From the sequence record PQ843332.1: a stretch of 64,000 nt of DNA. The stretch is one strand, 5' to 3'. This document shows, one piece after another, positions 1 through 64,000 of this stretch. Every line of letters starts with the position of its first letter. Within the stretch, counting starts at the first letter, position 1. The position numbers and the translations under genes are program-made. Under the pieces are notes generated by a model that made no database searches, was not told where the DNA came from, and was given only the letters and a program-made list of their open reading frames with translations. The DNA comes from Escherichia phage P-GXEC-L2P5.

Positions 1-66
1 TTTAAAGATATCAAGCTAATGGAGCGAATCGCGCTTGATGAAATGGCGCAACAAAACCCCGCATAA
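1..66 (+). CDS. tail assembly chaperone, C-terminal end of the frameshifted gpT-like extension (partial; 5' end outside window)
   Basis: Frame 1 reads FKDIKLMERIALDEMAQQNPA-stop; the same peptide ends the T-frame extension after the G-like chaperone at 49363-49432. Confidence 0.5.
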   Translation, partial: FKDIKLMERIALDEMAQQNPA

Positions 67-604
67 TGAAGCGGGACAAGCGGGACGTCCCGTTTTGTCC
101 CGCCCCTCAAAAACTGCATACTTATTTACTATTATTGCATAAACTAAAAGCGGGACAAGCGGGACGTCCCGATCTGGCACCCCTCTGAAAAGCGCATACC
201 TATTCAGTTTTACTGCATAAACCAAACGGGACAAAAAGCGGGACAAACAAGGGGCGGGACAAAGCGGGACAGCACCCCCGCCCCGCCAGTGCTGCCGCGG
301 GGTTTAGCCGATCGGGACAGGCGGGACAAAGCCCAGTCTTTCAGACTAGACGGGGGTCAATGGCCCCCCTCGCGCGGTTTTTAGCCGATCGGGACAGGCG
401 GGACAAAGCCCAGTCTTTCAGACTAGACGGGGGTCAATGGCCCCCCTCGTCTGAGACTGAATAAGGTTTGTTTTAAATTCGCTGATACAATGTTTCAGAC
501 TAGACGGGGGTCAATGGCCCCCCTCGTCTGAGACTGAATAAGGTTTGTTTTAAATTCGCTGATACAATGTCAACCGGCAACTGCATAAAAAAGGGGGCTG
601 CATA
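67..604. repeat. non-coding repeat module R1: GCGGGACA(A) arrays in direct and inverted orientation, GC-rich tract, repeated strong hairpin, TGCATAAA boxes
   Basis: At least 10 GCGGGACA-type 8-mers; near-palindrome GCGGGACAAGCGGGAC/GTCCCGTTTTGTCCCGC at 70-102; no plausible ORF; paralogous modules at 31353-31610 and 49433-49893. Confidence 0.7.
411..459 (+). terminator. strong stem-loop (cagtctttcagactagacggggg...cccccctcgtctgagactg), terminator-like; also at about 334-371 and 487-535 through tandem duplication
   Basis: Long GC-rich inverted repeat seen directly; no clean U-tract, so terminator function is inferred only. Confidence 0.35.
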
Positions 605-3401
605 ATGGCAGATCAAGCAGCAGGCATCACGCTAAAGGCGGATGTCGCACAAATCAGAACGGCGAATACTGTGCTTGATTCATTCGCACAGAAATCCGAG
701 AACACAGAAAACAAGGTTAAGAAATTAAACGACACACTCGGCAAATCCAAAAAGGTTACGAGTGACGCCGCGGGTGGAATGGAGAAGCTGGCGACTGAAT
801 CGCAGCGCGCCGCAGATGGCATGACGAAACAGGAGCGACTTGCCAACAGGTTAGGCATGTCGACCAAAAACCTGGGCTTTGCCTCGCGTAACGCCGCATT
901 CCAGTTACAGGATATCGCAGTTACGCTTGAGATGGGGATGCCAGTTCACCGCGTCATGCTTCAGCAGTTACCACAGCTTACCGGGGCGTTCGGTGGATTG
1001 GGTAACACGCTGCGTTATGTTGCGGGCTTCCTCGGTCCGGTAGGGATCGGCATTGCAGCACTAACGGCAACGTTAGGCGTAGGAGTGGCGGTTACGTCCC
1101 GTGCCGAAAACCAGGTCGCAGCGCTTAACAAGACGCTGGCGCTGTCGGGTAACATTTCCGGACTCACTGCAAACCAGATCCTGGTGCTATCCGAGAACGC
1201 CGAGCGCATGGGCGGGTCGTTCCGCAAGACGCGTGACACAATCCAGGCGCTGGCGGCGGCGGGTGTGAAAGCGGGTGGTGACTTCGGCGCACTGGCGACC
1301 GCAAGACGCGTGACACAATCCAGGCGCTGGCGGCGGCGGGTGTGAAAGCGGGTGGTGACTTCGGCGCACTGGGGAAGGTAGTGAATGACTTCGCGAAGGT
1401 GTCCAGCCAGCCGATCGAGGATGTGGTCGCGGCGGTGGCGAAGCTGTCAACCGACCCGGTAGGCGGCTTACGGGCATTGGCGGATAAGTATCACGTCGTA
1501 AACGAAGCGCAGATCCAGCAGGTGCAGTCACTAGTGACGGCTGGTCGCGAAACCGAAGCGGTGGCGCTGGCTAACAAAACAGCCGCGGCGTCGTTTACCA
1601 CTATGACCAACGATATTAAGTCCAACATGGGTACGCTTGAGCGGTCGATGAACGTCGTTACATCGGCAGCTAAATCTATGTGGGACGCCATCCTGGATGT
1701 GGGCCGCGCGCAGTCCTCGAATGAGTCAGAGATGAAAGCGCGTGAATCATTGCAGCGACTGACCACGGCTTACTATGCCGAGATGAAAGCGGTCAACGCT
1801 GCCGGTGGGGTGATGACCGAAGCGCAGAAAGCACGTATTAACATGCTTTATAGCGAAATGGTCGCCCAGGAGAAAGTAGTCGCGTCGCTCACCCTGCGCA
1901 ACCGTGCAGAGCGTGACAACGCCAACGCCGCGGAACAATCAGCAAAGGCGAACGAGGAGGCAAACCGCACTGCCCGCGACCGCGCCGCGTTTGAGAAGGA
2001 GTACGCAACCAACGCTAAGCGGCGCGCCGACGAGATCGCCCGCCTCAATTTGCTTAATAAGCGCGGCGTGATTGACGAGAAAGAGCTTGCCGAGGCGGTG
2101 AAGCAGGTAAACGAGCGTTACAAAGACCCCGCCCCGAAGAAGGCCGCCGCTGTTCGAGTCGATGCCGGGCTGAAAATGCTGGAAGTCGCGCGAAGCGAAC
2201 TGGCACAGCTTCGTGAGTCTGGAAAGCAGATCGAAGCCAACTCCTCGACGCAGACCCGAACGCAACGCGCTCAAGCGGCCCTAAACAAGCTGATCGCGGA
2301 TAATGAGCAGTTAATCGCAGCAAGCAAAGAAAGAGCACTAACGGCAGCAGAAAAGCAGCAGATGGTCGAATTCGGACGCGTGAAGGAAGTACGCGAGCAG
2401 ATCGTCGAAGAAGCCAAATTGCTGGACGCGAAAGAGAAGCAGGTCAAGGCGCACGCGCAGATCGACTCCTTCGTTAAGAACCAGAACGCCGAGCTAAAAG
2501 CCACCGCGGCGGGCTATGCGCTTTCCACTCGCGAAGCGGCTAACCTGCGCGAAGAATTGCAGCTAATTGACCGCCTTAAGCGGGTGGGCGCTAGTGATAC
2601 CGATATTGATCTGGCGGTGTCTAAACTGCGCGAAGTGCAGGAAGCACAGACCGGTGCTAACGCCTCACTATGGGATGGATTCAGCCGTGGGCTTAAGGAT
2701 AGCGTGGATGAAATGGGTAACGGCTATACGCAGATGACGTCACTCACAAAATTCACGTTCGGCGCTATGCAGGACACGATGAACGAGTTTTTCGAGACTG
2801 GCAAGCTGAACGCAAAGGATATGGTTAAGTCCATCCTGAGCGAATTAATCAAGCTGGCTACCTCGCAGGCGTTCAAGTCCATCGTTAGCGCTTTCGGTGG
2901 CGACGGCGGCAAAAACGGATTGTTCGGCGCTATCTTCTCGGGCCTCACCAAGAATGCGGACGGCGGAGCGTACGTGGCGACGGCGGCAAAAACGGATTGT
3001 TCGGCGCTATCTTCTCGGGCCTCACTAAGAATGCGGACGGCGGAGCTTACGCAGGGGGCAATCTCGCGGCCTATTCTGGGAAAGTGGTAAGCCAGCCTAC
3101 CTTTTTCAGTTATGGCGTCCAGGCGTTCGCTAAGGGCGCAGGATTGATGGGCGAGGCTGGTCCCGAGGCCATCATGCCGCTGAAGCGCGGGCCGGACGGG
3201 AAACTGGGCGTTGCCGCGTCTGGCGCAGGCGGTGGTATGGTCGTGACGACTAACGTTTACACGGGGACCGGTAAAACGGATACCAGTGTCAGCGGGCCGG
3301 ATCCCCGTACCGCGCAGGCGTTCGGCAAGCAAATCACCGAGGCGGTGAAGGCCGAGATCGTGAAGGCGACGAAACCGGGTGGTGTACTTTACAAACGATG
3401 A
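605..3401 (+). CDS. tail length tape measure protein (frame broken by tandem duplications near 1218-1372 and 2894-3051)
   Basis: ORFs 605-1345, 1342-3090 and 2997-3401 are contiguous; long coiled-coil Ala/Lys/Glu-rich middle; Gly-rich C-terminus; sits upstream of gpM/L/K/I/J-like genes. Confidence 0.75.
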
Positions 3402-3435
3402 TAAAATGGCCCTCACTACAACGTGGGGGCTTTTT

Positions 3436-4112
3436 ATGTCACAAGGTACAATCACACTAACGAAAGGAAGTAAGACCGTCACGGGCGCGGGAACGGCGTT
3501 CCTTAGCGAGATCGGGAAGGTACTCGTATTCGCCCGCATCGACGGCAACGACTACACCGGCAAAATTGCGGCATTCAACTCGAACACGGTCATTACTCTG
3601 AAAGATAACTGGGCCGGTCCGACGAAATCCGGTGCGGCATATGAGCTAATCGAAGCACACGACCCGCGATCAAACGAATGGCCCTATTACTGGCACCGAC
3701 GAAATCCGGTGCGGCATATGAGCTAATCGAAGCACACGACCCACGGTCAAACGAATGGCCCTATTACTGGCACATGCAATTGCAGGGCGGCGGCGACGTG
3801 CAGTTAGCTTTCCGGTCGGAGGAATTGCAATTCGGTAATGGCTACGGACAGAACATCGCGGACGGACCGAACGCAGAAACGAAACAGTTCCCCGTGCAAT
3901 TCGTCGGACTGACTACTGATAAGTGGTGCGACCCTAAACTGGTTTATAACTTTCTGCGCGGTCACTTCGTCAAGCCGTTTGTTGTCACCGCTCCAGATGG
4001 CGAAACAGGTTTATTCGTGGTCGAGCGTTCGAGCTTGTCGTACACTGACAACGGGCACTACACGGCAACTGTGTCCGCCACCCTTAAGACAGCTATTGGA
4101 TTCGTAAGATGA
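3436..4112 (+). CDS. minor tail protein, lambda gpM-like C-terminal domain (frame broken by duplication 3619-3772)
   Basis: ORFs 3379-3726 and 3678-4112; GGAGG-like RBS before ATG 3436; position between tape measure and gpL-like gene. Confidence 0.55.
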
Positions 4113-4897
4113 ATAAACTATATCGCGAGGCGACGCGCTTTGACCCATCGGGACGCGTTCGCCTGATTCACATTGACGCGCAGGACGTGGAGCCTGGCGA
4201 CGGCGCGATCGGCGCGGGCCATCACTATTTTCACTACTGCTTTATTCCGCACACTGCCGAGGATATTGCTGCCGCGGGCGGAGACGAGGACAAGCTAAAG
4301 CCCAAATCTATCTTCTTCGGCGGGCAGGAATTCGAATTCTGGCCCTTCGATTTGTCCGGCCTTAACTTCTCCACATCAACGGCAGCAGAACCGCAGCTAA
4401 CCATCGTTGATATTGGCGGCATAATCACCCGGCTGTCGCTGAATCACGACCAGCTACTGGGCGCGAAGGTTGAAATAATCGACACGTTTGCGAAGTTCCT
4501 GGATAACGGGTCGGATCCAGACCCGACGCAAAAACGTGTCCAGGAGTATTACATCGACTCACAGGTTGGGCGCAATCCAGGCAAGCAGATCACCTTCGCA
4601 TTATCCTCACCCGCGGATATGGAGGGGCAAGTAGTTCCCCGCCGCCAGATCATGAACATGTGCGAATGGGCGCTCAATGGGAAGTACGCCAGCGGGGACG
4701 GCTGCACGTGGAACCTTGCGAAGCCTGGCATCAAGTATTACGACGAGCGAGGTAATGAAGTCATCGCGATGAACATGGACCGATGCGGCGGCTGTTTGTC
4801 CGACTGTTATCTTCGATTTGGGCAAGGGCTTGCGGACCCTAAAGCGGCGGTGCTGGACTTCGGCGGCTTTCCGGGGTCCAGATTAATTAAGGGGTAG
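4109..4897 (+). CDS. minor tail protein, lambda gpL-like
   Basis: Intact 262 aa ORF; C-terminal Cys cluster CGGCLSDC; conserved position; ATGA overlap with upstream gene. Confidence 0.75.
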   Translation: MNKLYREATRFDPSGRVRLIHIDAQDVEPGDGAIGAGHHYFHYCFIPHTAEDIAAAGGDEDKLKPKSIFFGGQEFEFWPFDLSGLNFSTSTAAEPQLTIVDIGGIITRLSLNHDQLLGAKVEIIDTFAKFLDNGSDPDPTQKRVQEYYIDSQVGRNPGKQITFALSSPADMEGQVVPRRQIMNMCEWALNGKYASGDGCTWNLAKPGIKYYDERGNEVIAMNMDRCGGCLSDCYLRFGQGLADPKAAVLDFGGFPGSRLIKG

Positions 4898-4899
4898 TC

Positions 4900-5640
4900 A
4901 TGTTAACGAAGAAGGTTAAAAGCGATATCGCCGCACACGTCGCGGCATGTCTGCCGGAAGAAGCCTGCGGCCTGGTTGTCATGGTGGGCCGCAAACAAGT
5001 TTTTATCCCGTGCGTTAACGTATTCGAAGATCCTACCGGTGCGCGCTCGCGTAAGGACGCGTTTACAATCAGTGATACGGCCTGGATGGATGCTGAGGAT
5101 ATGGGCGATGTCGTTCGCGTAGTCCACTCACACCCAGGTCAGCGCGAGTTAACCCCGTCATTGGGTGACGTCAACGGCTGCAACGGCAGCGGCGTCGTCT
5201 GGACAATTACCAATGAGTATGGCGACTTTATCGAGATCGACCCGGAAGACCCGCCACTGGTGGGTCGCCGATTTGTTCTCGGAATTACGGATTGTTATGG
5301 CCTCGTTATGGACTGGCATAAAAAGCATGGCGTAAACCTGCCAGACTTCCGCGTACCGTACAACTGGTGGGAGACAGGCGAAAACCTGTATATGGACAAT
5401 TGGTATGGAGCGGGCTTCCGGGAGTGTGCGGAGAATACGCCAGGGGCGATGGTCATCATGCAGATTAGCGCGCCAGTGCCTAACCACGCCGGAATCTACC
5501 TTCCGGGCAACCAACTACTACACCATATCTACGGCAGCCTGTCGAGCGTGATCCCCTTCCGGGCAGGATTTTTCCGCGACAATGTGGTTAAATGGGTACG
5601 TCATAAAGACTTACCGTGGGATATCACAGAATGGCAATGA
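4900..5640 (+). CDS. tail assembly protein, lambda gpK-like (JAB/MPN + NlpC/P60 domains)
   Basis: Intact 246 aa ORF; HSHPGQRELTPSLGD (JAMM-like His motif) followed by Cys/His peptidase-like region; position after gpL-like gene. Confidence 0.8.
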   Translation: MLTKKVKSDIAAHVAACLPEEACGLVVMVGRKQVFIPCVNVFEDPTGARSRKDAFTISDTAWMDAEDMGDVVRVVHSHPGQRELTPSLGDVNGCNGSGVVWTITNEYGDFIEIDPEDPPLVGRRFVLGITDCYGLVMDWHKKHGVNLPDFRVPYNWWETGENLYMDNWYGAGFRECAENTPGAMVIMQISAPVPNHAGIYLPGNQLLHHIYGSLSSVIPFRAGFFRDNVVKWVRHKDLPWDITEWQ

Positions 5641-6248
5641 CCACATTTAAATTATACGGCGTCTTAGGGCGTCGTTTTGGTAAAGTGCACAAGCTGGATT
5701 GCTTCACCCCGGGCGAAGGTATCACAGGCCTATGCGTGAAGCTGCCTGGCTTACAGGACTTTCTAATGTCGGCCCACCTGGAAAATATTATGTTCAAGGT
5801 GCGCAAAGGCAATCACACAATGACCGGATACGACGAGTTAGGAGAGTTCCACGGCGACCGCGTAGTTACCATCGCACCGGTTATGACCGGCGCAAAACGC
5901 GGACTAGGCCAATTACTGGCGGGCGTAGCCATCGTGGTGGCGTCGTTCTACACCGGCGGGCTTGCTACTGCCGCTTTCGGAGCTTCCGCCGCGACCGCTG
6001 CCGCTATCGGTACGGCAACGTTTTCGTTCGGGATGTCGATGGCGCTGGGTGGCGTTATGCAATTGCTGTCACCGCAACCGAAAGGATTGCAGACACGGCA
6101 GGACGTGGATAACAAGGCGTCTTATGCGTTCGGCGGACCGGTAAACACGACCGCGCAAGGTACGGCACTTGGTGTATTATGGGGCGAGCGTGAGATCGGC
6201 GGCGCTATTATTTCCGCCGGAATCGTAACCGAGGACTTGAACGAATGA
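5631..6248 (+). CDS. tail assembly protein, lambda gpI-like
   Basis: ORF 5616-6248; N-terminal TFKLYGVLGRRFGK ubiquitin-like region, Gly/Ala-rich hydrophobic C-terminal half; overlaps gpK-like stop. Confidence 0.65.
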   Translation: MAMTTFKLYGVLGRRFGKVHKLDCFTPGEGITGLCVKLPGLQDFLMSAHLENIMFKVRKGNHTMTGYDELGEFHGDRVVTIAPVMTGAKRGLGQLLAGVAIVVASFYTGGLATAAFGASAATAAAIGTATFSFGMSMALGGVMQLLSPQPKGLQTRQDVDNKASYAFGGPVNTTAQGTALGVLWGEREIGGAIISAGIVTEDLNE

Positions 6249-6321
6249 CGATTATCTACGACGTCACAGGCCATAAAGGCGGCGGCGGCAAAGCCGGAAT
6301 CGTAACCGAGGACTTGAACGA

Positions 6322-9300
6322 ATGACGATTATCTACGACGTCACAGGCCATAAAGGCGGCGGCGGCAAACAGCACACCCCACAGGAGACGCCGGACAGCC
6401 TGCATTCGCTGGCTAAAATCCGCATCTTGCTCGCACTGGGCGAAGGTGAGTTCGAAGGCATTACCGACCCTAACGAATTACGGCAGCGCGTATACCTGGA
6501 CGGAACACCGATCCAGAACGCCGACCTGTCAGAAAACTTCCCCGGCGCGCGCGTGGAGTTCCGCCCAGGCACACAGCACCAGGACGTGATCCACGGATTT
6601 TCAGCGGTGGAAAGTGAGCAATCCGTAGGCGTAAAACTGGAAAACGGCACGCCGTGGGTGCGCCAGATTAACGACACCAGTCTTGACGCCGTGCGCATTC
6701 GAATCGGCATTCCGGCCCTGTACACCAACGAAGACAACGGCGACCTGGTGGGCGGGCGCATCGACTACAAAATCGTTGTGTATACGGACAACGCTGATCC
6801 GCGTGAGTTTACCTTCGCTGCCGTTGGTAAAACAATGTCGCTGTACGAGCGCGACCACCGCATCGAGTTACCGCCGAACGTGAATACCGGCTGGCGCGTG
6901 GAAGTTCACCGCACAACGGCAGATTCCACATCGGCGAAAGTGGTGAACGATATTCAGGTACAGTCCATCACTGAGATTATTGACGCCCGCCTGCGTTACC
7001 CGCTAACCGCGCTGTTGTTTGTGGAGTTCGACGCCAAAGCGTTCCAGAACATCCCGCGCGTGTCCATTAAGTGCAAAGGTCGCAAAGTTCTAATACCGAA
7101 CAACTACGACCCGATCAATCATACCTATGCCGGGTACTGGGACGGCACGTTTAAACGCGCATGGACGGATAACCCTGCGTGGCACTGGTACGATATTTGT
7201 ATTACTGAGCGCTTCGGCCTCGGTCGGTTAAACGCGCATGGACGGATAACCCTGCGTGGCACTGGTATGATATTTGTATTACTGAGCGCTTCGGCCTCGG
7301 TCGCCGGATCAAGCCGCAAATGCTAAACAGATATGCGCTCTACCAGATTGCGAAGCGCTGCGATCAACTGGTCAGCGACGGCAACGGCGGGCAGGAAATC
7401 CGATTTAAGAATGATATGTACATCCAGTCGCAGACCGACGCCTGGACCGTGCTTAAGGATTTAGCCGCCATCTTTGCCGGTATGACCTGGTGGGGCAACC
7501 AGATGTTGAATATTGTAAGCGATCAGCCGGTCGCAGCGGTATCGCACACTATCACCAACGCCTCGGTCATTGATGGTCGATTCGACTACGCGTCAGGGAG
7601 CCAGAAAACTCGGTATTCCACGTTCGCTGTAGCATACGGCAACCCGAAGAACCACTATGAAGATGCCATTGCTACGGGACAGCGTGTCGAACTGGTACGC
7701 CGCCATAAGATTAACCGTCTGGATATAACGGCGATCGGCTGTACGCGTGAGTCAGAAGCGCAACGCCGCGGGCACTGGGCGCTAATCTCCAACCAGCTTG
7801 ACCAGCAAGTTAGCTTTAAGGTTGGCATGGAGGGACTTTTCTTTATTCCGGGTAGTGTAGTCGCGATCGCCGATACAAACATTTCTGGCGGCTTCGAGAC
7901 ACGCGGCGGTCGCCTGTTGTCAGATCCTGGCACGCGGACTGTGCTGAACACAGACAGCGAAATCACGTTCCGCCCTGGGGATAAATTCCTGGTACGCACC
8001 GATAGCGGTAATGTGGAGACTCGCGAGATTGCCAGCGTCAACGGCAACAAGGTTACGCTAAAAACCGCACTGGACGCCGACCCGATTCCTGATCAGCCGT
8101 TTTGCGTCGATGGCAACGATATCCAGTTGCAGAAGTTCCGCATCACCGACCTGGAATATGACGACTCTACCAGCACTTTTTCAGTGCGCGGGATCGAATA
8201 CAACGATAGCAAATATGATGCCGTTGATAATGGCGCTCGCCTTGACCCAGGCATCTTTACGCAAGTTCCTGACGGCGTAATGAAGGGGCCGGAGTCCGTG
8301 ACCATTACCCCGTCGCAGATTTCATCGCAAGGCCAGCTAATCACCAACGTGGATATTGTGTTCCCGCCGGTGAAGGATGCCGTTGTTTATGAGATCCAGT
8401 GGCGACGTACCAGCTTGCAGAATATGGCGGTACAGTGGGGAAACGACTGGGTAAACATCCCCCGCACGGCATCGAACGGCGCGCACATCCCTAACGTGTT
8501 CTCCGGTAACTACCAAGCGCGCGTCCGCGCGATCGGTATGGGCGAGATTTCATCCCCGTGGGTGTCGTCCGCTATCACGCCGGTGGAAGGTCGTCTCGGC
8601 GGTCTTAACGCGCCTATCATCACCAACGCGATTTCGGGCCTTCACCAAATTTTGTGGAAGTGGAACCACAACAACGCCGCGACGGATATTTCGTACACCG
8701 AGCTTGAAGTTCGCAAGACGGGTGAAACGGAATGGAAATTCCTAACCAACGTCCCATACCCGGGGTCGGAGTATGCGCAAACGTCGCTGGAGTTCGGCAT
8801 CTATCAGCAGTTGCGCGCCCGTGTAGCGGATAAAATCGGCAACCTGTCGGACTGGTCGGCCCCGTTTGAAGGGCAGGTGAGCAGCAGTTGCGCGCCCGTG
8901 TCGCGGATAAAATCGGCAACCTGTCGGACTGGTCGGCCCCGTTTGAAGGGCAGGTGAGTGACAATGTTGACGAGTACATGAAGGGGCTGGACGACGAGTT
9001 CTTGACTTCTGAGGACGGTAAACGCTTCCAGGAAGCGATCGACACCATGCCGCAAGGCATTTATGAGGCTATGCTCACCGACGCACAGCAATTGTTTAAC
9101 GCCCGCGCCGAGTACAAGGGGATTTATGCAGAAATCTCGGTCGCGTATAACGTGGCGGCAGATGCCCACCAGGCGGTAGCGCAACTGGAAACGTTGATCG
9201 GTACTCGCCTTGACGATGCGGAAGCGGCAATCCACACGTTGCAGACCGCGCAAAGCACGCACGAGCAAGCGTTCGCCCAGTACCAACAAACTGTTGCCGC

Positions 9301-9826
9301 TAAGTTCGGTCAGCAGTCCGCCGCGATCGAGCAGAAGATGACGTCCTCGTTTAACCACTCCGGTGGTAGCGCCACATACAGCCTTAAGGCGGGTGTGACG
9401 TATAACGGTACTTACTATGATGCGGGTATGCAGCTTTCCGTTGTAACGTCGGGCAGCGCGGTTAAATCTCGTATCGCGTTCAAAGCCGACCAGTTCTACA
9501 TCATGCACCCATCTAATGGGTCGCTTTCGTCCGCGTTCATCGTCGACGGAGGACAGGTGTACATCGACACGGCACGAATCAAGAACGCGTCCATTAACTT
9601 CGCACAGATCACGGACACGCTGCGGTCTAATAACTTCGTTGCGGGGTCGTCAGGGTGGAACCTGCCTAAATCGGGTAACGCGGAATTGAACAACGTAACG
9701 GTCCGCGGCAACCTGTACGCCACATCGGGTAACTTCGGGTTTTCTGGTGGGACCGTGACGATCGACAAGACAGGCGTAAACGTGCCGTTACCTGGCGGGG
9801 GGAGGGTGAAAGTCGGGACGTGGTAA
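6322..9826 (+). CDS. host specificity / tail tip protein, lambda gpJ-like (frame broken by duplications near 7151-7304 and 8806-8959; start codon duplicated at 6245 and 6322)
   Basis: ORFs 6322-7326, 7320-8957 and 8888-9826 are contiguous, about 1,100 aa after removing duplicates; conserved gpJ-like N-terminus MTIIYDVTGHKGGGGKQHTP; position after gpI-like gene. Confidence 0.8.
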
Positions 9827-9831
9827 ATGCG

Positions 9832-9853
9832 AAGGGGCCATCCGGCCCCTTTT
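9832..9853 (+). terminator. rho-independent terminator (aaggggccatccggcccctttt), usable on both strands
   Basis: GC stem, short loop, T-run; sits between convergent genes. Confidence 0.6.
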
Positions 9854-10818
9854 CAATACATATTCGGGATGACGAGTAGCGGGGTGGGTACGGCAATATT
9901 TTTACCTGGCATCTGGAATTGCTGCCGTGAGTAGTTGCCGATGACGCGGTTTTTAGCGACGCGCACATTATTACCCGCCATGCGTATTCCGTTCATGCGG
10001 ACGTGGTTATAGCCCCCGTTGTTCTGAATCAGCGCGCCGGTGTATGAAAGCTGGATCAGGCTGTTTCCTATATTCTGGTCGCCCGTGCCGATGTTAATCG
10101 TGCGGTCATATACGAACGGCTTGTTCACCGTCGAGAACGTGACCTGATTCTGGTTATTTGTCATAGTGATCCCGGCCCCTGGCGTGGGTGGTGTATTGTT
10201 GAATATGACAAGGTCCATGTCCACCGAAGCCGCCACATCGTCGATGCCACCATAGGCCGCGTTGCGGACGATAATACTGCCACCATCGAAGCCTACTGAT
10301 ACGTTGCCGTCATCCCAGCGGGCGAACGGGACACCGCTAACGGGCAAGGCCATACTACCGTTGACGCGTACTCGCTGTGCGTATCGGCAGGTCATTAGCT
10401 TAGACACGTTGGATATGGCGGTGAAGTCCGTCGAGTTCTCCACCAGTAAGCCCGCGTTGCGTGAACCAACCGGCAGCACTTCCATTATGACGCCAGCCCA
10501 TTGTGGTAAGCCAGAGTACGCGCCATACGCATCCTCCCCGCGCAGGGTGATACCACTATTCCCGTTGCGGGTAACAGACGTAACGTAAAACGGGTCGGGA
10601 ATTACCAGGGTCTGGTCGAATACCTCAATCACTTCTACCGGGCGAGTGAGCGCGACGACGACCTGCGACCCCTCCGTAAGCGGGGTGTTAATGGTTAGCG
10701 TCTTGTTGGACTGTGCCCGCTGGTTAAAGCTGGTGCAGTATGCTGGCGCGCGAAGCCCTGCGGTGATCTCCATGCGCGGTCTTCCGTCGTTGTAGTCGAT
10801 AAGTATTCCAGCACCCAT
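9853..10818 (-). CDS. hypothetical protein, Asn/Gly-rich with beta-helix-like repeats; co-transcribed with upstream lipoprotein
   Basis: Intact 324 aa ORF; start overlaps lipoprotein stop; repeated N-x-x-(V/I)-x-N segments; absent from second genome copy. Confidence 0.45.
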   Translation of the reverse strand: MGAGILIDYNDGRPRMEITAGLRAPAYCTSFNQRAQSNKTLTINTPLTEGSQVVVALTRPVEVIEVFDQTLVIPDPFYVTSVTRNGNSGITLRGEDAYGAYSGLPQWAGVIMEVLPVGSRNAGLLVENSTDFTAISNVSKLMTCRYAQRVRVNGSMALPVSGVPFARWDDGNVSVGFDGGSIIVRNAAYGGIDDVAASVDMDLVIFNNTPPTPGAGITMTNNQNQVTFSTVNKPFVYDRTINIGTGDQNIGNSLIQLSYTGALIQNNGGYNHVRMNGIRMAGNNVRVAKNRVIGNYSRQQFQMPGKNIAVPTPLLVIPNMY

Positions 10819-10820
10819 TA

Positions 10821-11042
10821 TTACCACTCCCGTGATTTAACTGATACTGTGCCTGAGAAATTGCCGTCGCTATCTGAAGACAGCCCAGTGAATCGCATGT
10901 CCACATCTCCTGCCGGGACTTTTTGCCCATCAACGTAGCGCAACATGCAGCTACCGTACGCAACCGTAATGCACTCGCCGTTGTTGCGTTCTACGGCGCA
11001 ACCGGATAAAAGAACCGCACAAATCATAATTAAAGTTTTCAT
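10821..11042 (-). CDS. small lipoprotein, candidate Llp/Cor-like superinfection exclusion protein
   Basis: Signal peptide MKTLIMICAVLLSGC with lipobox LSGC; AGGGGA RBS; lies between gpJ-like gene and tail fibre; mature part differs completely from paralogue at 61449-61667. Confidence 0.5.
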   Translation of the reverse strand: MKTLIMICAVLLSGCAVERNNGECITVAYGSCMLRYVDGQKVPAGDVDMRFTGLSSDSDGNFSGTVSVKSREW

Positions 11043-11122
11043 GGTATCATCCCCTATATTTGGTTGAGTTTTAGTATTACACCGCTCAACCAGGATTGCA
11101 ACCAATTTAAGAGGATTTAGCT

Positions 11123-12901
11123 ATGGCAGCGGGTACGCTATCCGTAACGAACAATAGCAAGGCTGTAGTAGGGGTCGGCACAACGTTTACCGCGTTTAAA
11201 GCGGGCGACTTCTTAACGCTGGTGGTAGGACAAGTCCCATACACCGTGGCAATCGCGTCCATTGAAAGCGCAACCGCGCTCACGCTGGTACTGCCGTTCG
11301 ACGGCCCAACGGCAACCGGCCTTGCGTGGGATGGCGTTAAGCGCGATACCATGTCGCTGGCAACGATGGGCGTTACCGTACAGGCCCAAAAAGCATTGCG
11401 CTTGATGATTGCAGATGAAAACAACTGGCGTGCAATCTTCGGCGATGCTGAAGAAATCACAGTCACGCTCCCGAACGGGCAAGTTATGCAGGGTATGTCG
11501 TGGGGCTACCTGTCGTCTTTGCTGAAGGAAGTAGACCCCGTTGAGATGCGCAACCTGCAACAACAAGCCGCCGCATCGGAAGCAGCCGCGCAAGGATTCC
11601 GTAACGAGGCGGAAGGCTTCAAGAACGACGCCAACACCATCAAGACGCAGACCAGCCAACTTAAGGCAGATACGCAGGCTATCAAGGACCAAACGAATCA
11701 GATCAAGACTGACACTGGCGTTATTCGTGATGAAGCCAATACCGCGAAGGAGGACGCGCAATCTGCCCGCACTGCCGCGCAAGGATTTCGCAATGAGGCT
11801 GAACAATTCGCTAATAGTGTTAACCCGGAAAACCTACTTGCGAAGGCCAACAACTTAAGTGATGTTGCGGATGTGGCTGTGGCGCGCGAAAACATTGGCG
11901 TAGACCGCCTAACGCAAAACATAACCAGCGGCGAAACACAAATCAGGACTGCGGCGAAGAATAAATGGATCTTCGTTAAGGAAAATGGCGACTGGGGCGG
12001 GTGGGATAATGCCAACAATAAAGCCATGCCGCTGCCGATTGCATTCGGTGGTACGGGGCGCGGCGATAACGTCGCCGAGTTCCGCCAATTCAAATCAAAC
12101 GGCGACACCCAAGATGGGTTAATCATTACGCAGAACGGGTCTGGATTTGGTGGTGTATGCTGGGGGGATTCCGCCAATAAAGTACGCTGGCGCATGGGGA
12201 TTAACGACGCCGCGGGTAATTTTAAGTTGCACTCATATGACGCGTCGGGCGCGTACCGCGATACCTTTATGGAGATCTCTGGATCGGGGATAAGCGGCAT
12301 GGTGTGTCATCGAGATATCATGGTCCGCCCAACAGAGACAGTTCCAGTGTTGTCTTTCGTCCTAAACAACGGAAAAGCTACCGTCCCGGCTGGTAACGTC
12401 CGCACGATGTGGGATACGGTTAACATCAATAGTAATATAATCTATAAATATTTTGAGAAGGGAGACGGCACTGGCTTCACAGTCAACTGGCCCTCATCTG
12501 GTGGTGTTATTGCCCTCCAGGGTACATCAGGAAGGGACTTTAAGAAAGATATTACCGACGCGGACGTTACAGAAGCGGTTGCACGCATTGAACAAATGCG
12601 CATGGTGCGCTACGTGTATAAGGACGATGTGCAGGAGCGCGTCCGCTTCGGCATCATTGCCGAGGAAGCAGAAGAGATTGCGCCTCAATACATCAAACAC
12701 CGTGAGGAGACGTACGATGTGGAGGTGGACCCCGAGACTAACGCCATCGTCGGGGGTAAGACGCGCGACCGTCCGTCGGTAGACGTTAACCCTATCGTGA
12801 TGGACTTGATGGGGTGCGCACAATATGCGATCGCTGAGTGTAAACGCCTGGCGGCGGAAGTGGAGGATTTGAAAGCCGAGATCGCGGCGTTGAAGAAATA
12901 A
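11123..12901 (+). CDS. tail fibre protein with C-terminal intramolecular chaperone (peptidase S74-like) domain
   Basis: Intact 592 aa ORF; coiled repeat region; C-terminal ...RFGIIAEEAEEIAPQYIK...DLKAEIAALKK resembles the auto-cleaving chaperone domain of endosialidase and L-shaped tail fibres. Confidence 0.7.
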   Translation: MAAGTLSVTNNSKAVVGVGTTFTAFKAGDFLTLVVGQVPYTVAIASIESATALTLVLPFDGPTATGLAWDGVKRDTMSLATMGVTVQAQKALRLMIADENNWRAIFGDAEEITVTLPNGQVMQGMSWGYLSSLLKEVDPVEMRNLQQQAAASEAAAQGFRNEAEGFKNDANTIKTQTSQLKADTQAIKDQTNQIKTDTGVIRDEANTAKEDAQSARTAAQGFRNEAEQFANSVNPENLLAKANNLSDVADVAVARENIGVDRLTQNITSGETQIRTAAKNKWIFVKENGDWGGWDNANNKAMPLPIAFGGTGRGDNVAEFRQFKSNGDTQDGLIITQNGSGFGGVCWGDSANKVRWRMGINDAAGNFKLHSYDASGAYRDTFMEISGSGISGMVCHRDIMVRPTETVPVLSFVLNNGKATVPAGNVRTMWDTVNINSNIIYKYFEKGDGTGFTVNWPSSGGVIALQGTSGRDFKKDITDADVTEAVARIEQMRMVRYVYKDDVQERVRFGIIAEEAEEIAPQYIKHREETYDVEVDPETNAIVGGKTRDRPSVDVNPIVMDLMGCAQYAIAECKRLAAEVEDLKAEIAALKK

Positions 12902-12905
12902 ATAG

Positions 12906-12930
12906 AAGGGGCCATGCGGCCCCTTTTTTA
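12906..12930 (+). terminator. rho-independent terminator (aaggggccatgcggcccctttttta), bidirectional
   Basis: Perfect GC stem plus T-run between convergent genes. Confidence 0.65.
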
Positions 12931-13580
12931 GTTTGAGTTTTCCCAGTCCATTTTGCGCCGCACCAGATGGCTTTCGTAATATTCCTTGCCCTCAACTTCC
13001 ACTAAGGGCCAATCGTTAACAATCACGTACGGTTCCGCAATATCCTCAATCACGCCGTGCGCGCTTTGCGGCCCTAACGACACGCCCACCAGGATAACAC
13101 CGGCAACACGACGGGCAAGATACTCACGAGCGCAGCGCGCCTCTACCAGTCCGCGACGGATGCCGCTGGTGGCCTTAACTTCGTAGGTCCATACGGCATC
13201 GATCACATGCTCGCGGAAGTCGGGACCGGACTTCACCTTGCGCTTGCCGACCATGATGATATCGCCGCGACGGCATCGATCACATGCTCGCGGAAGTCGG
13301 GACCGGACTTCACCTTGCGCTTGCCGACCATGATGATATCGCCGCGGTCAATGGTATTGGCGCTAAACAGGCCGGTACGCATGAGCAAGCCTTGAGGAAT
13401 ACAACTGCGCCCTCCTGCCTGCCCTTCAAGATACATGCCTGCAAACATCTCGCCCAGCACACCGACCAGTCGGCTTTGCTTGCACGCGTCAGACTTTAAG
13501 CGCCACTGGTCAAACTCGATGCTTGCTATCATTGCCGCCAGGTGGAATTGTTTACCGGATATTTCATATTCGCCGTACAT
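12928..13580 (-). CDS. hypothetical protein, possible PD-(D/E)xK-type nuclease fold (frame broken by duplication near 13195-13345)
   Basis: ORFs 13233-13580 and 12928-13254 are contiguous; GDII...YEVK resembles D...(E)xK; homologue at 63627-64000. Confidence 0.3.
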
Positions 13581-13622
13581 CGTGTGGTCCTCATTGATGC
13601 GGGCCGAAGCCCTCGATTAGAA

Positions 13623-14297
13623 TTATTTCAGTGCGCCAGTCACCAGTGTTTTTTCCATGTTGCGGAAATCTTCCGGCGTCATGAGGATTTTCGATCCGTC
13701 CTCGCCAGTGAGCACGACCATAGGCTGGACGTCCTGATCTGCGATGCCAAAATTAGCGGCTTTAACAGTCTTGCCCACAGATGAAGAAGGATGCCGCGTC
13801 CCGGCGGAGGCGATGGGCCGGCCTTTGAGGCTGTCGAATTGTGCTGCCGTTGTATCGATCTGAATCTCGTCATGTACGGTCATGTAAGACTCGCCCAGCA
13901 GGGCGGCATACCGAATTGTGCTGCCGTTGTATCGATCTGAATCTCGTCATGTACGGTCATGTAAGACTCGCCCAGCAGGGCGGCATACGCCACCAGATCC
14001 ACGATGTTATCTTCCTGGTGCTTACGGTGCTGGCGCACCAGCTTCAGGCAGATCAGGAAGGTCCAGGCTTCTTGCTCTGTAAGTTATCTTCCTGGTGCTT
14101 ACGGTGCTGGCGCACCAGCTTCAGGCAGATCAGGAAGGTCCAGGCTTCTTGCTCGGACAGGTCGCGACCGGTAATCGCGTTAAACACGGCCGCGATTTGT
14201 TTAGCGCTGCGTTCTTCTTTCGCGTTGTCATAGCCGTTTTCTTTCCCGCGCTGTTCCATAGTGGTGGCGGCGTTTTTGCAGTATTCGTATGCTTTCA
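13623..14297 (-). CDS. hypothetical protein (frame broken by duplications near 13835-13985 and 14005-14158)
   Basis: Removing the duplicated units joins ORFs 14053-14340 and 13623-13883 into one ~175 aa frame; GTG start with AAGGG RBS near 14297. Confidence 0.35.
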
Positions 14298-14348
14298 CAG
14301 TATTACCCTTTTTAGTGAAGGGGCGGTATTGCCCCGACACGTTTACTA

Positions 14349-14370
14349 TAGTGCAACCAACCTATTGGTT
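14349..14370. promoter_or_regulatory. perfect palindrome TGCAACCAA-TAGG-TTGGTTGCA (operator or intercistronic hairpin)
   Basis: 9-bp perfect inverted repeat seen directly; overlaps the stop codon of the HAD-like gene; same TTGGTTGCA core recurs in other intergenic regions. Confidence 0.5.
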
Positions 14371-14909
14371 GCAAGTGAATTTTGCAACGTTTATTGCGTA
14401 AATTTTCGGGACCAAATCACCACACGCCCGACGAATTGCCGCGATGTTCTTCTCGCAATCTTCAATGATGACCAGTTCAGACACGTCCGCGTAGCAGACC
14501 ATTTTGAACACGGCGCACGCTTTAAACTCAGGCGGCGTTCAATGATGACCAGTTCAGACACGTCCGCGTAGCAGACCATTTTGAACACGGCGCACGCCTT
14601 AAACTCTGGCGGCGGGGTGTCGTCCAGCATGTGGCGCATAAACAACCGGCCTACGGGGAAGACCTCCAATTGCTCGGCGGTGGTGTCCCAGCATTCTCGC
14701 TGCCGGTTGGTCAGATATGCGATCTCGAAGCCTTGCTCTTTATACATGCGCAGTAGCGGCAGCATATCCATGTTCAGGTCTTCGCGGACGTGCGCCTTGT
14801 GCCACTTCGCCCAAAAGGTGGATTTAGTTTTTATCCCCGGCACCAGGTCGGCGCGCGCATCGCTTGATCCATTAATAACGCCATCCAGGTCACAAATCAG
14901 TAATTTCAT
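14356..14909 (-). CDS. HAD-superfamily phosphatase (polynucleotide 3'-phosphatase / nucleotidase-like); frame broken by duplication near 14460-14615, start duplicated near 14853-15005
   Basis: N-terminal MKLLICDLDGVI (HAD motif I DxDG), downstream YLTNR and Lys motifs; GAGGAA RBS. Confidence 0.55.
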
Positions 14910-14999
14910 TTCAATTCCTCAATCAAATTTGCACGAACAATTGATCCATTAATAACGCCATCCAGATCACAAATCAGTAATTTCATTTCAATTCCTCAA

Positions 15000-15182
15000 T
15001 CAAATTTGCACGAACACTACGGGCGGAAAACGTGTCACACACACAAGATGACAGCGGGCAGTCATTACAAGCCAGCCAGTAAGGTCCATGCCCAGGATGT
15101 GTTCCGGACGTGACACACGACGCACTTTGTTCTCCCTCGGGTTTATTTGGTAGCGTTTAACAATTTCGTCCACGACGCGCAT
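15000..15182 (-). CDS. hypothetical small protein (60 aa)
   Basis: ATG at 15182 follows the Dam-like stop; ends TGA at 15000; contains a Cys/His cluster. Confidence 0.3.
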   Translation of the reverse strand: MRVVDEIVKRYQINPRENKVRRVSRPEHILGMDLTGWLVMTARCHLVCVTRFPPVVFVQI

Positions 15183-15189
15183 ACTGCGA

Positions 15190-15752
15190 TCAACGACTAA
15201 GATATTCAAGGAGTTCTCCTTCGCTCATTATTTCAATTTGTGCGCTGCCGGTGGGCGGCGCTTCGTCAAAGATTATCAATTGCTGGCACTTGTTATTGCT
15301 CGGCCCGTTTCAATTTGTGCGCTGCCGGTGGGCGGCGCTTCGTCAAAGATTATCAATTGCTGGCACTTGTTATTGCTCGGCCCGACTTCGCCGGTTACAG
15401 CATGTATGAATCGGATCCGCCAGTCCAGAAGAATTATCAGGTTTGCAGTCTTCCGGGCCAGCTTCGCCCACTTCGTCGACGTGTCCTGATTCAGTAGCAT
15501 GACGGTCCGGCGTCCGTGCGCCGCGCACTCGACCCACGGCAGCGGATCGGAATACGGCGGGTTGCACCACTTCCACCCTTTCAACTCTGACCAGTCCGCA
15601 TCGAGCGCGCTGTGCTCTGCCGTGAAGTAACGCGGTAGCAGGTGGTTGGCATCGCTCGCCGCCATGTCATAACGGAATCTGTACTTCCGGCGCAGCGGTT
15701 TAAATAAAGCTGGCGGCGTGCGCCAGCTATCTTTTTGCTCACTCTTCTGCAT
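15190..15752 (-). CDS. DNA N6-adenine methyltransferase, phage Dam-like (frame broken by duplication near 15231-15382; start duplicated 15752/15829)
   Basis: WRTPPALF N-terminus and NPPY catalytic motif typical of phage Dam family. Confidence 0.65.
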
Positions 15753-15815
15753 GATCGGTACTTCCGGCGCAGCGGTTTAAATAAAGCTGGCGGAGTGCGC
15801 CAGCTATCTTTTTGC

Positions 15816-16280
15816 TCACTCTTCTGCATGGTCTGTGTCTATCGCATAAAGTGGAGTCTTACCACCTTTATTGATGACGCGCTGCACGCGCTTTGCTTCT
15901 TCGACACTAAGCGGGCGCGCGTTATGGTAGATGCTGCCGTTTGTAGGGTTGCGCCACGCCATGAGCACAAGGTCTTTACGGTCGATCTTCGTTGTGCGAC
16001 CTTTTGGGCGCACGTACTCCTCGGCACGTTTGCAATGCTCGCGCAAACCTTCGGCAGTGATGCGGTTTAGTGCAACGCTGGTTGTGTATCCGGTGCGCTG
16101 CATAATCCCCATCAATTCGAAAAGCAGTTCGAAACGCTCCTCTAGCTCCTGGCGCACTTTCTTCTCTCCTTCATATAGCGCCTGGTTGGTGTCAGCCACC
16201 GCGTTCGCACGTTCGGCCTGTTCGCGGGCTTCGAGGCATTGCGCGGCCCAGTAATTTTTCTCTTCTTGTAAAATTTTCAT
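15816..16280 (-). CDS. hypothetical protein with N-terminal coiled coil
   Basis: 154 aa ORF; stop overlaps Dam-like start; terminator immediately upstream. Confidence 0.4.
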   Translation of the reverse strand: MKILQEEKNYWAAQCLEAREQAERANAVADTNQALYEGEKKVRQELEERFELLFELMGIMQRTGYTTSVALNRITAEGLREHCKRAEEYVRPKGRTTKIDRKDLVLMAWRNPTNGSIYHNARPLSVEEAKRVQRVINKGGKTPLYAIDTDHAEE

Positions 16281-16297
16281 CGTGTCGTCTCCGGGTA

Positions 16298-16326
16298 TTA
16301 AAAAGGGCGTCCAAACCGGACACCCT
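16298..16326 (-). terminator. rho-independent terminator on minus strand (gggtgtccggtttggacgccc + ttttta)
   Basis: Stem-loop followed by T-run when read on the minus strand. Confidence 0.5.
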
Positions 16327-16328
16327 CA

Positions 16329-16361
16329 ATATAATGCAACCAATCTAATTATGCAACCAAT
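16329..16361 (-). promoter_or_regulatory. two direct copies of ATTGGTTGCA (minus-strand orientation) upstream of gene 15816-16280
   Basis: TGCAACCAAT at 16335-16344 and 16352-16361 on plus strand; same motif in at least five other intergenic sites. Confidence 0.45.
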
Positions 16362-16685
16362 TTACGAATAAAAATTTGGGTCGCGTGCAACGTCTACCAG
16401 ATACAGATTGCTGATTCGGTTGCCGTAGTGGCCTGGTGTTCGCTGGCGGCACACAACGGCGTAGCCTGGAGGAATTGTATTGCCGGTCGCGATAATCCAC
16501 GCCACGCGTGCGCCAGACAGCGTCTTTCCGTTGCATTCGATACGTGTTCCGCCGTCGGCAGTATTGATGTTGCCAATCTTGCAGCCGGTGGACTTCAGAC
16601 GAATGACGCCGGTTTTGCTGTCGTAGGAGAATAACTGGTTAGTCATTGCGACCGAAAAGTCGATGGCTTCGAATGTCGTATTCAT
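16362..16685 (-). CDS. HNH-like homing endonuclease-related protein (possibly degenerate)
   Basis: 107 aa; DGGTRIECNGKT...ARVAWIIATGNTIPPGY...GNRISNLYLV resembles NUMOD4/HNH_3 layout but lacks a clear catalytic His. Confidence 0.4.
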   Translation of the reverse strand: MNTTFEAIDFSVAMTNQLFSYDSKTGVIRLKSTGCKIGNINTADGGTRIECNGKTLSGARVAWIIATGNTIPPGYAVVCRQRTPGHYGNRISNLYLVDVARDPNFYS

Positions 16686-17531
16686 TTTAAATTTTCCTCG
16701 TTAACCGCTATCGCGAAGCCGCGCGGAGTGAGCGACCGGATTAATTTTGTGCGGGCTGATTTGCCTCCGAGGCGACTATACTGCTTCGAGTACCCTTTTT
16801 CAACGAAAACAGGTTTCTTCTCTGGCATACGGAAGCCGTTGCCGGTCCATAAGCAGGTCAGCTTCGGATATGAATCGCGGGCGTTGATGTATTCTTCTCT
16901 GGCATACGGAAGCCGTTGCCGGTCCATAAGCAGGTCAGCTTCGGATATGAATCGCGGGCGTTGATGTATTCCGGGAAGAGCGGGTGTACGTCATCATCCG
17001 GCAGATATCCCCCATACTCCCACGGGTCGAATGAGTGATCCGGTTTGCGCCACTGTGTGGAAAGCACACTGCGCGGATTCTCAATCATATACGGCACTTC
17101 GAAGAAGTCACCCAGGTAAGCGGCGATCTTCGCGGTGCGCACCGCCTTAAGCTGAAAGGCTGGGTCTTTTGCACGCCGAAGAAGTCACCCAGGTAAGCGG
17201 CGATCTTCGCGGTGCGCACCGCCTTAAGCTGAAAGGCTGGGTCTTTTGCACGCTTGCGCGGGAAAGCTGGCGCACCGCTCACTGCCAGATCCGTGCACGG
17301 AGGAAACGCATAGATGATATCTGGCGTACCGAAATCGCCATTCATCGCACGGTCTACAAAGTCCAGATCGATAAACTCATTGCGATAGCGGATTCCGCGA
17401 CCATAAATCCGGTAGTCAAGGTACGACCCGTGATCGGCTTCGGAGTAGTTGAAGCAATAACACTTATGCCCCATCTCGGCAGCACGCTCAATCATCAAGC
17501 CGCTGCCGTCAAACAATGACCAGATTATCAT
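16682..17531 (-). CDS. DNA (cytosine-5)-methyltransferase-like protein (frame broken by duplications near 16816-16971 and 17098-17253; start duplicated near 17456-17608)
   Basis: Motif I LFDGSG, motif IV PPCTD (Pro-Cys), ENP motif; ORFs 17085-17531, 16858-17142 and 16682-16927 are contiguous. Confidence 0.55.
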
Positions 17532-17604
17532 TTATAACACTTATGCCCCATCTCGGCAGCACGCTCAATCATCAAGCCGCTGCCGTCAAACAATGACCAG
17601 ATTA

Positions 17605-19329
17605 TCATTTGCGCGCCTTTTTAGCTTTCATGTATTCCATCAAGTCGTCCTGTATATCTCGCTTACTGTCGCGACGCTCGGCGACCAGTTCGTCTAGTGT
17701 TCCGCGCGCCTGGATAATGTAGACGAATACCGGTCGAGGGTGTCCGGCCTGCATCTGGCGAACCGGCCCGATACGTTCAACGATCTGCGAAAAGTGCTCA
17801 AAGTTCCAGGTATCGGAGAAGATTGCCAGGTGATGACCGCCGTCCTGCAAGTTAAGGCCGTGGCCCGCCGATGCCGGGTGTGCAAACATGATGGGGATCT
17901 CGCCCCTGTTCCACGCTTCCATATCCTTATTGCCCTGCTTACCCTTACCCAACGCGACGCCGTGCGGAAATTTCTTCTTAAGACGTGCCAGGTCATGCTT
18001 ATACTGATACGCAACGAGCAACGGCGCGCCGTTCAACTCCTCCACGATACTTTCCAGTGCGTCCAGCTTCGCGTCGTGAATCTTCACCCACTCGTCGGTC
18101 CGTTCGCCGTCTTCGTCCACCTTATACACAGCGCCGGAAGCAAGCTGAAGGCACTTAATTGTCTTCGATGCCGCGTTCGCCGCTTCCACTGTTCCGCTTT
18201 CCAGTTCGGCAAATAGCTCGCTTTCAAACTGGTCGTAAATCTTGCGGGCTTTCTTCGGCAGGTCCACAACAACCGGCGTATAGATTGGCTTGTCGCACCC
18301 GAAGTATTCAGCCGCGTCAACGGTGAGGGATACATCTGACAGACGTTGTTGTATCTCTTTCTCGGAGTTCTTTAGCGGAGCGTGCTGCATAGTGAAGCTG
18401 CCAGGCTTAACAGGCTTGCTAATGAACCAGCGGTCGGTGAATGCCTTATAGCTACTACCGAGGCGTTCACCACCGTCGACGAACCACGTCTGACCCCATA
18501 AGTCTTTCAAGCCGTTTGGTGCGGGTGTGCCGGTCAAGTTAATCCAGCGCTTGACGTGCTTATGTGCAATCGCCGCCAGTGCGCGTGCGCGCTTACTGCC
18601 CTGCTTGCTTCGATAGCCTTTCAGCTTAGTCGATTCATCGGCAACAACGACCGTAAAGGGCCACGCATCGCCGTAATAGTCGACCAGCCACTCAACCACA
18701 TCGTAGTTAACACAAACCACGTTAGCGTCGCTCTCAAGCGCCGCAATACGGTCCTTCTCCGGCCCGGTGCCGTCTACAACCAGCAGGGATGAGAACCGCC
18801 ATTTCTCCTGCTCCGGGGGCCATGTACCTGACGCAACACGCAGCGGGGCCAGCACCAGTACGCGGTCCTCATGATGGGACAGGACGCCAGTCTGGAACAT
18901 TTTATTCAGCGCCCACATTGTCGCGCCGGTTTTACCCGATCCCATTGTCGCCCAGATATTACATCGCTTATGCTTGAGGATGAACGCGGTTATCAACTTC
19001 TGATATTCGCGGCGTCGGAATCGTGCCATATCTTTATTCCGCCTTTTTCCAGACTTCGGTTTCACTGTTCCAGTTCCTTTTTGTAGCGTCGTAGTTGGTG
19101 GCGTGTCCGATGTGGACGCCTTTTTCCAGACTTCGGTTTCACTGTTCCAGTTCCTTTTTGTGGCGTCGTAGTTGGTGGCGTGTCCGATGTGGACACCAGT
19201 AGCCCGGAAGCTCTTAAATTTTTGCCAGCACACCGTCAACGGCAGCGGGTCATTCATGCCAGCAATAAACCACACGCGATCGCCCGGTTTGCATTCGCCC
19301 AGCTTGGTGAGTCGGTAATGTTCTTTCAT
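17605..19329 (-). CDS. superfamily 2 DNA helicase (DEAD/DEAH-like N domain + helicase C domain); N-terminal region carries duplication near 19070-19160
   Basis: Walker A ATMGSGKTGA, DEST box (VVADESTKL), helicase C motifs (HPASAGHGLNLQ); start choice from GGGAGA RBS. Confidence 0.75.
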   Translation of the reverse strand: MKEHYRLTKLGECKPGDRVWFIAGMNDPLPLTVCWQKFKSFRATGVHIGHATNYDATKRNWNSETEVWKKASTSDTPPTTTLQKGTGTVKPKSGKRRNKDMARFRRREYQKLITAFILKHKRCNIWATMGSGKTGATMWALNKMFQTGVLSHHEDRVLVLAPLRVASGTWPPEQEKWRFSSLLVVDGTGPEKDRIAALESDANVVCVNYDVVEWLVDYYGDAWPFTVVVADESTKLKGYRSKQGSKRARALAAIAHKHVKRWINLTGTPAPNGLKDLWGQTWFVDGGERLGSSYKAFTDRWFISKPVKPGSFTMQHAPLKNSEKEIQQRLSDVSLTVDAAEYFGCDKPIYTPVVVDLPKKARKIYDQFESELFAELESGTVEAANAASKTIKCLQLASGAVYKVDEDGERTDEWVKIHDAKLDALESIVEELNGAPLLVAYQYKHDLARLKKKFPHGVALGKGKQGNKDMEAWNRGEIPIMFAHPASAGHGLNLQDGGHHLAIFSDTWNFEHFSQIVERIGPVRQMQAGHPRPVFVYIIQARGTLDELVAERRDSKRDIQDDLMEYMKAKKARK

Positions 19330-19355
19330 CGTCATGTCTCCCAAAAATGGCGGGA

Positions 19356-19372
19356 CAAGCCCGCCGTATTAA
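19356..19372 (-). terminator. hairpin ggcgggacaagcccgcc followed by T-run on minus strand (duplicated at 19425-19441)
   Basis: Perfect 6-bp GC stem; lies just upstream of helicase RBS. Confidence 0.35.
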
Positions 19373-19449
19373 TTATTTTTGCTCTGCGCCGGTAATGTTC
19401 TTTCATCGTCATGTCTCCCAAAAATGGCGGGACAAGCCCGCCGTATTAA

Positions 19450-19623
19450 TTATTTTTGTTCTGCACGGTAGCGGCGCTGCCGTTCGCGCTCTTTCTTATT
19501 GCGGCACGATTTGCACTCTGCCCGATACCCGTCTGGACTGCGCGCAGTCTTACCGGTGTATTTGTGGAACTGGGATAGCGGCTTTACACAGCCGCAATTA
19601 CTACAACGTTTTTCTTCAATCAT
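19450..19623 (-). CDS. small zinc-ribbon protein (CxxC...CxxC), hypothetical
   Basis: MIEEKRCSNCG...ECKSCRNKKERERQRR; GAGGA RBS before ATG 19623. Confidence 0.4.
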   Translation of the reverse strand: MIEEKRCSNCGCVKPLSQFHKYTGKTARSPDGYRAECKSCRNKKERERQRRYRAEQK

Positions 19624-19663
19624 CTCTAAAATCCTCGATATGGCTAACCGGCACACTATACCG

Positions 19664-19942
19664 CTATGCGACCAATTCAGCAACCAATAAATCGCAGTCG
19701 GATATGTTGTCGATAACGCGAACGTCAGCACCGCGGCGGGCCATTCGCTCATGTTCACGTACCTGGTGCGGCTTCGGTTTTCCTCCGGGGCGCTTCACTT
19801 CGACGAACACTATTTTGCCGTTGATGATAATAATCAGGTCGGGCGCACCCGCGCGCCCCTCCCATGCCAGTTTTCGGCAGAAGCCGCCAACCTCTTTCAC
19901 CCGTCGCATCAGGTGGCTTTGAATCTTGCCTTCTGGTGTCAT
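19664..19942 (-). CDS. VRR-NUC domain nuclease
   Basis: GAPDLIIIINGKIVFVEVKRPGGKPKPHQ matches VRR-NUC signature (PD...E-V-K). Confidence 0.6.
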   Translation of the reverse strand: MTPEGKIQSHLMRRVKEVGGFCRKLAWEGRAGAPDLIIIINGKIVFVEVKRPGGKPKPHQVREHERMARRGADVRVIDNISDCDLLVAELVA

Positions 19943-20541
19943 TGTCGGCTTTTCCTTACGGCCGCGATGGCCGGTCCGATAAACTTCTTCATTTCGTCCG
20001 GGGTAAACCGGTCCCCGCGGGCTATGTTGCACTCTACGCAGCACGGCACGCAGTTATCTTTCGTATGGCCTACTGCGTTGTCGAGTCGGTCCGCGCCATT
20101 GTCGCCGGTGAATCCGCAGTATGCGCATGGTTGAGAAGTAAGGCGTAGCACGTCCTCGGTGGTTAGGTCGGTGGTTAGCCCCTTCCTTTCGTCCGCCTTA
20201 CGGTACTGAAAGAGCTTATAGTAAGCTCGGATCTCTGGTGTCCGGTGGTTGTACTCACGGCGGGACTTATTAGAGCACGACCTGCATTCTTTACGAATGT
20301 GTGACTGGCTTGCCCGGTTTCCGGGCCGGAAGTTTTCCGGCGTAAGCGGCTTGCGTTCCCCGCACTGACGGCACGTTACGATCTCCCCGGTATACTCTCG
20401 CCATACTTCGCGCGGCGGCGCTCCTCTTTCCTTATCACGTCTCTCTTTCTTATACGCCGCCATGCATTTGGCACACCACGACTGACCCTTGTTGAAAGCG
20501 GACTCATCTTTATCCGTATTACAACGCCCACAATGTTTCAT
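19939..20541 (-). CDS. HNH endonuclease with N-terminal zinc-ribbon repeats
   Basis: Repeated CxxC pairs; C-terminal CAYCG...DRLDN...H...CCVECN resembles HNH core; ATGA overlap with VRR-NUC gene. Confidence 0.5.
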   Translation of the reverse strand: MKHCGRCNTDKDESAFNKGQSWCAKCMAAYKKERRDKERGAPPREVWREYTGEIVTCRQCGERKPLTPENFRPGNRASQSHIRKECRSCSNKSRREYNHRTPEIRAYYKLFQYRKADERKGLTTDLTTEDVLRLTSQPCAYCGFTGDNGADRLDNAVGHTKDNCVPCCVECNIARGDRFTPDEMKKFIGPAIAAVRKSRQ

Positions 20542-20607
20542 ATACCCCCCGAAAAAGAAAACGCCAGACAATATTGCCTGACGTTTCCGCTAAAAGCAAC
20601 ATTTCCG

Positions 20608-23600
20608 CTACTTGCGGTATCGATACATACAATCGCCCTCTGCGGCAAGTGGGAAGCCTTTCGCCCAAATCGGCAGGTCGCACATCAGCGCGCAAAGTTC
20701 CTCGGTCGTGTAGTCGTCAGTGTCCGGCACTTCGGTGATCAATTCATCGTGCACTGACAGGACGATTTCATAGCCCGCAGCTTCAACGCCAGGCATGGAC
20801 CACGCGAGAATATCGCGACACAACGCTTGCACGATGTTCTCCGTAAGTTTGCCGCCGTAGGTGTACTGGAATCCCCACTGGCGCGTCGTCTGATTCTCGC
20901 CCTGATATTTGATGCGGGTACTGGTGCGCTTCTTGCCGGTGTCTTCGTCGATCTCGGTCGTGACAGACAGTGCGATGCCGGGGTAGCTCATGATGCGCCC
21001 CGACGGCAACTCAATTTTTAACCACCACCCCGCGGCGTTCGGGTCGTCGCGCTCCTCGTCAAAGGTTGGGTCGTGCTTCGCCTTCGTACGGACAATCTTG
21101 AGCGCTTTTCTACCGTCCGGGCGAACGTTCGCACCAGCCCAGTATGCTTTGCCCGGATTGCGGATTGCACACAACACCGCGTCCTCAAGCTCGGCCCAAA
21201 AGGCTACCGTCTTCGGGTGAGCCTCACGCCACATACGTTTGATCGCGTCACAAGTAAGCCATACGTTTTTCGGCAGTATGTAAGTCGGGCGCTCGTCCTT
21301 CTTGCCCGGCTTCGGTGGGCGTTTCGCTTCGTTAATGCGGGCGTACTCATAACCGCGCTTCGCCGCCGCCCAAATGTGATCCGGGAACGTGCCTTTCATC
21401 ACGTCCGCCATAGTGTAAAGGTCGAGTCCCAGGTTTTTAGCGAACTGCAAGAACGCCGCGACGCCGCCACCATAGCCCAGGCCAAGCTCGCAGTTATGCG
21501 CCACCAGAAAACCAGACTTAGACGCAATAAGGAACCGGTTTCCGTCTTCCACATCAATCAGGTCGTAAACCGGCTCGCAATAGGTTAACTTCCCGTTCCA
21601 GTTCAGCAATGCGGGTAAGGGCTTCATCGTACTTTCTCTGAAGCTCGGGCACGCTGCGCCGGTTACGGCAGTTTTCCGAACGGCTGACAAACCGAAGGTT
21701 TCCAGGCTCATAGTTGCCGTCTGTATCGATCCGGTCCATTTCGAAGTCGGGATTATCCCAGCCGTCCAGCGTTTGAACGTAGAGAAGAAACGACCTTTTA
21801 TCTCTCTTCCATTCGTCACATACGGCAATCCCACGACTGCCGTAGTTTTTATACCCTTTGGCGCGGGGGTTTGTCGTTCGTGATATTGCCGCTGACAGCC
21901 GGTTGAGCAGCCGCGTTCTGTGCGCATCGTCTGGCATTGCGTCATCGTAGCAAAAATACTGTTTACGATACCGCTTTGTCGCTTCAATTGCGCAGAGGTT
22001 GCATTGGGATGTTTTACCCCTTCGGACGTTGTCATACCCGACGCGTCCTGGCATCGCTCCGCAATCACATTGGGCCAGCAGTTGTCTGTGCCCCTGTCGT
22101 TTTGGTAATTCGCGCAGGATAACCAGGCGTCCATACCTCTCGCCAGGGCGCGGGCCATCGTGCACCTGTCTGAAACGAGTTGCCTTGCCTCCTTCCATGA
22201 ATGCGTCAAGATTTTGTGGTCTTCTGTCATCAAGACCCCGTCCACGTCTATCACTGGTTTCCACCCCATAAGGTGCGCGCCTTGTGTACTCACCCATTTT
22301 TCGCCGTTCCATACTTTATCCGTTGATGTTACGGCCATAATATCCTTGAACCCGCCATTGGTCAATACTTGGGTATGGCGGTGCAAGCAAGCCTTACCGA
22401 TCTGGCGTAAGTCCTTGCGGTTAGCTTTAATGTAATCCGGGTCCAGGCCGAACATTTTACCGGCAGTCTCGCAATAAATATCGCGACCGGCCTTAAACAC
22501 CATTAACGCGGTTTTCTCGCCAGCGACCCAGGCAAGGCCGCGCCCTTCCACGTTGGAGTAGTCCGCGACGACAAACTTCTTGCCCTTAGCCGGAATGATG
22601 CACCCGCGAACGGTCGAGGCGGTTAGCTTCGATATGTCATACGCCCAGTGCGCTGTCCCGCGTAACAGGGAGTTGATGCCGTTGGTGAGCATGTGCGACC
22701 GAACCCAAAACGAGACGTCGCTTTCACCCTCGCGGCGTTTAATCTTCCCTTCGTGGTCGTCGCTGTACTCGCCACGCGCCAGGTTTTGAGGTTGAAAGCC
22801 TTTACCGGCCCAGCGTAGCGTGCGCTTTGCCCCACCATACTGAAGACACCCACGGCGGCGACCATCTGCGGATAAGCCGTTAACTAGCGGATTGTACTTA
22901 GTCGATGCCGTTGATGACGCTCCGAGGCGCATTTCTATAAGCGCTTTGCCTTCGTCGGGGAAGTCCGGGTCTTCAAGCAGGTCGTTAAGTGTGGATTTCT
23001 GCGCGTTGTGGATTGTGAACGCCGGGGCGATATCACGCAGGATTGGCAGGAAGTCATTGCCTGTCAGTTTACCACCAAATCGCTCCCAGGCTTCTTCCTT
23101 CAATTCTTCCTTATGCGCCTGCACCGCTTTGATCGCGGCGTTCGCCAGGTCAACGTCGACGTAGAAGCCGCGGTCGTTAATCAACTGGTCGATGAGCAGG
23201 ATTTCATCTTCCTTAGGCGAGTTTCCCCAGTCCGGTATGCGCCAGTAGACTTCACGCATTGCGATAATATCCAGCGCGGCATAGCGCAGAAATTTGGCCC
23301 ATTCTTCCGGGTGAGTCTCGCGAGTGTAGCGGCGGATTTTGTAGGTCTTAGGGGTAGGCTTACAGAATCGGTTAATCAGCGCCTTGCCTGCCTTATCCTT
23401 CGCGTGCTCTGCGTCAACGCCCAGAACCTGGCACTGCATATCGAGGCTACCGGGCAGCGCGTGGCGAAAGGCCATAATCATAGTGTCTTCGATCTGGCTT
23501 ACCGGCAGGTCAATACCCCACTTCTCGCGGATAACCAGGCGGTCAAACAGGAGGCCGTTAGCCATCACTATTTTAGCCTTCTTGCGGGATACCCGGCGGA

Positions 23601-23796
23601 GCGCCTTGCGCAGTTCACGCGGCATTGTGGGGGATTCAGTGGCATCCCATGTCTGCACGCGGCCCTCGTCTATGGCGTAGGTGCAAATCATAATCTCTGT
23701 GGTTGGGTGCTCCGCGTAGGCGTACGCCCCAACTTTCTTCAGGTCCACCCCGCTAAATGTCTCGGTGTCGAGAAACAGGCGTTCGAAGTCTTTCAT
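20608..23796 (-). CDS. family A DNA polymerase with 3'-5' exonuclease domain, interrupted by an in-frame intein
   Basis: Intact 1062 aa ORF; exo motif FLDTETFSG; motif A VVADYSNVEGRG; motif B split as RQIGKA/intein/CELGLGYGG; motif C VHDEL. Confidence 0.85.
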   Translation of the reverse strand: MKDFERLFLDTETFSGVDLKKVGAYAYAEHPTTEIMICTYAIDEGRVQTWDATESPTMPRELRKALRRVSRKKAKIVMANGLLFDRLVIREKWGIDLPVSQIEDTMIMAFRHALPGSLDMQCQVLGVDAEHAKDKAGKALINRFCKPTPKTYKIRRYTRETHPEEWAKFLRYAALDIIAMREVYWRIPDWGNSPKEDEILLIDQLINDRGFYVDVDLANAAIKAVQAHKEELKEEAWERFGGKLTGNDFLPILRDIAPAFTIHNAQKSTLNDLLEDPDFPDEGKALIEMRLGASSTASTKYNPLVNGLSADGRRRGCLQYGGAKRTLRWAGKGFQPQNLARGEYSDDHEGKIKRREGESDVSFWVRSHMLTNGINSLLRGTAHWAYDISKLTASTVRGCIIPAKGKKFVVADYSNVEGRGLAWVAGEKTALMVFKAGRDIYCETAGKMFGLDPDYIKANRKDLRQIGKACLHRHTQVLTNGGFKDIMAVTSTDKVWNGEKWVSTQGAHLMGWKPVIDVDGVLMTEDHKILTHSWKEARQLVSDRCTMARALARGMDAWLSCANYQNDRGTDNCWPNVIAERCQDASGMTTSEGVKHPNATSAQLKRQSGIVNSIFATMTQCQTMRTERGCSTGCQRQYHERQTPAPKGIKTTAVVGLPYVTNGREIKGRFFSTFKRWTAGIIPTSKWTGSIQTATMSLETFGLSAVRKTAVTGAACPSFRESTMKPLPALLNWNGKLTYCEPVYDLIDVEDGNRFLIASKSGFLVAHNCELGLGYGGGVAAFLQFAKNLGLDLYTMADVMKGTFPDHIWAAAKRGYEYARINEAKRPPKPGKKDERPTYILPKNVWLTCDAIKRMWREAHPKTVAFWAELEDAVLCAIRNPGKAYWAGANVRPDGRKALKIVRTKAKHDPTFDEERDDPNAAGWWLKIELPSGRIMSYPGIALSVTTEIDEDTGKKRTSTRIKYQGENQTTRQWGFQYTYGGKLTENIVQALCRDILAWSMPGVEAAGYEIVLSVHDELITEVPDTDDYTTEELCALMCDLPIWAKGFPLAAEGDCMYRYRK
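21493..22389 (-). mobile_element. intein (299 codons) inserted in polymerase motif B
   Basis: Block A CLHRHTQVLTNGG, block B DGVLMTEDHKILT, block F/G VYDLIDVEDGNRFLIASKSGFLVAHN followed by +1 Cys; removal restores RQIGKACELGLGYGG. Confidence 0.7.
21554..22198 (-). CDS. HNH homing endonuclease encoded in an alternate frame inside the intein
   Basis: ORF 21554-22312 in a different frame from the polymerase; GERYGRLVIL...QCDCG...GKTSQCNLC and GYKNYGSRGIAVCDEW...DRIDTDGNYEPGNLRFVSRSENCRNRR match the common phage HNH family; ATG at 22198. Confidence 0.6.
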   Translation of the reverse strand: MEGGKATRFRQVHDGPRPGERYGRLVILRELPKRQGHRQLLAQCDCGAMPGRVGYDNVRRGKTSQCNLCAIEATKRYRKQYFCYDDAMPDDAHRTRLLNRLSAAISRTTNPRAKGYKNYGSRGIAVCDEWKRDKRSFLLYVQTLDGWDNPDFEMDRIDTDGNYEPGNLRFVSRSENCRNRRSVPELQRKYDEALTRIAELEREVNLLRAGLRPD

Positions 23797-23963
23797 TGCT
23801 TTATCCTCACTACGGCGTCAGCGCTGCCGATCATGGAGAAGATGCCGTCGGACAGGGCGATCTCTTCGCCGTTGTTGCGAATCTCGGCAACTGTGAAATA
23901 TTCCCCCAGTAGCTTGGACCATACTTGCATTCCGACTTTTACTTCGCTGGCTTTAATACGCAT
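23793..23963 (-). CDS. hypothetical small protein (56 aa)
   Basis: ORF MRIKASEVKVGMQVW...; stop overlaps polymerase start (ATGA). Confidence 0.3.
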   Translation of the reverse strand: MRIKASEVKVGMQVWSKLLGEYFTVAEIRNNGEEIALSDGIFSMIGSADAVVRIKQ

Positions 23964-23978
23964 TTTTCATTGTCCTGT

Positions 23979-24002
23979 TAAAAAGCCCGCATTAAGCGGG
24001 CT
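23979..24002 (-). terminator. rho-independent terminator on minus strand (aagcccgc-ttaat-gcgggctt + ttttta); the unit is triplicated to about 24215
   Basis: Perfect 8-bp stem seen directly; T-run on minus strand. Confidence 0.55.
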
Positions 24003-24175
24003 TGAATAGTGGGCTTTGCCCTTAACGGCGGCGACGGTTACGTGGTGCTTCGTCTTAAAAAGCCCGCATTAAGCGGGCTTGAATAGTGGGCTTTGCCCTT
24101 AACGGCGGCGACGTTTACGTGGTGCTTCGTCTTCGTCGTCGTCCATTAAGCGGGCTTGAATAGTGGGCTTTGCCC

Positions 24176-24850
24176 TTAACGGCGGCGACGTTTACGTGGC
24201 GCTTCGTCTTCGTCGTCGTCTTCGTCATCGTCATCACGACGTTTTGACTTTTTGGACTTACGCGGGCTTTCATCTTCGTCATCGTCGCCCAGGTCTTCGT
24301 CGGAACATGAAGACCCGCCACCGCCGAAGGCTTCGCCGTCATCACGGAAGCGCATACCCAGCAGACCACAGCCTAAGCCTTTGCCGTTGGTATTGTTCCA
24401 GGCCCAAATATCTAAGGAAACGTTGCAATAGCAACCGGAATAGATTTCCTTCCCTTCGATTTCGTCGCCGTCGATGGTCAGACCCTGCTCCGTCTGCTTC
24501 TCGCCTTCGGAAGTCTGGATGATCGGCTGTTTGAACGATTTGGCGTTGATGTACAACATGCCTTCGAATTCTTCGGTTACTTCGTCGCGCTCGTCACCGT
24601 CGCGAACTGCGCATTCCTTAGAATCCTGGGCGTAGTGGCGGTCCATCCACTTATCGGCATTCTTCTCGGATTTCAGCTTGTCGGTGAGCACTGCGCGCGC
24701 TGCCGCTTCCACTTTGTCCACCTGCGGATCTTCTTTATCAAGAAGAATCACGGCGCGGTATGCCGGTTTTTGTCCATCCTGTTTAGGGGTATCACGTTCC
24801 CAAATTTTAAGGAAACATACACGCACATTTTTCAGGTTGACTTTAGCCAT
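24176..24850 (-). CDS. single-stranded DNA-binding protein candidate, DUF2815-like with acidic C-terminal tail
   Basis: MAKVNLKNVRVCFLKIWE...IYSGCYCNVSLDIWAWN...GKGLGCGLLGMRFRDDGEAFGG followed by D/E-rich tail; GAGGAA RBS; C-terminus affected by the triplicated unit. Confidence 0.5.
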   Translation of the reverse strand: MAKVNLKNVRVCFLKIWERDTPKQDGQKPAYRAVILLDKEDPQVDKVEAAARAVLTDKLKSEKNADKWMDRHYAQDSKECAVRDGDERDEVTEEFEGMLYINAKSFKQPIIQTSEGEKQTEQGLTIDGDEIEGKEIYSGCYCNVSLDIWAWNNTNGKGLGCGLLGMRFRDDGEAFGGGGSSCSDEDLGDDDEDESPRKSKKSKRRDDDDEDDDEDEAPRKRRRR

Positions 24851-25017
24851 TTTCCAATTCCTCATTTTCACATGTATCGGGGTTATTGGAAGCCACCCCG
24901 TTCGGCTTGGTTGCTAATTTACTCCATTTTCCAATTCCTCATTTTCACATGTATCGGGGTTATTGGAAGCCACCCCGTTCGGCTTGGTTGCTAATTTACT
25001 TGGTTGCGCCTGAGCGG

Positions 25018-25260
25018 TCAAGCATTTTCATTAAAAAGATTTCGGGTAACGTAGTTGGTCGCGTTCTCGATCCAGCTTAACGGCGGGCGGTTGATGTTCT
25101 TCTCCACCCAATCGACGGCAGCTTCGCTATAGCCGTCATCCAGCCAGCGGGTCGGATGTCTAATCATCCATGCCACCATTAACACGCCTTGCACACAATG
25201 CAGGATAAAGCCCAGCGCGCCGATAACAAACATCAATAAGATTGCGAATACTTTATTCAT
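25018..25260 (-). CDS. small membrane protein, hypothetical
   Basis: 80 aa with one clear transmembrane helix (AILLMFVIGALGFIL). Confidence 0.4.
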   Translation of the reverse strand: MNKVFAILLMFVIGALGFILHCVQGVLMVAWMIRHPTRWLDDGYSEAAVDWVEKNINRPPLSWIENATNYVTRNLFNENA

Positions 25261-26760
25261 TGCTTAAGTCCTCGTCAGTAGCTACAGACCACGCAGGGCG
25301 CGGGTCGTCGATGGGTGCTAATACCGGTTTAGCTGGTGCGCGCGTGATTTTATCACACAGCTTCGCCCATACTTTCGGCTTCTCGTCCTTCAATACCTTC
25401 TCGGCATCAGTAGGGCTGAGTAATGTTTCTTTGTACATCACATCGCGCTTGATCCGGGCCTTCGTGAAGATTTCAATCACTTCGCTTTCGTCCGCCCACT
25501 TGCGAATCCCTTCCTTACCTGCAACCATCTTGAGGCCCAGCGATTCGCCGTCGCCCGCCATCACAGCCTTGAATACCGCGGACTCGATAGCCTTGATGTG
25601 CTGGCGCATTGCGTCCAGGCCTTCATAAGCCTTGCGCAGTTCCGCGGCGGTCATAGCGCCGGGGGCCGCTTCTTTCTTGCCACGCTTCGCACGTCGTGCC
25701 GCTTTGCGGGCTTCGCGGGCCATATTGCGGTCGTGATTGGCGCATTCTTCCTCTGTCGCAATACTCACGTCGTCGCCCAGGTCTTCGTCTGTTGCCGTTG
25801 GTGGGGTCATCGTGCCGATTGCAGCCTTAGCGCGGGCGCTACACTGATCCGCAAATCTGCACCACTGACACGCATCAACGCTCGGTCGGAAGTCGGCGCG
25901 GGTGAGTCCCTTTTTTCCGCGGGAGTACGCTTCCAGGGCGGCGATAGCACGCTTGGACGCAAACTTAGCGAATATCTCCAGGGCTTCTACCGAAATATCC
26001 CACTCCGACGCCCCGCCGCAATACGGCTGGAAGATAACAAGGCGCACGGTTGTAATGTCGTACATAGTTTTCAGCTTGCGCAGCAAGCCCAGCGCATACA
26101 ACATAAGCTGTTTGTTTTCTTTCGCCTCGACCTTATGCCGCCCCGTCTTCAGGTCGCCAACAATCAGCATGTACGTGCCGTCGGTCTTCTTCATGACCAT
26201 GACCATATCGGCAGTACCGAACGTCTTAACCCGGTTGCCGTCGATCTCGAAGCCTGAGTGAAGGACGCGGGTCAGATCGGCGCGCATCTCAAGCTGAACA
26301 AACTCCGCCACTTCGAGGAGCGGTCGCCAGTGGTCGATGTACGCGTCGCACTGTTTCACCATGTCGTCGTTGACCAATACGCCGCCTTTCGGTGCTTTAG
26401 GGTGTGCCTTTCGATGTACGCGTCGCACTGTTTCACCATGTCGTCGTTGACCAGTACGCCGCCTTTCGGTGCTTTCGGGTGGGCCTTTACCGGCCCCTTA
26501 CCTTCGTTCTCTACGTAGCACCCTTTGTACGTCTTAGCGGTTATCAGCTTCTCCCCGGCAATGATGCGGTTTAGCACCACTTCAGATACGGTGTGCATAC
26601 TCGTACCGTTAATCGCCGCTTGCCCGGATTCGTTCGGGATATCTTTTTCCACCACCAGGGCGGCGGGACACCCCATCCATTTTTTAGCACCGGATGGGCC
26701 AAGTAATGAGTGTTCTGTATTGCTACCGGATTGCGTTTTACGTTTTGGTTTAATCGCCAT
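25253..26760 (-). CDS. PD-(D/E)xK exonuclease, DUF2800/Cas4-like (frame broken by duplication near 26340-26480)
   Basis: N-terminal HSLLGPSGAKKWMGCPAAL; Cys cluster C-x-W-C-R-F...C; ORFs 26356-26760 and 25253-26428 are contiguous. Confidence 0.6.
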
Positions 26761-26845
26761 TATTCCACCCGTGTAAACTGGACAATTACATATTTCACAT
26801 TACCGGATTGCGTTTTACGTTTTGGTTTAATCGCCATTATTCCAC

Positions 26846-27022
26846 CCGTGTAAACTGGACAATTACATATTTCACATTCGCCAAGCCCGCTTTTTCGACA
26901 CGGCTGCGCACTTCATGCTGCGCATCGGTCCAGCACATCGAGGCGTCCTTGTTAACAACAAGAAAAGAGAAATGGTCGTTTAATTCGTGGCAAGTTGCCA
27001 GCACGAAAAATTTCATTATTTT
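26846..27022 (-). CDS. hypothetical small protein
   Basis: 58 aa ORF; stop overlaps the DUF2800-like start. Confidence 0.3.
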
Positions 27023-27267
27023 GTCTCCCAGCGGTCAATTGTTTTTGCTTCGGATGCAACGGCGAAGCGAACATATTCCAGATTGGAGTCAGCCCAAATA
27101 TAAAAATCGGGGTTAGTAAAGGTGGTGCGCTTAATTTGCGCGGGGGTGTTGCGGCGTTTATCTATTACGGCAACGCGGGATTGAAAGCTGCCGATGCGTT
27201 CGAATAGCCAATAGTACGGGCGCTGGTCGCGGGAATCCACCGCCTCGATTAGCGTGAATCGTGCCAT
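27016..27267 (-). CDS. hypothetical protein
   Basis: 83 aa ORF in operon context; no recognised motif. Confidence 0.35.
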   Translation of the reverse strand: MARFTLIEAVDSRDQRPYYWLFERIGSFQSRVAVIDKRRNTPAQIKRTTFTNPDFYIWADSNLEYVRFAVASEAKTIDRWETK

Positions 27268-27276
27268 TGTCTCGTC

Positions 27277-27306
27277 CTCTAAAAAGAGGCCCGCTAATAT
27301 GCGGGC
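27277..27306 (-). terminator. hairpin ggcccgc-atatta-gcgggcc followed by T-rich run on minus strand
   Basis: Perfect 7-bp stem seen directly. Confidence 0.45.
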
Positions 27307-27445
27307 CGGATAATATTAATCTTCACCGCCGAGTTGTTTATAAACCTCGTCCGGGTCGTCGCCTCTTTCTTCGCAGAAGGCGGTGAATGCCGCCCAATTT
27401 TCTGCTATGAAATCGAGCATGATTCTCATTTCATAGTCCATGATA

Positions 27446-28040
27446 TTAATCTTCCAGTTCGAAATAAGTTTCGACGATTTCTTTTAGCTCTTTGTGGAAG
27501 TCTTCGACGTCGTCATCTTCCAGCTTAGCGATTGATTTGATCTCGAACGATTCCAGAAGGTCGTCGAATTCGTCGTTCGCATCGTCGTCATCGCCACCGG
27601 CGATAATCGCGGCATACTGTTTGATTTCGTCGCGCATCTCCGCCAGCGGATCGGCATCTTTCTTACCTTTGCCTTTCGCCGGTGCTTTCTTAGACTTAGC
27701 CGGTTTTTCGTCTTCGGCATCGGCATCGTCGTCGTCATCTTCTACGACTTCTTTTTTGGCCTTACCTTTCGCCGGTGCTTTTTTGGTTTTCGCCGGTGCT
27801 TCGTCTTCAGCGTCGTCATCTTCTACGACTTCTTTTTTTTACCTTTCGCCGGTGCTTTTTTGGTTTTCGCCGGGGCTTCGTCTTCAGCGTCGTCATCTTC
27901 TACGACTTCTTTTTTGGCCTTAGACGGCTTCTTGTCTTCCTGTTTACCAACGGCAGCGCCAACGGTTTCATAATGCTTAGCGATGATTTCCAGTGCTACT
28001 ACGCCGCGAGTGATCAGGTTTACGATTTGCTCAAACATGG
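27446..28040 (-). CDS. highly acidic protein with Lys-rich repeats (frame broken by duplication near 27740-27880)
   Basis: MFEQIVNLITRGVVALEIIAKHYE... then repeated AKKEVVEDDD / PAKTKKAPAKGKK blocks and a D/E-rich C-terminus; GGAGA RBS; first gene of the minus-strand operon. Confidence 0.45.
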
Positions 28041-28065
28041 TATATCTCCGATTGGTTAAGTTTAG

Positions 28066-28516
28066 GTGTCGACCATTAACTTCGTCGGTGGCCTTAACAT
28101 AGTGCCAGGTTACGCGTTCTCCCTTTCGGGTAGTGGACCTGGTTATATAATCACGGTTGGGAATCCTGACACTTCGATCCGGCCCCTGCGTTGCCCCTCT
28201 CCAGTTTGCGTCCTGCATCCTGTCGACGAGGTGAATATTAGATTGGTTGCAGAAGGGAGTCAACAACTAATTTCAAAAAAAAAGCGCCGAAGCAAAATGC
28301 GACGGCGCTAACCAATAAGAGACAATGAGACGGGAGTATTATTACACGCGTGCGCGCCCGTTTCAATATTCCAAAGGAGTTGACACCACCAATAAGAGAC
28401 AATGAGACGGGAGTATTATTACACGCGTGCGCGCCCGTTTCAATATCCCAAAGGAGTTGACACCCTGCGGTTTTAGGTGTAGTTTCATTGGTCATTAACC
28501 AACCGGAGACAGAATA
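28066..28516. promoter_or_regulatory. divergent intergenic control region between minus-strand replication operon and plus-strand regulator/primase operon
   Basis: About 450 bp without a convincing ORF; TTGACA (28453-28458), 17-bp spacer, TAGTTT upstream of ATG 28517; AGATTGGTTGCA at 28240-28251; minus-strand hairpin plus T9 at about 28272-28305; internal 77-bp duplication. Confidence 0.5.
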
Positions 28517-28846
28517 ATGAATATCAACGACGCAATCGAAATGCTAACGAAGACTGTCTGCAGTGAGACTAGCCGGTCCTGGGCGTATACCGATGCCGTG
28601 GGGGCGGTGCTATTTGAAATCGAACGTCTGCGACTTACCGAAAAAGAATTGCGCGCCAGGCTGGAATTACTCAACGGTACGGCAGCCAGCAAGCTGCAAA
28701 AGCACAATGAAGAAATGGAAGAATACAAAAAACAGGTTATCCGTCTACGTGAGGAAGGTAAATCCTGGGCTATGATCGCCGAGCTAACCGGAATCAACCA
28801 GAGCACCGTGCGCTCCTGGGTACGCAATAATAAAACTTCGAAGTAA
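28517..28846 (+). CDS. HTH DNA-binding protein, putative transcriptional regulator
   Basis: 109 aa; C-terminal GKSWAMIAELTGINQSTVRSWVRNN helix-turn-helix; coiled-coil middle. Confidence 0.5.
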   Translation: MNINDAIEMLTKTVCSETSRSWAYTDAVGAVLFEIERLRLTEKELRARLELLNGTAASKLQKHNEEMEEYKKQVIRLREEGKSWAMIAELTGINQSTVRSWVRNNKTSK

Positions 28847-28856
28847 GGCAACGGCA

Positions 28857-31352
28857 ATGAGCTTAATTAAATTCGCTGTAACACGACCCGCTAAAAAAGG
28901 CGAAAAAGCCAGGGCGGAAAACTTCCAGATGACCACCGATGAATTTTTCGAATTTATCAATGATGCGAAAGAAATCGCGAAAAAGCCAGGGCGGAAAACT
29001 TCCAGATGACCACCGATGAATTTTTCGAATTTATCAATGACGCGAAAGAAATATCATCGGTGCATATCAACAAGACCGAGGATAAAGCGGAGTATGCGCG
29101 CCGCAAGCGTAAGGCCGATGGCATCGTAGCGTATACCAGTGACGGCTTACGCCGCAAGACCAGCGCGGTGGACCGCTCGATCCTGTTCTTTGATATTGAC
29201 CGCACCGACACTCGCACCTTACGCCGCTGCCGTAAGGCGTTCATTGACGCGGGTCTGGAACACGTATTCCACACAACCACCGGCGACCGCCACCCGCTTA
29301 AAGGCGGCACGCGTTGCGCTCGCTTCCTGGTACTCACTGATAAGCCGGTCCCGGCTGAAGACCTGGGCCGTGTCCAGTATGCGCTATTACATCAACTTGG
29401 TCTGTCGGATGTGGACTTCGACGATTGCACGAAAGACACAAACCGCCTGATGTACCTGCCGCACCAGCAATCGGTTATTAAGTGCCACTACGGCAAACGT
29501 GCCCGCGTCCGTCGTCTGCTTCGCCTGGCGGATACGCTTGGCGTGGAGAAGGAAGAAGTACGCCGCGAGCTTACCCAGGGCGACGACGCAGTGGCGGACG
29601 GGATTCTGGACTGGTGCTTCCAGGCAGGATTCGAGGAGTTATCTTCCGGTCGCGGTTATGAAGTGCCGTGCCCGAACGAACATCTGCACAGCGGCGAAGG
29701 GTCGACGGCTATCATGGTCAAGGATGGCGAGATCCGTTTCAAGTGTATGCACACCGGCAACGAGTGTTGCTCTGAGCTGAACAGACACCAGCACCTGGCG
29801 CTACGTCTTATCGGGATACCGGACCACCTGAACGTCGAGCCGCACAACATGTCACGTAAGCAAATCGCCGCCATCCTCCCAGGGCTGGACGACGAGGAAG
29901 TCGAATCCTTATATGAACATATTGTTGATGCGGTTGGCGACGGCGAAGAATACGGCGTGTGCACCGATGCGGATCTGGATAACGAGCCGGTCGCACTGTT
30001 GTTGATGCAGTTGGCGACGGCGAAGAATACGGCGTGTGCACCGATGCGGATCTGGATAACGAGCCGGTCGCACTATTCAGTAAGCACGACCCGATCATCG
30101 AAGGCCTGGTCAACTTCAAATCGACCTGGTACATGGCTGGCGAGTCGAACATCGGTAAATCGTTCTACGTGCTGGGCCAAATGGGCGCGGTTGCCGCGGG
30201 GATTCCGTTCGGCGGTGCGAAGGTCGTCCAGTCTCATTGCTTCTATTTCGACGCGGAAGGTGGCGAAGCCTCCAACCAGCGTAAGGAAGCATTGCAGATC
30301 AAATATGAGCACGACCTGGACAAGCTGCACATTATTGACCTGCAATCACGCGGCTGGGATATCACCAGCAAATCAGGCTTGCGTGAAGTTATCAGCTTCA
30401 TCAACCGCACCGCTAACGGCGAGCCGGTTGGCCTGGTGGCGTTCGACTCACTCAACCAGACTGTTGCGCTGCGGTCCGCCGATGCAAAACCGTTCGACGA
30501 GAACAACGCCAGCGATATGGGCGAAGTGGTCAAAGCGCTGAAGGCCATTGCGGAAAATACAGGCGGCAGTGCGGGCGTCATCCACCACCCGGCGAAAGGT
30601 GCAAACGGCCGCAGATCTCCCCGTGGGTCCGGCGCGCTGCATGGTGCTGTCGATTCTGCGTTCTTCCTGGAGCAACCGGACGACAACCAGCCAGGTCAAT
30701 TGAACCTGTATCACGAAAAGGCACGTAACGGCATCAAGCAAGCGCCGCGCGGCTTCGTCCTGCTCAAGTGCAAGGTTAAGGTGGATCTCCGCAAGTCCGA
30801 AGCGTTCGAAGCCCACCAGTCCACCAGCACCGGGCCAGACTTCGGCGATGTGGTTGCCGGTTGGGACGTCAAACCAATTGCGTCCACCCCGCGCGACGAG
30901 ACTCTATACCTCGTACCGGTAGCCCTGGCACCGTTCGCGATAGAACAGGCGAAGGCGGCGGGCAAAGCCGCAGTTAAGGAAGAGAACACCGCCGGTCCGC
31001 GCAACGAAAAAGAGAAAGTGCTTTATGCGGCCCTGGAAAAACTGATGGCAGATAACCCTGACCATACTGGATTCAGTAAATCGGCAATTGTACGCCAGGC
31101 GGGACTCGCTAAGGGTGGCACTTCGACGAAGGCAATAGACGATATGGTCGAGCGCGGCGTGATTGGTTTCTATACAGATCCGCACACCGGGGCCATATAT
31201 GGGTCGTCGAATTTAGTCATCAAATCTGATATCCCCTGATTGGTTTCTATACAGACCCGCACACCGGGGCCATATATGGGTCGTCGAATTTAGTCATCAA
31301 ATCGGAGATCCCCATAACGCTTTCGGCGACCGATGACGACCTGAAAGACTAA
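28857..31352 (+). CDS. primase-helicase: primase-polymerase-like N domain, zinc-binding region, RecA-like C domain (frame broken by duplications near 28910-29050, 29940-30070 and 31170-31290)
   Basis: ILFFDIDR and VFHTTTGDRH primase-like motifs; Cys/His cluster; Walker A GESNIGKS and Walker B VAFDSLN. Confidence 0.7.
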
Positions 31353-31610
31353 ATCCTATTTTGAGTGTTTTTAGCTGGTCGCATTGGTTGCCGTGCAGTA
31401 TAAATATAGTGAATAGTTATGCAATAAAACTGCATAAAGTAAGCGGGACAAAAAGCGGGACAAACTTGGGGCGGGACAAAGCGGGACAGCACCCCCGTCC
31501 CGCCCCGGATGACGCGGCCTGGAGAGGAGCGGGACAGGCGGGACAACTCCCAGTCTTTCAGACTAGACGGGGGTCAGCGGCCCCCCTCGTCTGAGACTGC
31601 ATAAAATCCG
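31353..31610. repeat. non-coding repeat module R2, paralogue of R1
   Basis: aagcgggacaaaaagcgggacaaacttggggcgggacaaagcgggacagcacccccgtcccgcc is nearly identical to R1 226-290; same hairpin at about 31553-31607. Confidence 0.7.
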
Positions 31611-31753
31611 GGATTGCAAAATACACGGCAGCACATTGGAAATCGCGGTCGTCGATGAACTGGGCAACCAATGCGAGTTGCAGAATGTGGTGTGAAAAAT
31701 GCAGTTTGCAGTCACAGCTGATAGCGATCAACTTTTTCATGCGCATGATTAAT

Positions 31754-31794
31754 ATTGGTTGCATTCATGCCAGCACCCTGCTAGATTGGTTGCA
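31754..31794 (+). promoter_or_regulatory. two copies of ATTGGTTGCA upstream of gene 31816
   Basis: ATTGGTTGCA at 31754-31763 and AGATTGGTTGCACACCAACA at 31783-31802; identical extended 17-mer upstream of minus-strand gene start 43131. Confidence 0.45.
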
Positions 31795-31815
31795 CACCAA
31801 CATGAGGGCTGAACA

Positions 31816-32142
31816 ATGAAAGCGATTATCTGGAATTACGCAATGGCTATGGCGAAGGCACAAGAAGCGGCGGAGTTCGCCGGGGAGGGGGCGGAAGCAG
31901 TAGAGAGACTATCGGCAGCGTGGTCCGTTGTTCGCGTCACGCAGCAGGCCATCGCCTGTATGCTTGAGCGCCGCTTCGACACGATGGCGGAGATCCAGCC
32001 GTTGGCGAACGCTATCCAGGACTACGCGCTTGCATTTGCCCGTGAACGCCTGGCGTATCGCTTCGGGATCGGAGAGACGGCAGTGACAAACGTTGCCCGG
32101 ATTAAAGCCCAGCGTGAGCTATTCGCCCAGCTTGCGAAATAA
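31816..32142 (+). CDS. hypothetical protein (early region)
   Basis: 108 aa intact ORF directly downstream of motif pair. Confidence 0.4.
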   Translation: MKAIIWNYAMAMAKAQEAAEFAGEGAEAVERLSAAWSVVRVTQQAIACMLERRFDTMAEIQPLANAIQDYALAFARERLAYRFGIGETAVTNVARIKAQRELFAQLAK

Positions 32143-32151
32143 GAGGCCAAA

Positions 32152-32421
32152 ATGACCCGTAGACGCGCAAAACAGCTTTCGTGGCATATCCCCCTGCATT
32201 GCATACGAATATGGGCTAAGAATGCGAATGCGGGGGACTCTGTGTACTGGTGCTATCGCGACGACGTTAAGCCGTTGACGCAGACTCGCTACTTGCACCA
32301 GTTCGCCGCGCAACATGATTTCTATGTGCGGACCTCCTTGCAACCAATGGGGATCCGTATTACATTACGCCGGAAGCCCGCAGTCGAGCGGGTAGGCAAA
32401 CACTGGAGACTGAGCAAATGA
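32152..32421 (+). CDS. hypothetical protein
   Basis: 89 aa intact ORF, tightly spaced. Confidence 0.35.
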   Translation: MTRRRAKQLSWHIPLHCIRIWAKNANAGDSVYWCYRDDVKPLTQTRYLHQFAAQHDFYVRTSLQPMGIRITLRRKPAVERVGKHWRLSK

Positions 32422-32960
32422 AATTACTATTCCGCCGAAAATCAGATGGCCGCATTCTTAAGCCAATACAGACCCTTGACACCCATGTGCGACTTCACCA
32501 CGCCGCAAGCGATCGTGTCTGGTGGGCGAATAAGGCAAAGCTGCCGGAGAAATACGAAATCCTCACGCATGATATTGAGCGCGGCGATGTGCTGCGTGAT
32601 ATTCGCGACGGGCAATTGTGGGTCGTTGAGCACACCAGCCAGCACGGCTTGCGTATGCAAACCCGCAAGGGCGGAGTAGTGGGTAACATACAGAGGGTTA
32701 TGACGTACTTCGGGCTAATCCACTACGAGCGCGTGGGGCGCAAATACTGCCTGCGCAACCGCCAGCCTCATGAGCGCGCAACCTACGACTCCCACCAGGT
32801 GCAAGCGAAGATGGGCCGCGCCGTACACCAAATCGTCAATCGCTTTGATGCCGTGACGAACGCACAACGCCATGCGCAGGAATACGGTGTTGGATTCATC
32901 CAGGTGGAACGAGACGGCAGCATGAAAGCCATCGACCCGCGCTCGGTGATTCTGAAATGA
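32418..32960 (+). CDS. hypothetical protein
   Basis: 180 aa intact ORF; ATGA overlap with upstream gene. Confidence 0.4.
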   Translation: MKLLFRRKSDGRILKPIQTLDTHVRLHHAASDRVWWANKAKLPEKYEILTHDIERGDVLRDIRDGQLWVVEHTSQHGLRMQTRKGGVVGNIQRVMTYFGLIHYERVGRKYCLRNRQPHERATYDSHQVQAKMGRAVHQIVNRFDAVTNAQRHAQEYGVGFIQVERDGSMKAIDPRSVILK

Positions 32961-33167
32961 GTGCGACGATCCGTGATATGCTTCAGCACAACCGCTTTGA
33001 GATAGGCGGTCGGGTGTTTCGCAATTACTTCGTGGCGCGTGCATGGGCGCGCCATATTGGCAAACCGGAAGGGGCAATTCGATGCTATACGTCTTCGCGG
33101 TAGTATGTGGCGGTAGTCTGGCGGCCCTGGTGCTGTTGGCGTCGGTTATTAGTCTGGTTAAATACCT

Positions 33168-33467
33168 ATGGGGCAGATTATGATTCATGATGTGATTTAT
33201 TGGTTTGGTATGGCCAGCATGTTATGCCTGGTTACGGGAGTGCTGGGCGCAATATGGGTATTCCTGGTATGGCCTGCGGTGGAAGCTGCCAGCATTACCC
33301 GGATGACATTCGAGATCTACAAGCGCCGTGGAATAACGGAGCACCCGACCAGGCTTCGGATGTGGTGGCTGTGGTATCGGGATATGATAGGCGGTCGAAC
33401 ATTCGAAGCCGTCCGCTCATCCGGGTGGGAGTGGAAAGGCGTCGGCAAGTTGTCCGTTTTCGATTAA
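33168..33467 (+). CDS. membrane protein, hypothetical (C-terminal region duplicated near 33420-33560)
   Basis: Hydrophobic N-terminal segment MASMLCLVTGVLGAIWVFLVW. Confidence 0.35.
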   Translation: MGQIMIHDVIYWFGMASMLCLVTGVLGAIWVFLVWPAVEAASITRMTFEIYKRRGITEHPTRLRMWWLWYRDMIGGRTFEAVRSSGWEWKGVGKLSVFD

Positions 33468-33566
33468 TTATGCAAGCGTGATATAGTCCCAGTGAGCTCG
33501 GGTGGGAGTGGAAAGGCGTCGGCAAGTGGTCCGTTTTCGATTAATTATGCAAGCGTGATATAGTCC

Positions 33567-33597
33567 CAGTGAGCTAAAACTTACTGGGACTTTTTTA
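33567..33597 (+). terminator. rho-independent terminator (agtcccagt...actgggact + tttttt)
   Basis: 9-bp perfect stem plus T-run immediately before the holin-like start. Confidence 0.6.
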
Positions 33598-33887
33598 TGG
33601 ATAAGCTAAACGAGTGGCTATTCGCCCTGGCATGTCTGGCGGGTGGCTTCGTAGGCGCACGCATTCATGGTGAGGCTACGAAGGGGCCGCTAAACTTCGT
33701 TTTGTATGTTGTAGTTGGCTTCCTGTGTGCCATATTTGGCGCACCGGCTATTGCCGAGTGGGCTGGTTTGTCGGGTGAGCGCACTGTCGCCGGTTTGGGC
33801 TTCGTAACTGCGATCTTCTGGATGCCAATCGCCGACCGGATCAGGGAGACTATTGCGTCGTTCCGACTTCCGGGGGGCGCAAAATGA
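33597..33887 (+). CDS. holin-like membrane protein
   Basis: 96 aa with three hydrophobic segments; immediately upstream of second membrane protein and lysozyme. Confidence 0.5.
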   Translation: MDKLNEWLFALACLAGGFVGARIHGEATKGPLNFVLYVVVGFLCAIFGAPAIAEWAGLSGERTVAGLGFVTAIFWMPIADRIRETIASFRLPGGAK

Positions 33888-34129
33888 TTATCTCCGTCCT
33901 GTTGTTTGTTATCATCGGGGCTTCGTCCCTGTTTAACGTGTATGCGCCGTCCGTCCGGGATGGCATTTTCGGTCGGGTGCTGTATCTGTTAACGGCAATG
34001 GTCTGTATTATCGGATTGTTGCAAACAGGAGACGTATCGGATACCACCTGGACCGCGTTAATCTGGCTGTTTGCATTGCGCACCCTGCGTAATGCTGTTT
34101 TAAATGGGGTAAAACATGCGATTCAGTGA
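33884..34129 (+). CDS. membrane protein, holin/antiholin candidate
   Basis: 81 aa, 2-3 hydrophobic segments; stop overlaps endolysin start. Confidence 0.4.
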   Translation: MIISVLLFVIIGASSLFNVYAPSVRDGIFGRVLYLLTAMVCIIGLLQTGDVSDTTWTALIWLFALRTLRNAVLNGVKHAIQ

Positions 34130-34192
34130 TAACGGTCTTCTGGCTGTTTGCATTGCGCACCCTGCGTAATGCTGTTTTGAATGGGGTAAAAC

Positions 34193-34838
34193 ATGCGATT
34201 CAGTGATAACGGTCTACGATTTACGGCAGCCTGGGAGGCTTTCAGCCCGGTGCCGTATTTCGCGACCAAGAAAGAGCAGGCCCGCGGCCTGTACACCTGG
34301 GGCTATGGTCACAGGCTTTCAGCCCGGTGCCGTATTTCGCGACCAAGAAAGAGCAGGCCCGCGGCCTGTACACCTGGGGTTATGGTCATACCGGCACTAA
34401 TCCGCCTCGAAGCATTACCCGCGAGGAAGCGCTGGCACTGCTCAAGCGCGATGTGGCGTATGCTGAGGACTGGGTTAACAAATACGCACATCCGAGCATT
34501 AACCAGGCGCAATTCGACGCGCTGGTGGACCTGGTAATCAACGCCGGTCCGGGTCCGATCGTACCGGATGACGTCGCGAATGATTTCGATGATGCGGTGT
34601 GGTGGACCTGGTAATCAACGCCGGTCCTGGTCCGATCGTACCGGATGACGTCGCGAATGATTTCGATGATGCGGTACGGTTGGGCGACTGGGCGAAGGTC
34701 CGTGCTACGCTGCCGCAGTTCCGCAAGCAAGGCGGCGAAGTGCTTAAGGGTCTGGTACGCCGTGCAATCGGCAGACAGGCGTTGTTTGATGGTAAGCAGT
34801 GGGACGTTGCCGAACGAATCGGTCGTAACGCTGCATAA
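34193..34838 (+). CDS. endolysin, lysozyme-like (frame broken by duplications near 34270-34360 and 34540-34640; start duplicated at 34112 and 34193)
   Basis: WEAFSPVPYFATKKEQARGLYTWGYGHTG resembles the lysozyme E...Y...G-x-GHT signature. Confidence 0.65.
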
Positions 34839-34854
34839 TACGAGGTAACACAGT

Positions 34855-35022
34855 ATGTTAAAAAGTATTCTTGATCATAATGCGGACGCGCTTGCTGCAC
34901 TGGCTAAAACCGAAGATCCGGGCGCTCGCGCTATCATCGCGGACTCTATAAACCACGCTGGGGTCTTCGATGCGAAGCTGCCTAGCCCACCACCGCAGGA
35001 GGAATCTGGTCCTGCAGCGTAA
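34855..35022 (+). CDS. hypothetical small protein
   Basis: 55 aa ORF with GAGGT RBS, followed by a duplication and terminator. Confidence 0.3.
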   Translation: MLKSILDHNADALAALAKTEDPGARAIIADSINHAGVFDAKLPSPPPQEESGPAA

Positions 35023-35105
35023 ACAATCAAGCCCGGGGGGTCTTCGATGCGAAGCTGCCAAGCCCACCACCGCAGGAGGAATCTGGTCCTGCAGCGTAAA
35101 CAATC

Positions 35106-35133
35106 AAGCCCGGAATTAACCGGGCTTTTTATT
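35106..35133 (+). terminator. rho-independent terminator (aagcccgg-aattaa-ccgggctt + tttta)
   Basis: Perfect 8-bp stem plus T-run. Confidence 0.65.
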
Positions 35134-35136
35134 GCT

Positions 35137-35172
35137 TGACTTGCAACCAACATAGACTCTATACTGCGACCA
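35137..35172 (+). promoter_or_regulatory. sigma70-like promoter TTGACT - 18 bp - TATACT; spacer contains TGCAACCAA
   Basis: Hexamers read directly from sequence; located after terminator. Confidence 0.45.
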
Positions 35173-35336
35173 ATCAACGAGAGGAGTAATCAAGATGGCA
35201 CGTAAAGATATTTGGGTATTAGCGATCTGGACCACCACGGCTTTTATCGACATGGTTATTTGCGAATTGATATAGCCCGCCGCCATACGGACCGTGGTAT
35301 ATTGTCCGCGGTCCACTAATCAGGAATTAATTAAAT

Positions 35337-36556
35337 ATGCACCCGCAAACTAAAATTACCGATGAGCAATTGATCGCAGAAATTCAGGAAGGGACTACAG
35401 TTAAAGAGATTGCGAAGAAGTACGGCATCGCACTTCGAAATGTCTATATGCGCAAAGCCCGCCTGTCTAAAAAGGGGATTGGTCACGGCAATGATGCAGT
35501 GATCCGTAAGCGCGTTGCCGATGGTTTTGGTGTTAAGCGCGTATCGGCCCTGGTACGCGGCAATGGCGAAGAGGTCATGTCGTGGGTCATCACTGAGCAG
35601 GACAAAGAGCGCCAACTCGAAGCCATGCGCGCTGTTGCAATGGCGAAGAGGTCATGTCGTGGGTCATCACTGAGCAGGACAAGGAGCGCCAACTCGAAGC
35701 CATGCGCGCTGTTGTCGAGGGTATGAACAGCGAAATCACACCGGCAGCGCCCGTAAACGCCACGCCAGTCCCGATTCAGGCGCTCGACTTGCTCAACCTG
35801 TACACAGTGTCCGACTTCCACCTGGGTATGCTGGCGTGGGGCGAGGAGACTGGCGAAGACTGGGATATGGCGATTGCTGAAGACCTGTTCTACCGCTGGT
35901 TTGTCGAAGCCTTCGCCCGCGCACCGGACGCAGGAACTGCCGTTATCAATATCCTCGGGGATATGGCCCACTTTGATAGCCTTGATGCCGTCACACCGGC
36001 AAGCGGTCACGTACTGGACGCCGACACACGATACCAGAAGTTGGTCCGCTATATGATTCGCATGGTGCGCAACGTGGTTGACCTGGCGCTGCAAAAACAC
36101 CACAAAGTAAAACTGCTAATCGTCCAGGGTAATCATGACGAGTCGGGCATGATTTGGCTTGCTGAGATGTTCAATACCCTGTATGAGAACGAGCCGCGCG
36201 TCGATGTGGACACGTCCCCGGACGTCTACAAAATGGTGCAGCACGGTAAGACCACGCTATTTTTCCACCACGGGCACAAAGCGCGATTCGATGTTATCGA
36301 GCAGGTTATGATCGCTAAATTCAGACAGGCGTTCGGGGCGAGCGAATACAGCTACGCGCACGTAGGCCATTTGCACCACCAGAAGATTGTTGAATCCCGC
36401 AACATGATTGTCGAACAGCACAGGACGCTCGCAGCGAAAGACGCCTACGCCAGTCGTGGCGGCTGGATGAGCGGTCGCAGCGCAAACGTCATCACCTATA
36501 GCGCCAACTACGGAGAAGTAGCGCGCTTAACCATTAGCCCGGAAATGTTGAAGTAA
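35337..36556 (+). CDS. metallophosphoesterase (calcineurin-like) with N-terminal HTH domain (frame broken by duplication near 35560-35710)
   Basis: N-terminal TVKEIAKKYGIALRNVYMRKARL; phosphoesterase motifs ILGDMAHFDS, VQGNHDE, FFHHGHK, HVGHLHH. Confidence 0.55.
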
Positions 36557-36570
36557 CGGCGACCCGTAAC

Positions 36571-36603
36571 CAGCCCAGCCTGCCGATTTGGTGGGCTTTT
36601 TTG
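36571..36603 (+). terminator. rho-independent terminator (cagcccagc...gtgggct + tttttt)
   Basis: Stem-loop plus T6 after the phosphoesterase gene. Confidence 0.5.
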
Positions 36604-36605
36604 TG

Positions 36606-36620
36606 CCTGTTATAATCCCC
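36606..36620 (+). promoter_or_regulatory. extended -10 promoter element TGT-TATAAT upstream of the terminase operon (duplicated near 36690)
   Basis: Consensus TATAAT with upstream TG read directly; no good -35. Confidence 0.4.
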
Positions 36621-36763
36621 GTTAGATGGCAGGGCCGTCTCCTATGTTGCCGATGGCTGCCGATTTGGTGGGCTTTTTTGTGCCTGTTATAATCCCCCTT
36701 AGATGGCAGGGCCGTCTCCTATGTTGCCGATGGTCGGCGCATATGAACAAAAGGGCATATATC

Positions 36764-37315
36764 ATGGCAGAAATCAAAGTTAAGGGCCGACGCGCCAAAC
36801 TGGACGGACGAGTAGCAGTTACCCCGCGCCGTAAACCAGGCGAGCAAACCGAGCATACCAATCTCGGACCTGAAATCGAGTACGGAAAGCGCCGTAAAGG
36901 CGGCAAATGTGGACGCCCTACGGACTACCGATCCGTTTACTGCGACCAGCTTCGCCGCTATTTTGCCGACGCCGACGCCTGGCAGGTCAACTACTCCGAT
37001 AAAGGCGCTGCGCAAGTAATCCCCCGCAACAAAATGCCAACCTTTGGTCGATTTGCCGCGGAAATCGGTGTGGGCGTAGCTTGCCTGTATCGCTGGGCGC
37101 GCGCACATGAGGAGTTCGCCGAGGCGATGGCGGATGCTATGGAGTTGCAGAAAACTTTCCTGATGGAAGCTGGTGGCGTAACCATCGCGGCGGGCTTCGC
37201 TACGTTCCTGCTTAAAGCAAACCACGGCGTCCGCGACGATGTACCGCTGGACGACGACGAAGATGATAACGGCGACGTCGTTGTGGAACCTACCGGCAAA
37301 GGTCAGGGTGATTAA
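36764..37315 (+). CDS. terminase small subunit candidate
   Basis: 183 aa immediately upstream of and overlapping terminase large subunit; basic N-terminus, acidic C-terminus; AAGGG RBS. Confidence 0.5.
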   Translation: MAEIKVKGRRAKLDGRVAVTPRRKPGEQTEHTNLGPEIEYGKRRKGGKCGRPTDYRSVYCDQLRRYFADADAWQVNYSDKGAAQVIPRNKMPTFGRFAAEIGVGVACLYRWARAHEEFAEAMADAMELQKTFLMEAGGVTIAAGFATFLLKANHGVRDDVPLDDDEDDNGDVVVEPTGKGQGD

Positions 37316-38777
37316 TGCGTAACTATGCGGCAGAACACCGCGCACTGGAACGCGCGATCGCAAAGCGCAACCGACCACCACGCCCCACACGCGTTGCGCA
37401 GGCTGTGCGTCTTTACCAGCCAGATTGCCTTCCTCACCAGGTTGAACTACTGCGCGACACGAAGACTAAAATCCTCGGCCTGTGTTCCGGCTTCGGCGGT
37501 GGCAAGTCATGGGTTGCCGCACGTAAGGTCATCCAGCTTCTGACACTTAACCCTGGTTATGACGGCATCGTGACCGAACCGACTATTCCACTCCTGGTCA
37601 AAATCATGTACCCGGAACTGGAGAAGGCATTCGACGAGGCTGGCTTACGGTGGAAGTTCAATAAGCAGGACAAGATCTACAACGTGCTGGTGAAAGGCAA
37701 ATGGACTCGCGTTATCTGTGAGTCAATGGAGAACTATACCCGCCTGATCGGGGTCAACGCCGCGTGGATTGTTGCCGACGAGTTCGACACCACGAAACAA
37801 GACGTCGCAATGGCGGCATACCACAAATTGCTCGGTCGTCTGCGTGCGGGCTTCGTCCGCCAGTTTGTCATCGTGTCCACGCCGGAAGGCTACCGGGCGA
37901 TGTATCAAATATTCGAGGTGGAGAAGGGTAGCCAGAAGCGCCTGATCCGGGCGAAGACCACGGACAACCACCATTTACCGGCAGACTTTATCGACACGCT
38001 GCGCAGTCAGTACCCGGCTAACCTGATTGATGCGTACCTGAACGGCCTGTTTGTTAACCTTACGTCGGGCGCGGTGTACAAGATGTTCAACCGCGAGGAG
38101 AACGCCAGCACCGAAGAAGTGCAGCCGGACGACACGCTGATTATCGGTATGGACTTTAACGTCACGAAAATGGCGGCGGTTGTGTATGTCAGACGGCAGC
38201 GCATCACCGAGAACAAGGAGTTCCGCGACGAGATCCACGCAGTGGATGAATTTGTGGACCTGTTTGACACCCCGGCTATGATTGAGGCGATCGAGGAGCG
38301 CTACCCGGAACATTGTGCCGCCGGTAGGGTCGTCGTTTACCCGGATAGCAGCGGCAAATCCCGCAAGACGGTCAACGCGTCGTCGTCCGATATCGCACAA
38401 CTGGAAGACGCGGGCTTCGAGGTGGAGTATGACAGCGTTAACCCGCCTGTGAAAGACCGATTGATCGCGATGAATACGATGATGTGCAACTCGAAGGGCG
38501 TGCGCCAGTATTTGTTAACCCGCCTGTGAAAGACCGATTGATTGCGATGAATACGATGATGTGCAACTCGAAGGGCGTGCGCCAGTATTTTGTCAACCTG
38601 GATAAATGCCCTACACTAGCGAAATGTCTGGAACAGCAGGTTTACGACCTGAAGAAAGGCGAGCCGGATAAAACCGCCGGGGTGGACCACATGAACGATG
38701 CCGCGGGCTACCCTATTGCGCACTTGTTCCCTGTGATTCGTCCGATCGCCGTTGTTCCAACTGTAGACTTCTACTAA
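37315..38777 (+). CDS. terminase large subunit (frame broken by duplication near 38450-38570)
   Basis: Walker A GLCSGFGGGKS, Walker B-like IVADEFD; nuclease-like C-terminal half; ORFs 37315-38529 and 38484-38777 are contiguous. Confidence 0.75.
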
Positions 38778-38788
38778 GGAAACCGACC

Positions 38789-40691
38789 ATGACCGTTAAC
38801 GTTGACAACCAGCACCCGCTCTATGCGCGCATAGCGCCAGAGTGGAAAATGATCCGTGACTGCGTAGCAGGGGAGCGCGCCGTGAAGGCGTGCGGGCCAT
38901 TGTACCTGCCACACCCCGCAAGCGGGGACACCACCGACCCGAAATCACGGGCACGCTATAAGGCATATAAGCAACGCGCTGTCTTCCTGAACGCCACCGC
39001 CCGCACACTGAATGCGCTGTTAGGTGTCGCCTTCGCCAAACCGGTGAGTATGGACCTTTCCGGGGCAATGGCTGACCTGATTGATGACGTAGACGGCAGC
39101 GGGATGCCACTGGCGCAACTACTGCGCGGCGCTATGTCGGAAGTGCTGCAATCAGGCCGTGCCGGTTTTATGGTGGACTACGACCGCCAGGCGCATTTTG
39201 ACGAACTGGGTAACGTAGTGCCGCAGACCGCCGCTGAAATGGCGGCACACCGCCCGCTTATCCGCCTGTATACGGCTGAACAGATCATCAACTGGCGGCG
39301 CAGACCGCCGCTGAAATGGCAGCACACCGCCCGCTTATCCGCCTGTATACGGCTGAACAGATCATCAACTGGCGGCAGACCCACGGGGTAGACACGCTAA
39401 TCGTGCTGAAGGAGACGGACGAAATCAGCACCGAAGACCCGGACGACTTCGCAAACCACGAAGTTACGATCTGGACCGAGTGCTGAAGGAGACGGACGAA
39501 ATCAGCACCGAAGACCCGGACGACTTCGCAAACCACGAAGTAACGATCTGGACCGAGCTTCGCATGATTGCAGGTGCGGCACATGCCCGCCGCTGGTTTT
39601 ACAACGCGGACACGTCCGAGGTGCAAATGGACTTGCCGCGGGGATTCACCCGCACCGATCTTGTACCGCTGGTGGATGCCTCCGGTAATGCGCTTACTCA
39701 ACTGCCATTTTGCTGGTGTGGTGCGGTGGACAACAACGCGACACCGGACGCCGCACCGCTGGCGGATATTGCGTCCATCAACATTAAGCACTACAACGCC
39801 GAGTGGACAACAACGCGACGCCGGACGCCGCACCGCTGGCGGATATTGCGTCCATCAACATTAAGCACTACAACGCCGAAGCAGACGTCGCCGAGATTGC
39901 GCACATTGTGGGCCAACCTACACTCATTGCGACCGGTCTGACCCAATCATGGGCCGATAAAAACCTGAAGGGAGGCATCGCGCTCGGTGCAACTAAGGGC
40001 GTTATCTTGGGCCAGAACATGGACGCTAAACTGCTTCAAGCTGAGGAGAGAAACCTGTCAGTTGCGCTGTGTGAGCGACGCGAATTGCAAATGGCTAAAC
40101 TGGGCGCGGCCCTGGTCGAGAAGGGGGAAACCTGTCAGTTGCGCTGTGTGAGCGACGCGAGTTGCAAATGGCTAAACTGGGCGCGGCCCTGGTCGAGAAG
40201 GGGACCGCACCTAAGACGGCAACTGAAGCGGCCTACGATGCGCAGACTGATAACAGTATCCTGTCACTGATTGCCGGTAACGTTGAGAAGGCTTTCAACC
40301 GTGCGCTGCAGATCGTCAAGCTGTTCACGGGGGACACCGCAGATCAACGTGTAACGCTGAATAAGTTCTACACCGAGATCACGGTGGATGCACAGCTTAT
40401 GACCGCAATGATGGCGGGTGTGCAGACCGGTACGGTCCGTCTGGCGGACTTTATCAAGTGGATGATGCACAGCTTATGACCGCGATGATGGCGGGTGTGC
40501 AGACCGGTACGGTCCGTCTGGCGGACTTTATCAAGTGGATGATGGCCCAGGGCGTTATTGATGACTCGCAAACCGTCGAGCAGGTGGAAGACGAACTGCG
40601 AAATCAGAATCCATTGCCTCAAATGTCCCCGGATGCGGTAGAATCTACCGAAGAAGACCAGGACAAGGTAGCGGACAATGGCGAAGACAAT
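38789..40691 (+). CDS. portal protein (frame broken by five duplications between about 39260 and 40500)
   Basis: About 560 aa after removing duplicates; position directly after terminase large subunit; acidic C-terminus. Confidence 0.55.
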
Positions 40692-42012
40692 TAATCAATA
40701 TATGGCGGATCGAATGATCCGCCGTCACATCTTCACCCAGCGCCTTAGCAATGACCAGGCGCGAAGGGTGCTGTCCATGTGGGAGAAGTTCCGGCCCACA
40801 TTACTGGGAAAGCTGACCGAGTTGCTTGATGGCAAATCGTCAATGAATAACAGGGCACTTTCCACCCTGCTAACGCAAATCGACAAGACCGTTAAATCAG
40901 AATTGCGCACCGAGTTTAAGGCGTTGGCTGAAAGCCTTCAGGAGTTCGCCGACACGGAGGCTGATTATCTCACCGACACATTAACGGCAGCGATCCAGCC
41001 GGTGGTGAAAGCCTTCAGGAGTTTGCCGACACGGAGGCTGATTATCTCACCGACACATTAACGGCAGCGATCCAGCCGGTGGTCGCTGTACCTGCGGTCG
41101 AGGTGGTTGGCGTAGTGACCGGTGCGCAGATCGCAGCGACGGCAATGAAAAACCCGTTTCAGGGCAATACCCTGATGCAATGGCCCGATTCACTTTCAGA
41201 ATGGACCAGGACGCAGATCGGCAATCAGGTGCGCGCGGGATTCATCCAGGGTAAGCCGACTTTGGAAATTATAGCGGACGTGAGGCGCGCGCTCGGCGGT
41301 CGTAGTGCGCAAGCTCTCTCAAGCGTTGTTAAGTCCGCAGTCAACCACTATGCGGCGACCGCCCGCGAACTAATGGTAAAAGCAAATGACGATATTCTCG
41401 AAGGTCGCCAACAGCAGTCAACCACTATGCGGCGACCGCCCGCGAACTAATGGTAAAAGCAAATGACGATATTCTCGAAGGTCGCCAATGGTTATCTACA
41501 TTGGACACGCATACTTCTCCCATGTGCCAGCTACGCGATCGCCTGTTTTATCCGGTTGATGTTACTCCCGACACCAAAGGAAAGCGCGGCGGGAAAATGG
41601 TGGCTGGGTCACAATATGGCGCTGGTCCGGGCAAGTTGCATTATTGCTGCCGGTCTACGGAGACGTGGAAGGTTAAAGGCATGGAAGATTGGCCCAGTGG
41701 TAAGCGGGCAAGTTGCATTATTGTTGCCGGTCTACGGAGACGTGGAAGGTTAAAGGCATGGAAGATTGGCCCAGTGGTAAGCGTCCGGCACTGAAGGCTG
41801 ACGCTGGTCGATTGCTGAGTGAGCAGGTCGACGCGCAGACTGATTTCTTCTCATGGGTGCAGCGCCAGCCGCGCCATATCCTGGAAGAATTATACGGAGT
41901 GCAACGCGCCGACCAGATTATGCGCGGCGTGAAAGTGCCGAAGATGTTCACCGATTCAGGCGAACTAATGACTATCGCACAGCTTAAAAACCGGGGGTTA
42001 TGGCGTGATTAA
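40678..42012 (+). CDS. head morphogenesis protein, Mu F / SPP1 gp7-like (frame broken by duplications near 40960-41080, 41340-41460 and 41640-41760)
   Basis: WLSTLDTHTSPMCQLRDRLFY signature region; position after portal. Confidence 0.6.
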
Positions 42013-42334
42013 ATATGCAGCGATTGGACTGATTATCGGTCTGGCGGTAGGATTCTGGCTAGGTGACTCCTATCGCACTGGCGTAGTGGCGGAGGCGGCG
42101 CAAGAAGCGCAAGCCCAAGCCCAACGGCAGCAAACTAAAGTTGTTGAGCGCTCCGTGCAGGCCGAACAAGCCCGCGACGTAGAATACCGGACTATCACGA
42201 AAGAGGTTGTTAAATATGTTACGCGCCCTAACCGCCCTGATTGTAGTTTTGATGCTGAGCGCGTGCGGATCAAGCAACGCGCCGTTGATGCCGCTAACGG
42301 AGTCGGCACTGCGACCGCCGTGCAAGTTCGATAA
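42005..42334 (+). CDS. Rz-like inner-membrane spanin candidate
   Basis: N-terminal TM helix IKYAAIGLIIGLAVGFWLG then Gln/Ala-rich coiled coil; embedded lipoprotein ORF in +1 frame. Confidence 0.45.
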   Translation: MIKYAAIGLIIGLAVGFWLGDSYRTGVVAEAAQEAQAQAQRQQTKVVERSVQAEQARDVEYRTITKEVVKYVTRPNRPDCSFDAERVRIKQRAVDAANGVGTATAVQVR

Positions 42335-42440
42335 CCCGTCTGCGGACCCCGACGAAGATTTGATGATTGATGTTAAAAATATGGAATGCGGGGGCCGTGC
42401 AAGTTCGATAGCCCGTCTGCGGACCCCGACGAAGATTTGA
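42207..42440 (+). CDS. Rz1-like outer-membrane lipoprotein spanin candidate, embedded in and extending past Rz-like gene (C-terminus affected by duplication near 42300-42440)
   Basis: Signal peptide MLNMLRALTALIVVLMLSACGSS with lipobox LSAC; Pro-rich mature part. Confidence 0.45.
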   Translation: MLNMLRALTALIVVLMLSACGSSNAPLMPLTESALRPPCKFDNPSADPDEDLMIDVKNMECGGRASSIARLRTPTKI

Positions 42441-42475
42441 TGATTGATGTTAAAAATATGGAATGCGGGGCGAAG

Positions 42476-42700
42476 CTAAGGGCGCAGGTGCTGGAGTTGC
42501 AGCAAATAATTAAGGGGCCGTAATGGCCCCTTTTTCGTTAGCGCGGCGAATGTGCGAATGCCGTCCGGCATACAGTCCAGCGTGATTGCGTACGCCAGAT
42601 CGCGTGAGTCCATCATGATTTGTTTGGCTTCGGTTGCGATTTCGTGGTCGCGCAGGATGTTAGCCAGGATCTGATGTTTAATATCTTTCGTCAGTCTCAT
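42476..42700 (-). CDS. hypothetical small protein on minus strand within head module
   Basis: 74 aa ORF; 3' end runs into the terminator hairpin, so true stop is uncertain. Confidence 0.3.
   Translation of the reverse strand: MRLTKDIKHQILANILRDHEIATEAKQIMMDSRDLAYAITLDCMPDGIRTFAALTKKGPLRPLNYLLQLQHLRP
42512..42537 (+). terminator. bidirectional rho-independent terminator (aaggggccgtaatggcccc + ttttt)
   Basis: Perfect GC stem with A-run before and T-run after. Confidence 0.6.
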
Positions 42701-42771
42701 TTTTGTGTCCTCATTATTGGGGCTTTCGCCCCGATTGGTTTAGTTAAATTTGATGTTGCCGCTGGTTGAGG

Positions 42772-43131
42772 TTAAGCGAGCACATACAGCTTCAACGGCA
42801 TCGACGCACATGAAATCGTTAAAGGCTTCGACCAGCCACCGGTGGAAGTTAAGCGGGCACATACAGCTTCAACGGCATCGACGCACATGAAATCGTTAAA
42901 GGCTTCGACCAGGGCGTTTATGAAAGATGCCGGAACCAGGCCGCAAGCCGGATTATCGAATATCGCGGAGTTGATCGCCGCTTTTGCCGCTTCAGAAGCA
43001 TTCATGCTCTGGCACAGATTCAGCGCTTCCGCGTTACGCATTGCGTGAAAGGTAAAGGTATTCGCTACGGTAGCTTTATTGAAACGGGCCATTGCGGCGT
43101 CTACTGGAGTTGCTACGGTCATGTTAGTCAT
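42772..43131 (-). CDS. hypothetical protein on minus strand (frame affected by diverged duplication near 42768-42912)
   Basis: Start ATG 43131 with AGGAAG RBS; ATTGGTTGCACACCAACA about 28 nt upstream. Confidence 0.35.
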   Translation of the reverse strand: MTNMTVATPVDAAMARFNKATVANTFTFHAMRNAEALNLCQSMNASEAAKAAINSAIFDNPACGLVPASFINALVEAFNDFMCVDAVEAVCARLTSTGGWSKPLTISCASMPLKLYVLA

Positions 43132-43348
43132 TTTGTCTTCCTTCATATCTCTGTTGGTGTGCAACCAATTCCAGCAGCGCAAGCGAATTTTGCGATTATT
43201 TTTATCACTGATAATATTAAGGCGTGAAGTCAAGCGGGTGGCCCGCTTTGCCACAATCAGCGAATTTTGCGATTATTTTTATCGCTGATAATATTAAGGC
43301 GTGAAGTCAAGCGGGTGGCCCGCTTTGCCACAATCCCAGGGGGATAGC

Positions 43349-44050
43349 ATGAAACTTACTAAAGCAGAATATGACGCGTTGCCAGAAGGCATGAAGGCTT
43401 TATTTGTTGCCGATGGCGATGGGTATAAATCCACGTTCATGACCGCCGAAGAAGTACAGGCGGAGATCAAGGGTCTGAAAGACAACAACGCGAAGCTGGT
43501 TAGCGAGAAGAAAGCAGAAGCCGAACGTCGCGCCGAAGCCGAGCGCCTTGCGAAAGAGAAAGAGGAAGCCGCCGCGCGCAAAAATGGCGACCTCGAAGCG
43601 ATCGATAAGTCCTGGAAAGATAAGTTCGCAAAACATGAAGCGGACACATCGGGGAAGATCGAAGCCTACCGCAAGCAGATCCACGACCTAACCATCGGCA
43701 GCGCTGCCAAAGATTTGGCCTCGAAGCTGTTCGGTAAGAATGCCGGCATCATGCAACGCCACGTTATGGACCGCCTCACGCTGGAAGACGGCGAGGACGG
43801 CAGCTTGAAGGTGCGGGTACTGAAGGACGGCAAACCCTCCGCGCTGACTATGGAAGAGCTAGAAAAAGAGTTCCGTAGTAACGCCGATTTTGCATCCGTC
43901 CTGGCTGGCACGCCAGCCGGTGGTGCTCCGAGCAAACCGACGCAGGTCGTCGAAGATGTGAAGTCGAAAATCACTATGGGACACAGCTTCGGTATCACTG
44001 ACTTGACGAAACAGGCCGGGGATATCATTGCTAAAATGGGCGACGAGTAA
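43349..44050 (+). CDS. scaffolding-like protein (coiled coil, upstream of major capsid gene)
   Basis: MKLTKAEYDALPEGMKALF then Lys/Glu/Ala-rich helix; GGGGGA RBS; position before capsid gene. Confidence 0.45.
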   Translation: MKLTKAEYDALPEGMKALFVADGDGYKSTFMTAEEVQAEIKGLKDNNAKLVSEKKAEAERRAEAERLAKEKEEAAARKNGDLEAIDKSWKDKFAKHEADTSGKIEAYRKQIHDLTIGSAAKDLASKLFGKNAGIMQRHVMDRLTLEDGEDGSLKVRVLKDGKPSALTMEELEKEFRSNADFASVLAGTPAGGAPSKPTQVVEDVKSKITMGHSFGITDLTKQAGDIIAKMGDE

Positions 44051-44147
44051 GCAGGCCGCCCGCGAAAGCGGGCGATTTTGCGAGCGCGTAAATCTAAGGT
44101 AACATTAACGGCACTGGGCGAATGCTCACAACTCAAAGGATTCTAAT

Positions 44148-45325
44148 ATGTCTTTAACAGTGTTCCAGCGTAAACTCGTCACCGCGGTTACGCAAATGAT
44201 TCCCGATAACCTGAACGTGTTCAACGCTGCCGCTAACGGCGCTGTTGTTCTCGGTACGGGTGAAGTGCTTAAGGACGTTGTAGAAAAAATGTCCGTAGGC
44301 TTGATCGCCAACCTCGTTACCGACCGTAACGCCTATGCCCCTGTCGGTACACCGGCAACCGCAAAAGTGCTGGCGCGTATGCTGACCAACTCGGTTAACC
44401 TTTCCGCGAAAGTGGGTCCGGTTGCGATCACGAAGGCCATGATGGCTAAAATCGAAACCAACGTTAACAGCGTTGCGGCTGAGATTGCGGCACAGGCAAC
44501 TCAAGCGATTATGCTGCACTATCTGAAAGCTGGTATCGGCGCGGGTAAAGCGGCTATCGAAAGCAACACAGCGGCAAACTACACCCAACCGGCTCGCGTT
44601 GACGGCGTTGGCGGTCGTACATTCCCGACCCTGGCAGACTTCCCGCTGGCGGCTTCTAAGTTCGGCGATCAGGCGTCTTTGATTAAGTCCTGGTTTATGG
44701 ATGGCGTTACCTGGGCAAACTTCATCGCTTACCAGGCGCTTCCATCTGCCGAGCAGGTATTCGCGATCGGCGATCTGCAGGTAATGGGCGATGGTCTGGG
44801 CCGCCGTTTCATTATCTCCGATGCCGCTGCCGATGCAATGGGCGCGGGTAAAATGCTGGGTCTGGTCCCTGGCGCGGTTGCAGTTACCACCAACGGCCTT
44901 GATATGCTGGCGCAGGAGGCGCGGGTAAAATGCTGGGCCTGGTCCCTGGCGCGGTTGCAGTTACCACCAACGGCCTTGATATGCTGGCGCAGGAAAAAGG
45001 CGGTAACGAGAACATTGAGCGCTGGTGGCAGGGCGAGTTCGACTTCAACGTGGCTGTTAAAGGCTATCGTCTGAAGGCGTCCGCTCGTACTCCGATCGAA
45101 GGGGTACGCTCGTTCACGCTGTCCGATATCACCACTAAGGACAACTGGGAGCTGGATCAGGGCCAGGTAGACAACGCACCGGCAACCGTTCAGGACGTTG
45201 GTGCGGTGGGTGATGGCGATACTAAAGTCCGTCGTAAGACCCAGGCCGCACAGGCAGTGCCTACCCGTCACATCAAGGAAACGGCGGGCGTACTGGTTAC
45301 GCTGACTGCGACCACAGCGTCCTAA
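44148..45325 (+). CDS. major capsid protein candidate (frame broken by duplication near 44860-44995)
   Basis: About 365 aa after removing duplicate; position after scaffold, followed by strong terminator. Confidence 0.5.
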
Positions 45326-45339
45326 CAGGCGCACATCCC

Positions 45340-45370
45340 AAAGGGGCGGGCTTATGCCCGCCTTTTTTAT
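45340..45370 (+). terminator. rho-independent terminator (aaaggggcgggcttatgcccgcc + tttttt); duplicated copy near 45418-45448
   Basis: Stem-loop plus T-run after capsid gene. Confidence 0.6.
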
Positions 45371-45460
45371 AGGAGTGAATACAATGTATGGCGACCCGCA
45401 AACATTTGTCGATTACAAATGGGCGGGCTTATGCCCGCCTTTTTTATAGGAGTGAATGAA

Positions 45461-45961
45461 ATGTATGGCGACCCGCAAACATTTGTCGATTATGCCGCGG
45501 CGCGAGGCGTTGAAGTCACGCTGAGCGATGCAACGCGACACCTTACCGTAGTTAATGACTTCCTTAACGGCATCAACTGGATCGGAGAACCCGCAGACCA
45601 GACCGGAATCGACGCATGGCCTCGCATCAATTACCAATCGGACGGTAAGCCGGTGCGCGACACGCTCACTGACGTCGTGGCAGTAGTGCCCGCAGGGCAG
45701 ATCGTAGATTTTGCATCAATCCCCATTGCCGTCGAGCAAGCCGTTTACAGGTTGGCGATGTTGGTGGCGGACGAGGTCGATATTTCTCCTGTTGGCAGTG
45801 GTAAGGAGACTATCCGCGAAACTGTCGGCCCGATCACGATGGAATATGACCCTGCGACGATTGGTAGCGGTGTCTCGTTCCCGTGGTGGGATGGCTTGCT
45901 GGGCCACTGGATTGACTCAGACGGCAACGCAGCGGGTAATTTTGATGTATTCCGGGGGTAA
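45461..45961 (+). CDS. hypothetical head-tail joining region protein
   Basis: 166 aa ORF (MYGDPQTF...) between capsid and tail genes. Confidence 0.35.
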   Translation: MYGDPQTFVDYAAARGVEVTLSDATRHLTVVNDFLNGINWIGEPADQTGIDAWPRINYQSDGKPVRDTLTDVVAVVPAGQIVDFASIPIAVEQAVYRLAMLVADEVDISPVGSGKETIRETVGPITMEYDPATIGSGVSFPWWDGLLGHWIDSDGNAAGNFDVFRG

Positions 45962-46136
45962 TATGAATCCTGCATTACTGGCGGCTATTATCGCCGCAAA
46001 TACTAAACGCCAACCAGAACCGGGTATTCCGGGGGTGATATGAATCCTGCATTACTGGCGGCTATTATCGCCGCAAATACTAAACGCCAACCAGAACCGG
46101 AACCAGCGCCAGAACCGGAACCACCGGTACAGGAGG

Positions 46137-46496
46137 ATGATAATGGCGGGCTTTAATTACGCTGGGTTAAAGCGGAAAGTCAATCCGCTGATTAAAAAGT
46201 TCGGCATGACGGCTACGGTGACGCGTCCGGGGTCGGTTGACCGCGTAGACGGCGACGAAGTGATAATCCCGCCAACGTCGTTCGACGTCATCGGTCTTCG
46301 AGAGGAGTACAAGCCAAGCGAGATCGACGGGACGCGTATCGTTGCCGGTGATGTGAAGTTTTTGTGTCAGGCCGTCAAGCAGGTAAAGGTCGGGGATTTG
46401 GTTAGCCTGAACAATACAGACTACCGGGTTATCAATCCAAACCCCCTGCAACCGGCGGGCCAGACCATGCTGTTTCAACTACAGCTAAGGGGCTAA
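46137..46496 (+). CDS. hypothetical structural protein (head-tail connector region)
   Basis: 119 aa intact ORF in morphogenesis operon. Confidence 0.35.
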   Translation: MIMAGFNYAGLKRKVNPLIKKFGMTATVTRPGSVDRVDGDEVIIPPTSFDVIGLREEYKPSEIDGTRIVAGDVKFLCQAVKQVKVGDLVSLNNTDYRVINPNPLQPAGQTMLFQLQLRG

Positions 46497-46497
46497 C

Positions 46498-47243
46498 GTG
46501 GCTGAAGTCTACTCATTCGCCGCCACTATTGCTACATGGGTGGATAAGACGAAGGAGAACAACGATAAGATAACGTGGCTGAAGTCTACTCATTCGCCGC
46601 CACTATTGCTACGTGGGTGGATAAGACGAAGGAGAACAACGATAAGGCGGTGCGGGCGTACGGAATGCAAATACTCGGACGCCTTATTGAGATCTCCCCG
46701 GTGGGCGACCCTCGCCGGTGGAAAATTAACAAGGCTTATGCAATGGCCCGCCAGCACGCGAACAAGGTGAACGCCGCACAGCGCCGCAAGAATGGCGGCA
46801 AACTGAAGCGCGGGCAGAAGAAGCACGCCAGTGTGCTGGTATCATTCAAGACTAAAAACGGCAATGTGACATTCCGCCAGCGCGGCTGGGCCGCGAAGAA
46901 CTACACCGGGGGGCGCTTCCGGGGGAACTGGCAGGTGACATTTGATCGCCCGGCTGTCGGTGCTATTGACCGCGTTGACAAGGCCGGAACGGCAACATTA
47001 GCCGCGGGGCGTGAAGTGCTGGCGCATTACGATTCGAGTGAATACGGGTCGATCTGGTTTACTAACAACGTGCCATACGCGCAGCGACTTGAGTATGGCT
47101 GGAGTAAACAACCGGTGAATACGGGTCGATCTGGTTTACTAACAACGTGCCATACGCGCAGCGACTTGAGTATGGCTGGAGTAAACAAGCGCCCGCGGGG
47201 ATTGTTCGCGTCGTAGCGGCAGAAATTAATTCGAAGGTGAAAT
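46498..47243 (+). CDS. hypothetical neck / tail completion protein (frame broken by duplications near 46500-46640 and 47060-47180)
   Basis: GTG start at 46498 immediately after upstream stop; stop TAA 47241-47243 abuts next ATG. Confidence 0.35.
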
Positions 47244-47244
47244 A

Positions 47245-47744
47245 ATGAGCAATACCGCAATCCGCAAAGCGCTTAACAGCGTGGTAGAAGAGTTATCGGT
47301 AAGCCTGAGCACTAGCCAGCGCCCGATCCAGGTTAACTGGGAGAACGTGAGCGGCGACCACGCAAACGGCAGCGGTGTCTACCTGGAGCCGTACCTGCTA
47401 CCGGCAGGGTTAACTGGGAGAACGTGAGCGGCGACCACGCAAACGGCAGCGGTGTCTACCTGGAGCCGTACCTGCTACCGGCCCCGACCCAGTTTGTGGG
47501 CTTACAGCAGAAGGGCCGGATCTATGCTGGCGTATATCAGGTTGCCGTAGTGTTTCCCGCGGGCACTGGTACACAGTATGCGAGCGAACTGGCGGACGCC
47601 ATCGCGACGTCGGATAAATGGCAGGCCGTAAGGATTTCCGGAGCGGCCTTCCAGCTTCAGGACTCGCCTTATACCAGTTCGGTGGTCGAGGACGTTGATC
47701 GCGCCCGCATCGTGGTTACAGTCCCCTACACCTGTTGCGCCTGA
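47245..47744 (+). CDS. hypothetical tail terminator-like protein (frame broken by duplication near 47330-47460)
   Basis: ORF directly upstream of major tail protein gene. Confidence 0.35.
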
Positions 47745-47805
47745 TTTGGCGCAATTATGCGCGTGCTGTATCATTAAACCGTATATCTAAACAGGAGCGT
47801 TCATT

Positions 47806-48531
47806 ATGGGTTATCAACTTCCTAACGGGTCCAGCGTGCAGATCGGGTCCGTATTGGGTGCAGGCATCGCAGTTACGGCAGCGACCAACGCCGCGGCGTC
47901 AATCTCCGATCTTACGCAAGGCTGCGTTATCACCTGCGCGGAGTCGCATGGTCTTGCTGTGGGAGACGTGGTTATGTTCACTAAAACCCCGTGGGTACGT
48001 GCGCTTAACCGCGCGTTCATCGTGGGTAAAGTGGATGCTAACGACGTGACGCTGGCGCGCTTCGATACTCAAGACGTAACCAAATACCCGACCGGTGCTT
48101 TCGGCGTAGGCACACCGGGTGAGGTGGTGAAGGTGTCGAGCTTTATCGACTTCCCGTTTATCACTAACGTTGGTGTGTCGGGTGGCGACCAGCAGACCAC
48201 CACCTTCCAGCCGTTGCAGGTGAATACCGCGATCAGTCTGAACACCACGAAAAACCCGTTGGTCCAGACCTACACTTTCACCCACGACGAAGAAGACCCG
48301 ATCCGCCCGATTCTGGAAGACCTGGACGACACACAGAAAACCACTGTGATTAAGTTCACCAACCCGGCAGCGGCAAGCGGCAAAGGTGAGATCCGCATTT
48401 ACCCGGCTAAGGTGTCTTTCCAGAAGATTCCATCTGCTGAAGTAAACAACGTGGAGACGGTGGAGTCCACCCTCACTATGCAGTCCGATATGGTTATTTA
48501 CCGTAAGGACTTGGTCGAGGCGCTGTCGTAA
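47806..48531 (+). CDS. major tail protein candidate
   Basis: Intact 241 aa ORF; position directly upstream of G/GT chaperone genes; followed by terminator. Confidence 0.5.
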   Translation: MGYQLPNGSSVQIGSVLGAGIAVTAATNAAASISDLTQGCVITCAESHGLAVGDVVMFTKTPWVRALNRAFIVGKVDANDVTLARFDTQDVTKYPTGAFGVGTPGEVVKVSSFIDFPFITNVGVSGGDQQTTTFQPLQVNTAISLNTTKNPLVQTYTFTHDEEDPIRPILEDLDDTQKTTVIKFTNPAAASGKGEIRIYPAKVSFQKIPSAEVNNVETVESTLTMQSDMVIYRKDLVEALS

Positions 48532-48561
48532 TTTGGTCGCTTAAATAGCGGGTGTTAATAT

Positions 48562-48587
48562 GGGGCCAGTACGGCCCCTTTTTTATT
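48562..48587 (+). terminator. rho-independent terminator (ggggccagtacggcccc + tttttt)
   Basis: Perfect stem plus T-run. Confidence 0.6.
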
Positions 48588-48600
48588 GGAGAATTACATA

Positions 48601-48963
48601 ATGGCTAAATCACCACTCTTCACACTTGACCCTAAGCCGACCTTTAAGCTACCGATTGAGATCCCGCGCCCCGGAGAAAACGAACCTGGCAAAATGACGT
48701 TTACCGTGCGCCACCGTCCGATCGACGAGTTTTCGCAGACCATGCAGGATACTGAGCGCAAGTTGTCAGAATATGACGACAATGACCCGGACGGCTTTAA
48801 TGTTATGGTCGAGGCCATCATGCACGTCGCAGAAGGCTGGAATCTGCCGGACGAATTTAACGCGGAGAACGTCCGCCGCCTGGTGGTCAACTACCCGCGC
48901 GCGTTCGGCGTGTTCCATACGTCGTACTACCTCGAATTGATGGGGTTGCGTGAAAAAAACTAA
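48601..48963 (+). CDS. tail assembly chaperone, lambda gpG-like
   Basis: 120 aa ORF (MAKSPLFTLDPKPTF...) with GGAGA RBS; ends with slippery A-AAA-AAC then TAA. Confidence 0.6.
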   Translation: MAKSPLFTLDPKPTFKLPIEIPRPGENEPGKMTFTVRHRPIDEFSQTMQDTERKLSEYDDNDPDGFNVMVEAIMHVAEGWNLPDEFNAENVRRLVVNYPRAFGVFHTSYYLELMGLREKN

Positions 48964-49432
48964 TTGAGGCGGCGCGGCGCTTTTATGGCCCGCCCACTTC
49001 GTACTATCTCGAACTGATGGGATTGCGTGAAAAAAACTAATTGAGGCGGCGCGACGCTTTTATGGCCCGCCGCCACCCTCCGAAGATTTAGCCGCGAGTT
49101 TATGGGGCGCGGCCCCTGAAGATGTTTGCCCACCAGTTGCGCTATGGCCCGACAACGCGAAGGTAGTCGCCGTCTTCACGGATTGCTCCACGCAATGGCG
49201 CACCGGATTCGGCGGCGCATACGGCATCGACTACGGCGTACTGGAATGGCTTTTTAAGATGCACGGCATCGAAAACGCGCCGGATTCGGTGGCGCATACG
49301 GCATCGACTACGGCGTACTGGAATGGCTATTTAAGATGCACGGCATCGAAAACGCGCAACGTGCGTTTAAAGATATCAAGCTAATGGAACGCGTTGCGCT
49401 GGATGAAATGGCGCGGCAGAACCCCGCATAAC
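48954..49432 (+). CDS. gpT-like extension reached by -1 frameshift from the G-like gene (region contains duplications near 48937-49080 and 49180-49330)
   Basis: The -1 frame after AAAAAAC reads KKLIEAARRFYGPPPPSEDLAASLWGAAPEDV... and ends ...KLMERVALDEMARQNPA-stop at 49432. Confidence 0.5.
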
Positions 49433-49893
49433 GGAGCGGGACAGGCGGGACGTCCCGTTTTGTCCCGCCACCACTAAACCGCATATATACTCACTTTCAT
49501 TGCATAAATTAAAAGCGGGACAGGGGTGCTGTCCCGCTTTGTCCCGCCCCCAAAATGTGAATATCTATTCGATTTTCGTGCATAAAACAAACGGGACAAA
49601 AAGCGGGACAGAATTGGGCGGGACAAAGCGGGACAGCACCCCTGTCCCCGCCAGTGCTGCCGCGGGTTTTAGCCGATCGGGACAGGCGGGACAAAGCCCA
49701 GTCTTTCAGACTAGACGGGGGGTCTGTCACCCCCCTCGTCTGAGACTGAATAAGGTTTGTTTTAAATTCGCTGATACAATGACCGACGGCAACTGCATAA
49801 AAAGGGCCCCCCTCGTCTGAGACTGAATAAGGTTTGTTTTAAATTCGCTGATACAATGACCGACGGCAACTGCATAAAAAGGGGGACTGCATA
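49433..49893. repeat. non-coding repeat module R3, second-copy counterpart of R1
   Basis: Same GCGGGACA arrays, inverted pair GCGGGACAGGGGTGCTGTCCCGC, hairpin and TGCATAAA boxes; ORFs called here are spurious. Confidence 0.7.
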
Positions 49894-52800
49894 ATGGCAG
49901 ATCAGGCAGCGGGCATCACGCTCAAGGCGGACGTCGCGCAAATTAAAACGGCGAATACTGTGCTGGACACATTTGCGCAGAAATCCGAGAACACAGAACA
50001 GAAAGTCAAAAAATTAAACGACACCCTCGGCAAGTCGAAAAAGGTCACTGGCGACGCCGCGGGCGGAATGGAAAAGTTAGCGACTGAATCGCAGCGCGCC
50101 GCCGACGGCATGACGAAACAGGAGCGACTAGCCAGCCGATTAGGCATGTCGACCAAGAACCTGGGATTCGCATCGCCGCCGACGGCATGACGAAACAGGA
50201 GCGACTCGCCAGCCGATTAGGCATGTCGACCAAAAACCTGGGATTCGCATCGCGGAACGCCGCATTCCAGTTACAGGATATCGCGGTTACGCTTGAGATG
50301 GGTATGCCGGTGCACCGCGTCATGCTTCAGCAGCTACCGCAGCTTACTGGGGCGTTTGGCGGACTGGGAAACACGCTGCATTATGTCGTCGGCACACTCG
50401 GCCCGTTAGGGATTGGCATCGCTGCATTAACGGCAACGCTCGGCGTAGGGGTGGCAATTACGACCCGCGCAGAGAACCAGGTGGCGGCGCTTAATAAGAC
50501 GCTGGCGCTGTCCGGTAATATTTCAGGCCTGACAGCTAACCAGATCCTTGTGCTGTCCGAGAACGCCGAGCGCATGGGCGGGTCATTTCGCAAGACGCGT
50601 GACACAATCCAGGCGCTGGCGGCGGCGGGTGTGAAAGCGGGTGGTGACTTTGGCGCATTGGCTAAGGTAGTGAATGACTTTGCGAAGGTGTCCAGCCAGC
50701 CGATCGAGGATGTGGTGGCGGCGGTGGCGAAGCTGTCAAGAAGGTAGTGAATGACTTCGCGAAGGTGTCCAGCCAGCCGATCGAGGATGTGGTAGCGGCG
50801 GTGGCGAAGCTGTCAACCGACCCCGTTGGCGGACTGCGTGCGCTGGCGGATAAGTATCACGTCGTAAACGAAGCGCAGATCCAGCAGGTACAGTCGCTCG
50901 TTGATGCGGGTCGTGAGACAGACGCAGTTGCGTTGGCTAACAAAACAGCCGCTGCGTCGTTCACCAGCATGACCAATGAGATCAAGGCGAACATGGGTAC
51001 GCTTGAGCGATCTATGAACGTCGTCACATCGGCAGCCAAATCAATGTGGGACGCTATCCTGGATGTGGGTCGCGCGCAGTCCTCCAATGAGTCCGAGATG
51101 AAAGCGCGCGAATCACTCCAGCGCATGACCACGGCTTACTATGCCGAGATGAAAGCGGTAAACGCTGCCGGTGGGGTAATGACTGAAGCGCACTGCAGCG
51201 GCTGACCACGGCTTACTATGCCGAGATGAAAGCGGTAAACGCTGCCGGTGGGGTAATGACTGAAGCGCAGAAAGCACGTATTAACATGCTTTACAGCGAA
51301 CTGGTCGCCCAGGAAAAAGTGGTGGCGTCGCTCACCCTGCGTAACCGTGCGGAGCGAGACAACGCCCGCGCCGCAGATGAATCCGCAAAGGCGAACGAGG
51401 AGGCCAACCGCACCGCCCGCGACCGCGCCGCGTTTGAAAAGGAGTACGCAACTAACGCGAAGAAGCGCGCCGACGAGATCGCCCGCCTCAATTTGCTGAA
51501 TAAGCGCGGCGTTATTGATGAGAAAGAGCTTGCCGAGGCGGTTAAGCAGGTAAACGAGCGTTACAAAGACCCGGCCCCGAAGAAGGCCGCGGCTGTTCGC
51601 GTGGATGCCGGTATGAAAATGCTGGAAGTCGCACGGAGCGAACTGGCCCAGCTCCGAAAAAGGCCGCGGCTGTTCGCGTGGATGCCGGTATGAAAATGCT
51701 GGAAGTCGCACGGAGCGAACTGGCCCAGCTTCGAGAATCCGGCAAGCAGATCGAAGCCAACGCGTCTACGCAGACCCGCACGCAACGCGCGCAAGCGGCC
51801 TTAAACAAGCTGATCGCCGACAATGAGCAGTTAATCGCCGCAAGCAAAGAAAGAGCGCTAACGGCAGCCGAAAAGCAGCAATTAGTCGAGTTCGGGCGCG
51901 TGAAGGAAGTCCGCGAGCAGATCGTCGAAGAAGCCAAATTGCTGGACGCGAAAGAGAAGCAGGTTAAGGCGCACGCGCAGATCGATGCCTTCGTTAAGAA
52001 CCAGAACGCCGAACTATGCTGGATGCGAAAGAGCAGCAGGTTAAGGCGCACGCGCAGATCGATGCCTTCGTTAAGAACCAGAACGCCGAACTAAAAGCCA
52101 CCGCCGCGGGGTATGCGCTTTCCACTCGCGAAGCGGCAAACCTGCGCGAAGAATTGCAGCTAATCGACCGCCTGAAGCGTGTAGGCGCTAACGATACCGA
52201 TATTGACAAGGCGGTGTCTAAGCTGCGAGAATGCAGCTAATTGACCGCCTGAAGCGGGTTGGCGCTAACGATACCGATATTGATAAGGCGGTGTCTAAGC
52301 TGCGAGAAGTGCAGGAAGCACAGACCGGCGCTAACGCCTCGTTATGGGATGGATTCAGTCGCGGGCTTAAGGATAGCGTGGATGAAATGGGTAACGGATA
52401 TACGCAGATGGCGTCTCTCACGAAATTCACATTCAGCGCTATGCAGGACACGATGAACGAGTTTTTCGAGACTGGCAAGCTGAACGCAAAGGATATGGTT
52501 AAGTCCATCCTGAGCGAATTAATCAAGCTGGCTACCTCGCAGGCGTTCAAGTCCATCGTTAGCGCTTTCGGTGGCGACGGCGGCAAAAACGGATTGTTCG
52601 GCGCTATCTTCTCGGGCCTCACCAAGAATGCGGACGGCGGAGCGTACGTGGCGACGGCGGCAAAAACGGATTGTTCGGCGCTATCTTCTCGGGCCTCACT
52701 AAGAATGCGGACGGCGGAGCGTACACCGGAGGCAATCTCGCGGCCTATTCGGGGCAAGTGGTGAGCCAGCCTACCTTTTTCAGTTATGGCGTCCAGGCGT

Positions 52801-53152
52801 TCGCTAAGGGCGCTGGGTTGATGGGTGAGGCTGGACCCGAGGCCATCATGCCGCTGAAGCGCGGGCCGGACGGGAAACTGGGCGTTGCCGCGTCTGGCGC
52901 AGGCGGTGGTATGGTCGTGACGACTAACGTTTACACGGGGACCGGTAAAACGGATACCAGTGTGCCGCGTCTGGCGCAGGCGGTGGTATGGTCGTGACGA
53001 CTAACGTTTACACGGGGACCGGTAAGACGGATACCAGTGTCAGCGGGCCGGATCCCCGTACCGCGCAGGCGTTCGGCAAGCAAATCACCGAGGCGGTGAA
53101 GGCCGAGATCGTGAAGGCGACGAAACCGGGTGGTGTACTTTACAAACGATGA
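49894..53152 (+). CDS. tail length tape measure protein, second copy (fragmented by tandem duplications)
   Basis: ORFs 49894-50190 through 52671-52997 are collinear with 605-3401 at about 95% aa identity. Confidence 0.7.
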
Positions 53153-53186
53153 TAAAATGGCCCTCACTACAACGTGGGGGCTTTTT

Positions 53187-54017
53187 ATGTCACAAGGTAC
53201 AATCACACTAACGAAAGGAAGTAAGACCGTCACGGGCGCGGGAACGGCGTTCCTTAGCGAGATCGGGAAGGTACTCGTATTCGCCCGCATCGACGGCAAC
53301 GACTACACCGGCAAAATTGCGGCATTCAACTCGAACACGGTCATTACTCTGAAAGATAACTGGGCCGGGACGGCAACGACTACACCGGCAAAATTGCGGC
53401 ATTCAACTCGAACACGGTCATTACTCTGAAAGATAACTGGGCTGGGCCGACGAAATCCGGTGCGGCATATGAGCTAATCGAAGCACACGACCCGCGATCA
53501 AACGAATGGCCCTATTACTGGCACATGCAATTGCAAGGCGGCGGAGTGAGCTAATCGAAGCACACGACCCGCGATCAAACGAATGGCCATATTACTGGCA
53601 CATGCAATTGCAGGGCGGTGGCGACGTGCAGTTAGCTTTCCGGTCGGAGGAATTGCAATTCGGTAACGGTTACGGACAGAACATCGCGGACGGCCCGAAC
53701 GCCGAAACGAAACAGTTCCCCGTGCAATTCGTCGGGCTGACTACGGACAAATGGTGCGCATCGCGGACGGCCCGAACGCCGAAACGAAACAGTTCCCCGT
53801 GCAATTCGTCGGGCTGACTACGGACAAATGGTGCAATCCTAAACTGGTTTACAACTTCCTTCGCGGTCACTTCGTAAAACCGTTTGTCGTCACAGCACCA
53901 GATGGCGAAACAGGTTTATTCGTGGTCGAGCGTTCGAGCTTGTCGTACACGGACAACGGGCACTACACGGCAACGGTATCCGCCACCCTTAAGACTGCTA
54001 TTGGATTCGTAAGATGA
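53187..54017 (+). CDS. minor tail protein, gpM-like, second copy (frame broken by duplications near 53330-53430, 53470-53620 and 53690-53840)
   Basis: Collinear with 3436-4112. Confidence 0.5.
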
Positions 54018-54879
54018 ATAAACTTTATCGCGAGGCGACGCGCTTTGACCCATCGGGCCGCGTTCGCCTGATTCACATTGACGCGCAGGACGTGGAACCA
54101 GGCGACGGCGCGATCGGAGCGGGCCATCACTATTTTCATTACTGCTTCATTCCGCTGACGCGCAGGACGTGGAACCCGGAGACGGCGCGATCGGCGCGGG
54201 CCACCACTATTTTCATTACTGCTTTATCCCACACACTGCGGAGGATATCGCTGCCGCGGGTGGTGACGAGGATAAGCTAAAACCTAAATCAATCTTCTTC
54301 GGCGGGCAGGAGTTCGAATTTTGGCCCTTCGATTTGTCCGGCCTTAACTTTTCCACATCGACGGCAGCAGAACCGCAACTAACAATCGTCGATATTGGCG
54401 GCATAATAACCCGGCTGTCACTGAATCACGACCAGCTACTGGGCGCGAAGGTTGAAATAATCGACACATTCGCGAAGTTCCTGGATAACGGGTCGGACCC
54501 AGACCCGACGCAGAAACGAGTGCAGGAGTATTACATCGACTCGCAGGTCGGGCGCAATCCAGGCAAGCAAATCACCTTCGCACTATCCTCCCCCGCGGAT
54601 ATGGAAGGGCAGGTCGTTCCCCGTCGCCAGATCATGAACATGTGCGAATGGGCGCTCAACGGGAAGTACGCCAGCGGGGACGGTTGCACATGGAACCTTG
54701 CACAGCCTGGAATAAAGTATTACGACGAGCGAGGTAATGAAGTCATCGCAATGAATATGGACCGATGCGGCGGCTGTTTGTCCGACTGCTATCTTCGTTT
54801 TGGGCAAGGGCTTGCGGATCCTAAAGCTGCGGTGCTGGACTTCGGTGGTTTTCCTGGGTCCAAATTAATCAAGGGGTAG
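54014..54879 (+). CDS. minor tail protein, gpL-like, second copy (frame broken by duplication near 54090-54200)
   Basis: Collinear with 4109-4897. Confidence 0.7.
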
Positions 54880-54881
54880 CC

Positions 54882-55622
54882 ATGTTAACGAAAAAGGTTA
54901 AAAGCGATATCGCCGCGCACGTTGCGGCATGTCTGCCTGAAGAAGCCTGTGGCCTTGTTGTCATGGTGGGCCGCAAACAAGTATTTGTCCCGTGCATGAA
55001 CGTATTCGAAGACCCGACCGGCGTGCGCTCACGCAGAGACGCATTCACGATTAGTGATATGGCCTGGATGGATGCCGAGGATATGGGCGACGTCGTGCGA
55101 GTAGTCCACTCGCATCCAGGCCAGCGAGAGCTTACACCCTCACTTGGCGACGTTAACGGATGCAACGGCAGCGGCGTAGTCTGGACCATCACTAACGAAT
55201 ATGGCGACTTTATCGAGATCGACCCTGAAGACCCGCCGCTGGTAGGCCGCCGATTTGTTCTCGGAATTACAGATTGTTATGGCCTCGTCATGGACTGGCA
55301 CAAAAAGCAGGGTGTAAACCTGCCAGACTTCCGCGTGCCGTATAACTGGTGGGAGACAGGCGAAAATCTGTATATGGATAATTGGTACGGTGCTGGCTTC
55401 AGGGAATGCGAGGAGAATACGCCGGGGGCAATGGTCATCATGCAGATTAGCGCGCCTGTGCCTAACCACGCTGGGATATTCCTTCCGGGCAACCAACTAC
55501 TACACCATATCTACGGCAGCCTGTCGAGCGTGATTCCCTTCCGGTCAGGATTTTTCCGGGACAATGTGGTTAAATGGGTACGTCATAAAGACCTACCGGG
55601 GAATATAACAGAATGGCAATGA
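54882..55622 (+). CDS. tail assembly protein, gpK-like, second copy
   Basis: Intact 246 aa ORF; about 11 substitutions relative to 4900-5640. Confidence 0.8.
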   Translation: MLTKKVKSDIAAHVAACLPEEACGLVVMVGRKQVFVPCMNVFEDPTGVRSRRDAFTISDMAWMDAEDMGDVVRVVHSHPGQRELTPSLGDVNGCNGSGVVWTITNEYGDFIEIDPEDPPLVGRRFVLGITDCYGLVMDWHKKQGVNLPDFRVPYNWWETGENLYMDNWYGAGFRECEENTPGAMVIMQISAPVPNHAGIFLPGNQLLHHIYGSLSSVIPFRSGFFRDNVVKWVRHKDLPGNITEWQ

Positions 55623-56384
55623 CCACATTTAAATTATACGGCGTTTTAGGACGTCGATTCGGTAAAGTGCATAAGCTGGACTGCTTCACTCCGGGCGAGG
55701 GTATCACCGGCCTGTGCGTGAAGTTACCCGGCTTACAGGACTTTCTAATGTCGGCCCACCTGGACAATATGATGTTCAAGGTGCGCAAAGGCGACCACAC
55801 GATGACCGGCTATGATGAGCTGGGCGAGTTCCACGGCAACCGCGTATGATGTTCAAGGTGCGCAAAGGCGACCACACGATGACCGGCTATGATGAGCTGG
55901 GTGAGTTCCACGGCAACCGCGTCGTTACCATCGCGCCGGTTATGACGGGCGCAAAAAGAGGGTTGGGACAATTGCTGGCGGGTGTCGCGATCGTAGTGGC
56001 GTCGTTCTATACGGGCGGACTTGCTACTGCCGCTTTCGGGGCTTCGGCTGCAACCGCTGCCGCTATCGGGACGGCGACGTTTTCGTTCGGGATGTCGATG
56101 GCGCTGGGTGGCGTTATGCAATTGCTGTCGCCACAACCGAAAGGATTGCAGACAAGGCAGGACGTGGATAACAAAGCGTCGTACGCGTTCGGCGGGCCTT
56201 GCTGTCGCCACAACCGAAAGGATTGCAGACAAGGCAGGACGTGGATAACAAAGCGTCGTATGCGTTCGGAGGCCCAGTAAACACTACCGCGCAAGGCACG
56301 GCGCTTGGTGTATTATGGGGCGAGCGTGAGATCGGCGGCGCTATTATTTCAGCCGGAATCGTAACCGAGGACTTGAACGAATGA
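55613..56384 (+). CDS. tail assembly protein, gpI-like, second copy (frame broken by duplications near 55790-55880 and 56150-56260)
   Basis: Collinear with 5631-6248. Confidence 0.6.
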
Positions 56385-59300
56385 CGATTATCTACGACGT
56401 CACAGGGCATAAAGGCGGCGGCGGCAAACAGCACACCCCGCAGGAGACGCCCGATAGCCTGCATTCGCTGGCTAAAATCCGCATCTTGCTTGCGCTGGGG
56501 GAAGGGGAATTCGAAAGTATTACCAGCGCCAGCGAATTGCGGCAGCGTGTATATCTGGACGGAACACCGATCCAGAACGCGGACTTGTCCGAAAACTTCC
56601 CCGGCGCGCGTGTGGAGTTCCGCCCCGGAACACAGCACCAGGATGTGATCCACGGATTTTCAGCGGTGGAAAGTGAGCAATCTGTCGGCGTAAAACTGGA
56701 AAACGGCACGCCGTGGGTGCGCCAGATTAACGACACCAGCTTGGACGCCGTGCGCATTCGCATCGGCATTCCGGCACTGTACACAAACGAAGATAATGGC
56801 GACCTGGTGGGCGGGCGCATCGACTATAAGATCGTTGTGTATACGGATAACGCCGACCCGCGTGAGTTCAGATTCGCCGCCGTTGGTAAAACAATGTCGA
56901 CTATAAGATCGTTGTGTATACGGATAACGCCGACCCGCGTGAGTTCAGATTCGCCGCCGTTGGTAAAACAATGTCGCTGTATGAGCGCGACCACCGCATA
57001 GAATTACCTCCGAACGTTAACACCGGCTGGCGCGTGGAGGTGCACCGCATAACGGCAGACTCCACATCGGCGAAAGTGGTTAATGATATCCGGGTGCAGT
57101 CCATCACTGAGATTATTGACGCCCGCCTGCGTTACCCGCTAACCGCGCTGTTGTTTGTGGAGTTCGACGCCAAAGCGTTCCAGAACATCCCGCGCGTGCC
57201 CGCCTGCGTTACCCGCTAACCGCGCTGTTGTTTGTGGAGTTCGACGCCAAAGCGTTCCAGAACATCCCGCGCGTGTCCATCAAGTGCAAAGGCCGCAAAG
57301 TTCTAATACCGAACAACTACGACCCGATCAATCATACCTATGCCGGGTACTGGGACGGCACGTTTAAACGCGCATGGACGGATAACCCTGCGTGGCACTG
57401 GTACGATATTTGTATTACTGAGCGCTTCGGCCTCGGTCGGCGTATCAAACCGCAAATGCTAAACCGATACGCGCTCTGTACGATATTTGTATTACTGAGC
57501 GCTTCGGCCTCGGTCGGCGTATCAAACCGCAAATGTTAAACCGGTACGCGCTCTACCAGATTGCGCAGCGCTGCGATCAGTTGGTCAGCGACGGCAACGG
57601 TGGTCGAGAAATCCGCTTTAAGAATGATATGTACATTCAGTCACAGACGGATGCCTGGACCGTGCTTAAGGATTTAGCCGCCATCTTCGCTGGGATGACC
57701 TGGTGGGGAAACCAAATGTTGAATATCGTCAGTGACCAACCGGTCGCAGCAGTGTCGCACACTATCACCAACGCCTCGGTTATTGATGGCCGATTCGACT
57801 ACGCATCAGTGACCAACCGGTCGCAGCAGTGTCGCACACTATCACCAACGCCTCGGTTATTGATGGTCGATTCGACTACGCGTCCGGTAGCCAGAAAACT
57901 CGGTATTCCACATTCGCGGTAGCATACGGCAACCCGAAGAACCACTATGAAGATGCCATCGCAACGGGGCAACGTGTCGAACTGGTACGCCGCCATAAGA
58001 TTAACCGTCTTGATATAACGGCGATCGGCTGTACGCGTGAGTCAGAAGCGCAACGACGTGGGCACTGGGCGCTAATCTCCAACCAGCTTGACCAGCAAGT
58101 TAGCTTTAAGGTGGGCATGGAGGGACTTTTCTTTATTCCTGGTAGCGTAGTCGCGATCGCCGATACAAACATTTCTGGCGGCTTCGAGACACGCGGCGGT
58201 CGCCTGTTGTCGGACCCTGGCACGCGTACCGTGCTTAACACGGACAGCGAAATCACATTCCGCCCAGGTGATAAATTCCTGGTACGCACCGATAGTGGTA
58301 ATGTAGAGACTCGCGAGATCGCCAGCGTCAACGGCAACAAGGTTACGCTAAAAACCGCACTGGACGCCGACCCGATTCCTGATCAGCCGTTTTGCGTCGA
58401 TGGCAACGATATCCAGTTGCAGAAGTTCCGCATCACCGACCTGGAATATGACGACTCTACGAGCACTTTCTCGGTGCGCGGGATTGAATACAACGATAGC
58501 AAGTATGATGCCGTTGATAATGGCGCTCGCCTTGATCCTGGTATCTTCACGCAAGTGCCCGACGGGGTAATGAAGGGGCCGGAATCCGTGACCATCACCC
58601 CGTCGCAGATTTCATCGCAAGGACAGCTAATCACCAACGTGGATATTGTTTTCGGCCGGAATCCGTGACCATCACCCCGTCGCAGATTTCATCGCAAGGA
58701 CAGCTAATCACCAACGTGGATATTGTATTCCCTCCGGTGAAGGATGCCGTGGTGTATGAAATCCAGTGGAGGCGTACCAGCCTTCAGAATATGGAAATCC
58801 AGTGGGGTAACGACTGGGTGAATATCCCACGCACGGCGTCGAACGGCGCGCACATCCCTAACGTGTTCTCCGGTAACTACCAGGCACGCGTCCGCGCGAT
58901 CGGTATGGGCGAGATTTCATCTCCGTGGGTGTCGTCCGCCATCACGCCGGTGGAAGGTCGTCTCGGTGGGCTTAACGCACCAATCATCACCAACGCTATT
59001 TCGGGCCTTCACCAGATCTTGTGGAAGTGGAACCACAACAACGCCGCTACTGATATCTCGTACACCGAGCTTGAAGTGCGCAAGACCGGTGAGACTGAAT
59101 GGAAATTCCTTACCAACGTCCCATATCCGGGGGCGGAGTATGCGCAAACATCGCTGGAGTTCGGAATTTACCAGCAGTTGCGCGCCCGTGTAGCGGATAA
59201 AATCGGCAACCTGTCGGACTGGTCGGCCCCGTTTGAAGGGCAGGTGAGTGACAAAGTTGACGAGTACATGAAGGGGCTTGATGACGAGTTCTTGACTTCC

Positions 59301-60339
59301 GAGGATGGTAAACGCTTCCAGGAAGCAATCAAGTTGACGAGTACATGAAGGGGCTTGATGACGAGTTCTTGACTTCCGAGGATGGTAAACACTTCCAGGA
59401 AGCTATTAACACGATCCCGCAAGGCATTTATGAGTCAATGCTCACCGACGCCCAGCAGCTATTCAACGCCCGCGCCGAGTACAAAGGGATTTATGCGGAA
59501 ATCAAGGTCGCGTATAACGTGGCGGCGGACGCCCACAAGGCGGTCGCTCAACTGGAGACGTTGATCGGCACGCGACTTGATGACGCGGAAGCTGCGATCC
59601 ACACGTTGCAGACGGCGCAGACGCTCAACTGGAGACGTTGATCGGCACGCGACTTGATGACGCGGAAGCTGCGATCCGCACGTTGCAGACCGCGCAGAGC
59701 ACACAGGAACAAGCGTTCGCCCAGTACCAGCAAACTGTTGCCGCTAAGTTCGGGGAACAGGAAGCCGCCATCCAGCAGGTACAAACGGCAACCGCAGACG
59801 TGGCGGGAGCGCTGGCGGAATATAAGACCCAGGTCGCTACACAGTTCGGTCAGCAGTCCGCCGCTATCGAGCAGAAGATGACGTCCTCGTTTAACCACTC
59901 TGGTGGTAGCGCCACGTATAGCCTTAAGGCTGGCGTGACATATAACGGGACTTATTATGATGCGGGTATGCAGCTCTCCGTCGTGACGTCTGGCAACGCG
60001 GTTAAATCGCGTATTGCGTTCAAGGCGGACCAGTTCTACATCATGCATCCGTCCAATGGGACGCTGTCGTCTGCGTTTATTGTGGACGGTGGCGCGGTGT
60101 ATATCGACACGGCACGCATCAAGAACGCGTCCATCAACTTCGCGCAGATAACAGACACGCTGCAATCGAATAACTACGACGGCAGCACGCGCGGCTGGCG
60201 CTTAGGGAAAGATGGAACGTTTATCAACCTGGGCACCGGTAGCGGCGGCGGGATGAAACAGACGAACACAAGAATCAGCGTGAAGGACGGAAACGGCGTT
60301 CTCCGCGTGCAGATTGGTGAGCTTACTGGTAGCTGGTAG
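56381..60339 (+). CDS. host specificity protein, gpJ-like, second copy with divergent C-terminal domain (fragmented by at least seven duplications)
   Basis: N-terminal about 1,000 aa collinear with 6322-9826; extra repeat block and a different last ~60 aa. Confidence 0.75.
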
Positions 60340-60375
60340 TATAGGGGCTTCGGCCCCTTTTTAACGAGGTTATTT

Positions 60376-60678
60376 ATGGCATTCGGTATCGCAACGTGGG
60401 ACGCGCAAGGACGCCCAAACAACTACGGCATTAAACCGGTAAGCGTGATCGGAAGGATTCATCTTGCGGAAGGACAAAAATCAGGCGCATGGTCATTCCC
60501 TGTACCGGCGGGGATGAAGGTCGGATACGTGGTCGCACTGGATAAAGGCGCGGTCGGGCCAGGACGCAGAATATCTGCCAGCGGGAACACTATCACGGTT
60601 TCCGCGGCAAGTGCAGTAGGTGGCGGGGTTTACTCCGCATCTGAATGTGACGTTATTGTTTTTGTGGAGCGAGCATAA
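60376..60678 (+). CDS. hypothetical protein specific to second copy
   Basis: Intact 100 aa ORF replacing the minus-strand cassette found after gpJ in copy 1. Confidence 0.4.
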   Translation: MAFGIATWDAQGRPNNYGIKPVSVIGRIHLAEGQKSGAWSFPVPAGMKVGYVVALDKGAVGPGRRISASGNTITVSAASAVGGGVYSASECDVIVFVERA

Positions 60679-61429
60679 TGGCTAATTACGGCGCGTTGAT
60701 TGACTTACCAAACGGCAACCCGTTTATCACGCCAGAATCGACGCCGTTTTGTCTCTTCCGCCGTGTGGTTGTTGGGTCTTCGGCTAACGGCACTGCGCAG
60801 TCGGCGGCTGCCGATATTAATTTGGGTGGTGACTACCCTGCAATAGCGTTTGTTAAAACTACGCACACCGCCCAGCCGACCGTCGTAGGGTCTTCTCGCG
60901 TTGGTAATGTGGTGAAGGTGAGCGCCAGCAATCCATTCGGGCAGGGCTTCACGATGACGGCTTACATCTTTGCTATATTCCCACAGACCCTTCCGCGGTG
61001 GGGCTTCGCTATTTGGGATAAGACGGGGAAGCTAGTGCTTACTAATGAGAGTCGCGTACTAAGTCCCTTCCGCGGTGGGGCTTCGCTATTTGGGATAAGA
61101 CGGGGAAGCTAGTGCTTACTAATGAGAGTCGCGTACTGAGCGATTTAGTTACCGTCGGGTCGCCTGGCGCTAACGGGGGGATTAACATTGATCAGACGCT
61201 AAACGGCAGCTACGCCGTCGCACCGGGAATATTGGGGTCTACGCTGATCCGGTTTTTTGTGCAGGGCCAGCCGCAGGTAATATCGGTAACGGCGTACACG
61301 GGGGCCAGATTTGATGGGTCGCGAACTCGTATATCGGCAGCGTCGTCGGGGAACGCCACGGGGGATGTGGTGGGGTATACTAACAACGGCAACGCGATTA
61401 TGGCGATTAACACTGCCAATTATGATTGA
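60678..61429 (+). CDS. hypothetical protein specific to second copy (duplication near 61030-61130)
   Basis: ORFs 60678-61112 and 61112-61429; ATGA-type overlap with upstream gene. Confidence 0.4.
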
Positions 61430-61430
61430 A

Positions 61431-61456
61431 GAAAGCCCCGAAAGGGGCTTATTTGC
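61431..61456 (+). terminator. bidirectional rho-independent terminator (aaagccccgaaaggggctt)
   Basis: Perfect stem between convergent genes. Confidence 0.55.
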
Positions 61457-61667
61457 AGGTTGTGCTTTTGAAATGGTCTACAGACACGTACTGGAAGCTA
61501 AACGGATAACCCGCCCTTAGCATTTTATGCCCGGAGAAGTCCGCAACACCATACACAGGTACCGCATAATCCATGCCGCTATTCTGGTATGTGGCGTCGC
61601 AGACTTTAGCGGGCATGTTGGCACAACCGGACAAAAGAACCGCACAAATCATAATTAAAGTTTTCAT
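61449..61667 (-). CDS. small lipoprotein, second-copy variant with unrelated mature domain
   Basis: Same signal peptide MKTLIMICAVLLSGC as 10821-11042; mature part ANMPAKVCDATYQNSG... is unrelated. Confidence 0.5.
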   Translation of the reverse strand: MKTLIMICAVLLSGCANMPAKVCDATYQNSGMDYAVPVYGVADFSGHKMLRAGYPFSFQYVSVDHFKSTTCK

Positions 61668-61747
61668 GGTATCATCTCCTATATTTGGTCGAGTTTCAGT
61701 ATTACACCGCTCAACCAGGATTGCAACCAATTTATGAGGATTTAGCT

Positions 61748-63526
61748 ATGGCAGCGGGCACACTATCCGTAACGAATAACAGCAAGGCGGTTGTAGGGGT
61801 CGGCACAACGTTTACCTCGTTTAACGCTGGCGACTTCTTAACGCTGGTGGTAGGACAAGTCCCCTACACCGTAGCAATCGCGTCCATTGAAAGCGAAACC
61901 GCGCTTACGCTGGTGTTGCCGTTCGACGGCCCAACGGCAACCGGCCTCGCGTGGGATGGCGTTAAGCGCGATACCATGTCACTGGCGACGATGGGTGTAA
62001 CCGTACAGGCACAGAAAGCATTGCGCTTGATGATTGCAGATGAAAACAACTGGCGTGCAATCTTCGGCGACGCTGAAGAAATCACCGTGACGCTGCCTAA
62101 CGGGCAGGTAATGCAGGGTATGTCATGGGGCTACCTGTCGCAGTTGATGAAACAGATCGACCCCGTTGAGATGCTAAACCTGCAACAACAAGCCGCCGCA
62201 TCGGAAGCAGCCGCGCAAGGATACCGCGACCAGGCCGAAGGCATTAAAACCGAGACGGCAGGCATCCGCGACGACACCAGGTTGATTAATGCTGATACGC
62301 TGGCGATCCGCAACGACACCGATGCCATCAGGACGAATACCAACCAGATTAAATCAGATACGCAGGCCATTAAGGACCAGACGAACCAGATCAAGACGGA
62401 CACCGGCGTTATTCGCGACGAAGCCAATACCGCGAAGACGGACGCGCAATCCGCCCGCGATGCTGCGCTGGGATACCGGAACGAGGCCGAACAGTTCAAG
62501 AATGAGATCGACCCGTCGAAACTTCTGGCAAAGGCCAACAACCTTAGCGACGTTGCCGACCCCGCGGCAGCGCGCGACCACTTAGGCATCGGGCCTGACG
62601 ACACCCTTAACCTTGGTGGCCTGGTAACGTCCGGCAGTATCTCCGCGGGCCGCAACACATGGGATGGGTCTAACTGGGGGAGCCAGGGACTTCTCGCCTC
62701 ATTAGTGGTCCTATACCCGGACGGAAGCTCAGCCCCAGGCTTATACGTGCGAAAATCCAACGGCGACAGCGGATATGCGGCGGGATGGTTGTATAACGAG
62801 AACAGTATCAGTTGGGCTACTAACGCGCGTATTGCGGGCTTTCAGTTCCGGTCCCCTAAAGGCGCGATGGGGTATAACCAGCTATGGTCAGAGGCTGTGG
62901 TGCGTGCGGACGACTTCATGGCACAGAATGGCGCGGAAAACTATAAGTCGTTAATCGCGGGGGCCGCTACAACGCAAGGTCACGGATACTCGGGCGGTGT
63001 CTCGTTCGGGATAATGACAACTGGCATAAACAACTGGCCCCGGGCGCAGATCTCGATCGGCACAGCAGACCGTGACGCCGCTGGGAATATGGCTTCGCAG
63101 ATGCACTTCCGCTTTAATGAATATGGGCAGATTTCTTACACAGGGCCACTGGGGACGGGGTCGTTCCAGCAAGTACCTGCGTCGGATCGCAACCTGAAGC
63201 ATGACATTGCCGATGACGCAAGCAGCACCGCCTACGACAATATCAAGGCTTTGCGGTTCCGCACGTTCGTATTCAACAACGATGAACAGGAACGGCAGCG
63301 TCGCGGTATTATTGCGCAGGAAGCGGAAGAAATCGACCCGCTGTATGTGAAGCACCGCGTGTATAACAATCACGAATTAAATGGGCCTCTGGTGCACCAG
63401 CTTGAACTGGATACGACACCGCTGTTACTCGACACTATGCGAGCGTTGCAGGATACGATTAAGCAGGTGGAGGATTTGAAGGCGGAGATCGCAGCGATGA
63501 AGCAGGCGGAAGAGTTGAAGAAATAA
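61748..63526 (+). CDS. tail fibre protein, second copy, with different distal domain and same type of C-terminal chaperone
   Basis: N-terminal about 300 aa collinear with 11123-12901; distal domain non-homologous; C-terminal ...RRGIIAQEAEEIDPLYVK...DLKAEIAAMKQAEELKK. Confidence 0.7.
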   Translation: MAAGTLSVTNNSKAVVGVGTTFTSFNAGDFLTLVVGQVPYTVAIASIESETALTLVLPFDGPTATGLAWDGVKRDTMSLATMGVTVQAQKALRLMIADENNWRAIFGDAEEITVTLPNGQVMQGMSWGYLSQLMKQIDPVEMLNLQQQAAASEAAAQGYRDQAEGIKTETAGIRDDTRLINADTLAIRNDTDAIRTNTNQIKSDTQAIKDQTNQIKTDTGVIRDEANTAKTDAQSARDAALGYRNEAEQFKNEIDPSKLLAKANNLSDVADPAAARDHLGIGPDDTLNLGGLVTSGSISAGRNTWDGSNWGSQGLLASLVVLYPDGSSAPGLYVRKSNGDSGYAAGWLYNENSISWATNARIAGFQFRSPKGAMGYNQLWSEAVVRADDFMAQNGAENYKSLIAGAATTQGHGYSGGVSFGIMTTGINNWPRAQISIGTADRDAAGNMASQMHFRFNEYGQISYTGPLGTGSFQQVPASDRNLKHDIADDASSTAYDNIKALRFRTFVFNNDEQERQRRGIIAQEAEEIDPLYVKHRVYNNHELNGPLVHQLELDTTPLLLDTMRALQDTIKQVEDLKAEIAAMKQAEELKK

Positions 63527-63528
63527 GA

Positions 63529-63555
63529 GAGGGGCCATACAGCCCCTTTTTAGTT
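63529..63555 (+). terminator. rho-independent terminator (gagaggggccatacagcccc + ttttt)
   Basis: Stem-loop plus T-run after tail fibre gene. Confidence 0.55.
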
Positions 63556-63626
63556 TGAGTTTTCCCAGTCCATTTTGCGCCGCACCAGCGGGCTTTCGTA
63601 ATATTCCTTCCCCTCCACTTCCATTT

Positions 63627-64000
63627 TTAGTTTGAGTTTTCCCAGTCCATTTTGCGCCGCACCAGCGGGCTTTCGTAATATTCCTTTCCTTCCACTTCCA
63701 CCAAAGGCCAGTCGTTCACAATCACGTATGGCTCCGCGATATCCTCAATCACGCCGTGCGCGCTTTGCGGCCCTAACGACACACCAACCAGGATAACACC
63801 GGCAACGCGACGGGTCAGATATTCGCGAGCGCAACGTGCCTCAACCAGCCCACGACGGATGCCGCTGGTGGCCTTAACCTCGTAGGCCCATACGGCATCA
63901 ATCATGTGTTCTTTGTAGTCAGGGCCGGACTTAACCTTGCGCTTGCCGACCATGATAATATCGCCGCGGTCGATAGTGTTAGCGCTAAACAGGCCAGTAC
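63627..64000 (-). CDS. hypothetical protein, homologue of 12928-13580 (partial; 5' end beyond window; duplication near 63550-63680)
   Basis: ORF 63627-63953 closely matches 12928-13254. Confidence 0.3.
   Translation of the reverse strand, partial: TGLFSANTIDRGDIIMVGKRKVKSGPDYKEHMIDAVWAYEVKATSGIRRGLVEARCAREYLTRRVAGVILVGVSLGPQSAHGVIEDIAEPYVIVNDWPLVEVEGKEYYESPLVRRKMDWENSN

Follow-up and report, generated by a model that had tools for sequence, protein, structure and literature searches.

A 64-kb stretch of Escherichia phage P-GXEC-L2P5 DNA (PQ843332.1; all 64,000 nt were analysed and are called 'the window' here) carries the 3' end of a tail assembly chaperone gene, a repeat module and the start of a tape-measure gene twice, at 1-605 and again at 49366-49894. 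The original prediction had noticed this pair and read it as a complete unit of ~49.3 kb followed by the tail module of a diverged relative, offering three origins: a tandem prophage pair, a concatemer from a mixed population, or a composite sequence. What kind of molecule, if any, does the window represent? We put the probability at roughly 0.88 that it is a computational composite and not a physical DNA molecule, namely a path through the assembly graph of mixed strains (k = 77), written with its overlaps untrimmed. About 82 short pieces, drawn from several E. coli phages that are close relatives within the genus Dhillonvirus, are chained into it, amounting to 1.28 rounds of a ~45 kb phage map, with a 77-base overlap left at each join. 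Since a 77-base overlap was kept at every join and the 1.28 rounds run through several related phages, the feature is an assembly artefact, with no real biological feature behind it.

A scan for tandem repeats with periods of 20-140 bp returned a period of 77 alone (89 exact runs). Across the whole window lie 81 tandem duplications, each of exactly 77 bp and with 0-7 mismatches between the copies: 13 are exact, 33 carry one mismatch, 22 carry two and 13 carry three to seven. A constant length of this sort, 81 of 81 at 77 nt, would be expected of untrimmed graph overlaps. The duplications share no common sequence, each being the local sequence repeated. They are the key feature of the window and had been overlooked in the original prediction. 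Their first copies start at:

296, 416, 1222, 2897, 3619, 6216, 7148, 8805, 13193, 13835, 14003, 14461, 14863, 15231, 15677, 16815, 17100, 17457, 19040, 19311
23978, 24067, 24847, 26334, 26724, 27762, 28311, 28899, 29920, 31160, 33422, 34062, 34235, 34522, 34960, 35560, 36580, 38437, 39222, 39403
39726, 40050, 40387, 40929, 41335, 41628, 42317, 42758, 43182, 44841, 45339, 45947, 46492, 47038, 47328, 48918, 49203, 49730, 50097, 50663
51114, 51577, 51940, 52155, 52571, 52886, 53292, 53470, 53681, 54079, 55768, 56122, 56820, 57121, 57401, 57727, 58577, 59253, 59545, 60984, 63547

Four places illustrate how the pieces meet:

6216..6369: exact 77 + 77 junction, where the I-like tail gene meets the J-like one
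6268-6317: junction-spanning string AGGCCATAAAGGCGGCGGCGGCAAAGCCGGAATCGTAACCGAGGACTTGA
24055..24143: shortest stitched segment, 89 nt (77 + 12), between junctions 23978 and 24067
53470..53623: two-haplotype junction; left copy exact to phage JL1, right copy exact to phage Pride, 4 mismatches

The 50-mer across the 6216..6369 junction had no match in IMG/VR, GTDB genomes or JGI metagenomes, a second junction-spanning 50-mer had none in IMG/VR, and two ORFs reading through junctions are not on record. Period-77 duplications numbered zero in four reference genomes and six independent contigs, as against 82 scored in the window; the natural tandem repeats of JL1 have periods of 54, 90 and 21, all multiples of 3. 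Every 77-bp duplication shifts a reading frame, and the raw tape measure is split into 246 + 582 aa. Removal of one copy of each restores the tape measure (880/880 aa), the portal (506/506) and the end-to-end match of each gene with its homologue in Sodalis phage SO-1; the longest ORFs after this collapse span 1156, 1133, 894, 894 and 777 aa, and alignment of the collapsed sequence to the references gives HSPs that span 13.9-21.3 kb and contain 6-9 gaps. Absence from real genomes and rescue of genes upon removal are both as graph overlaps would have it. The first ~49.3 kb, held to be complete in the original prediction, contain 57 frameshifting duplications that break ~30 genes, the interrupted essential ones including terminase, portal, major head, tape measure and primase-helicase.

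The repeat itself is genuine. Positions 1-13378 (lap 1) are collinear with 49366-64000 (lap 2) at 90.7% nucleotide identity over 10,357 aligned nt after the 77-bp clean-up, in the following arrangement:

1..66, + strand: 3' end of the tail assembly chaperone T-like part, lap 1; SO-1 gp16 homologue, homologous to 49366-49431
67..604, + strand: repeat region A, lap 1; non-coding, with a GCGGGACA array, a natural 79-nt direct repeat at 69-234 and a GC hairpin
605..9823, + strand: lap 1 tail module, with six junctions inside; SO-1 protein matches are full-length after collapse
605-3398, + strand: lap 1 tape measure
3436-4109, + strand: lap 1 M-like gene
4109-4894, + strand: lap 1 L-like gene
4900-5637, + strand: lap 1 K-like NlpC/P60 gene
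5631-6322, + strand: lap 1 I-like gene
6322-9823, + strand: lap 1 J-like tip gene
9856..12898: lap 1 receptor cassette
9856-11042, - strand: lap 1 DUF6453 membrane protein and lipoprotein
11123-12898, + strand: lap 1 lateral tail fibre
12931..31349: replication and modification genes (methyltransferases, helicase, DNA polymerase, SSB, exonuclease, primase-helicase)
20611-23796, - strand: DNA polymerase
28857-31349, + strand: primase-helicase
31429..31604, + strand: repeat region B, with GCGGGACA six times; related to region A and equivalent to SO-1 repeat_region B
33597..49428, + strand: lysis, phosphoesterase, terminase, portal, head, tail-shaft and chaperone genes
36743-38774, + strand: small and large terminase
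38789-40691, + strand: portal, with 5 junctions
48601-49428, + strand: chaperones
49433..49893, + strand: repeat region A, lap 2; 384 nt lengthened by a single artefact junction (49730)
49894..64000: lap 2 tail module, including M/L/K/I-like genes
49894-53149: lap 2 tape measure, with 8 junctions
56381-60216: lap 2 J-like gene, with 7 junctions
60179-61619: lap 2 Pride-type cassette
61685-63526: lap 2 lateral fibre ORF
lap 2 gp26 homologue, - strand, interrupted by the window end

Much of what had been described for the two copies was borne out. Collinearity extends through the tape measure, the M/L/K/I-like genes and most of the J-like gene; the proposed 4-5% divergence in the K-like protein corresponds to 95.5% identity to its SO-1 counterpart in lap 2 versus 100% in lap 1; and the receptor regions part ways as claimed, 9639-10994 and 60179-61619 being unrelated and the lateral fibre proteins 49.9% identical. 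Because the copies differ at ~9% of bases, and with unrelated receptor cassettes, the earlier rejection of a terminal redundancy of one genome also stands. The 49.3 kb genome unit does not: the distance separating the copies moves from 49,289 to ~50,700, since the laps hold different numbers of artefactual duplications, and the raw period of ~49.3 kb becomes 44,976 bp once one copy per duplication is removed, as compared with reference genome lengths of 43,457-45,169 bp. Nor is there a single junction near 49.4 kb. There are 81, and the point at 49,432/49,433 belongs to a single segment (49280-49806) with 99.2% identity to JL1 along its whole length, the JL1-like haplotype being unbroken there.

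The 'repeat module' of the original prediction is the repeat_region A already annotated in SO-1, with a true length of 384 nt that two artefact junctions (296, 416) inflate in lap 1. Scanning region A for promoters and terminators gave weak consensus hits only. Across the whole window no Rfam family reached its gathering score, so neither an RNA in region A nor a group I intron within the polymerase gains support; for the polymerase Pfam reported DNA_pol_A alone, neither an intein nor an HNH domain being detected at default cut-offs. A search for cos with the cohesive-end sequence of EE09, ATCTTAAGGG (PMC10673088), gave no exact match in the window; three one-mismatch hits turned up, as against 2.3 expected by chance.

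All parts of the window show 90-99% identity to Dhillonvirus records, each query matching 158-340 records; the ICTV guideline for a genus is ~70% or more nucleotide identity across the genome. The genome size (~43.5-45.3 kb) and gene order of the genus emerge only after removal of the artefact, with 42 of 42 tested SO-1 proteins then in SO-1 order. By closest relative, the window falls into four blocks:

493..24054: SO-1-like; long segments at 99.5-100% identity to Sodalis phage SO-1 alternate with short ones at 96.7-98.9%
24055..40126: nothing close in GenBank, where no phage exceeds ~94% overall; 85-97% per segment to the four references
40127..52647: JL1-like, mostly 99-99.9% per segment; uninterrupted across the apparent unit boundary at 49366
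52648..63623: Pride/Lust/Gluttony-like, mostly 98.5-99.8% per segment

SO-1 (NC_013600, Dhillonvirus SO1) is 98.5-100% identical to 493-24054 per long segment and shares with the window its gene order, repeat regions A and B and a 1062-aa DNA polymerase with an insertion, but is 45,169 bp long and free of 77-bp duplications, the rest of the window belonging to other genotypes. Escherichia phage JL1 (NC_019419) matches 40127-52647 at 99-99.9%, and after collapse a single 21,276-nt HSP with 6 gaps aligns to it. Of Pride, Lust and Gluttony (KX534341, KX534338, KX534336), the first two match 52648-63623 at 98.5-99.8%, with the receptor cassette and fibre of Pride type among the matching parts. Each of these phages is a single genome of ~42-45 kb, whereas the window splices JL1-like to Pride-like sequence. 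Genotype switches fall at 77-nt junctions throughout, and the JL1-like to Pride-like switch lies inside the tape-measure gene. The second tail module is a divergent copy, as had been proposed, but does not come from one diverged relative; it is itself a chimera, JL1-like to 52647 and Pride-like thereafter. A splice of GenBank records alone is ruled out by the 24-40 kb stretch.

Differences from the references sit 79% at third codon positions and are 78% synonymous, indicating pieces that are real strain sequences; those between the pieces are likewise mostly synonymous, hence natural strain variation. Random noise or sequencing error behind the overlap mismatches is ruled out by values of 67-79% at third codon positions and 75-78% synonymous.

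The most likely route to the window starts with several closely related Dhillonvirus genotypes in the sequencing data or contigs, which would have been split into short unambiguous segments, in the way that a de Bruijn assembly graph (k = 77) breaks at its forks. Writing a path of such segments end to end, with the 77-nt overlap between neighbours unremoved, would leave a 77-bp tandem duplication at each join. On a circular phage map a second pass can take another strain's branch; the path would hence stay unclosed after one lap and continue for 0.28 lap more. We infer that the segments are graph edges, that k was 77, a standard SPAdes value, and that some program left the overlaps in. At 89 nt, only slightly longer than k, the shortest segment has the length typical of a small edge in a de Bruijn graph, and many stitched segments measure only 200-400 nt; the longest (4388, 4667 and 2563 nt) lie in strain-specific DNA, namely the receptor cassette, the polymerase insertion and the fibre. 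Between genotypes, the 77-mers at junctions differ less than random ones do (median of 4 versus 8 differences, p = 2e-8), as graph forks would give, which favours the graph walk. Where laps 1 and 2 can be compared at homologous coordinates, 1 of 9 lap-1 junctions coincides with a lap-2 junction (P = 0.2), which gives no visible sign of forks common to both laps.

A plain de Bruijn graph yields exact k overlaps, but only 13 of 81 overlaps here are exact, the other 68 carrying 1-7 natural-variant mismatches. These are one-sided: in the JL1-like run deviation occurs only at the start of the right segment, and in the SO-1-like and Pride-like runs only at the end of the left segment. A concentration of errors near segment ends was considered as the cause, but the enrichment is mild (1.0-1.1% versus 0.71% in the interior) and leaves the one-sidedness unaccounted for. 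Given 68 mismatched, one-sided overlaps, a strict de Bruijn path alone is insufficient and an extra step is needed, for example approximate end joining, post-join polishing or directional bait-and-extend.

The mismatched overlaps also lend some weight to another artefactual origin, in which contigs from several isolates or samples, ending at k = 77 forks, were tiled by hand or along a reference and pasted without overlap removal. Overlaps with up to 7 mismatches cannot be graph adjacencies and could be homologous contig ends placed by position, and three blocks differ by 0.1-1.5% from three phages in GenBank whose laboratories are unrelated. We regard such tiling as improbable: independent contig ends would not yield exactly 77 nt at all 81 joins, the 89-nt segment and the many of 200-400 nt lie below the contig size usually kept, and the 24-40 kb block has no close GenBank record. 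Less probable still is a physical head-to-tail heteroconcatemer of two Dhillonviruses, formed by mixed infection and recombination in rolling-circle replication, with only the 77-bp duplications artefactual. The head-to-tail order is that of replication concatemers and the JL1-like haplotype does cross the lap boundary unbroken, but any circular map equally predicts that continuity, and genotypes switch at artefact junctions instead of at the unit boundary or a recombination hotspot. At least 68 joins link ends that disagree, so linkage across any join is untrustworthy. Replication from one template should give near-identical units, and these differ by 9%; no public contig >50 kb with the exact gpL-like protein was found among 100 collection blocks, and packaging of unit-length DNA with cos ends has been reported for a related phage (PMC10673088), which we count against a concatemer.

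Composite sequence and mixed-population concatemer, as origins offered at the outset, thus pointed in the right direction; the tandem prophage pair is refuted. Two collinear, diverged copies head to tail are what neighbouring prophages in a bacterial chromosome would look like, but no host DNA lies between or beside them, the map being continuous phage sequence. Integration in a host chromosome would entail host flanks, attachment sites and an integrase. The annotations of SO-1, JL1, Pride and Lust contain no integrase, published Dhillonvirus isolates are described as lytic, and the search for contigs >50 kb gave nothing here either. Megablast with the tail region returned no hit for the lineage in 72,556 plasmids (PLSDB) or 5,426 complete E. 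coli genomes; the latter result rules the pair out, its probability being negligible. Equally negligible is a biological origin of the 77-bp duplications as mobile-element footprints or products of replication slippage, which has nothing in its favour beyond their existence: 77 is not a multiple of 3, essential genes are interrupted, all relatives examined lack them, and no sequence is common to them, each repeating its own surroundings.

An untrimmed composite has partial precedents among assembly errors. De Bruijn assemblers such as SPAdes leave k-length terminal direct repeats on circular contigs, and circular genomes can give over-extended ('wrap-around') contigs. Like the latter, the window overruns its own start, with a repeat length equal to a standard assembler k (77); unlike them, its wrap covers 12.8 kb of a different strain and not k identical bases, and in contrast to terminal repeats it carries the k-length repeat internally 81 times, mostly mismatched. 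Inter-strain chimeric contigs in mixed-strain metagenome assembly are described in, for example, the Haploflow and PenguiN papers; there, close strains likewise lead to graph forks and haplotype-switching paths. In ordinary chimeric contigs overlaps are trimmed and reading frames intact, unlike in the window.

The value of the window is for quality control only. Such a record would score as a 'phage' of 64+ kb whose size is inflated and ~30 of whose genes are broken, with seeming tandem repeats and a seeming duplication of the tail module, and could seed false claims of tandem prophages, heteroconcatemers, pseudogenised phages or new repeats. Its signature is easy to screen sequence collections for: many internal tandem duplications of one fixed length that equals an assembler k and is not a multiple of 3, with frames restored by their removal.

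It is conceivable, if rather unlikely, that part of the walk, freed of its 77-bp artefacts, reflects a genuine undescribed Dhillonvirus, given the low GenBank identity of the block at 24-40 kb, which holds SSB, exonuclease, primase-helicase, region B, lysis genes and terminase; the first lap might then be a natural recombinant that joins an SO-1-type tail and polymerase to a JL1-type head.

Self-BLAST of the window revealed positions 1-13378 to be collinear with 49366-64000, in pieces of 77-96% identity, with the 3' end of the chaperone gene, the start codon of the tape measure gene and a non-coding repeat module between them present both at 1-605 and at 49366-49894. The two collinear copies noted in the original prediction (here lap 1 and lap 2, the first and second passage round the circular phage map) are present, so that its observation is confirmed in part; what had gone unreported are dozens of adjacent ~77 bp duplications spread over the full window. 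When exact tandem runs of at least 30 nt were sought at each period from 20 to 140, period 77 alone returned any (n = 89). Consolidation left 81 junctions, each a directly repeated 77-nt string (13 exact, 33 with one mismatch, 22 with two and 13 with three to seven), spaced 89 to 4,667 nt apart with a median near 500. One of the 82 segments between them, 24055-24143, measures only 89 nt, that is, 77 + 12. No period-77 duplication was found in four complete Dhillonvirus genomes or six independent metagenome and isolate contigs, against 82 scored in the window. In Escherichia phage JL1, natural tandem repeats recur every 54, 90 or 21 nt, all numbers divisible by three.

As 77 is not divisible by three, every duplication causes a frameshift. 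Uncorrected, the tape measure gene is broken into two ORFs (246 and 582 aa); fragmentation also affects the portal, terminase, primase-helicase and J-like (gpJ-like) genes. Removal of one copy per duplication changed the longest ORFs from 1069, 623 and 602 aa to 1156, 1133, 1069, 894, 894 and 777 aa, and 42 of 42 tested proteins of Sodalis phage SO-1 aligned essentially full length (tape measure, 1-880 of 880; portal, 1-506 of 506). The collapsed sequence comprises 57,763 nt, and its HSPs with reference genomes span 13.9-21.3 kb with only 6-9 gaps. Judging by the ten control sequences and the frame repair on collapse, the duplications belong to no viable genome; a biological origin is excluded, as they disrupt the frames of essential genes and occur in no relative examined.

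Collapse also brought the repeat period to 44,976 bp, a normal length for a Dhillonvirus genome, the apparent 49.3 kb containing an excess of 57 x 77 = 4,389 bp. Because the two laps differ in their number of junctions, the uncorrected distance from one copy to the other varies, starting at 49,289 and reaching ~50,700. Once cleaned, they are 91.3% identical over 8,718 nt with 3 gaps, and 90.7% across all 10,357 aligned positions.

Every part of the window matches Dhillonvirus, the genus of HK578-like E. coli siphoviruses with genomes of 43.5-45.3 kb. Cutting at the junctions and comparing each of the 82 segments by BLAST with SO-1 and the Escherichia phages JL1, Pride and Lust resolved four blocks.

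Genotype blocks of the window
493-24054, SO-1-like: long segments at 99.5-100%, alternating with short ones at 96.7-98.9%
24055-40126, poorly matched: none of SO-1, JL1, Pride and Lust close; identity to any GenBank or INPHARED phage at most ~94%
40127-52647, JL1-like: mostly 99-99.9%
52648-63623, Pride/Lust-like: mostly 98.5-99.8%

Within segment interiors, 79% of the differences from the best reference fall at third codon positions and 78% are synonymous; for the terminal 77 nt, the figures are 67% and 75%. These differences are natural strain variation, the third-position and synonymous bias ruling out sequencing error or added noise as their source. At junction 53470, the left copy is that of JL1 and the right that of Pride, with 4 mismatches, so that the ends derive from different haplotypes; the copies at junction 54079 differ at 7 positions. 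Junction 77-mers are better conserved across genotypes than random ones, at a median of 4 versus 8 differences from the second-closest reference (p = 2e-8), and the longest segments hold strain-specific DNA (receptor cassette plus fibre, an SO-1-specific polymerase insertion, a Pride-type fibre). This break pattern is the one expected of a mixture of close relatives split at assembly-graph forks.

We consider it highly probable (roughly 0.88) that the window is a path through short mixed-strain assembly segments whose 77-nt overlaps were left untrimmed. A mixed-strain assembly would have been broken into short segments, and a path then written out with its overlaps kept. Uniform overlap length, a segment of k + 12 and breaks that fall at conserved k-mers point to de Bruijn assembly at k = 77, a standard SPAdes value. 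On a circular map, with the branch of a different strain to follow the second time round, the path would have overrun its start unclosed, adding another 12.8 kb of cleaned sequence. The anatomy of the window lies in the data themselves; we infer that a graph was used, at what k, and with which kind of software. Sixty-eight overlaps are inexact, with mismatches confined to one side: along the JL1-like run (junctions 40050-52155) the left segment's end is JL1-exact and the right segment's start deviates, while the SO-1-like run and the Pride-like run (junctions 52571-63547) mirror this, the left segment's end deviating. A strict de Bruijn graph does not account for such overlaps; approximate end-joining, post-joining polishing or directional bait-and-extend could each yield them. 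The GenBank record of JL1 lies on the strand opposite to the window and those of SO-1 and Pride on the same strand, a match with the mismatch side that may be coincidence. The side-flipping is a possible fingerprint of faulty software.

The mixed population and composite sequence entertained in the original prediction proved apt, the genotypes forming a patchwork that switches at 77-nt junctions. Its third option, tandem prophages, is excluded: host DNA is absent from the window, the tail region is unmatched in 5,426 complete E. coli genomes and 72,556 plasmids, no integrase is annotated in SO-1, JL1, Pride or Lust, none of the 100 collection blocks with an exact copy of the gpL-like protein lies on a contig >50 kb, and isolates of the genus are described in the literature as lytic. 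A physical heteroconcatemer is improbable, with nothing to support it: linkage is unreliable over any of the 81 joins, genotype switches sit at artefact junctions, and packaging of unit-length DNA that has 10-nt cohesive ends is reported for a related phage (PMC10673088). The cos sequence of that phage was not recognisable anywhere in the window. With the laps diverging by 9%, terminal redundancy is ruled out as well. Nor does the join proposed at 49,432/49,433 mark a discontinuity: the JL1-like block continues uninterrupted across 49366-49433, segment 49280-49806 being 99.2% JL1 throughout, and the 'second copy' is itself chimeric, switching from JL1-like to Pride-like within the tape measure gene. 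The feature is an assembly artefact made of ordinary, already known phages, and its sole value is as a quality-control signature.

The laps also differ by a swap of the receptor cassette.

Receptor cassettes
9639-10994, minus strand: lap 1, SO-1 type; DUF6453 membrane protein and lipoprotein
60179-61619, plus strand (two small ORFs): lap 2, Pride type; plus a cor-like gene

Identity between the lateral tail fibres (11123-12898 and 61685-63526) is just 49.9%, yet each terminates in an intramolecular chaperone domain of the Peptidase_S74 type. Such exchange of host-range modules is ordinary inside the genus.

Against an expectation of 3.3, the window holds 27 copies of GCGGGACA, grouped at 71-405, 31443-31545 and 49436-49693, within two repeat regions (A and B) that the GenBank entry of SO-1 already marks.

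Repeat regions
67-604: region A, lap 1, separating the chaperone gene from the tape measure gene
31429-31604: region B, following the primase-helicase gene
49433-49893: region A, lap 2, separating the corresponding two genes

In lap 1, artefact junctions lengthen region A from its true 384 nt to 538 nt; in lap 2 it reaches 461 nt for the same reason. A 79-nt direct repeat at 69-234 is natural. Shortly upstream of the tape measure ATG lie a GC-rich hairpin (AGACGGGGG..CCCCCCTCGTCT) and, after it, TGATACAAT. Compared with lambda-like tail operons, a 384-nt non-coding gap between chaperone and tape measure is unusual. Regions A and B are a conserved, already known non-coding feature of Dhillonvirus and no evidence for a genome end; could they serve as an origin, a regulator-binding array or an internal promoter?

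The DNA polymerase ORF (20608-23796, minus strand, 1062 aa) stays open through a ~300-aa insertion; the JL1 and Pride polymerases have 763 aa. In the SO-1 record this insertion, with its HNH endonuclease (gp39), is labelled a 'type I self-splicing intron'. Rfam returned no group I intron in the polymerase and Pfam only DNA_pol_A. Intein, in-frame intron and domain insertion are all candidates.

The poorly matched block at 24055-40126 encodes SSB, exonuclease, primase-helicase, small early genes, lysis genes, terminase and part of the portal, and includes region B. It might contain an undescribed Dhillonvirus genotype, though the stitching makes linkage unreliable. Dhillonvirus records also carry unlikely hosts (Sodalis, Acinetobacter baumannii, Campylobacter, Salmonella); the genomes so labelled are 91-98% identical to E. 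coli phages, and the labels may reflect contamination or mis-assignment.

Follow-up and report, generated by a model that had tools for sequence, protein, structure and literature searches.

The repeat-rich gap that separates the tail assembly chaperone gene from the tape measure gene in the DNA analysed here (hereafter the window, the whole stretch of 64,000 nucleotides from record PQ843332.1) is probably the second of two paralogous iteron-type replication origin modules in this phage, the primary copy lying directly after the primase-helicase gene gp48. A probability of roughly 0.6 is assigned to this reading. The two copies are referred to as region A (the gap) and region B, respectively. 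Both names appear in the GenBank record of Sodalis phage SO-1 (GQ502199), where the gap already carries the annotation “region A” and is described as resembling “region B”, which follows closely on gp48. As far as the feature notes of that record extend, its depositors noted direct, inverted and palindromic repeats, the similarity of A to B and a “possible” function; the same notes hold no link to a primase-helicase family, no comparison across lineages and no test. In the literature searched, no description was found of the origins of Dhillonvirus (SO-1, SECphi18, HK578) or of phage 16-3, nor were replication-initiation maps, binding assays or deletion phenotypes found for any Dhillonvirus. 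Among the functions offered for the gap by the original prediction, replication-origin iterons are favoured by the location of the module after the primase-helicase gene, by family-wide arrays and by covariation of the C-terminal domain with the repeat, while the size, hairpin and repeat counts given there did not stand as proposed.

Extent and repeat content of the gap

The window is an assembly of a Dhillonvirus (an HK578-like coliphage), the first 3 kb of which are 98% identical to SO-1. At least 35 exact tandem duplications are scattered across its 64 kb, every one with a period of 77, and neighbouring BLAST segments of the window overlap on SO-1 by approximately 77 nt each. These duplications are an assembler artefact, namely overlaps at k = 77 left uncollapsed, and the window as a whole is a chimeric graph walk of approximately 1.4 genome turns, which includes a second pass through region A from another strain (Table 1). 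Within positions 67-604, two such duplications account for 154 of the 538 bases, and therefore the true size of the gap is 384 bp rather than the approximately 540 bp first reported; after de-duplication it is exactly as long as SO-1 11214-11597. The tape measure gene appears split only because of a further 77-nt duplication at 1222-1375. The window illustrates how false repeats, hairpins and frameshifts are made by uncollapsed k-mer overlaps.

The gap itself, repeat-rich and non-coding, is real. Its 384-bp form was found in 158 of the 158 Dhillonvirus records that matched, which also answers the suggestion that conservation be checked in related phages. The view that the repeats are an assembly artefact and no biological feature draws on the 154 duplicated bases and on the chimeric nature of the window, and it is true of the two duplicated segments 373-449 and 493-569. 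It is refuted for the core of the gap by the presence of the de-duplicated sequence in 158 independently sequenced phage genomes with conserved hexamers, and its overall probability is close to nil. A reading of the gap as coding for a small protein was likewise rejected: the ATG at 66-68 is missing from the second copy of region A in the window.

Comparison with shuffled sequence, proposed earlier as a check of enrichment, gave a clear outcome, as the octamer GCGGGACA occurs 27 times in the window (eight of them within 67-604) against 3.3 expected and no shuffle reached 27. The clean 384-bp region A holds 13 CGGGAC, 9 CGGGACA and 7 GCGGGACA, and the earlier count of at least ten copies consequently holds for CGGGAC(A) (13 and 9) and fails for the full octamer. 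Under a first-order Markov model only 0.24 CGGGAC would be expected in region A, and the maximum among 5000 simulations was 4. In SO-1, a clean reference genome of 45 kb, two short regions hold 14 of the 16 GCGGGACA and five of the six TGCATAAA sites, and clusters of CGGGAC are present only at 11219-11474 (region A, 13) and 40285-40384 (region B, 7). When 14 Dhillonvirus sequences of region A were compared, 77-81% of the hexamer columns were invariant versus 46-55% of the other columns.

The elements of region A are listed in Table 1. The palindrome formed by GCGGGACAAGCGGGAC and GTCCCGTTTTGTCCCGC, the GC-rich tract and the TGCATAAA boxes described originally were all located in the sequence. 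Iterons in both orientations at 71-103 and 150-171 flank AT-rich DNA at 104-149 and 172-226, and the stretch 69-234 forms a diverged tandem pair (TRF period 79, 81% matches). Such an arrangement of both-orientation iterons around AT-rich DNA is also present in phage 16-3 and in metagenomic relatives. The direct iterons that follow are spaced in much the same way in region A as in region B, with a third interval of 15-16 nt, and the sequence of the spacers is variable. The direct iteron pair CGGGACAGGCGGGACA is seen again at 313-328 because of duplication. The large hairpin does exist, as a single structure rather than three, the partial copies at 334-372 and 493-536 being artefacts of duplication; its DNA fold has an energy of -15.9 kcal/mol (z -2.4), and equivalents occur throughout the family. 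In three lineages that differ in their iterons, a CGGCA(G/A)C box recurs downstream of the hairpin of the module, at a distance of approximately 40-90 nt. To judge from its sequence, the 3' part of the gap probably contains a promoter for the tape measure gene, the candidate being TGATACAAT, which was not called by the consensus promoter scan, since that scan requires a -35 element.

Table 1. Features of the window that bear on regions A and B (positions as in the window; strand left empty where none applies).
Feature	Position	Strand	Remarks
Tail assembly chaperone gene, 3' end (SO-1 gp16 homolog, DUF1799)	1-66	+	TAA stop 64-66; Pfam PF08809 for SO-1 gp16; SO-1 annotation
Palindromic iteron quartet, two CGGGAC then two GTCCCG (GCGGGACAAGCGGGAC then GTCCCGTTTTGTCCCGC)	71-103		Conserved in 14 Dhillonvirus region A sequences
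AT-rich spacer with TGCATAAA box at 136-143	104-149	+	Between iteron sets; candidate DNA-unwinding stretch
Second iteron set, GCGGGACAAGCGGGAC then GTCCCG	150-171		Opens second unit (~79 bp) of diverged tandem pair
TGCATAAA box directly upstream of four direct iterons	214-221	+	Start of ~175-bp core common to region B
Four direct CGGGAC iterons	227-270	+	Starts 227, 239, 255, 265; start-to-start 12, 16, 10
GC-rich tract CACCCCCGCCCCGCC with CAGCAC...GTGCTG	272-294		Degenerate counterpart of region B inverted iteron GTCCCGCCCC (A/B comparison)
Assembly artefact, second copy of 77-nt unitig overlap	373-449		Equals 296-372 with 2 mismatches; outside true phage genome
Direct iteron pair CGGGACAGGCGGGACA	390-405	+	Real element single
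Hairpin/palindrome CAGTCTTTCAGACTAGACGGGGG-TCAATGG-CCCCCCTCGTCTGAGACTG	411-459		G/C-run stem conserved, loop variable
Assembly artefact, second copy of 77-nt unitig overlap	493-569		Equals 416-492, exact
TGATACAAT, extended -10-like element	560-568	+	Candidate tape measure / distal tail gene promoter; invariant in 14 region A sequences
CGGCAAC box then TGCATAAA box (582-589)	575-589	+	
Tape measure protein gene	605-3090	+	Seen as two ORFs, 605-1345 and 1342-3090
Small HTH protein gene (SO-1 gp47 homolog; HTH_23 / sigma-70 region 4-like)	28517-28846	+	Just upstream of primase-helicase gene; alternative candidate binder
Primase-helicase gene (SO-1 gp48 homolog)	28857-31352	+	Interrupted in window by 77-nt duplications; proposed iteron binder
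Region B, paralogous module right after primase-helicase stop codon	31353-31800	+	Iterons 31444-31545; hairpin ~31549-31599; ATTGGTTGC boxes on flanks
Second assembly pass through region A, other Dhillonvirus strain	49432-49815	+	9 GCGGGACA; own 77-nt duplication at ~49730-49883

Region B begins at most about 100 nt past the stop codon of gp48, and region A is the distal copy, away from the gene. The two regions have a core of approximately 175 bp in common, with the same order of elements and similar spacing. Identity is 0.91 among copies of A, 0.91 among copies of B and 0.85 between A and B; the last value is below the other two, and the duplication must therefore be an old one, with both products retained. 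Concerted evolution between the two regions was also considered and set aside, as the within-genome identity of 0.859 versus 0.848 between genomes is an effect too small to build on.

The gp48 family and its iterons

The protein gp48 combines an AAA_25 / RSF1010-RepA-like helicase core with a putative winged-helix-like domain at its C-terminus. The core has the RecA fold of SF4 helicases and is structurally nearest to RSF1010 RepA, which was also the best hit (E 0.53) in a sequence search of the PDB that gave no significant match. In the predicted model (pLDDT 54-83) the C-terminus displays the topology helix-helix-helix-strand-strand, and its Foldseek matches, weak at E 0.17 or worse, consist mainly of winged-helix domains, of which many bind DNA. 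No match was obtained in a Pfam scan of the isolated N- and C-terminal domains, and a search for homologous proteins with the C-terminal fragment from the window also gave none; the full-length SO-1 protein was needed.

In unrelated viral contigs, with a GC content of 42-69%, gp48-family genes carry arrays of CGGGAC at their 3' end. Fifteen locus groups, 14 of them non-Dhillonvirus and the other SO-1, were taken from loci with dense CGGGAC arrays, and a gp48 homolog was present in the flanks of all 15; it adjoins the array in most and lies at 0.8 and 3 kb in two. At 26 further loci from the motif scan the array mostly starts between -150 and +50 nt from the stop codon of the homolog, with one at -338. 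Collagen-like coding repeats of the Gly-X-Y type (CGGGACCAG), returned by a triple-hexamer scan, were discarded as false positives. An unbiased sample was provided by 74 gp48-family loci selected by protein alone, for which 460 nt around the stop codon were examined. A short, usually high-copy repeat is found at the stop codon in these loci, the top 6-mer being present in 3-19 copies and in at least 7 copies at 64 loci. This 6-mer is CGGGAC in 34 of the 74, and most of the remainder fit the pattern CG-NN-ACA (CGTGACA, CGTAACA, CGCAACA, CGGACA etc.). The 2 kb upstream hold 0-5 CGGGAC in the same sample.

Individual relatives display the same organisation. Downstream of p101 in Rhizobium phage 16-3 lie 13 CGTGAC(A) iterons, direct and inverted, together with AT-rich stretches and a hairpin bracketed by iterons. 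Klebsiella phage VLCpiS11a and Salmonella phage VSiP, whose gp48 proteins are 43-49% identical, carry a homologous module with different iterons, TTGCGAGT and GGGGGAGA. Two clusters are present in VLCpiS11a, at 5037-5286 and 35685-35913, one of them an additional cluster in the late region; VSiP has a single cluster, and carrying two is not the rule across the gp48 family. The loci of two Guernseyvirinae relatives, Golestan (Kagunavirus) and Jersey (Jerseyvirus), lack any gap downstream of the helicase gene and therefore allow no comparison. CGGGAC arrays also have other neighbours, namely small terminase genes of the Sf6 type and a P4-like D5 helicase, which the array follows, and some lie inside putative initiator ORFs. 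These settings, like the single cluster of VSiP, count against the origin reading.

The C-terminal domain of gp48 changes with the iteron. Where helicase cores are at least 0.85 identical, the identity of the C-terminal domain is 0.81 for same-iteron pairs versus 0.37 for different-iteron pairs, and at a core identity of 0.70-0.85 it is 0.65 versus 0.41, the pairs in both classes being phylogenetically non-independent. For example, SO-1 and P0010, with the same iteron, are 76% identical in the core and 59% in the C-terminal domain, while SO-1 and VLCpiS11a, with different iterons, are 69% and 36% identical. The C-terminal domains of SO-1, VLCpiS11a and VSiP have diverged, each accompanied by different iterons. 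This correlation, and it is correlative only, suggests that the specificity of the protein is matched to its cognate iteron in lineage-specific pairs. The weakness of the winged-helix assignment counts against the origin reading, as does a further observation: the C-terminal domain of the SO-1 clade is unlike the KKxAFxR type of most CGGGAC-associated homologs, despite the same iteron, which needs either convergence or a further determinant. The small HTH protein encoded just upstream (gp47), originally put forward as the binder, belongs to a family that does not accompany the arrays outside the Dhillonvirus clade. The primase-helicase itself is thus the most likely binder on these sequence comparisons, with gp47 as an alternative candidate within that clade.

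Alternative functions of the gap

A different function for region A would be that of a transcriptional control hub. In that case a regulator such as gp47 would use the hexamers as operators or activator sites, the hairpin would serve as terminator or attenuator, and late transcription would be gated at two points of a long rightward unit. Both modules are co-oriented with transcription and are followed by same-strand genes, the TGCATAAA boxes of regions A and B are all on the + strand, and the invariant TGATACAAT lies approximately 35 nt ahead of the tape measure ribosome-binding site. Moreover, gp47 is similar to sigma-70 region 4 / HTH_23, and the HTH family upstream of the helicase gene differs in relatives with other iterons, changing alongside the iteron. 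The arrays, however, track the primase-helicase gene across phyla regardless of which genes lie downstream, the iteron covaries with the helicase C-terminal domain, and homologs of gp47 do not recur with the arrays. No canonical terminator was seen on the + strand, where the hairpin is not followed by a T-run, and consensus promoter and terminator scans of the region gave nothing convincing. This option of the original prediction is fairly unlikely as a whole and is compatible with the origin reading for the 3' part only, that is, for the probable tape measure promoter.

It is very unlikely that transcription from the TGCATAAA region to the hairpin yields a non-coding RNA with a defined structure, or that the gap provides an RNA or DNA decoy for sequestering a protein of the host or the phage. 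The conserved stem and variable loop of the hairpin, together with the z-score of its fold, would fit such a product, and GGA-containing repeats loosely resemble the motifs of protein-sponge RNAs. Against this, the iterons occur in both orientations as perfect palindromes, a signature of duplex-DNA recognition, hairpins are bracketed by inverted iterons family-wide, and the region holds no promoter or terminator consensus; the RNA product suggested earlier found no match to any Rfam family in regions A or B when the whole SO-1 genome was searched at E <= 1. A pac/cos packaging or genome-end site recognised by the small terminase is highly improbable. Two metagenomic contigs (L097 and L118) do carry CGGGACG arrays around an AT-rich centre after an Sf6-type small terminase gene, and a few Dhillonvirus records (CHD5UKE2, Kente, BEK2-2 and PNS1) start or end in or near region A, but record starts near repeats are typical assembler output. 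The terminase genes of Dhillonvirus (SO-1 55-2012) are separated from region A by approximately 11 kb and from region B by approximately 5 kb. Published PhageTerm analyses, neither of them linked to regions A or B, assign a 5' cos, ATCTTAAGGG, to phage EE09 and headful packaging to BF9, and the EE09 cos sequence is absent from both regions. Neither packaging nor partition is supported as a role of the gap in this phage.

Proposed origin function and its implications

In gp48 a primase is fused to a hexameric helicase of the RepA/DnaB type, followed at the end by the putative winged-helix-like domain. According to the origin reading, the C-terminal domains of gp48 would bind the CGGGAC(A) hexamers, direct and inverted, and binding would distort or melt the adjacent AT-rich stretches and the G/C-run palindrome. 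Subsequently, the helicase would load itself and the primase domain of gp48 would start synthesis. Region A may then act as a second origin or as a cis-acting replication enhancer, approximately 16 kb downstream and within the tail operon, while its 3' end probably adds the promoter TGATACAAT, restoring transcription of the tape measure gene. What the sequences show is the enrichment of the motif, its conservation, the relationship of A to B, the link between arrays and gp48-family genes, and the change of the C-terminal domain with the iteron. Binding by gp48, melting of the DNA and an origin role for region A are inferred, with SaPI Rep and P4 alpha as models for the mechanism. The cumulative GC/AT skew, with a maximum at 23.5 kb and a minimum near 37 kb, tracks transcription direction only and is uninformative for both regions.

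In SaPI elements, the C-terminal winged-helix domain of Rep recognises 6-12 penta- or hexanucleotide iterons directly downstream of rep, and the initiator is the replicative helicase itself, fused to a primase in SaPI5; the origin contains an AT-rich region and oppositely pointing iterons, with lineage-specific matching of protein and iteron (PMC9371898). The Dhillonvirus module resembles SaPI Pri-Rep/ori in its short iterons directly 3' of the helicase gene, in both orientations, with AT-rich DNA and an apparent lineage-specific pairing of protein and iteron. It differs in that SaPI Reps are SF3 or MCM-like ATPases whereas gp48 has a RecA-fold SF4 core, and in that the SaPI ori is a single site whereas Dhillonvirus has two modules 16 kb apart. 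Compared with SaPI, the Dhillonvirus module has additional elements: a G/C-run palindrome that is conserved, TGCATAAA boxes and the CGGCAGC box.

Two distant clusters of the same repeats, as observed in SO-1 and in VLCpiS11a, are also a feature of P4 and SPP1. P4 alpha is a primase-helicase with a C-terminal DNA-binding domain that acts on octamer iterons, direct and inverted, and ori and crr are two separate cis sites with the same iterons, 4.5 kb apart. Its helicase is of the D5/SF3 type, its iteron is TGTTCACC and crr is outside any structural operon; the requirement for a second site has been demonstrated in P4 and is only conjectured for Dhillonvirus. In SPP1, oriL and oriR lie far apart and contain identical repeats for initiator binding, one within the replication gene cluster and the other in a non-coding segment of the late region, although the initiator G38P is a separate replisome organiser rather than a helicase, and its repeats and architecture are unrelated to the Dhillonvirus module. 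The oriV of RSF1010 (IncQ) combines iterons, GC-rich and AT-rich segments and hairpin single-strand initiation sites for a dedicated primase. Its iterons are 20-mers bound by a separate RepC, and helicase and primase are separate polypeptides.

A broader generalisation is offered tentatively, at slightly less than even odds. The large, uncharacterised primase-helicase family to which gp48 belongs (its members join PrimPol, Toprim or other N-terminal domains to a core resembling RSF1010 RepA) may consist of self-loading initiators, the origins of which could be read as a short, usually high-copy repeat, often CG-NN-ACA, with an iteron-bracketed palindrome after the stop codon of the gene. Specificity would be provided by the fast-evolving C-terminal domain, and the origin would have been copied into the late structural operon by Dhillonviruses and, independently, by VLCpiS11a-like phages. 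If the rule of a primase-helicase gene followed by its cognate iterons holds, origins and their specificity would be predictable in hundreds of uncultured phages, and the family would offer natural matched protein-DNA pairs for studying the evolution of recognition.

Dhillonviruses are common coliphages that are included in the BASEL collection, and SECphi18 has been used in studies of defence systems. Two origin-like sites together with the protein proposed to read them constitute a prediction at the level of sequence that is open to direct testing. If the origin reading is true, these phages would have a two-origin or origin-plus-enhancer replicon, with an origin placed between the tail chaperone (G/GT) and tape measure genes. 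The way in which one stretch of DNA would serve both replication and late transcription then becomes a question of its own.

Repeat content of region A and assembly of the window

The CGGGAC(A) repeats preceding the tape measure gene (region A) are real and far denser than expected by chance. From the tail chaperone stop codon (64-66) to the tape measure start (605), the gap is exactly 384 bp once two internal 77-nt duplications are removed, equal to the length of region A in Sodalis phage SO-1, rather than the ~540 bp of the original prediction. The de-duplicated sequence holds 13 copies of CGGGAC, 9 of CGGGACA and 7 of GCGGGACA, in comparison with 15, 11 and 8 in the raw 538 bp, while 5000 simulations under a first-order Markov model fitted to the region gave 0.24 CGGGAC on average and never more than 4. 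The dense module first proposed is therefore borne out, but its size and repeat number were inflated, as was its hairpin count: one hairpin is present, and the other two apparent copies are assembly artefacts. The proposed enrichment check gave 27 copies of GCGGGACA across the whole window against 3.3 expected. In the clean SO-1 genome 16 were observed against 2.1 expected, 14 of them within two regions, which also contain five of the six TGCATAAA sites, all five on the + strand. One isolated GCGGGACA lies away from regions A and B, where a short gap separates the homologs of gp34 and gp35, and may have arisen by chance or serve as a single binding site; its two occurrences in the window are one site doubled by artefact.

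SO-1 (GQ502199; genus Dhillonvirus, HK578-like siphoviruses) is 98.2% identical to the first 3 kb of the window, which 157 further Dhillonvirus records match at 80-95% identity. Self-comparison revealed at least 35 exact tandem duplications over 64 kb, all with a period of 77. By BLAST against SO-1 the window resolves into ~90 collinear segments, neighbours overlapping by ~77 nt on the reference, with identity of 97-100% over the first ~24 kb and 84-94% afterwards. A ~45-kb genome is traversed ~1.4 times: the terminase-to-tail region starts at ~36.7 kb and, from ~48.9 kb, the region of 1-13.3 kb is traversed again as a second strain variant. The window is thus a chimeric de Bruijn graph path (k = 77) through a strain mixture, with unitig overlaps left untrimmed. 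Because of one duplication the tape measure gene appears as two ORFs, others likewise break the primase-helicase ORF, and any repeats, hairpins or frameshifts read from this window need checking against the 77-nt duplications. Several Dhillonvirus records have their first or last base in region A or at most ~150 bp from it (CHD5UKE2, NC_073059.1; EcoIv6a_Kente, OX460974.1; BEK2-2, MN158213.1; PNS1, MK138527.1); these are probably assembler breaks at repeats, or else physical ends.

Coordinates of features in the window, SO-1 and compared loci
Feature	Window	SO-1 or other locus
Region A	67-604	SO-1 11214-11597
Duplication 1 in region A	296-372 = 373-449	
Duplication 2 in region A	416-492 = 493-569	
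Hairpin of region A	411-459	
Extra ~79-bp units	69-234	
Invariant TGATACAAT	560-568	
CGGCA(G/A)C box	575-581, ~31623-31630	L033 ~4985, ~35675; L034 ~37404
Duplication in tape measure gene	1222-1298 = 1299-1375	
Tape measure ORFs	605-1345 / 1342-3090	
Further example duplications	6216-6369; 13193-13346; 15231-15384; 24847-25000	
Lone gp34-gp35 GCGGGACA	19350-19357 and 19427-19434	SO-1 29131
Annotated intron (gp38/gp39)	~20600-23800	SO-1 30312-33500
Region B, directly 3' of gp48, 'replicative helicase/primase' (GenBank annotation)		SO-1 40178-40657
Mini-ORF (MRFAVAADSDQLFHARD in SO-1)	~31698-31748	SO-1 40540-40590
ATTGGTTGC	~31370-31800	SO-1 5618/5632, 24750/24761, 26425/26442, 29372/29384, 34552/34568, 37373, 40189-40635, 43627/43650
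TTGCAT-17-TATATT		SO-1 40599-40627
Arrays after small terminase gene		L097 6512-6748; L118 2937-3172
Array after D5 helicase		L109 6117-6327

Anatomy and conservation of regions A and B

The SO-1 record annotates regions A and B as similar repeat regions with 'possible' function. Among 31 A- or B-type modules, taken from 29 IMG/VR loci and SO-1, a core of ~175 bp is common. It consists of a TGCATAAA box, four direct CGGGAC with start-to-start spacing of 12, 15-16 and 10 nt, an inverted GTCCCG within a GC-rich tract, ~25 variable nt, two direct CGGGAC, CAGTCTTTCAGACT followed by a G-run/C-run hairpin with variable loop, (A/C)ATAA and, ~45 nt beyond, a CGGCA(G/A)C box. Region A carries two extra units upstream of the core, the first with a palindromic iteron quartet and the second with a three-hexamer set whose outer copy is degenerate, each followed by an AT-rich stretch. 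At its 3' end, the invariant TGATACAAT lies ~35 nt upstream of the tape measure ribosome-binding site.

Conservation, also put forward originally as a check, was found: all 158 matching records contain region A, and hexamer columns are more often invariant than the others in both region A (77% vs 55%, n = 14) and region B (81% vs 46%, n = 15), which supports selection on the hexamers. Identity is 0.91 for A-A and B-B comparisons and 0.85 for A-B, implying that the copies split before the genus radiated and that both were retained. A protein-coding reading of region A was rejected, the ATG at 66 being absent from the second copy of region A in the window (49432).

Other elements were observed around these modules. 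The five modules examined, from three lineages with differing iterons, all have the CGGCA(G/A)C box ~40-90 nt 3' of the hairpin; this suggests a conserved element that conserved machinery reads, for example to prime or start synthesis. Between the hairpin of region B and the next gene there is a mini-ORF of 16 codons that has GAGGAG as a strong Shine-Dalgarno sequence and whose DNA is conserved. With up to one mismatch allowed, the unrelated motif ATTGGTTGC was matched 28 times in SO-1, where 12.4 would be expected; most of its exact copies are within or next to intergenic gaps, often forming pairs at a distance of 11-17 bp, and region B is flanked by five copies. The motif resembles a promoter- or operator-associated site, for example at TTGCAT-17-TATATT. 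Elsewhere, the DNA polymerase gene is annotated in the SO-1 record as containing a 'type I self-splicing intron'; an Rfam scan of the whole SO-1 genome (E <= 1) gave no group I intron match.

Iteron arrays and the primase-helicase family

Lineage-specific repeats in a conserved frame beside a replication gene are a hallmark of iterons. Two Guernseyvirinae, Klebsiella phage VLCpiS11a and Salmonella phage VSiP, encode primase-helicases with 43-49% identity to gp48 of SO-1; their early-gene synteny is as in SO-1, and a homologous non-coding module directly follows the helicase gene. Shared boxes are kept (gtgaatagttatgcaa in VSiP, aCGGCAGC in both), and the repeat units are TTGCGAGT in VLCpiS11a (10 matches vs 1.4 expected) and GGGGGAGA in VSiP (8 vs 0.56). 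VLCpiS11a has a second cluster in the late region, between the head-morphogenesis and spanin genes; VSiP has a single one.

A scan of IMG/VR for GCGGGACAAAGCGGGAC yielded ~20 loci with dense CGGGAC arrays on unrelated contigs (GC 42-69%). When flanking ORFs were clustered over 15 groups (14 non-Dhillonvirus groups plus SO-1), gp48 homologs were the one family found in 15/15; the array adjoins the homolog's 3' end in most groups and is 0.8 and 3 kb away in two. A looser triple-hexamer scan added 26 such loci, most with an array start between -150 and +50 nt relative to the stop codon; some matches of that scan were false positives from collagen-like coding repeats. As a control, 80 loci were picked by protein similarity only. 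Within 460 nt around the stop codon, the 74 assessable loci carry a short repeat whose top 6-mer has 3-19 copies (at least 7 in 64/74), with nothing clear in only a handful. The hexamer is CGGGAC in 34/74; at the remainder it is CGGACA, GGGGACA, GGAGACA, CGTGACA, CGTAACA, CGCAACA, CCGACA, CCGCACA, ACCGCA or others, the majority fitting CG-NN-ACA. The upstream 2 kb of coding sequence holds 0-5 CGGGAC. Arrays usually include a perfect palindrome (iteron, G/C-run, TATA-like centre, G/C-run, inverted iteron), and a best stem of at least 9 bp occurs in 40% of downstream windows vs 4% of 262 control windows. The cultured Rhizobium phage 16-3 has the full pattern downstream of p101: CGTGAC(A) iterons, 13 in number, together with a bracketed hairpin and AT-rich stretches.

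The looser scan also placed arrays in a few other contexts: within putative initiator ORFs, downstream of a P4-like D5 helicase and following Sf6-type small terminase genes. In five IMG/VR loci (L115, L126, L134, L141, L151) CGGGACA arrays fall inside the gene for a protein of ~290-350 aa whose N-terminal half is helix-turn-helix-like and which has no confident Pfam family, an arrangement resembling the lambda ori inside gene O. In L097 and L118, opposed CGGGACG arrays around an AT-rich centre directly follow the terminase gene and may be a pac site with a similar hexamer. In L109, CGGGACA pairs in both orientations surround an AT-rich centre downstream of a P4-alpha-like D5_N / DUF5906 / Pox_D5 helicase; the gene-then-iterons layout recurs with a different helicase superfamily.

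Family members share 14-20% overall identity with gp48. Their N-terminal primase modules vary (Prim-Pol in L112, zinc ribbon plus Toprim in L043; no Pfam match for that of gp48), and an AAA_25 core and a ~90-residue C-terminal domain are common to them. For a gp48 homolog at 97% identity, AlphaFold (mean pLDDT 74 with a 30-sequence alignment) gave a model in four parts: an N-terminal alpha/beta domain predicted with confidence, a segment with Cys/His residues, a RecA-like core and a C-terminal unit of helix-helix-helix-strand-strand topology; modelled alone from the window sequence, the C-terminal domain was of low confidence (pLDDT 54). Its Foldseek matches, all weak (E >= 0.17), are mostly winged-helix domains, many DNA-binding (Fur, KAT6A WH, AhrC, ArsR, MarR, SAMD1, Cdc6), and a winged helix is plausible. 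Covariation provides a stronger argument than the predicted fold that the C-terminal domain may read the repeat. For pairs among 48 family members matched by helicase-core identity, C-terminal identity is higher with the same than with different iterons: 0.81 against 0.37 at core identity of at least 0.85, 0.65 against 0.41 at 0.70-0.85, 0.37 against 0.26 at 0.60-0.70 and 0.31 against 0.23 at 0.50-0.60. SO-1 gp48 and P0010, a family member also with CGGGAC, agree at 76% in the core and 59% in the C-terminal domain, compared with 69% and 36% for VLCpiS11a and 64% and 29% for VSiP, whose iterons differ. The small HTH protein encoded upstream of the helicase gene, suggested originally as binder, is possible in that role within this clade, but flanking-ORF clustering found no homolog of its gene with arrays in other locus groups; it is of HTH_23 type in Dhillonvirus and Cro/CI type in Guernseyvirinae.

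Origin reading and its alternatives

Two iteron-bearing sites, ori and crr, serve P4 alpha, and SPP1 has oriL and oriR, both matching the design of gp48 with two modules. The same design is seen in SaPIs, where an initiator-helicase, sometimes primase-fused, recognises 6-12 short iterons via a C-terminal winged-helix domain, the iterons lying immediately downstream of its own rep gene in opposed orientations with an AT-rich centre (PMC9371898). From this match, region B is read as the cognate origin of gp48, and region A as an ancient duplicate that has been maintained and would be a second origin or else a replication element acting in cis. In this model gp48 would bind the iterons, the DNA would melt at the module and replication would initiate there, and the tape measure and distal tail genes would be transcribed from a putative promoter at the 3' end of region A. 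In the searchable literature no test of binding, melting or initiation at these modules was found, and GC skew was uninformative on origin position.

Among the functions first offered, replication-origin iterons are favoured by the lineage-specific repeats, the helicase-gene linkage and the C-terminal covariation. The latter two are left unexplained by a purely transcriptional role, which is rather unlikely, although co-orientation and the promoter-like element fit a control hub. A structured RNA is quite improbable, since Rfam and terminator signals lend it no support and the palindromic, two-orientation layout favours recognition of duplex DNA. A packaging site is very unlikely, the terminase genes being distant and published termini predictions for two Dhillonviruses not having been linked to regions A and B. 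Assembly artefact accounts for 373-449 and 493-569 only, and the chance that it explains the module is minimal.

The repeats themselves had already been recorded by the SO-1 depositors, and iteron origins beside initiator-helicase genes belong to a known kind. What appears to be new is the assignment of the repeats to an RSF1010-RepA-like primase-helicase family, a rule that extends across this family and whose iteron pattern can be read in part, and the second module within the tail operon.

Follow-up and report, generated by a model that had tools for sequence, protein, structure and literature searches.

Eighty-one 77-nt tandem duplications in a chimeric Dhillonvirus sequence very probably reflect computational stitching

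Tandem duplications that arise naturally, by replication slippage or unequal recombination, are rare and of variable length, tend to lie in frame or between genes where they are retained, and are passed on to relatives. Viral contigs from metagenomes can be chimeras of several strains, some of them concatemer-like, but such contigs normally lack a k-length duplication at each strain switch. Among assembly programs, a largest k-mer of 77 is a standard setting, the overlaps in a strict de Bruijn graph are exact and of length k, and a correct COBRA join retains a single copy of the overlap. SPAdes contigs of circularly permuted phage genomes carry the same 77 bp at either end, one copy of which is removed (PMC9409062). 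More generally, contigs from de Bruijn assemblers end where a repeat, a region common to several genomes or variation within the population is reached, with end sequences of maxK length left over, and COBRA pairs contig ends that have the same end sequence (PMC10914622).

The window analyzed here (the whole stretch of DNA, 64,000 nt in length) consists of ordinary Dhillonvirus (HK578-like coliphage) sequence, in which we found 81 head-to-tail duplications whose period is in every case exactly 77 nt. Our own scan of every period from 10 to 399 nt (threshold, at least 47 of 50 positions matching) gave 82 runs at period 77, one run at period 154 that corresponds to the sole three-copy array (23978-24210), and no run in the window at any other period; one double detection reduces the 82 runs to 81 junctions. 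Tandem-repeat cataloguing, which the first-pass annotation had suggested, was performed with Tandem Repeats Finder and listed ~80 arrays of period 77 with about 2.0 copies each. Both searches bear out the pervasive duplications described in that annotation, whose unit of 76-77 bp is correct for 77 but not for 76, and whose count of about 85 has to be lowered to 81. Mismatches between the two copies range from 0 to 7 (none in 13 pairs, one in 33, two in 22, three in 8, and four to seven in 5), so that the 0-3 mismatches previously given describe most pairs but not the last five, and exactly one mismatch occurs in nearly all overlaps across 27.7-47 kb. The pieces between junctions are all longer than 77 nt and of irregular length, from 89 nt for the shortest to 4667 nt. 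The period-77 duplications cannot have originated by chance.

Like the end repeats of SPAdes phage contigs, the units are direct repeats of exactly 77 nt in a phage assembly, of the sort whose trimming is left to the user; however, the SPAdes repeat is single, exact and terminal, whereas those in the window occur 81 times, are internal and tandem, and are mostly near-exact.

The window comprises one 49.4-kb unit and the start of a second, with the units being 85-95% identical. Unit 1 (1-49365) is a genome-length walk that carries 57 of the duplications, all of them, as in unit 2, 77+77 nt in tandem and without assigned strand (mismatches are given in parentheses). They begin in noncoding repeat region A (296-449 (2) and 416-569 (0)) and continue through the genes for tape measure (1222-1375 (1) and 2897-3050 (2)), minor tail gp18 (3619-3772 (2)), the tail I/J gene boundary (6216-6369 (0), the exact duplication that the first-pass annotation had chosen as its example) and tail J (7148-7301 (2) and 8805-8958 (1)). 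Further along are gp26 (13193-13346 (0)), gp27 (13835-13988 (0) and 14003-14156 (3)), gp28 (14461-14614 (2) and 14863-15016 (2)), the Dam methylase (15231-15384 (0) and 15677-15830 (2)), the Dcm methylase (16815-16968 (0) and 17100-17253 (0)) and its boundary with the helicase (17457-17610 (0)), followed by small ORFs at 19040-19193 (1), 19311-19464 (2), 23978-24131 (1) and 24067-24220 (1), the last two forming the three-copy array, and at 24847-25000 (0).

The middle of unit 1 has duplications in the exonuclease (26334-26487 (3)), small ORFs (26724-26877 (0)), gp46 (27762-27915 (1)), an intergenic stretch (28311-28464 (1)), the helicase-primase (28899-29052 (2), 29920-30073 (2) and 31160-31313 (3)), small ORFs (33422-33575 (1) and, in the holin region, 34062-34215 (1)), the endolysin (34235-34388 (2) and 34522-34675 (2)), small ORFs again (34960-35113 (1)), the repair exonuclease (35560-35713 (1)) and the intergenic sequence upstream of terS (36580-36733 (1)). 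The large terminase has one (38437-38590 (1)), and the portal gene has the five that had been reported for it (39222-39375, 39403-39556, 39726-39879, 40050-40203 and 40387-40540, 1 mismatch each), followed by three in the head morphogenesis gene (40929-41082, 41335-41488 and 41628-41781, also 1 each). The remainder lie in small ORFs (42317-42470 (1), 42758-42911 (5), 45947-46100 (1) and 48918-49071 (6)), the scaffold (43182-43335 (1)), the major capsid (44841-44994 (1)), the head-tail adaptor (45339-45492 (3)), neck proteins (46492-46645 (2) and 47038-47191 (1)), the tail terminator (47328-47481 (2)) and noncoding repeat region A at the unit boundary (49203-49356 (2)).

Unit 2 (49366-64000) repeats the same gene order in a second pass. 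After a duplication in noncoding repeat region A (49730-49883 (0)), its tape measure gene contains eight (50097-50250 (2), 50663-50816 (3), 51114-51267 (3), 51577-51730 (1), 51940-52093 (2), 52155-52308 (4), 52571-52724 (1) and 52886-53039 (1)), its minor tail gp18 three (53292-53445 (1), 53470-53623 (4) and 53681-53834 (1)), minor tail gp19 one (54079-54232 (7)), tail I two (55768-55921 (1) and 56122-56275 (3)) and tail J seven (56820-56973 (0), 57121-57274 (0), 57401-57554 (2), 57727-57880 (2), 58577-58730 (1), 59253-59406 (3) and 59545-59698 (2)); the last two are in small ORFs (60984-61137 (2)) and gp26 (63547-63700 (2)). Only one junction occupies a common site in both units (2897 in unit 1, 52571 in unit 2).

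Sixty of the 81 junctions fall inside large genes, including those for terminase, portal, capsid, tape measure, tail J and helicase-primase, and these genes are broken because 77 is not a multiple of 3. When one copy per pair was deleted, 34 of 36 SO-1 proteins aligned as one full-length HSP, as against 15 of 36 in the uncollapsed sequence, and unit 1 shrank to 44,976 nt, a size usual for a genome. The broken frames of most long genes, already recognized in the first reading of the sequence, are thus mended by the collapse.

We scanned eight sequences from relatives, six of them complete genomes and two partial loci, and found no period-77 unit in any of them, the best candidate reaching 39 of 77 matches; relatives with the same units, which the first-pass annotation had put forward as the mark of a real feature, are therefore absent from this set. 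Nor were the junction-spanning words of the tested junctions found in IMG/VR, GTDB genomes or JGI metagenomes. In BLAST alignments to SO-1 and Gluttony, each junction appears as a back-step of exactly 77 nt in reference coordinates: a 3,501-nt query, for example, spans 3,270 nt of SO-1, the difference being 3 x 77, and most BLAST pieces have 0 gaps against the references. The units resemble natural tandem duplications in being head-to-tail and present in two copies, but differ from them in having one length, in occurring as 81 events per 64 kb, in shifting the frame of genes in 60 cases, and in being found in no relative.

Each piece between duplications is 97-100% identical to SO-1, SM_A2, YD-2008.s, Lzu_P3, JL1, PC2 or Gluttony, and the nearest relative switches piece by piece, with the switches located at the duplications. 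Unit 1 is SO-1-like up to ~24.2 kb and then consists of YD-2008.s/Lzu_P3/JL1/PC2-like patches, whereas unit 2 is at first SM_A2/PC2/YD-like and then alternates between Gluttony and SM_A2. The window had been taken, inaccurately, for two copies of one genome: it is a chimera whose path leads through several lineages, each unit being its own patchwork. In holding more than one genome, and in passing repeatedly over the map with different alleles, it resembles multi-strain chimeric or concatemer-like viral contigs from metagenomes, from which it differs by the k-length duplication at its strain switches.

The differences between the two copies of a pair are natural polymorphisms: there are 63 transitions against 41 transversions, 27 of 40 spacings between differences are multiples of 3, and the two differences that we checked in other viral contigs were both present there. 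In unit 2, 16 of 17 first copies match the SM_A2 77-mer exactly, and 13 of 17 second copies match that of Gluttony. All pieces of this unit start with Gluttony alleles and end with SM_A2 alleles. The silent changeover from Gluttony to SM_A2 within these pieces occurs in some cases within only 2-15 nt of shared sequence, and the recombinant pieces were found in no GenBank record.

We built a k=77 graph from 23 related sequences (21 distinct genomes), as well as a six-genome version. In the larger graph, piece ends were forks in 10 of 32 cases, compared to 56 of 4,000 control positions (a ~22-fold enrichment), while most junction 77-mers were not forks (22 of 32 for the first copy, 28 of 32 for the second). 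The six-genome graph contained no instance in which two parallel haplotypes were cut at corresponding positions but carried different 77-mers. Junctions are dense where the lineages are alike and absent from lineage-specific DNA: the more similar the second-closest lineage, the shorter the piece (Spearman -0.55, p 7e-8), and the junction-free stretches are therefore lineage-specific DNA. Breaks that are dense between similar lineages, and piece ends enriched in forks, are shared with the maxK contig breakpoints on which COBRA is based; in contrast to COBRA joins, the overlap is here retained, and the joins also link non-identical homologous ends of different lineages.

The duplications are very probably a computational stitching artefact, in which k=77 pieces of several Dhillonvirus genomes were joined with their overlaps kept. 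We favor this reading because the duplications are missing from relatives, coincide with 77-nt back-steps and with lineage switches, leave intact genes when collapsed, and have the length of an assembler k-mer; the same results uphold the earlier suggestion that a uniform length indicates a systematic process, for which an assembly artefact had been named first, and they support the view that the duplications are not a biological feature. The pieces, either contigs or graph edges, would be the output of a k-mer graph method run at k = 77 on several closely related, pooled Dhillonvirus genomes, and we infer as their source a de Bruijn-type assembler whose largest k was 77 (a SPAdes-style default). 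Adjacent pieces would share 77 nt in genome coordinates, and a later joining or tiling step appears to have left these overlaps untrimmed: if pieces are written end to end without removal of the overlap, the 77 nt appear twice at each join. Since such a pool contains several lineages, successive pieces would often come from different ones. The copies at a join would therefore be homologous without being identical in every case, and the contig as a whole would be a chimera that covers the circular gene map in more than one round. A plain graph accounts for only part of this pattern: only 13 of the 81 overlaps are exact, and the left-to-right direction of the joins is unexplained by it. The many junction 77-mers that are not forks and the lack of parallel haplotypes cut together in the six-genome graph also count against the stitching model. 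This directionality of the joins, together with the short-context switches, needs either an extra rule, such as left-to-right tiling or seeding from a primary genome, or many unsampled haplotypes. If they are a stitching artefact, the duplications are the property of no real phage and only mark the sequence as unreliable.

An alternative that we regard as unlikely is that the sequence was constructed in silico rather than assembled from the reads of a sample, be it by simulating a recombinant or chimera, by walking through a pangenome graph of database genomes, or by a generative model that had been trained on phage genomes; the 77-nt repeats would then be the by-product of concatenating chunks in such a procedure. 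The source lineages come from different continents and hosts (a tsetse symbiont, UK; a human bladder; goat feces, Malaysia; and others from Japan and China), which makes a single natural sample unlikely, and some pieces are nearly devoid of private alleles against just six GenBank genomes (~5 sites in 493-8881 and ~3-5 in 52232-63623). The rigid alternation in unit 2, where a Gluttony-exact second copy leads into a body that drifts to SM_A2 and ends in an SM_A2-exact first copy, also fits a construct, as do haplotype switches in 2-15 nt of shared sequence, which any k=77 graph of known genomes disallows. However, several pieces cannot be composed exactly from the compared genomes: 24.3-49.3 kb reaches at most ~93-94% identity to any single GenBank phage, and private alleles are frequent in 24-36 kb. 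A generator would have no evident reason to use 77, and the irregular piece lengths contrast with those of fixed-size chunked generation. Both the enrichment of forks at piece ends and the dependence of junction density on similarity among lineages are predicted by a k-mer graph, although such a graph could equally come from simulated reads of database genomes. An engineered or in-silico origin leads to the same verdict as stitching, namely that the duplications are not biological.

That the window represents a real DNA molecule, generated during mixed infection by template switching between phages with re-priming a fixed 77 nt upstream, is highly improbable, and the unusual template-switching mechanism raised in the first-pass annotation found no support. 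Duplications do coincide with lineage switches, and their two copies bear the alleles of two parental lineages, as in a copy-choice event with overlap. But with 60 of 81 events breaking genes, essential ones among them, such a molecule could neither have given viable phage nor have been amplified; the tested junctions occur in no relative and no public contig; and, at 64 kb or more and with two non-identical genome units, the molecule would exceed the genome size of roughly 45 kb. The units of real replication concatemers are identical, and a difference of 5-15% between units therefore makes a real concatemer impossible. No mechanism is known by which 81 unrelated sites would all acquire a step of the same 77 nt. 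An artefact of the wet lab or of sequencing chemistry, either chimeric amplification (MDA or PCR jumping) or a raw long read, is just as hard to credit: the window is chimeric, and chimeras among co-amplified related templates are common, but amplification chimeras have no fixed-length duplication at each switch. The substitutions are of a natural type, with a transition bias and almost no indels, unlike the errors of raw long reads, and over lengths of 0.4-1.9 kb certain pieces match references at 99.9-100% identity.

Tandem Repeats Finder reports approximately 80 arrays with a period of 77 nt and about 2.0 copies each across the whole window, and our own scan of all periods from 10 to 399 nt (threshold of at least 47 of 50 matching positions) returned 82 runs at period 77, one run at period 154, and none at any other period. 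The period-154 run is the window's single three-copy array (23978-24210), and with one double detection taken out of the 82 runs there are 81 junctions in total, each the point at which a first copy meets a second copy head to tail. The tandem duplications that the first-pass annotation described throughout the window are thus present in the sequence, and its example at 6216-6369 is an exact 77 + 77 duplicate straddling the boundary between the tail I and tail J genes (the 40-nt word across the join at 6292/6293 reads AAAGGCGGCGGCGGCAAA followed by GCCGGAATCGTAACCGAGGAC). Other particulars of that annotation are revised here: of its unit lengths of 76 and 77 only the latter occurs, every unit in the scan being 77 nt; its estimate of about 85 events becomes 81; and its range of 0-3 mismatches extends to as many as seven per pair. 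Thirteen pairs have no mismatch, 33 have one, 22 have two, eight have three, and five have four to seven; between 27.7 and 47 kb, almost all overlaps contain exactly one.

When aligned by BLAST to SO-1 and Gluttony, two reference phages of the genus Dhillonvirus (HK578-like), every junction steps back through the reference coordinates by exactly 77 nt: a 3,501-nt query with three junctions, for example, spans 3,270 nt of SO-1, the shortfall being 3 x 77. The same scan applied to eight related sequences detected no period-77 repeat (maximum of 39 of 77 matches), and junction-spanning 39-40-mers had no match in IMG/VR, GTDB (one genome per species), or the JGI metagenomes. Exact look-ups of three window proteins likewise returned nothing, proteins containing a junction being without a record.

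Large genes contain 60 of the 81 junctions, including those for the large terminase, portal (five junctions), head morphogenesis protein, major capsid, tape measure, tail J, helicase-primase, and endolysin, and since three does not divide 77, the frame is shifted (by +2) at every one of these 60. Collapse of the window (i.e., deletion of one copy per duplicated pair) raises the number of large SO-1 proteins that align as one full-length HSP from 15 of 36 to 34 of 36, and regains ORFs for tail J (1139 aa), the tape measure (880 aa), the helicase-primase (754 aa), and the portal (506 aa). It also reduces unit 1 (1-49365, one genome-length pass over the gene map) to 44,976 nt, a usual size for Dhillonvirus. 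Because collapse yields both a normal genome size and intact genes, the genomes beneath the duplications are ordinary. The duplications form an overlay that no phage could carry and remain viable, and they are not a real biological feature. Natural tandem duplication, whether by slippage or unequal crossing-over, is rejected given the invariant length, the 60 in-gene events with their +2 frameshifts, and the absence of any counterpart in relatives.

The underlying DNA belongs to Dhillonvirus by similarity as well as by size, its pieces (i.e., the sequence between joins) being 97-100% identical to SO-1, Gluttony, SM_A2, YD-2008.s, Lzu_P3, and JL1. The first 24 kb has 97-100% identity to Sodalis phage SO-1, and 52.6-64 kb has 96-99.8% identity to Escherichia phage Gluttony; single pieces find their best matches in SM_A2 (99.6-100%), YD-2008.s (99.9%), Lzu_P3 (99.7%), JL1 (99.5%), or PC2, all of them members of Dhillonvirus, and the nearest relative switches piece by piece, with switches that coincide with the duplications. 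In self-alignment the window resolves into a 49,365-nt unit and the beginning of another (unit 2, 49366-64000), and since these successive units are only 85-95% identical and come from different lineages, a concatemer of a single phage genome, from replication or packaging, is rejected. Also rejected were the proposals that all pieces are exact substrings of GenBank genomes, best matches being 98.9-99.6%, and that the middle region derives from one 'primary' genome, IMG/VR UViG 3300045988_050049, which has some alleles in common with it at an identity of only 92-98%. The junction at 36580 spans the origin of the SO-1 record without aligning to it, and is thus probably there by coincidence. Matches to 19500-23900 in the phage collection include Campylobacter phage A144 (MG065648, unannotated, 35 kb) and an Acinetobacter phage, both at ~95% identity; these records, appearing as they do among Dhillonvirus matches, are probably mislabelled or contaminated.

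Differences between copies comprise 63 transitions and 41 transversions, 27 of 40 spacings between them are multiples of three, and two alleles that seemed private turn up in other viral contigs. The transition bias, the spacing in threes, and the presence of these alleles in other phages show that the mismatches did not arise by random error or in-silico noise, as do those pieces that are 99.9-100% identical to references. The two copies of a pair are 77-mers that are homologous but derive from different lineages. At 16 of 17 junctions in unit 2, the first copy is the exact SM_A2 77-mer, and at 13 of 17 the second copy is the exact Gluttony 77-mer, the other four differing only at register-ambiguous offsets 0-3. 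All unit 2 pieces (52571-63700) open with Gluttony alleles and close with SM_A2 alleles, and never the reverse: the change from Gluttony to SM_A2 is silent, at times lying inside 2-15 nt of shared sequence, and the return to Gluttony occurs only at the 77-nt back-steps. These recombinant pieces occur in no GenBank record, and their directionality is an algorithmic fingerprint by which the responsible software might be recognised.

The joins also depend on the sequence of other lineages. Piece length, which always exceeds 77 nt (the shortest are 89, 120, and 168 nt), is lower where similarity to the second-closest lineage is higher (Spearman -0.55, p = 7e-8), and the long junction-free stretches (8882-13269, 19388-24054, and 61061-63623) consist of DNA present in one lineage only. 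Slippage within one genome cannot produce such a dependence; a graph of a mixture can. The polymorphism profile around junctions, based on six references, shows no more than a weak bump immediately after the 77-mer.

Untrimmed k = 77 joins of multi-lineage pieces are the most economical explanation of the duplications. For reads of ~150 nt, SPAdes by default uses k values up to 77. De Bruijn-graph assemblers break contigs at multiple paths, which arise from repeats, regions shared between genomes, and variation within populations, and the fragments keep end sequences of length maxK (PMC10914622); in SPAdes assemblies, contigs of circularly permuted phage genomes have identical 77-bp ends, one copy of which needs manual removal (PMC9409062). 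What these two sources support is confined to the 77-bp overlap as a signature of SPAdes and to the equality of overlap and maxK. A k = 77 step run on a pool of Dhillonvirus lineages would have yielded the pieces, which would then have been put in order and output end to end with the 77-nt overlap left untrimmed, in a walk that would circle the gene map more than once and choose different lineages on each pass. The fixed length, the k-length back-step, the absence from relatives, and the restoration of genome and genes by collapse support an assembly artefact, the leading suggestion of the first-pass annotation, and a single repeat length equal to an assembler k-mer size and pieces longer than k are further features of a k-overlap. 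The copies themselves depart from this pattern: overlaps in a strict de Bruijn graph are exact, whereas in the window 68 of 81 are inexact, differing at one to seven natural polymorphic sites. With only 13 exact pairs, the joins therefore link homologous ends of different haplotypes and are not a plain concatenation of adjacent graph edges.

In a limited k = 77 graph built from 23 related sequences (21 distinct genomes), forks were strongly enriched over controls (56 of 4,000 positions), with 10 among the 32 first copies and 4 among the 32 second copies; most joins, even so, are not forks there. The corresponding six-genome graph had forks at 7 of 81 junctions versus 26 of 3,000 controls, and its in-register forks, identical in 25 cases and non-identical in none, did not reproduce parallel haplotypes cut in register. 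This null result, together with the inexact overlaps, the one-way order from Gluttony to SM_A2, and the lack of a GenBank match, points either to many unsampled haplotypes or to a left-to-right rule, of which tiling or seeding on a primary genome would be examples. We know of no program, among the SPAdes scaffolder and gap closer, COBRA, Recycler/SCAPP, Phables, Velvet, ABySS, Inchworm, PenguiN, polishing windows, and simplitig-type walks, that explains a fixed 77-nt overlap with non-identical copies and a left-to-right Gluttony-to-SM_A2 pattern. Temperate-phage attachment 'core regions' with a stable size of 77 bp have been described in a preprint on marine metagenomes (bioRxiv 10.1101/2021.07.15.452192), and may be k = 77 contig-end overlaps mistaken for biology.

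Private alleles are very few in 493-8881 and 52232-63623 when compared to just six Dhillonvirus genomes from GenBank, whose sources and continents of origin are unrelated, the source phages being widely dispersed by geography and host. Their scarcity, combined with these dispersed origins, suggests that the pool may have consisted of database genomes, or of reads simulated from them, rather than one natural or environmental sample; the verdict that the duplications are not biological is unchanged in either case. That the sequence was itself deliberately simulated or generated is unlikely; such an origin agrees with the regular alternation and the missing private alleles, but accounts neither for the number 77 nor for the dependence on similarity between lineages. 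A physically real product of template switching is very improbable: the duplications never vary in length, they destroy essential genes, the molecule would measure at least 64 kb and have units that are not identical, and the junctions occur nowhere else. A wet-lab chimera or raw long read is equally hard to credit when the duplication length is fixed and the differences are substitution-only and of natural type. We attach almost no probability to the duplications being in the actual DNA of a mixed Dhillonvirus infection, where copy-choice would re-prime a fixed 77 nt upstream each time a replisome or recombinase switched genomes.

The duplications have no biological importance, and their practical value is in quality control: record PQ843332.1 is a chimera of several lineages and contains 81 false frameshifts, and its gene calls, protein fragments, genome length, and 'novel' recombinant junctions should be kept out of catalogues and comparative analyses. 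The signature (i.e., many fixed-length tandem duplications that match the assembler k in length and are lost in relatives) makes for an easy screen that could flag other faulty records or assemblies.

Natural repeats are also present in the window. The octamer GCGGGACA, which clusters at 69-405, 31443-31545, and 49436-49693, occurs 27 times versus 3.3 expected, a count reached in 0 of 100 shuffles, and Tandem Repeats Finder detected a natural 79-nt tandem repeat at 69-234. Both match the non-coding 'repeat regions A and B' of the SO-1 annotation and look like putative iteron-type protein-binding arrays; they have no connection to the 77-nt artefact. The DNA polymerase ORF (20608-23796, minus strand) encodes 1062 aa in the window and in SO-1, versus 763 aa (2292 nt) in Gluttony and other relatives. 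No Rfam intron family matched anywhere in the window, and Pfam returned only a partial DNA_pol_A match for the polymerase and none for a nested ORF of 252 aa that lies in another frame within the extra ~900 nt (21554-22312, minus strand). This nested ORF is annotated in SO-1 as the HNH endonuclease of a 'type I self-splicing intron', and the insertion itself may be an intron, an intein, or another element.

What the first reader, a model, noticed from the sequence alone, without database searches (positions are those of the whole stretch)
9330..9826. gpJ-like C-terminal domain differs between copies
The last ~60 aa of copy 1 (...RSNNFVAGSSGWNLPKSGNAELNNVTVRGNLYATSGNFGFSGGTVTIDKTGVNVPLPGGGRVKVGTW) differ from copy 2 (...QSNNYDGSTRGWRLGKDGTFINLGTGSGGGMKQTNTRISVKDGNGVLRVQIGELTGSW). 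Copy 2 also has an extra helical repeat block upstream. The gpJ C-terminus is the receptor-binding region in lambda-like phages, so the two copies probably use different receptors.
Basis: partly seen in the sequence, partly recalled or inferred. Interest (0 to 1): 0.45.

Follow-up and report, generated by a model that had tools for sequence, protein, structure and literature searches.

The report
Swapped phage receptor module; broken assembly
The two tail-tip genes do end differently, but the difference is one edge of a well-known swappable cassette in T1-like coliphages whose separate downstream genes bind the receptor (LptD in one copy, FhuA in the other), and the "two copies" are two phage strains strung together by a faulty assembly.

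Summary
The two J-like tail-tip proteins are about 98% identical until ...ITDTL. They then end in unrelated tips of 67 aa (window 9623-9826) and 58 aa (60163-60339).

The tip is not a lambda-style receptor-binding domain. It is the 5' edge of a 1.4-kb swapped cassette: J tip, receptor-binding protein gene(s), and the mature part of a superinfection-exclusion lipoprotein.
- **Copy 1:** carries a DUF6453 protein 97% identical to the Oekolampad RBP solved on LptDE (PDB 9RPT), plus its lipoprotein.
- **Copy 2:** carries the 100-aa + 224-aa + Cor locus of FhuA-dependent phages (97% to Teewinot; same family as Bas15 and T1).

So different receptors are very likely, LptD versus FhuA. In 34 loci from about ten phage groups, tip type matched downstream RBP family without exception. 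This fits the tip being the RBP docking adaptor, which is inferred and not demonstrated.

- **32-aa block:** the "extra" block is ancestral, and copy 1 carries a deletion.
- **Source sequence:** the window is not one genome with two copies. It is 1.29 laps of a Dhillonvirus map stitched from at least three genotypes, with 78 artefactual 77-bp tandem duplications that frameshift most genes.

All of this biology is already published. Interest is low.

The parts
6322..9826 (+). Copy 1 J-like tail-tip / central fibre gene. It encodes 1116 aa once the artefactual duplications 7148-7226|7225-7303 and 8805-8881|8882-8958 are collapsed. A further duplication, 6216-6292|6293-6369, duplicates the start codon.
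   Evidence: Pfam FNIII-A_GpJ E 5.9e-40, Phage-tail_3 E 1.7e-17, Phage_Tail_Tip E 3.6e-39. Reading frame restored. Region is 98.2% identical to Sodalis phage SO-1 and 94.1% to Oekolampad.
9623..9826 (+). Copy 1 variable J tip: 67 codons (RSNNF...KVGTW) plus the stop codon. This tip type accompanies DUF6453 RBPs.
   Evidence: Coordinates. Divergence from copy 2 shown. This tip type co-occurs with DUF6453 in all 17 loci that carry DUF6453.
9834..9853 (.). GC-rich hairpin GGGGCC-ATCC-GGCCCC followed by TTTT, between the convergent J and RBP genes. It is a probable bidirectional terminator.
   Evidence: Read directly from the sequence. The terminator scan did not call it because there are only 4 T. 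The homologous position in phage Chapo is annotated as a bidirectional terminator.
9853..10818 (-). Copy 1 receptor-binding protein, DUF6453, 321 aa from MGAGIL. It is LptD-specific by homology.
   Evidence: Pfam PF20051, 405 bits against a cutoff of 25. Full-length phmmer match to PDB 9RPT/9RPW/9RQI chain C, E 8.6e-208, about 97% identity. That chain is the Oekolampad RBP solved bound to LptDE.
10821..11042 (-). Copy 1 superinfection-exclusion lipoprotein, 73 aa, with lipobox LLSGC. Only the signal peptide (10995-11042) is shared with copy 2.
   Evidence: Pfam PF24052 Phage_lipoprotein E 1.5e-21. The mature part is 98% identical to bas18_0026, which is SE_Oeko. SE_Oeko is 35% identical to Rtp45, whose complex with LptDE is solved.
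11123..12901 (+). Copy 1 lateral tail fibre, 592 aa. The N-terminal ~265 aa are shared with copy 2 and the distal part is diverged.
   Evidence: Peptidase_S74 chaperone domain. BLASTP against copy 2 gives 50% identity overall, with a conserved N-terminus.
56381..60339 (+). Copy 2 J-like tail-tip gene. It encodes 1139 aa after seven artefactual 77-bp duplications are collapsed.
   Evidence: It is 95.4% identical over its full length to the J protein of Bas15 PaulFeyerabend, also 1139 aa. The region is about 97% identical to phages Lust, Pride and Gluttony.
59545..59698 (+). Artefactual 77-bp tandem duplication inside J2 (59545-59621 | 59622-59698, 2 mismatches). It repeats 'IGTRLDDAEAAI.TLQTAQ' and shifts the frame.
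   Evidence: Removing it restores the ORF. Reference phages have a single copy.
59749..59844 (+). 32-aa coiled-coil segment FGEQEAAIQQVQTATADVAGALAEYKTQVATQ. It is present in copy 2 and deleted in copy 1.
   Evidence: It is present in 15 of 16 related J proteins of all tip types, and absent only from copy 1 and slur05.
60163..60339 (+). Copy 2 variable J tip: 58 codons (QSNNYDG...ELTGSW) plus the stop codon. This tip type accompanies the FhuA-type RBP locus.
   Evidence: This tip type co-occurs with the 100-aa + 224-aa locus in all 17 loci that carry that locus.
60376..60678 (+). Copy 2 100-aa protein of the FhuA-type RBP locus. It is an accessory or second RBP chain.
60678..61429 (+). Copy 2 224-aa protein, the probable FhuA-binding RBP. 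It is interrupted by the artefactual duplication 60985-61060 | 61062-61137.
61449..61667 (-). Copy 2 Cor superinfection-exclusion lipoprotein, 72 aa. Its signal peptide is shared with the copy 1 lipoprotein and its mature part is unrelated.
   Evidence: phrog_1119 Cor E 2.7e-27. It is 85% identical to bas15_0027. Gluttony gp59 is annotated as Cor.
61748..63526 (+). Copy 2 lateral tail fibre, 592 aa from MAAGTLSV.

Best explanation
**What the window is.** It holds two allelic versions of the host-recognition cassette of Dhillonvirus (SO-1-like, T1-related) virulent coliphages.

**What the cassette contains.** It spans about 1.4 kb. It consists of the last 58-67 codons of the J-like tail-tip gene, the gene or genes for a separately encoded receptor-binding protein, and the mature part of a small superinfection-exclusion lipoprotein. 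Its flanks are conserved: '...NASINFAQITDTL(Q/R)SNN' in J on one side, and the lipoprotein signal peptide plus the lateral-fibre 5' end on the other. These flanks are the places where the two alleles realign, and I infer that homologous recombination between phages exchanges the cassette there.

**Copy 1.** It encodes the single-chain DUF6453 RBP that plugs into the LptDE lipopolysaccharide translocon, plus an Rtp45-like lipoprotein that blocks LptD from the periplasm.

**Copy 2.** It encodes the 100-aa + 224-aa pair and Cor, which is the FhuA-specific set found in T1, Bas15, Teewinot and JLBYU60.

**Role of the J tip.** It most likely does not touch the receptor. It is the cognate docking site that holds the RBP non-covalently at the end of the trimeric central fibre, as the pb4-pb5 arrangement does in T5. 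That is why it has to be swapped together with the RBP.

**Shown versus inferred.**
- Shown here: cassette anatomy, boundaries, family assignments, and near-identity to experimentally characterised phages.
- Shown in the literature: RBP_Oeko binds LptDE, Rtp45 binds LptDE, and Bas15, Teewinot, JLBYU60 and T1 depend on FhuA.
- Inferred: physical docking of the RBP on the J tip, and which of the two copy-2 proteins contacts FhuA.
For: **Boundaries.** One search gives 9635/60175 and 10995/61620. One search gives the protein alignment.

**Copy 1.**
- DUF6453 scores 405 bits and Phage_lipoprotein E 1.5e-21.
- The RBP matches PDB 9RPT chain C at E 8.6e-208, about 97% identity. The cryo-EM and LptD resistance mutants are described in bioRxiv 10.1101/2025.07.07.663478.
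- The lipoprotein is 98% identical to SE_Oeko.
- BASEL lists LptD as the receptor of the Dhillonvirus Bas14 TheodorHerzl (S5 table). It names Oekolampad (Bas18) among the seven small siphoviruses whose receptor was traced to lptD mutations. The cryo-EM paper states that Maffei et al. identified LptD as Oekolampad's receptor.

**Copy 2.**
- Cor has E 2.7e-27, with phrog_557 and phrog_425 for the other two proteins.
- The 224-aa protein is 97% identical to Teewinot's. Teewinot and JLBYU60 are FhuA-dependent Dhillonviruses (PMC10373560), and JLBYU60 is 94% identical over this region.
- Bas15, with FhuA determined experimentally (S5 table), has the same architecture. J is 95.4% identical, the tip about 88%, and the three locus proteins 69%, 54% and 85%.
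- The T1 homologue is 52.6% identical.

**Co-variation of tip and RBP family.**
- 17 of 17 loci with DUF6453 have the '...YA.sG.F.F.G...T..I...G[IV].V.L..GG[RK][VI]..G.[WF]' tip.
- 17 of 17 loci with the 100+224 locus have the '...MK.[TD]N..I[ST]V.D..G..R.Q.G..TG.[WF]' tip.
- There are no discordant loci. Fisher p is 9e-10, but the loci are not phylogenetically independent.
- The loci span Dhillonvirus, Tunavirus, Rogunavirus, Seuratvirus, Webervirus, Hanrivervirus, Warwickvirus, Eclunavirus and temperate phages.
- Same-genus pairs with different RBP families have J bodies 85-96% identical but tips about 30% identical (T1 vs Chapo or Sfin-6; F20 vs K2069PH1).
- Cross-group pairs with the same family have bodies 27-40% identical but tips 45-68% identical.

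**Literature agreement.**
- Relatives with 185-191-aa J extensions give no hit to either RBP family.
- BASEL (PMC8594841) describes the same locus logic.
- bioRxiv 10.64898/2026.04.02.716166 independently flags the GpJ C-terminal tip as specificity-associated.
- The tail-proximal part of RBP_Oeko is disordered when isolated, as expected for a surface that needs a partner.
Against: - No experiment or structure shows an RBP bound to a J tip. In the T1 virion cryo-EM the C-terminal 350 residues of the J homologue were unresolved (PMC11945409).
- Co-variation could partly reflect tight physical linkage. The tip is adjacent to the RBP gene, and the conserved ITDTLQSNN stretch is a convenient crossover point.
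- At finer scale the coupling is loose. The Chapo RBP is 77.5% identical to the copy-1 RBP, yet its tip is only 52% identical and resembles tips that accompany 32-44% identical RBPs.
- Receptor use of these exact sequences has not been tested.
- The sequence comes from a chimeric, damaged assembly. The copy-1 cassette lies within one uninterrupted segment (8882-13269). The copy-2 cassette crosses only one junction and matches real phages at 99-100%.
Confidence: 0.78

Rival explanations
1. The J C-terminus is itself the receptor-binding domain, as in lambda J binding LamB. On this view the two different tips bind two different receptors directly, and the downstream genes are accessory or moron genes.
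For: - Lambda J and some relatives do bind the receptor through the J C-terminus. BASEL infers this for TolC-targeting phages, and the 2026 preprint for LamB, TolC and NupG.
- Tip type correlates perfectly with predicted receptor class.
- Lewis et al. analysed tail-fibre proteins as the RBPs of FhuA-dependent Dhillonviruses.
Against: - The tips are only 58-67 aa.
- The downstream DUF6453 protein of the copy-1 type was purified alone and solved bound deep inside LptDE, with a 1700 A2 interface. LptD point mutants that block infection also block its binding.
- Relatives credited with direct J binding have 185-191-aa extensions and give no hit to either RBP family.
Confidence: 0.07
2. This is pure hitch-hiking. 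The tip has no specific partnership with the RBP. It differs only because the nearest conserved crossover site lies upstream of it, so it is carried along whenever the RBP locus is exchanged. Any tip would hold any RBP, or the RBP attaches elsewhere.
For: - The tip is immediately adjacent to the RBP gene, and homology breaks exactly at a highly conserved motif.
- Within the DUF6453 family, tip subtype and RBP subtype are not strictly matched, as Chapo and PLYYY01 show.
- No binding data exist.
Against: - There are no discordant loci among 34, across about ten phage groups with J bodies down to 27% identity. Within each type the last 40 residues stay 42-68% identical. That is conservation beyond what linkage alone predicts.
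- An annotation-free classifier independently picked the tip as a specificity feature.
Confidence: 0.13
3. The difference is not biological at all. It would be an assembly or concatenation artefact, like the 77-bp duplications, meaning the tip sequences are chimeric junk.
For: - The window contains 78 artefactual 77-bp duplications.
- It switches between at least three genotypes.
Against: - Both tips, each with its downstream genes, occur intact and 97-100% identical in independently sequenced phages: slur05, SO-1 and Oekolampad for one type; Gluttony, Zumzum and Teewinot for the other.
- No junction falls within 9623-11042. Only one falls within the copy-2 cassette, inside the 224-aa gene.
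Confidence: 0.02

Closest known systems
LptD-type RBP locus of Dhillonvirus Oekolampad (Bas18) and Sodalis phage SO-1: bas18_0024 J, bas18_0025 RBP_Oeko (PDB 9RPT), bas18_0026 SE lipoprotein
   Same: - Gene order and orientation match: J, then the convergent RBP and lipoprotein, then the lateral fibre.
- The RBP is about 97% identical and the lipoprotein 98%.
- The last ~37 residues of the J tip are identical.
- The region is 98.2% identical at DNA level to SO-1 and 94.1% to Oekolampad.
   Different: - Copy 1 lacks the 32-aa coiled-coil segment, as slur05 does.
- The first ~30 tip residues follow slur05 rather than Oekolampad.
- The gene is broken by assembly artefacts in this window.
FhuA-type RBP locus of T1-like and SO-1-like phages: T1; Bas15 PaulFeyerabend bas15_0025-0027; Teewinot; JLBYU60; Gluttony gp57-59 including Cor
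   Same: - The architecture matches: J tip, 100-aa ORF, 224-aa ORF, then an inverted cor.
- Identity is 99-100% to Gluttony and Zumzum and 97% to Teewinot.
- It belongs to the same families as Bas15 (69%, 54%, 85%) and T1 (52.6%).
   Different: - It belongs to the Gluttony/Teewinot sub-allele, whose 224-aa protein is only about 54% identical to the Bas15/T1 sub-allele.
- FhuA dependence is shown for Teewinot, JLBYU60, Bas15 and T1, not for this exact sequence.
Phage T5 pb5 (FhuA-binding RBP) carried on the tip of the pb4 central fibre, with the Llp lipoprotein
   Same: - The logic is the same: a monomeric RBP held non-covalently at the end of a trimeric central fibre, encoded next to a lipoprotein that disables the same receptor from the periplasm.
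- The tail-proximal part of the isolated RBP is disordered in both.
   Different: - No sequence relationship was found here.
- In T5 the attachment has been seen structurally. For J-tip phages it has not.
Lambda J C-terminal receptor-binding domain (binds LamB)
   Same: - The N-terminal and central J architecture is shared: FNIII-A_GpJ, Phage-tail_3 and Phage_Tail_Tip.
- The position in the tail gene module is the same.
   Different: - Lambda J continues well beyond the Tail_Tip domain into a globular receptor-binding domain (established knowledge; BASEL contrasts it with dedicated RBPs).
- Here the protein stops 58-67 aa after that domain, and a separate RBP gene follows.

Membership tests
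GpJ-like tail tip / central fibre protein | Pfam FNIII-A_GpJ, Phage-tail_3 and Phage_Tail_Tip domains score above their curated cut-offs. | tested here: met
   Scores are 136.8, 64.2 and 134.1 bits against cut-offs of 27, 23 and 22 (repaired J1). The J2 C-terminal fragment scores 123.8 bits for Phage_Tail_Tip.
GpJ-like tail tip / central fibre protein | The gene sits at the end of the tail module, after the tape-measure, M/L/K/I-like minor tail and tail assembly genes. | tested here: met
   ORF order is collinear with the annotated Oekolampad, Bas15, SO-1 and Gluttony genomes.
Lambda-type J with built-in C-terminal receptor-binding domain | A globular C-terminal domain of well over 100 aa follows the Tail_Tip domain and binds the receptor, with no separate RBP gene. 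| tested here: not met
   Only 58-67 aa follow the conserved domain, and RBP genes follow directly. Relatives with 185-191-aa extensions give no hit to either RBP family.
RBP locus downstream of gpJ in Drexlerviridae, Dhillonvirus and Queuovirinae (BASEL definition) | The locus lies directly downstream of the gpJ homologue and upstream of the lateral fibre or recombination genes. | tested here: met
   Copy 1 occupies 9853-11042 and copy 2 occupies 60376-61667, each between J and the lateral tail fibre gene.
RBP locus downstream of gpJ in Drexlerviridae, Dhillonvirus and Queuovirinae (BASEL definition) | The RBP belongs to a receptor-matched family, defined as more than 30% identity and near-full coverage to an RBP of a phage with an experimentally known receptor. 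| tested here: met
   Copy 1 is about 97% identical over its full length to RBP_Oeko, an LptD binder. The copy 2 224-aa protein is 97% identical to Teewinot's, 54% to Bas15's and 52.6% to T1's, all from FhuA-dependent phages.
RBP locus downstream of gpJ in Drexlerviridae, Dhillonvirus and Queuovirinae (BASEL definition) | A cognate small superinfection-exclusion lipoprotein lies adjacent. | tested here: met
   Copy 1 has PF24052 at E 1.5e-21 and is 98% identical to SE_Oeko. Copy 2 has Cor phrog_1119 at E 2.7e-27. Both show the lipobox LLSGC.
RBP locus downstream of gpJ in Drexlerviridae, Dhillonvirus and Queuovirinae (BASEL definition) | Infection depends on the predicted receptor (LptD or FhuA). 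| not testable with these tools
   This needs plating on lptD loop-deletion mutants and a fhuA deletion strain. It is shown only for near-identical phages.
DUF6453 (PF20051) | Full-length match above the gathering threshold. | tested here: met
   405 bits against a cutoff of 25, covering residues 7-300 of the protein and profile positions 1-290 of 291.
J tip as cognate RBP docking adaptor (proposed role, not a curated family) | Tip type co-varies with RBP family independently of J-body phylogeny. | tested here: met
   34 of 34 loci are concordant. Same-genus pairs have bodies 85-96% identical but tips about 30% identical. Cross-group pairs of the same family have bodies 27-40% identical but tips 45-68% identical.
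J tip as cognate RBP docking adaptor (proposed role, not a curated family) | Physical contact between the tip and the RBP. | not testable with these tools
   Only single-chain prediction is available here. The J C-terminus was unresolved in the T1 virion structure.

The most novel reading that the evidence does not exclude
Two points remain open beyond what is published.

**1. The tip as compatibility element.** The short J tip may be the element that decides which RBP family a central fibre can carry. If so, receptor re-targeting of these phages would need the tip co-swapped with the RBP.

Probability: 0.4. Interest if true: 0.4.

Novelty: already known. Interest (0 to 1): 0.15.

Why it matters
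For phage biologists this is a textbook example, not a discovery. It shows the modular host-recognition cassette of T1-like and SO-1-like coliphages in its LptD and FhuA versions. Both are nearly identical to phages whose receptors are already known.

It has three practical uses:
- **Annotation:** a short divergent J C-terminus followed by small ORFs and a lipoprotein should be read as "separate RBP locus". It should not be read as "J binds the receptor".
- **Engineering:** the cassette boundaries mapped here (ITDTLQSNN in J, and the lipoprotein signal peptide) are the natural swap points. The tip should probably be moved together with the RBP.
- **Data quality:** the source contig is a chimeric, more-than-one-lap path with untrimmed 77-bp overlaps. 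Any inference from it about gene copy number, frameshifts or pseudogenes would be wrong.

Tried and rejected
- **Three-repeat idea.** I tested whether DUF6453 is three repeats matched by the 100-aa plus 2x~110-aa organisation of copy 2. hhalign gave only weak signals: DUF6453 vs 224 aa at prob 18% and E 1e-3, 224-aa halves vs 100 aa at prob 47-63%, and self-comparisons at nothing. This stays a lead only.
- **PDB sequence searches** with the 100-aa and 224-aa proteins found nothing.
- **IMG/VR scans** with the two RBPs returned only close relatives. I took wider sampling from GenBank phage hits instead.
- **STSR3.** The J C-terminus could not be extracted cleanly because of inconsistent annotation, so I left it out.
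- **Promoter and terminator scans** were no better than shuffles and did not call the hairpin after J1.
- **Literature on tip/RBP swaps.** The 2026 preprint's engineering was done only in T-even phages. The T1 virion structure does not resolve the J C-terminus.
- **A 'DUF6453' literature search** gave one irrelevant paper.
- **Prophage reading.** I considered and rejected the idea that these are two prophages in a bacterial chromosome. Every 1-kb tile of the repaired window aligns, in order, to Dhillonvirus genomes.
Full report
**1. What is in the sequence**

A self-comparison of the window shows two collinear tail-gene regions, 1-13378 and 49366-64000. They are 85-96% identical at DNA level. 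Homology stops at 9635 / 60175 and resumes at 10995 / 61620 (91.7%). The divergent J end is therefore the left edge of a larger non-homologous block of 1.36 kb in copy 1 and 1.44 kb in copy 2.

**2. The window is a damaged, chimeric assembly**

One search also revealed about 78 immediately adjacent tandem duplications. Seventy-three of them have a period of exactly 77 bp. They are spaced a median of 498 bp apart along the whole window. Seventeen are perfect copies and the rest carry one to a few mismatches (identity down to about 92%, mean 97.9%).

Because 77 is not a multiple of 3, each duplication shifts the reading frame. This is why J appears as three ORFs in copy 1 and about eight in copy 2. 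Deleting one copy of each duplication restores full-length genes throughout:
- tape measure protein, 880 aa
- J1, 1116 aa (6322..9826)
- J2, 1139 aa (56381..60339)
- DNA polymerase, terminase, portal and others

Reference phages have single copies at these positions.

- The first ~22 kb is 98-100% identical to Sodalis phage SO-1.
- The next ~25 kb is only 82-94% identical to SO-1, Gluttony or Bas15, so it is a third genotype.
- The last ~10 kb is 98-100% identical to phage Gluttony.
- All tiles are collinear with one circular map, for 1.29 laps.

The two "copies" are therefore two phage genotypes joined in one path, with untrimmed 77-bp overlaps. They are not paralogues in one genome, and no bacterial DNA is present.

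The copy-1 cassette lies in one uninterrupted segment (8882-13269). The copy-2 cassette crosses one junction, inside the 224-aa gene, and matches real phages at 99-100%. The alleles themselves are therefore trustworthy.

**3. The J proteins**

Repaired J1 has the FNIII-A_GpJ, Phage-tail_3 and Phage_Tail_Tip domains. J1 and J2 are 96-100% identical in most 50-aa windows up to ...ARIKNASINFAQITDTL. They then end in 67 versus 58 residues that align at only about 22%.

The 32-aa "extra block" of copy 2 (59749..59844) is present in 15 of 16 related J proteins, whatever their tip type. Oekolampad and SO-1, which share copy 1's tip, both have it. Only copy 1 and phage slur05 lack it. It is a deletion between short direct repeats (AAKFG.QE.AAI.Q / A.QFGQQSAAIEQ) and is irrelevant to specificity. 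The adjacent repeat of 'IGTRLDDAEAAI.TLQTAQ' at 59545-59698 is one of the 77-bp artefacts.

**4. What lies downstream**

*Copy 1.* A 321-aa DUF6453 protein lies on the opposite strand (9853..10818; 405 bits). A 73-aa lipoprotein follows (10821..11042; PF24052, E 1.5e-21).
- The DUF6453 protein matches PDB 9RPT/9RPW/9RQI chain C over its full length (E 8.6e-208, about 97% identity).
- That chain is the receptor-binding protein of Dhillonvirus Oekolampad (Bas18). It was solved by cryo-EM inserted into the LptDE lipopolysaccharide translocon.
- LptD point mutants that block infection also abolish its binding (bioRxiv 10.1101/2025.07.07.663478).
- The lipoprotein is 98% identical to SE_Oeko. SE_Oeko is a 35%-identical relative of Rtp45, whose complex with the periplasmic face of LptDE explains superinfection exclusion.

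*Copy 2.* It contains a 100-aa ORF (60376..60678; phrog_557), a 224-aa ORF (60678..61429; phrog_425) and an inverted 72-aa Cor lipoprotein (61449..61667; phrog_1119, E 2.7e-27).
- The 224-aa protein is 100% identical to that of phage Zumzum and 52.6% to T1's. It is 97% identical to Teewinot's.
- Teewinot and JLBYU60 are experimentally FhuA-dependent Dhillonviruses (PMC10373560). JLBYU60 is 94% identical over this region.
- Bas15 PaulFeyerabend, with FhuA determined experimentally (BASEL S5 table), has the same architecture. Its J is 95.4% identical and also 1139 aa long. Its three locus proteins are 69%, 54% and 85% identical.
- Cor lipoproteins are the FhuA-directed exclusion proteins of T1 and phi80 (PMC9586334).

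*Shared flank.* The two lipoproteins share their signal peptide and upstream DNA but not their mature parts. The swapped block is therefore exactly J tip + RBP gene(s) + mature exclusion protein.

**5. Role of the J tip**

BASEL (PMC8594841) proposed that in Drexlerviridae, Dhillonvirus and Queuovirinae dedicated RBPs encoded downstream of gpJ are attached non-covalently to the J-like protein. It also matched locus alleles to receptors. A 2026 preprint (10.64898/2026.04.02.716166) confirmed this on 64 T1-like phages. [quoted passage not shown]

I tested the association independently in several sets of loci:
- 21 IMG/VR loci carrying close J relatives, plus the Oekolampad locus from GenBank
- Bas15
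- 15 GenBank phages from Tunavirus, Rogunavirus, Seuratvirus, Webervirus, Hanrivervirus, Warwickvirus, Eclunavirus and temperate phages of E. coli, Salmonella, Cronobacter and Erwinia

Results:
- All 17 loci with DUF6453 have the '...YA.sG.F.F.G...T..I...G[IV].V.L..GG[RK][VI]..G.[WF]' tip.
- All 17 loci with the 100+224 locus have the '...MK.[TD]N..I[ST]V.D..G..R.Q.G..TG.[WF]' tip.
- None is discordant. Fisher p is 9e-10, but the loci are not phylogenetically independent.
- Same-genus pairs with different RBP families have J bodies 85-96% identical but tips about 30% identical (T1 vs Chapo or Sfin-6; F20 vs K2069PH1).
- Cross-group pairs with the same RBP family have bodies 27-40% identical but tips 45-68% identical.
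- Two relatives with long (185-191 aa) J extensions give no hit to either RBP family (L003, L018). This matches the published idea that long extensions bind the receptor directly.

This fits a cognate docking adaptor. It remains an inference. The J C-terminus is unresolved in the T1 virion structure (PMC11945409), and no tip/RBP swap has been reported in the papers I read. Within the DUF6453 family, tip subtype and RBP subtype are also not strictly matched, as Chapo shows.

**6. Side result**

The FhuA-type and LptD-type RBPs may therefore be distant homologues, possibly a split two-gene version versus a single-chain version (100 + 224 aa versus 321 aa). The preprint calls the families unrelated. 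This is a lead and not a result.

**7. Verdict**

- **Observation:** confirmed, with corrected coordinates.
- **Interpretation:** partly supported. Different receptors (LptD versus FhuA) are very likely. They are specified by separate downstream RBPs, with the J tip as the probable adaptor.
- **"Two copies":** an assembly artefact.
- **Novelty:** the biology is already described, and both alleles are near-identical to characterised phages.
- **Interest:** low.

Noticed in passing
whole window, e.g. 1222-1295|1299-1372, 6216-6292|6293-6369, 13193-13269|13270-13346, 59545-59621|59622-59698: There are 78 immediately adjacent tandem duplications. Seventy-three have a period of exactly 77 bp, they are 92-100% identical, and they are spaced a median of about 500 bp apart. 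Each shifts the reading frame by +2, and removing one copy of each restores essentially every gene. This looks like sequence segments concatenated without trimming 77-bp (k-mer-sized) overlaps. The mismatches suggest that neighbouring segments come from different genotypes.
   Followed up: yes
window 1-64000 (repaired coordinates 1-57988): The window is 1.29 laps of a circular Dhillonvirus map built from at least three genotypes. Roughly, window 1-23400 is SO-1-like (98-100%). Positions 23400-52700 are a third genotype, 82-94% identical to SO-1, Gluttony and Bas15. Positions 52700-64000 are Gluttony-like (98-100%). There is no bacterial DNA and no integrase context, so these are virulent-phage genomes and not prophages.
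   Followed up: yes
[not shown]
   Followed up: partly
window 11123-12901 vs 61748-63526: The lateral tail fibre genes of the two copies share the N-terminal ~265 aa. They then diverge strongly over about 200 aa before the Peptidase_S74 chaperone domain. This is a second host-range module, probably for the primary glycan receptor, and it also differs between the two genotypes.
   Followed up: partly
window 9293-9337 (copy 1) vs 59749-59844 (copy 2): A 32-aa in-frame deletion in the J coiled coil of copy 1 lies between short direct repeats. It is shared only with phage slur05 among 16 relatives. The central fibre tolerates a shortening of its coiled coil by 32 residues.
   Followed up: yes
loci L036 (SPN3UB), L040 (phiES15), L041 (F20) vs L001, L034, L038, L039: The DUF6453 RBP gene is convergent with J in Dhillonvirus, Tunavirus and Rogunavirus. 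It is co-directional with J in SPN3UB, phiES15 and Webervirus F20. The cassette has been inverted during its spread while the matching tip type was kept.
   Followed up: no
loci L017, L019-L021 (IMG/VR) and L003, L018: Other J-tip classes exist among close relatives. Short tips of 54-60 aa occur with no match to either RBP family, so other receptor cassettes are presumably present. Long tips of 185-191 aa also occur with no match to either RBP family.
   Followed up: no
window 20608-23796 (minus strand), nested ORF 21554-22312: The DNA polymerase ORF is 1062 aa in the SO-1-like part. SO-1 annotation says it contains a group I intron with an HNH endonuclease. Gluttony and Bas15 polymerases are about 760 aa, and the 1-kb tile there has no full-length match in them.
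   Followed up: no
window 1-600, 31429-31604, 49366-49883: Short related repeat regions are 84-93% identical to one another. They correspond to SO-1 'region A / region B', which are annotated as direct, inverted and palindromic repeats upstream of the tape measure gene and downstream of the primase-helicase.
   Followed up: no
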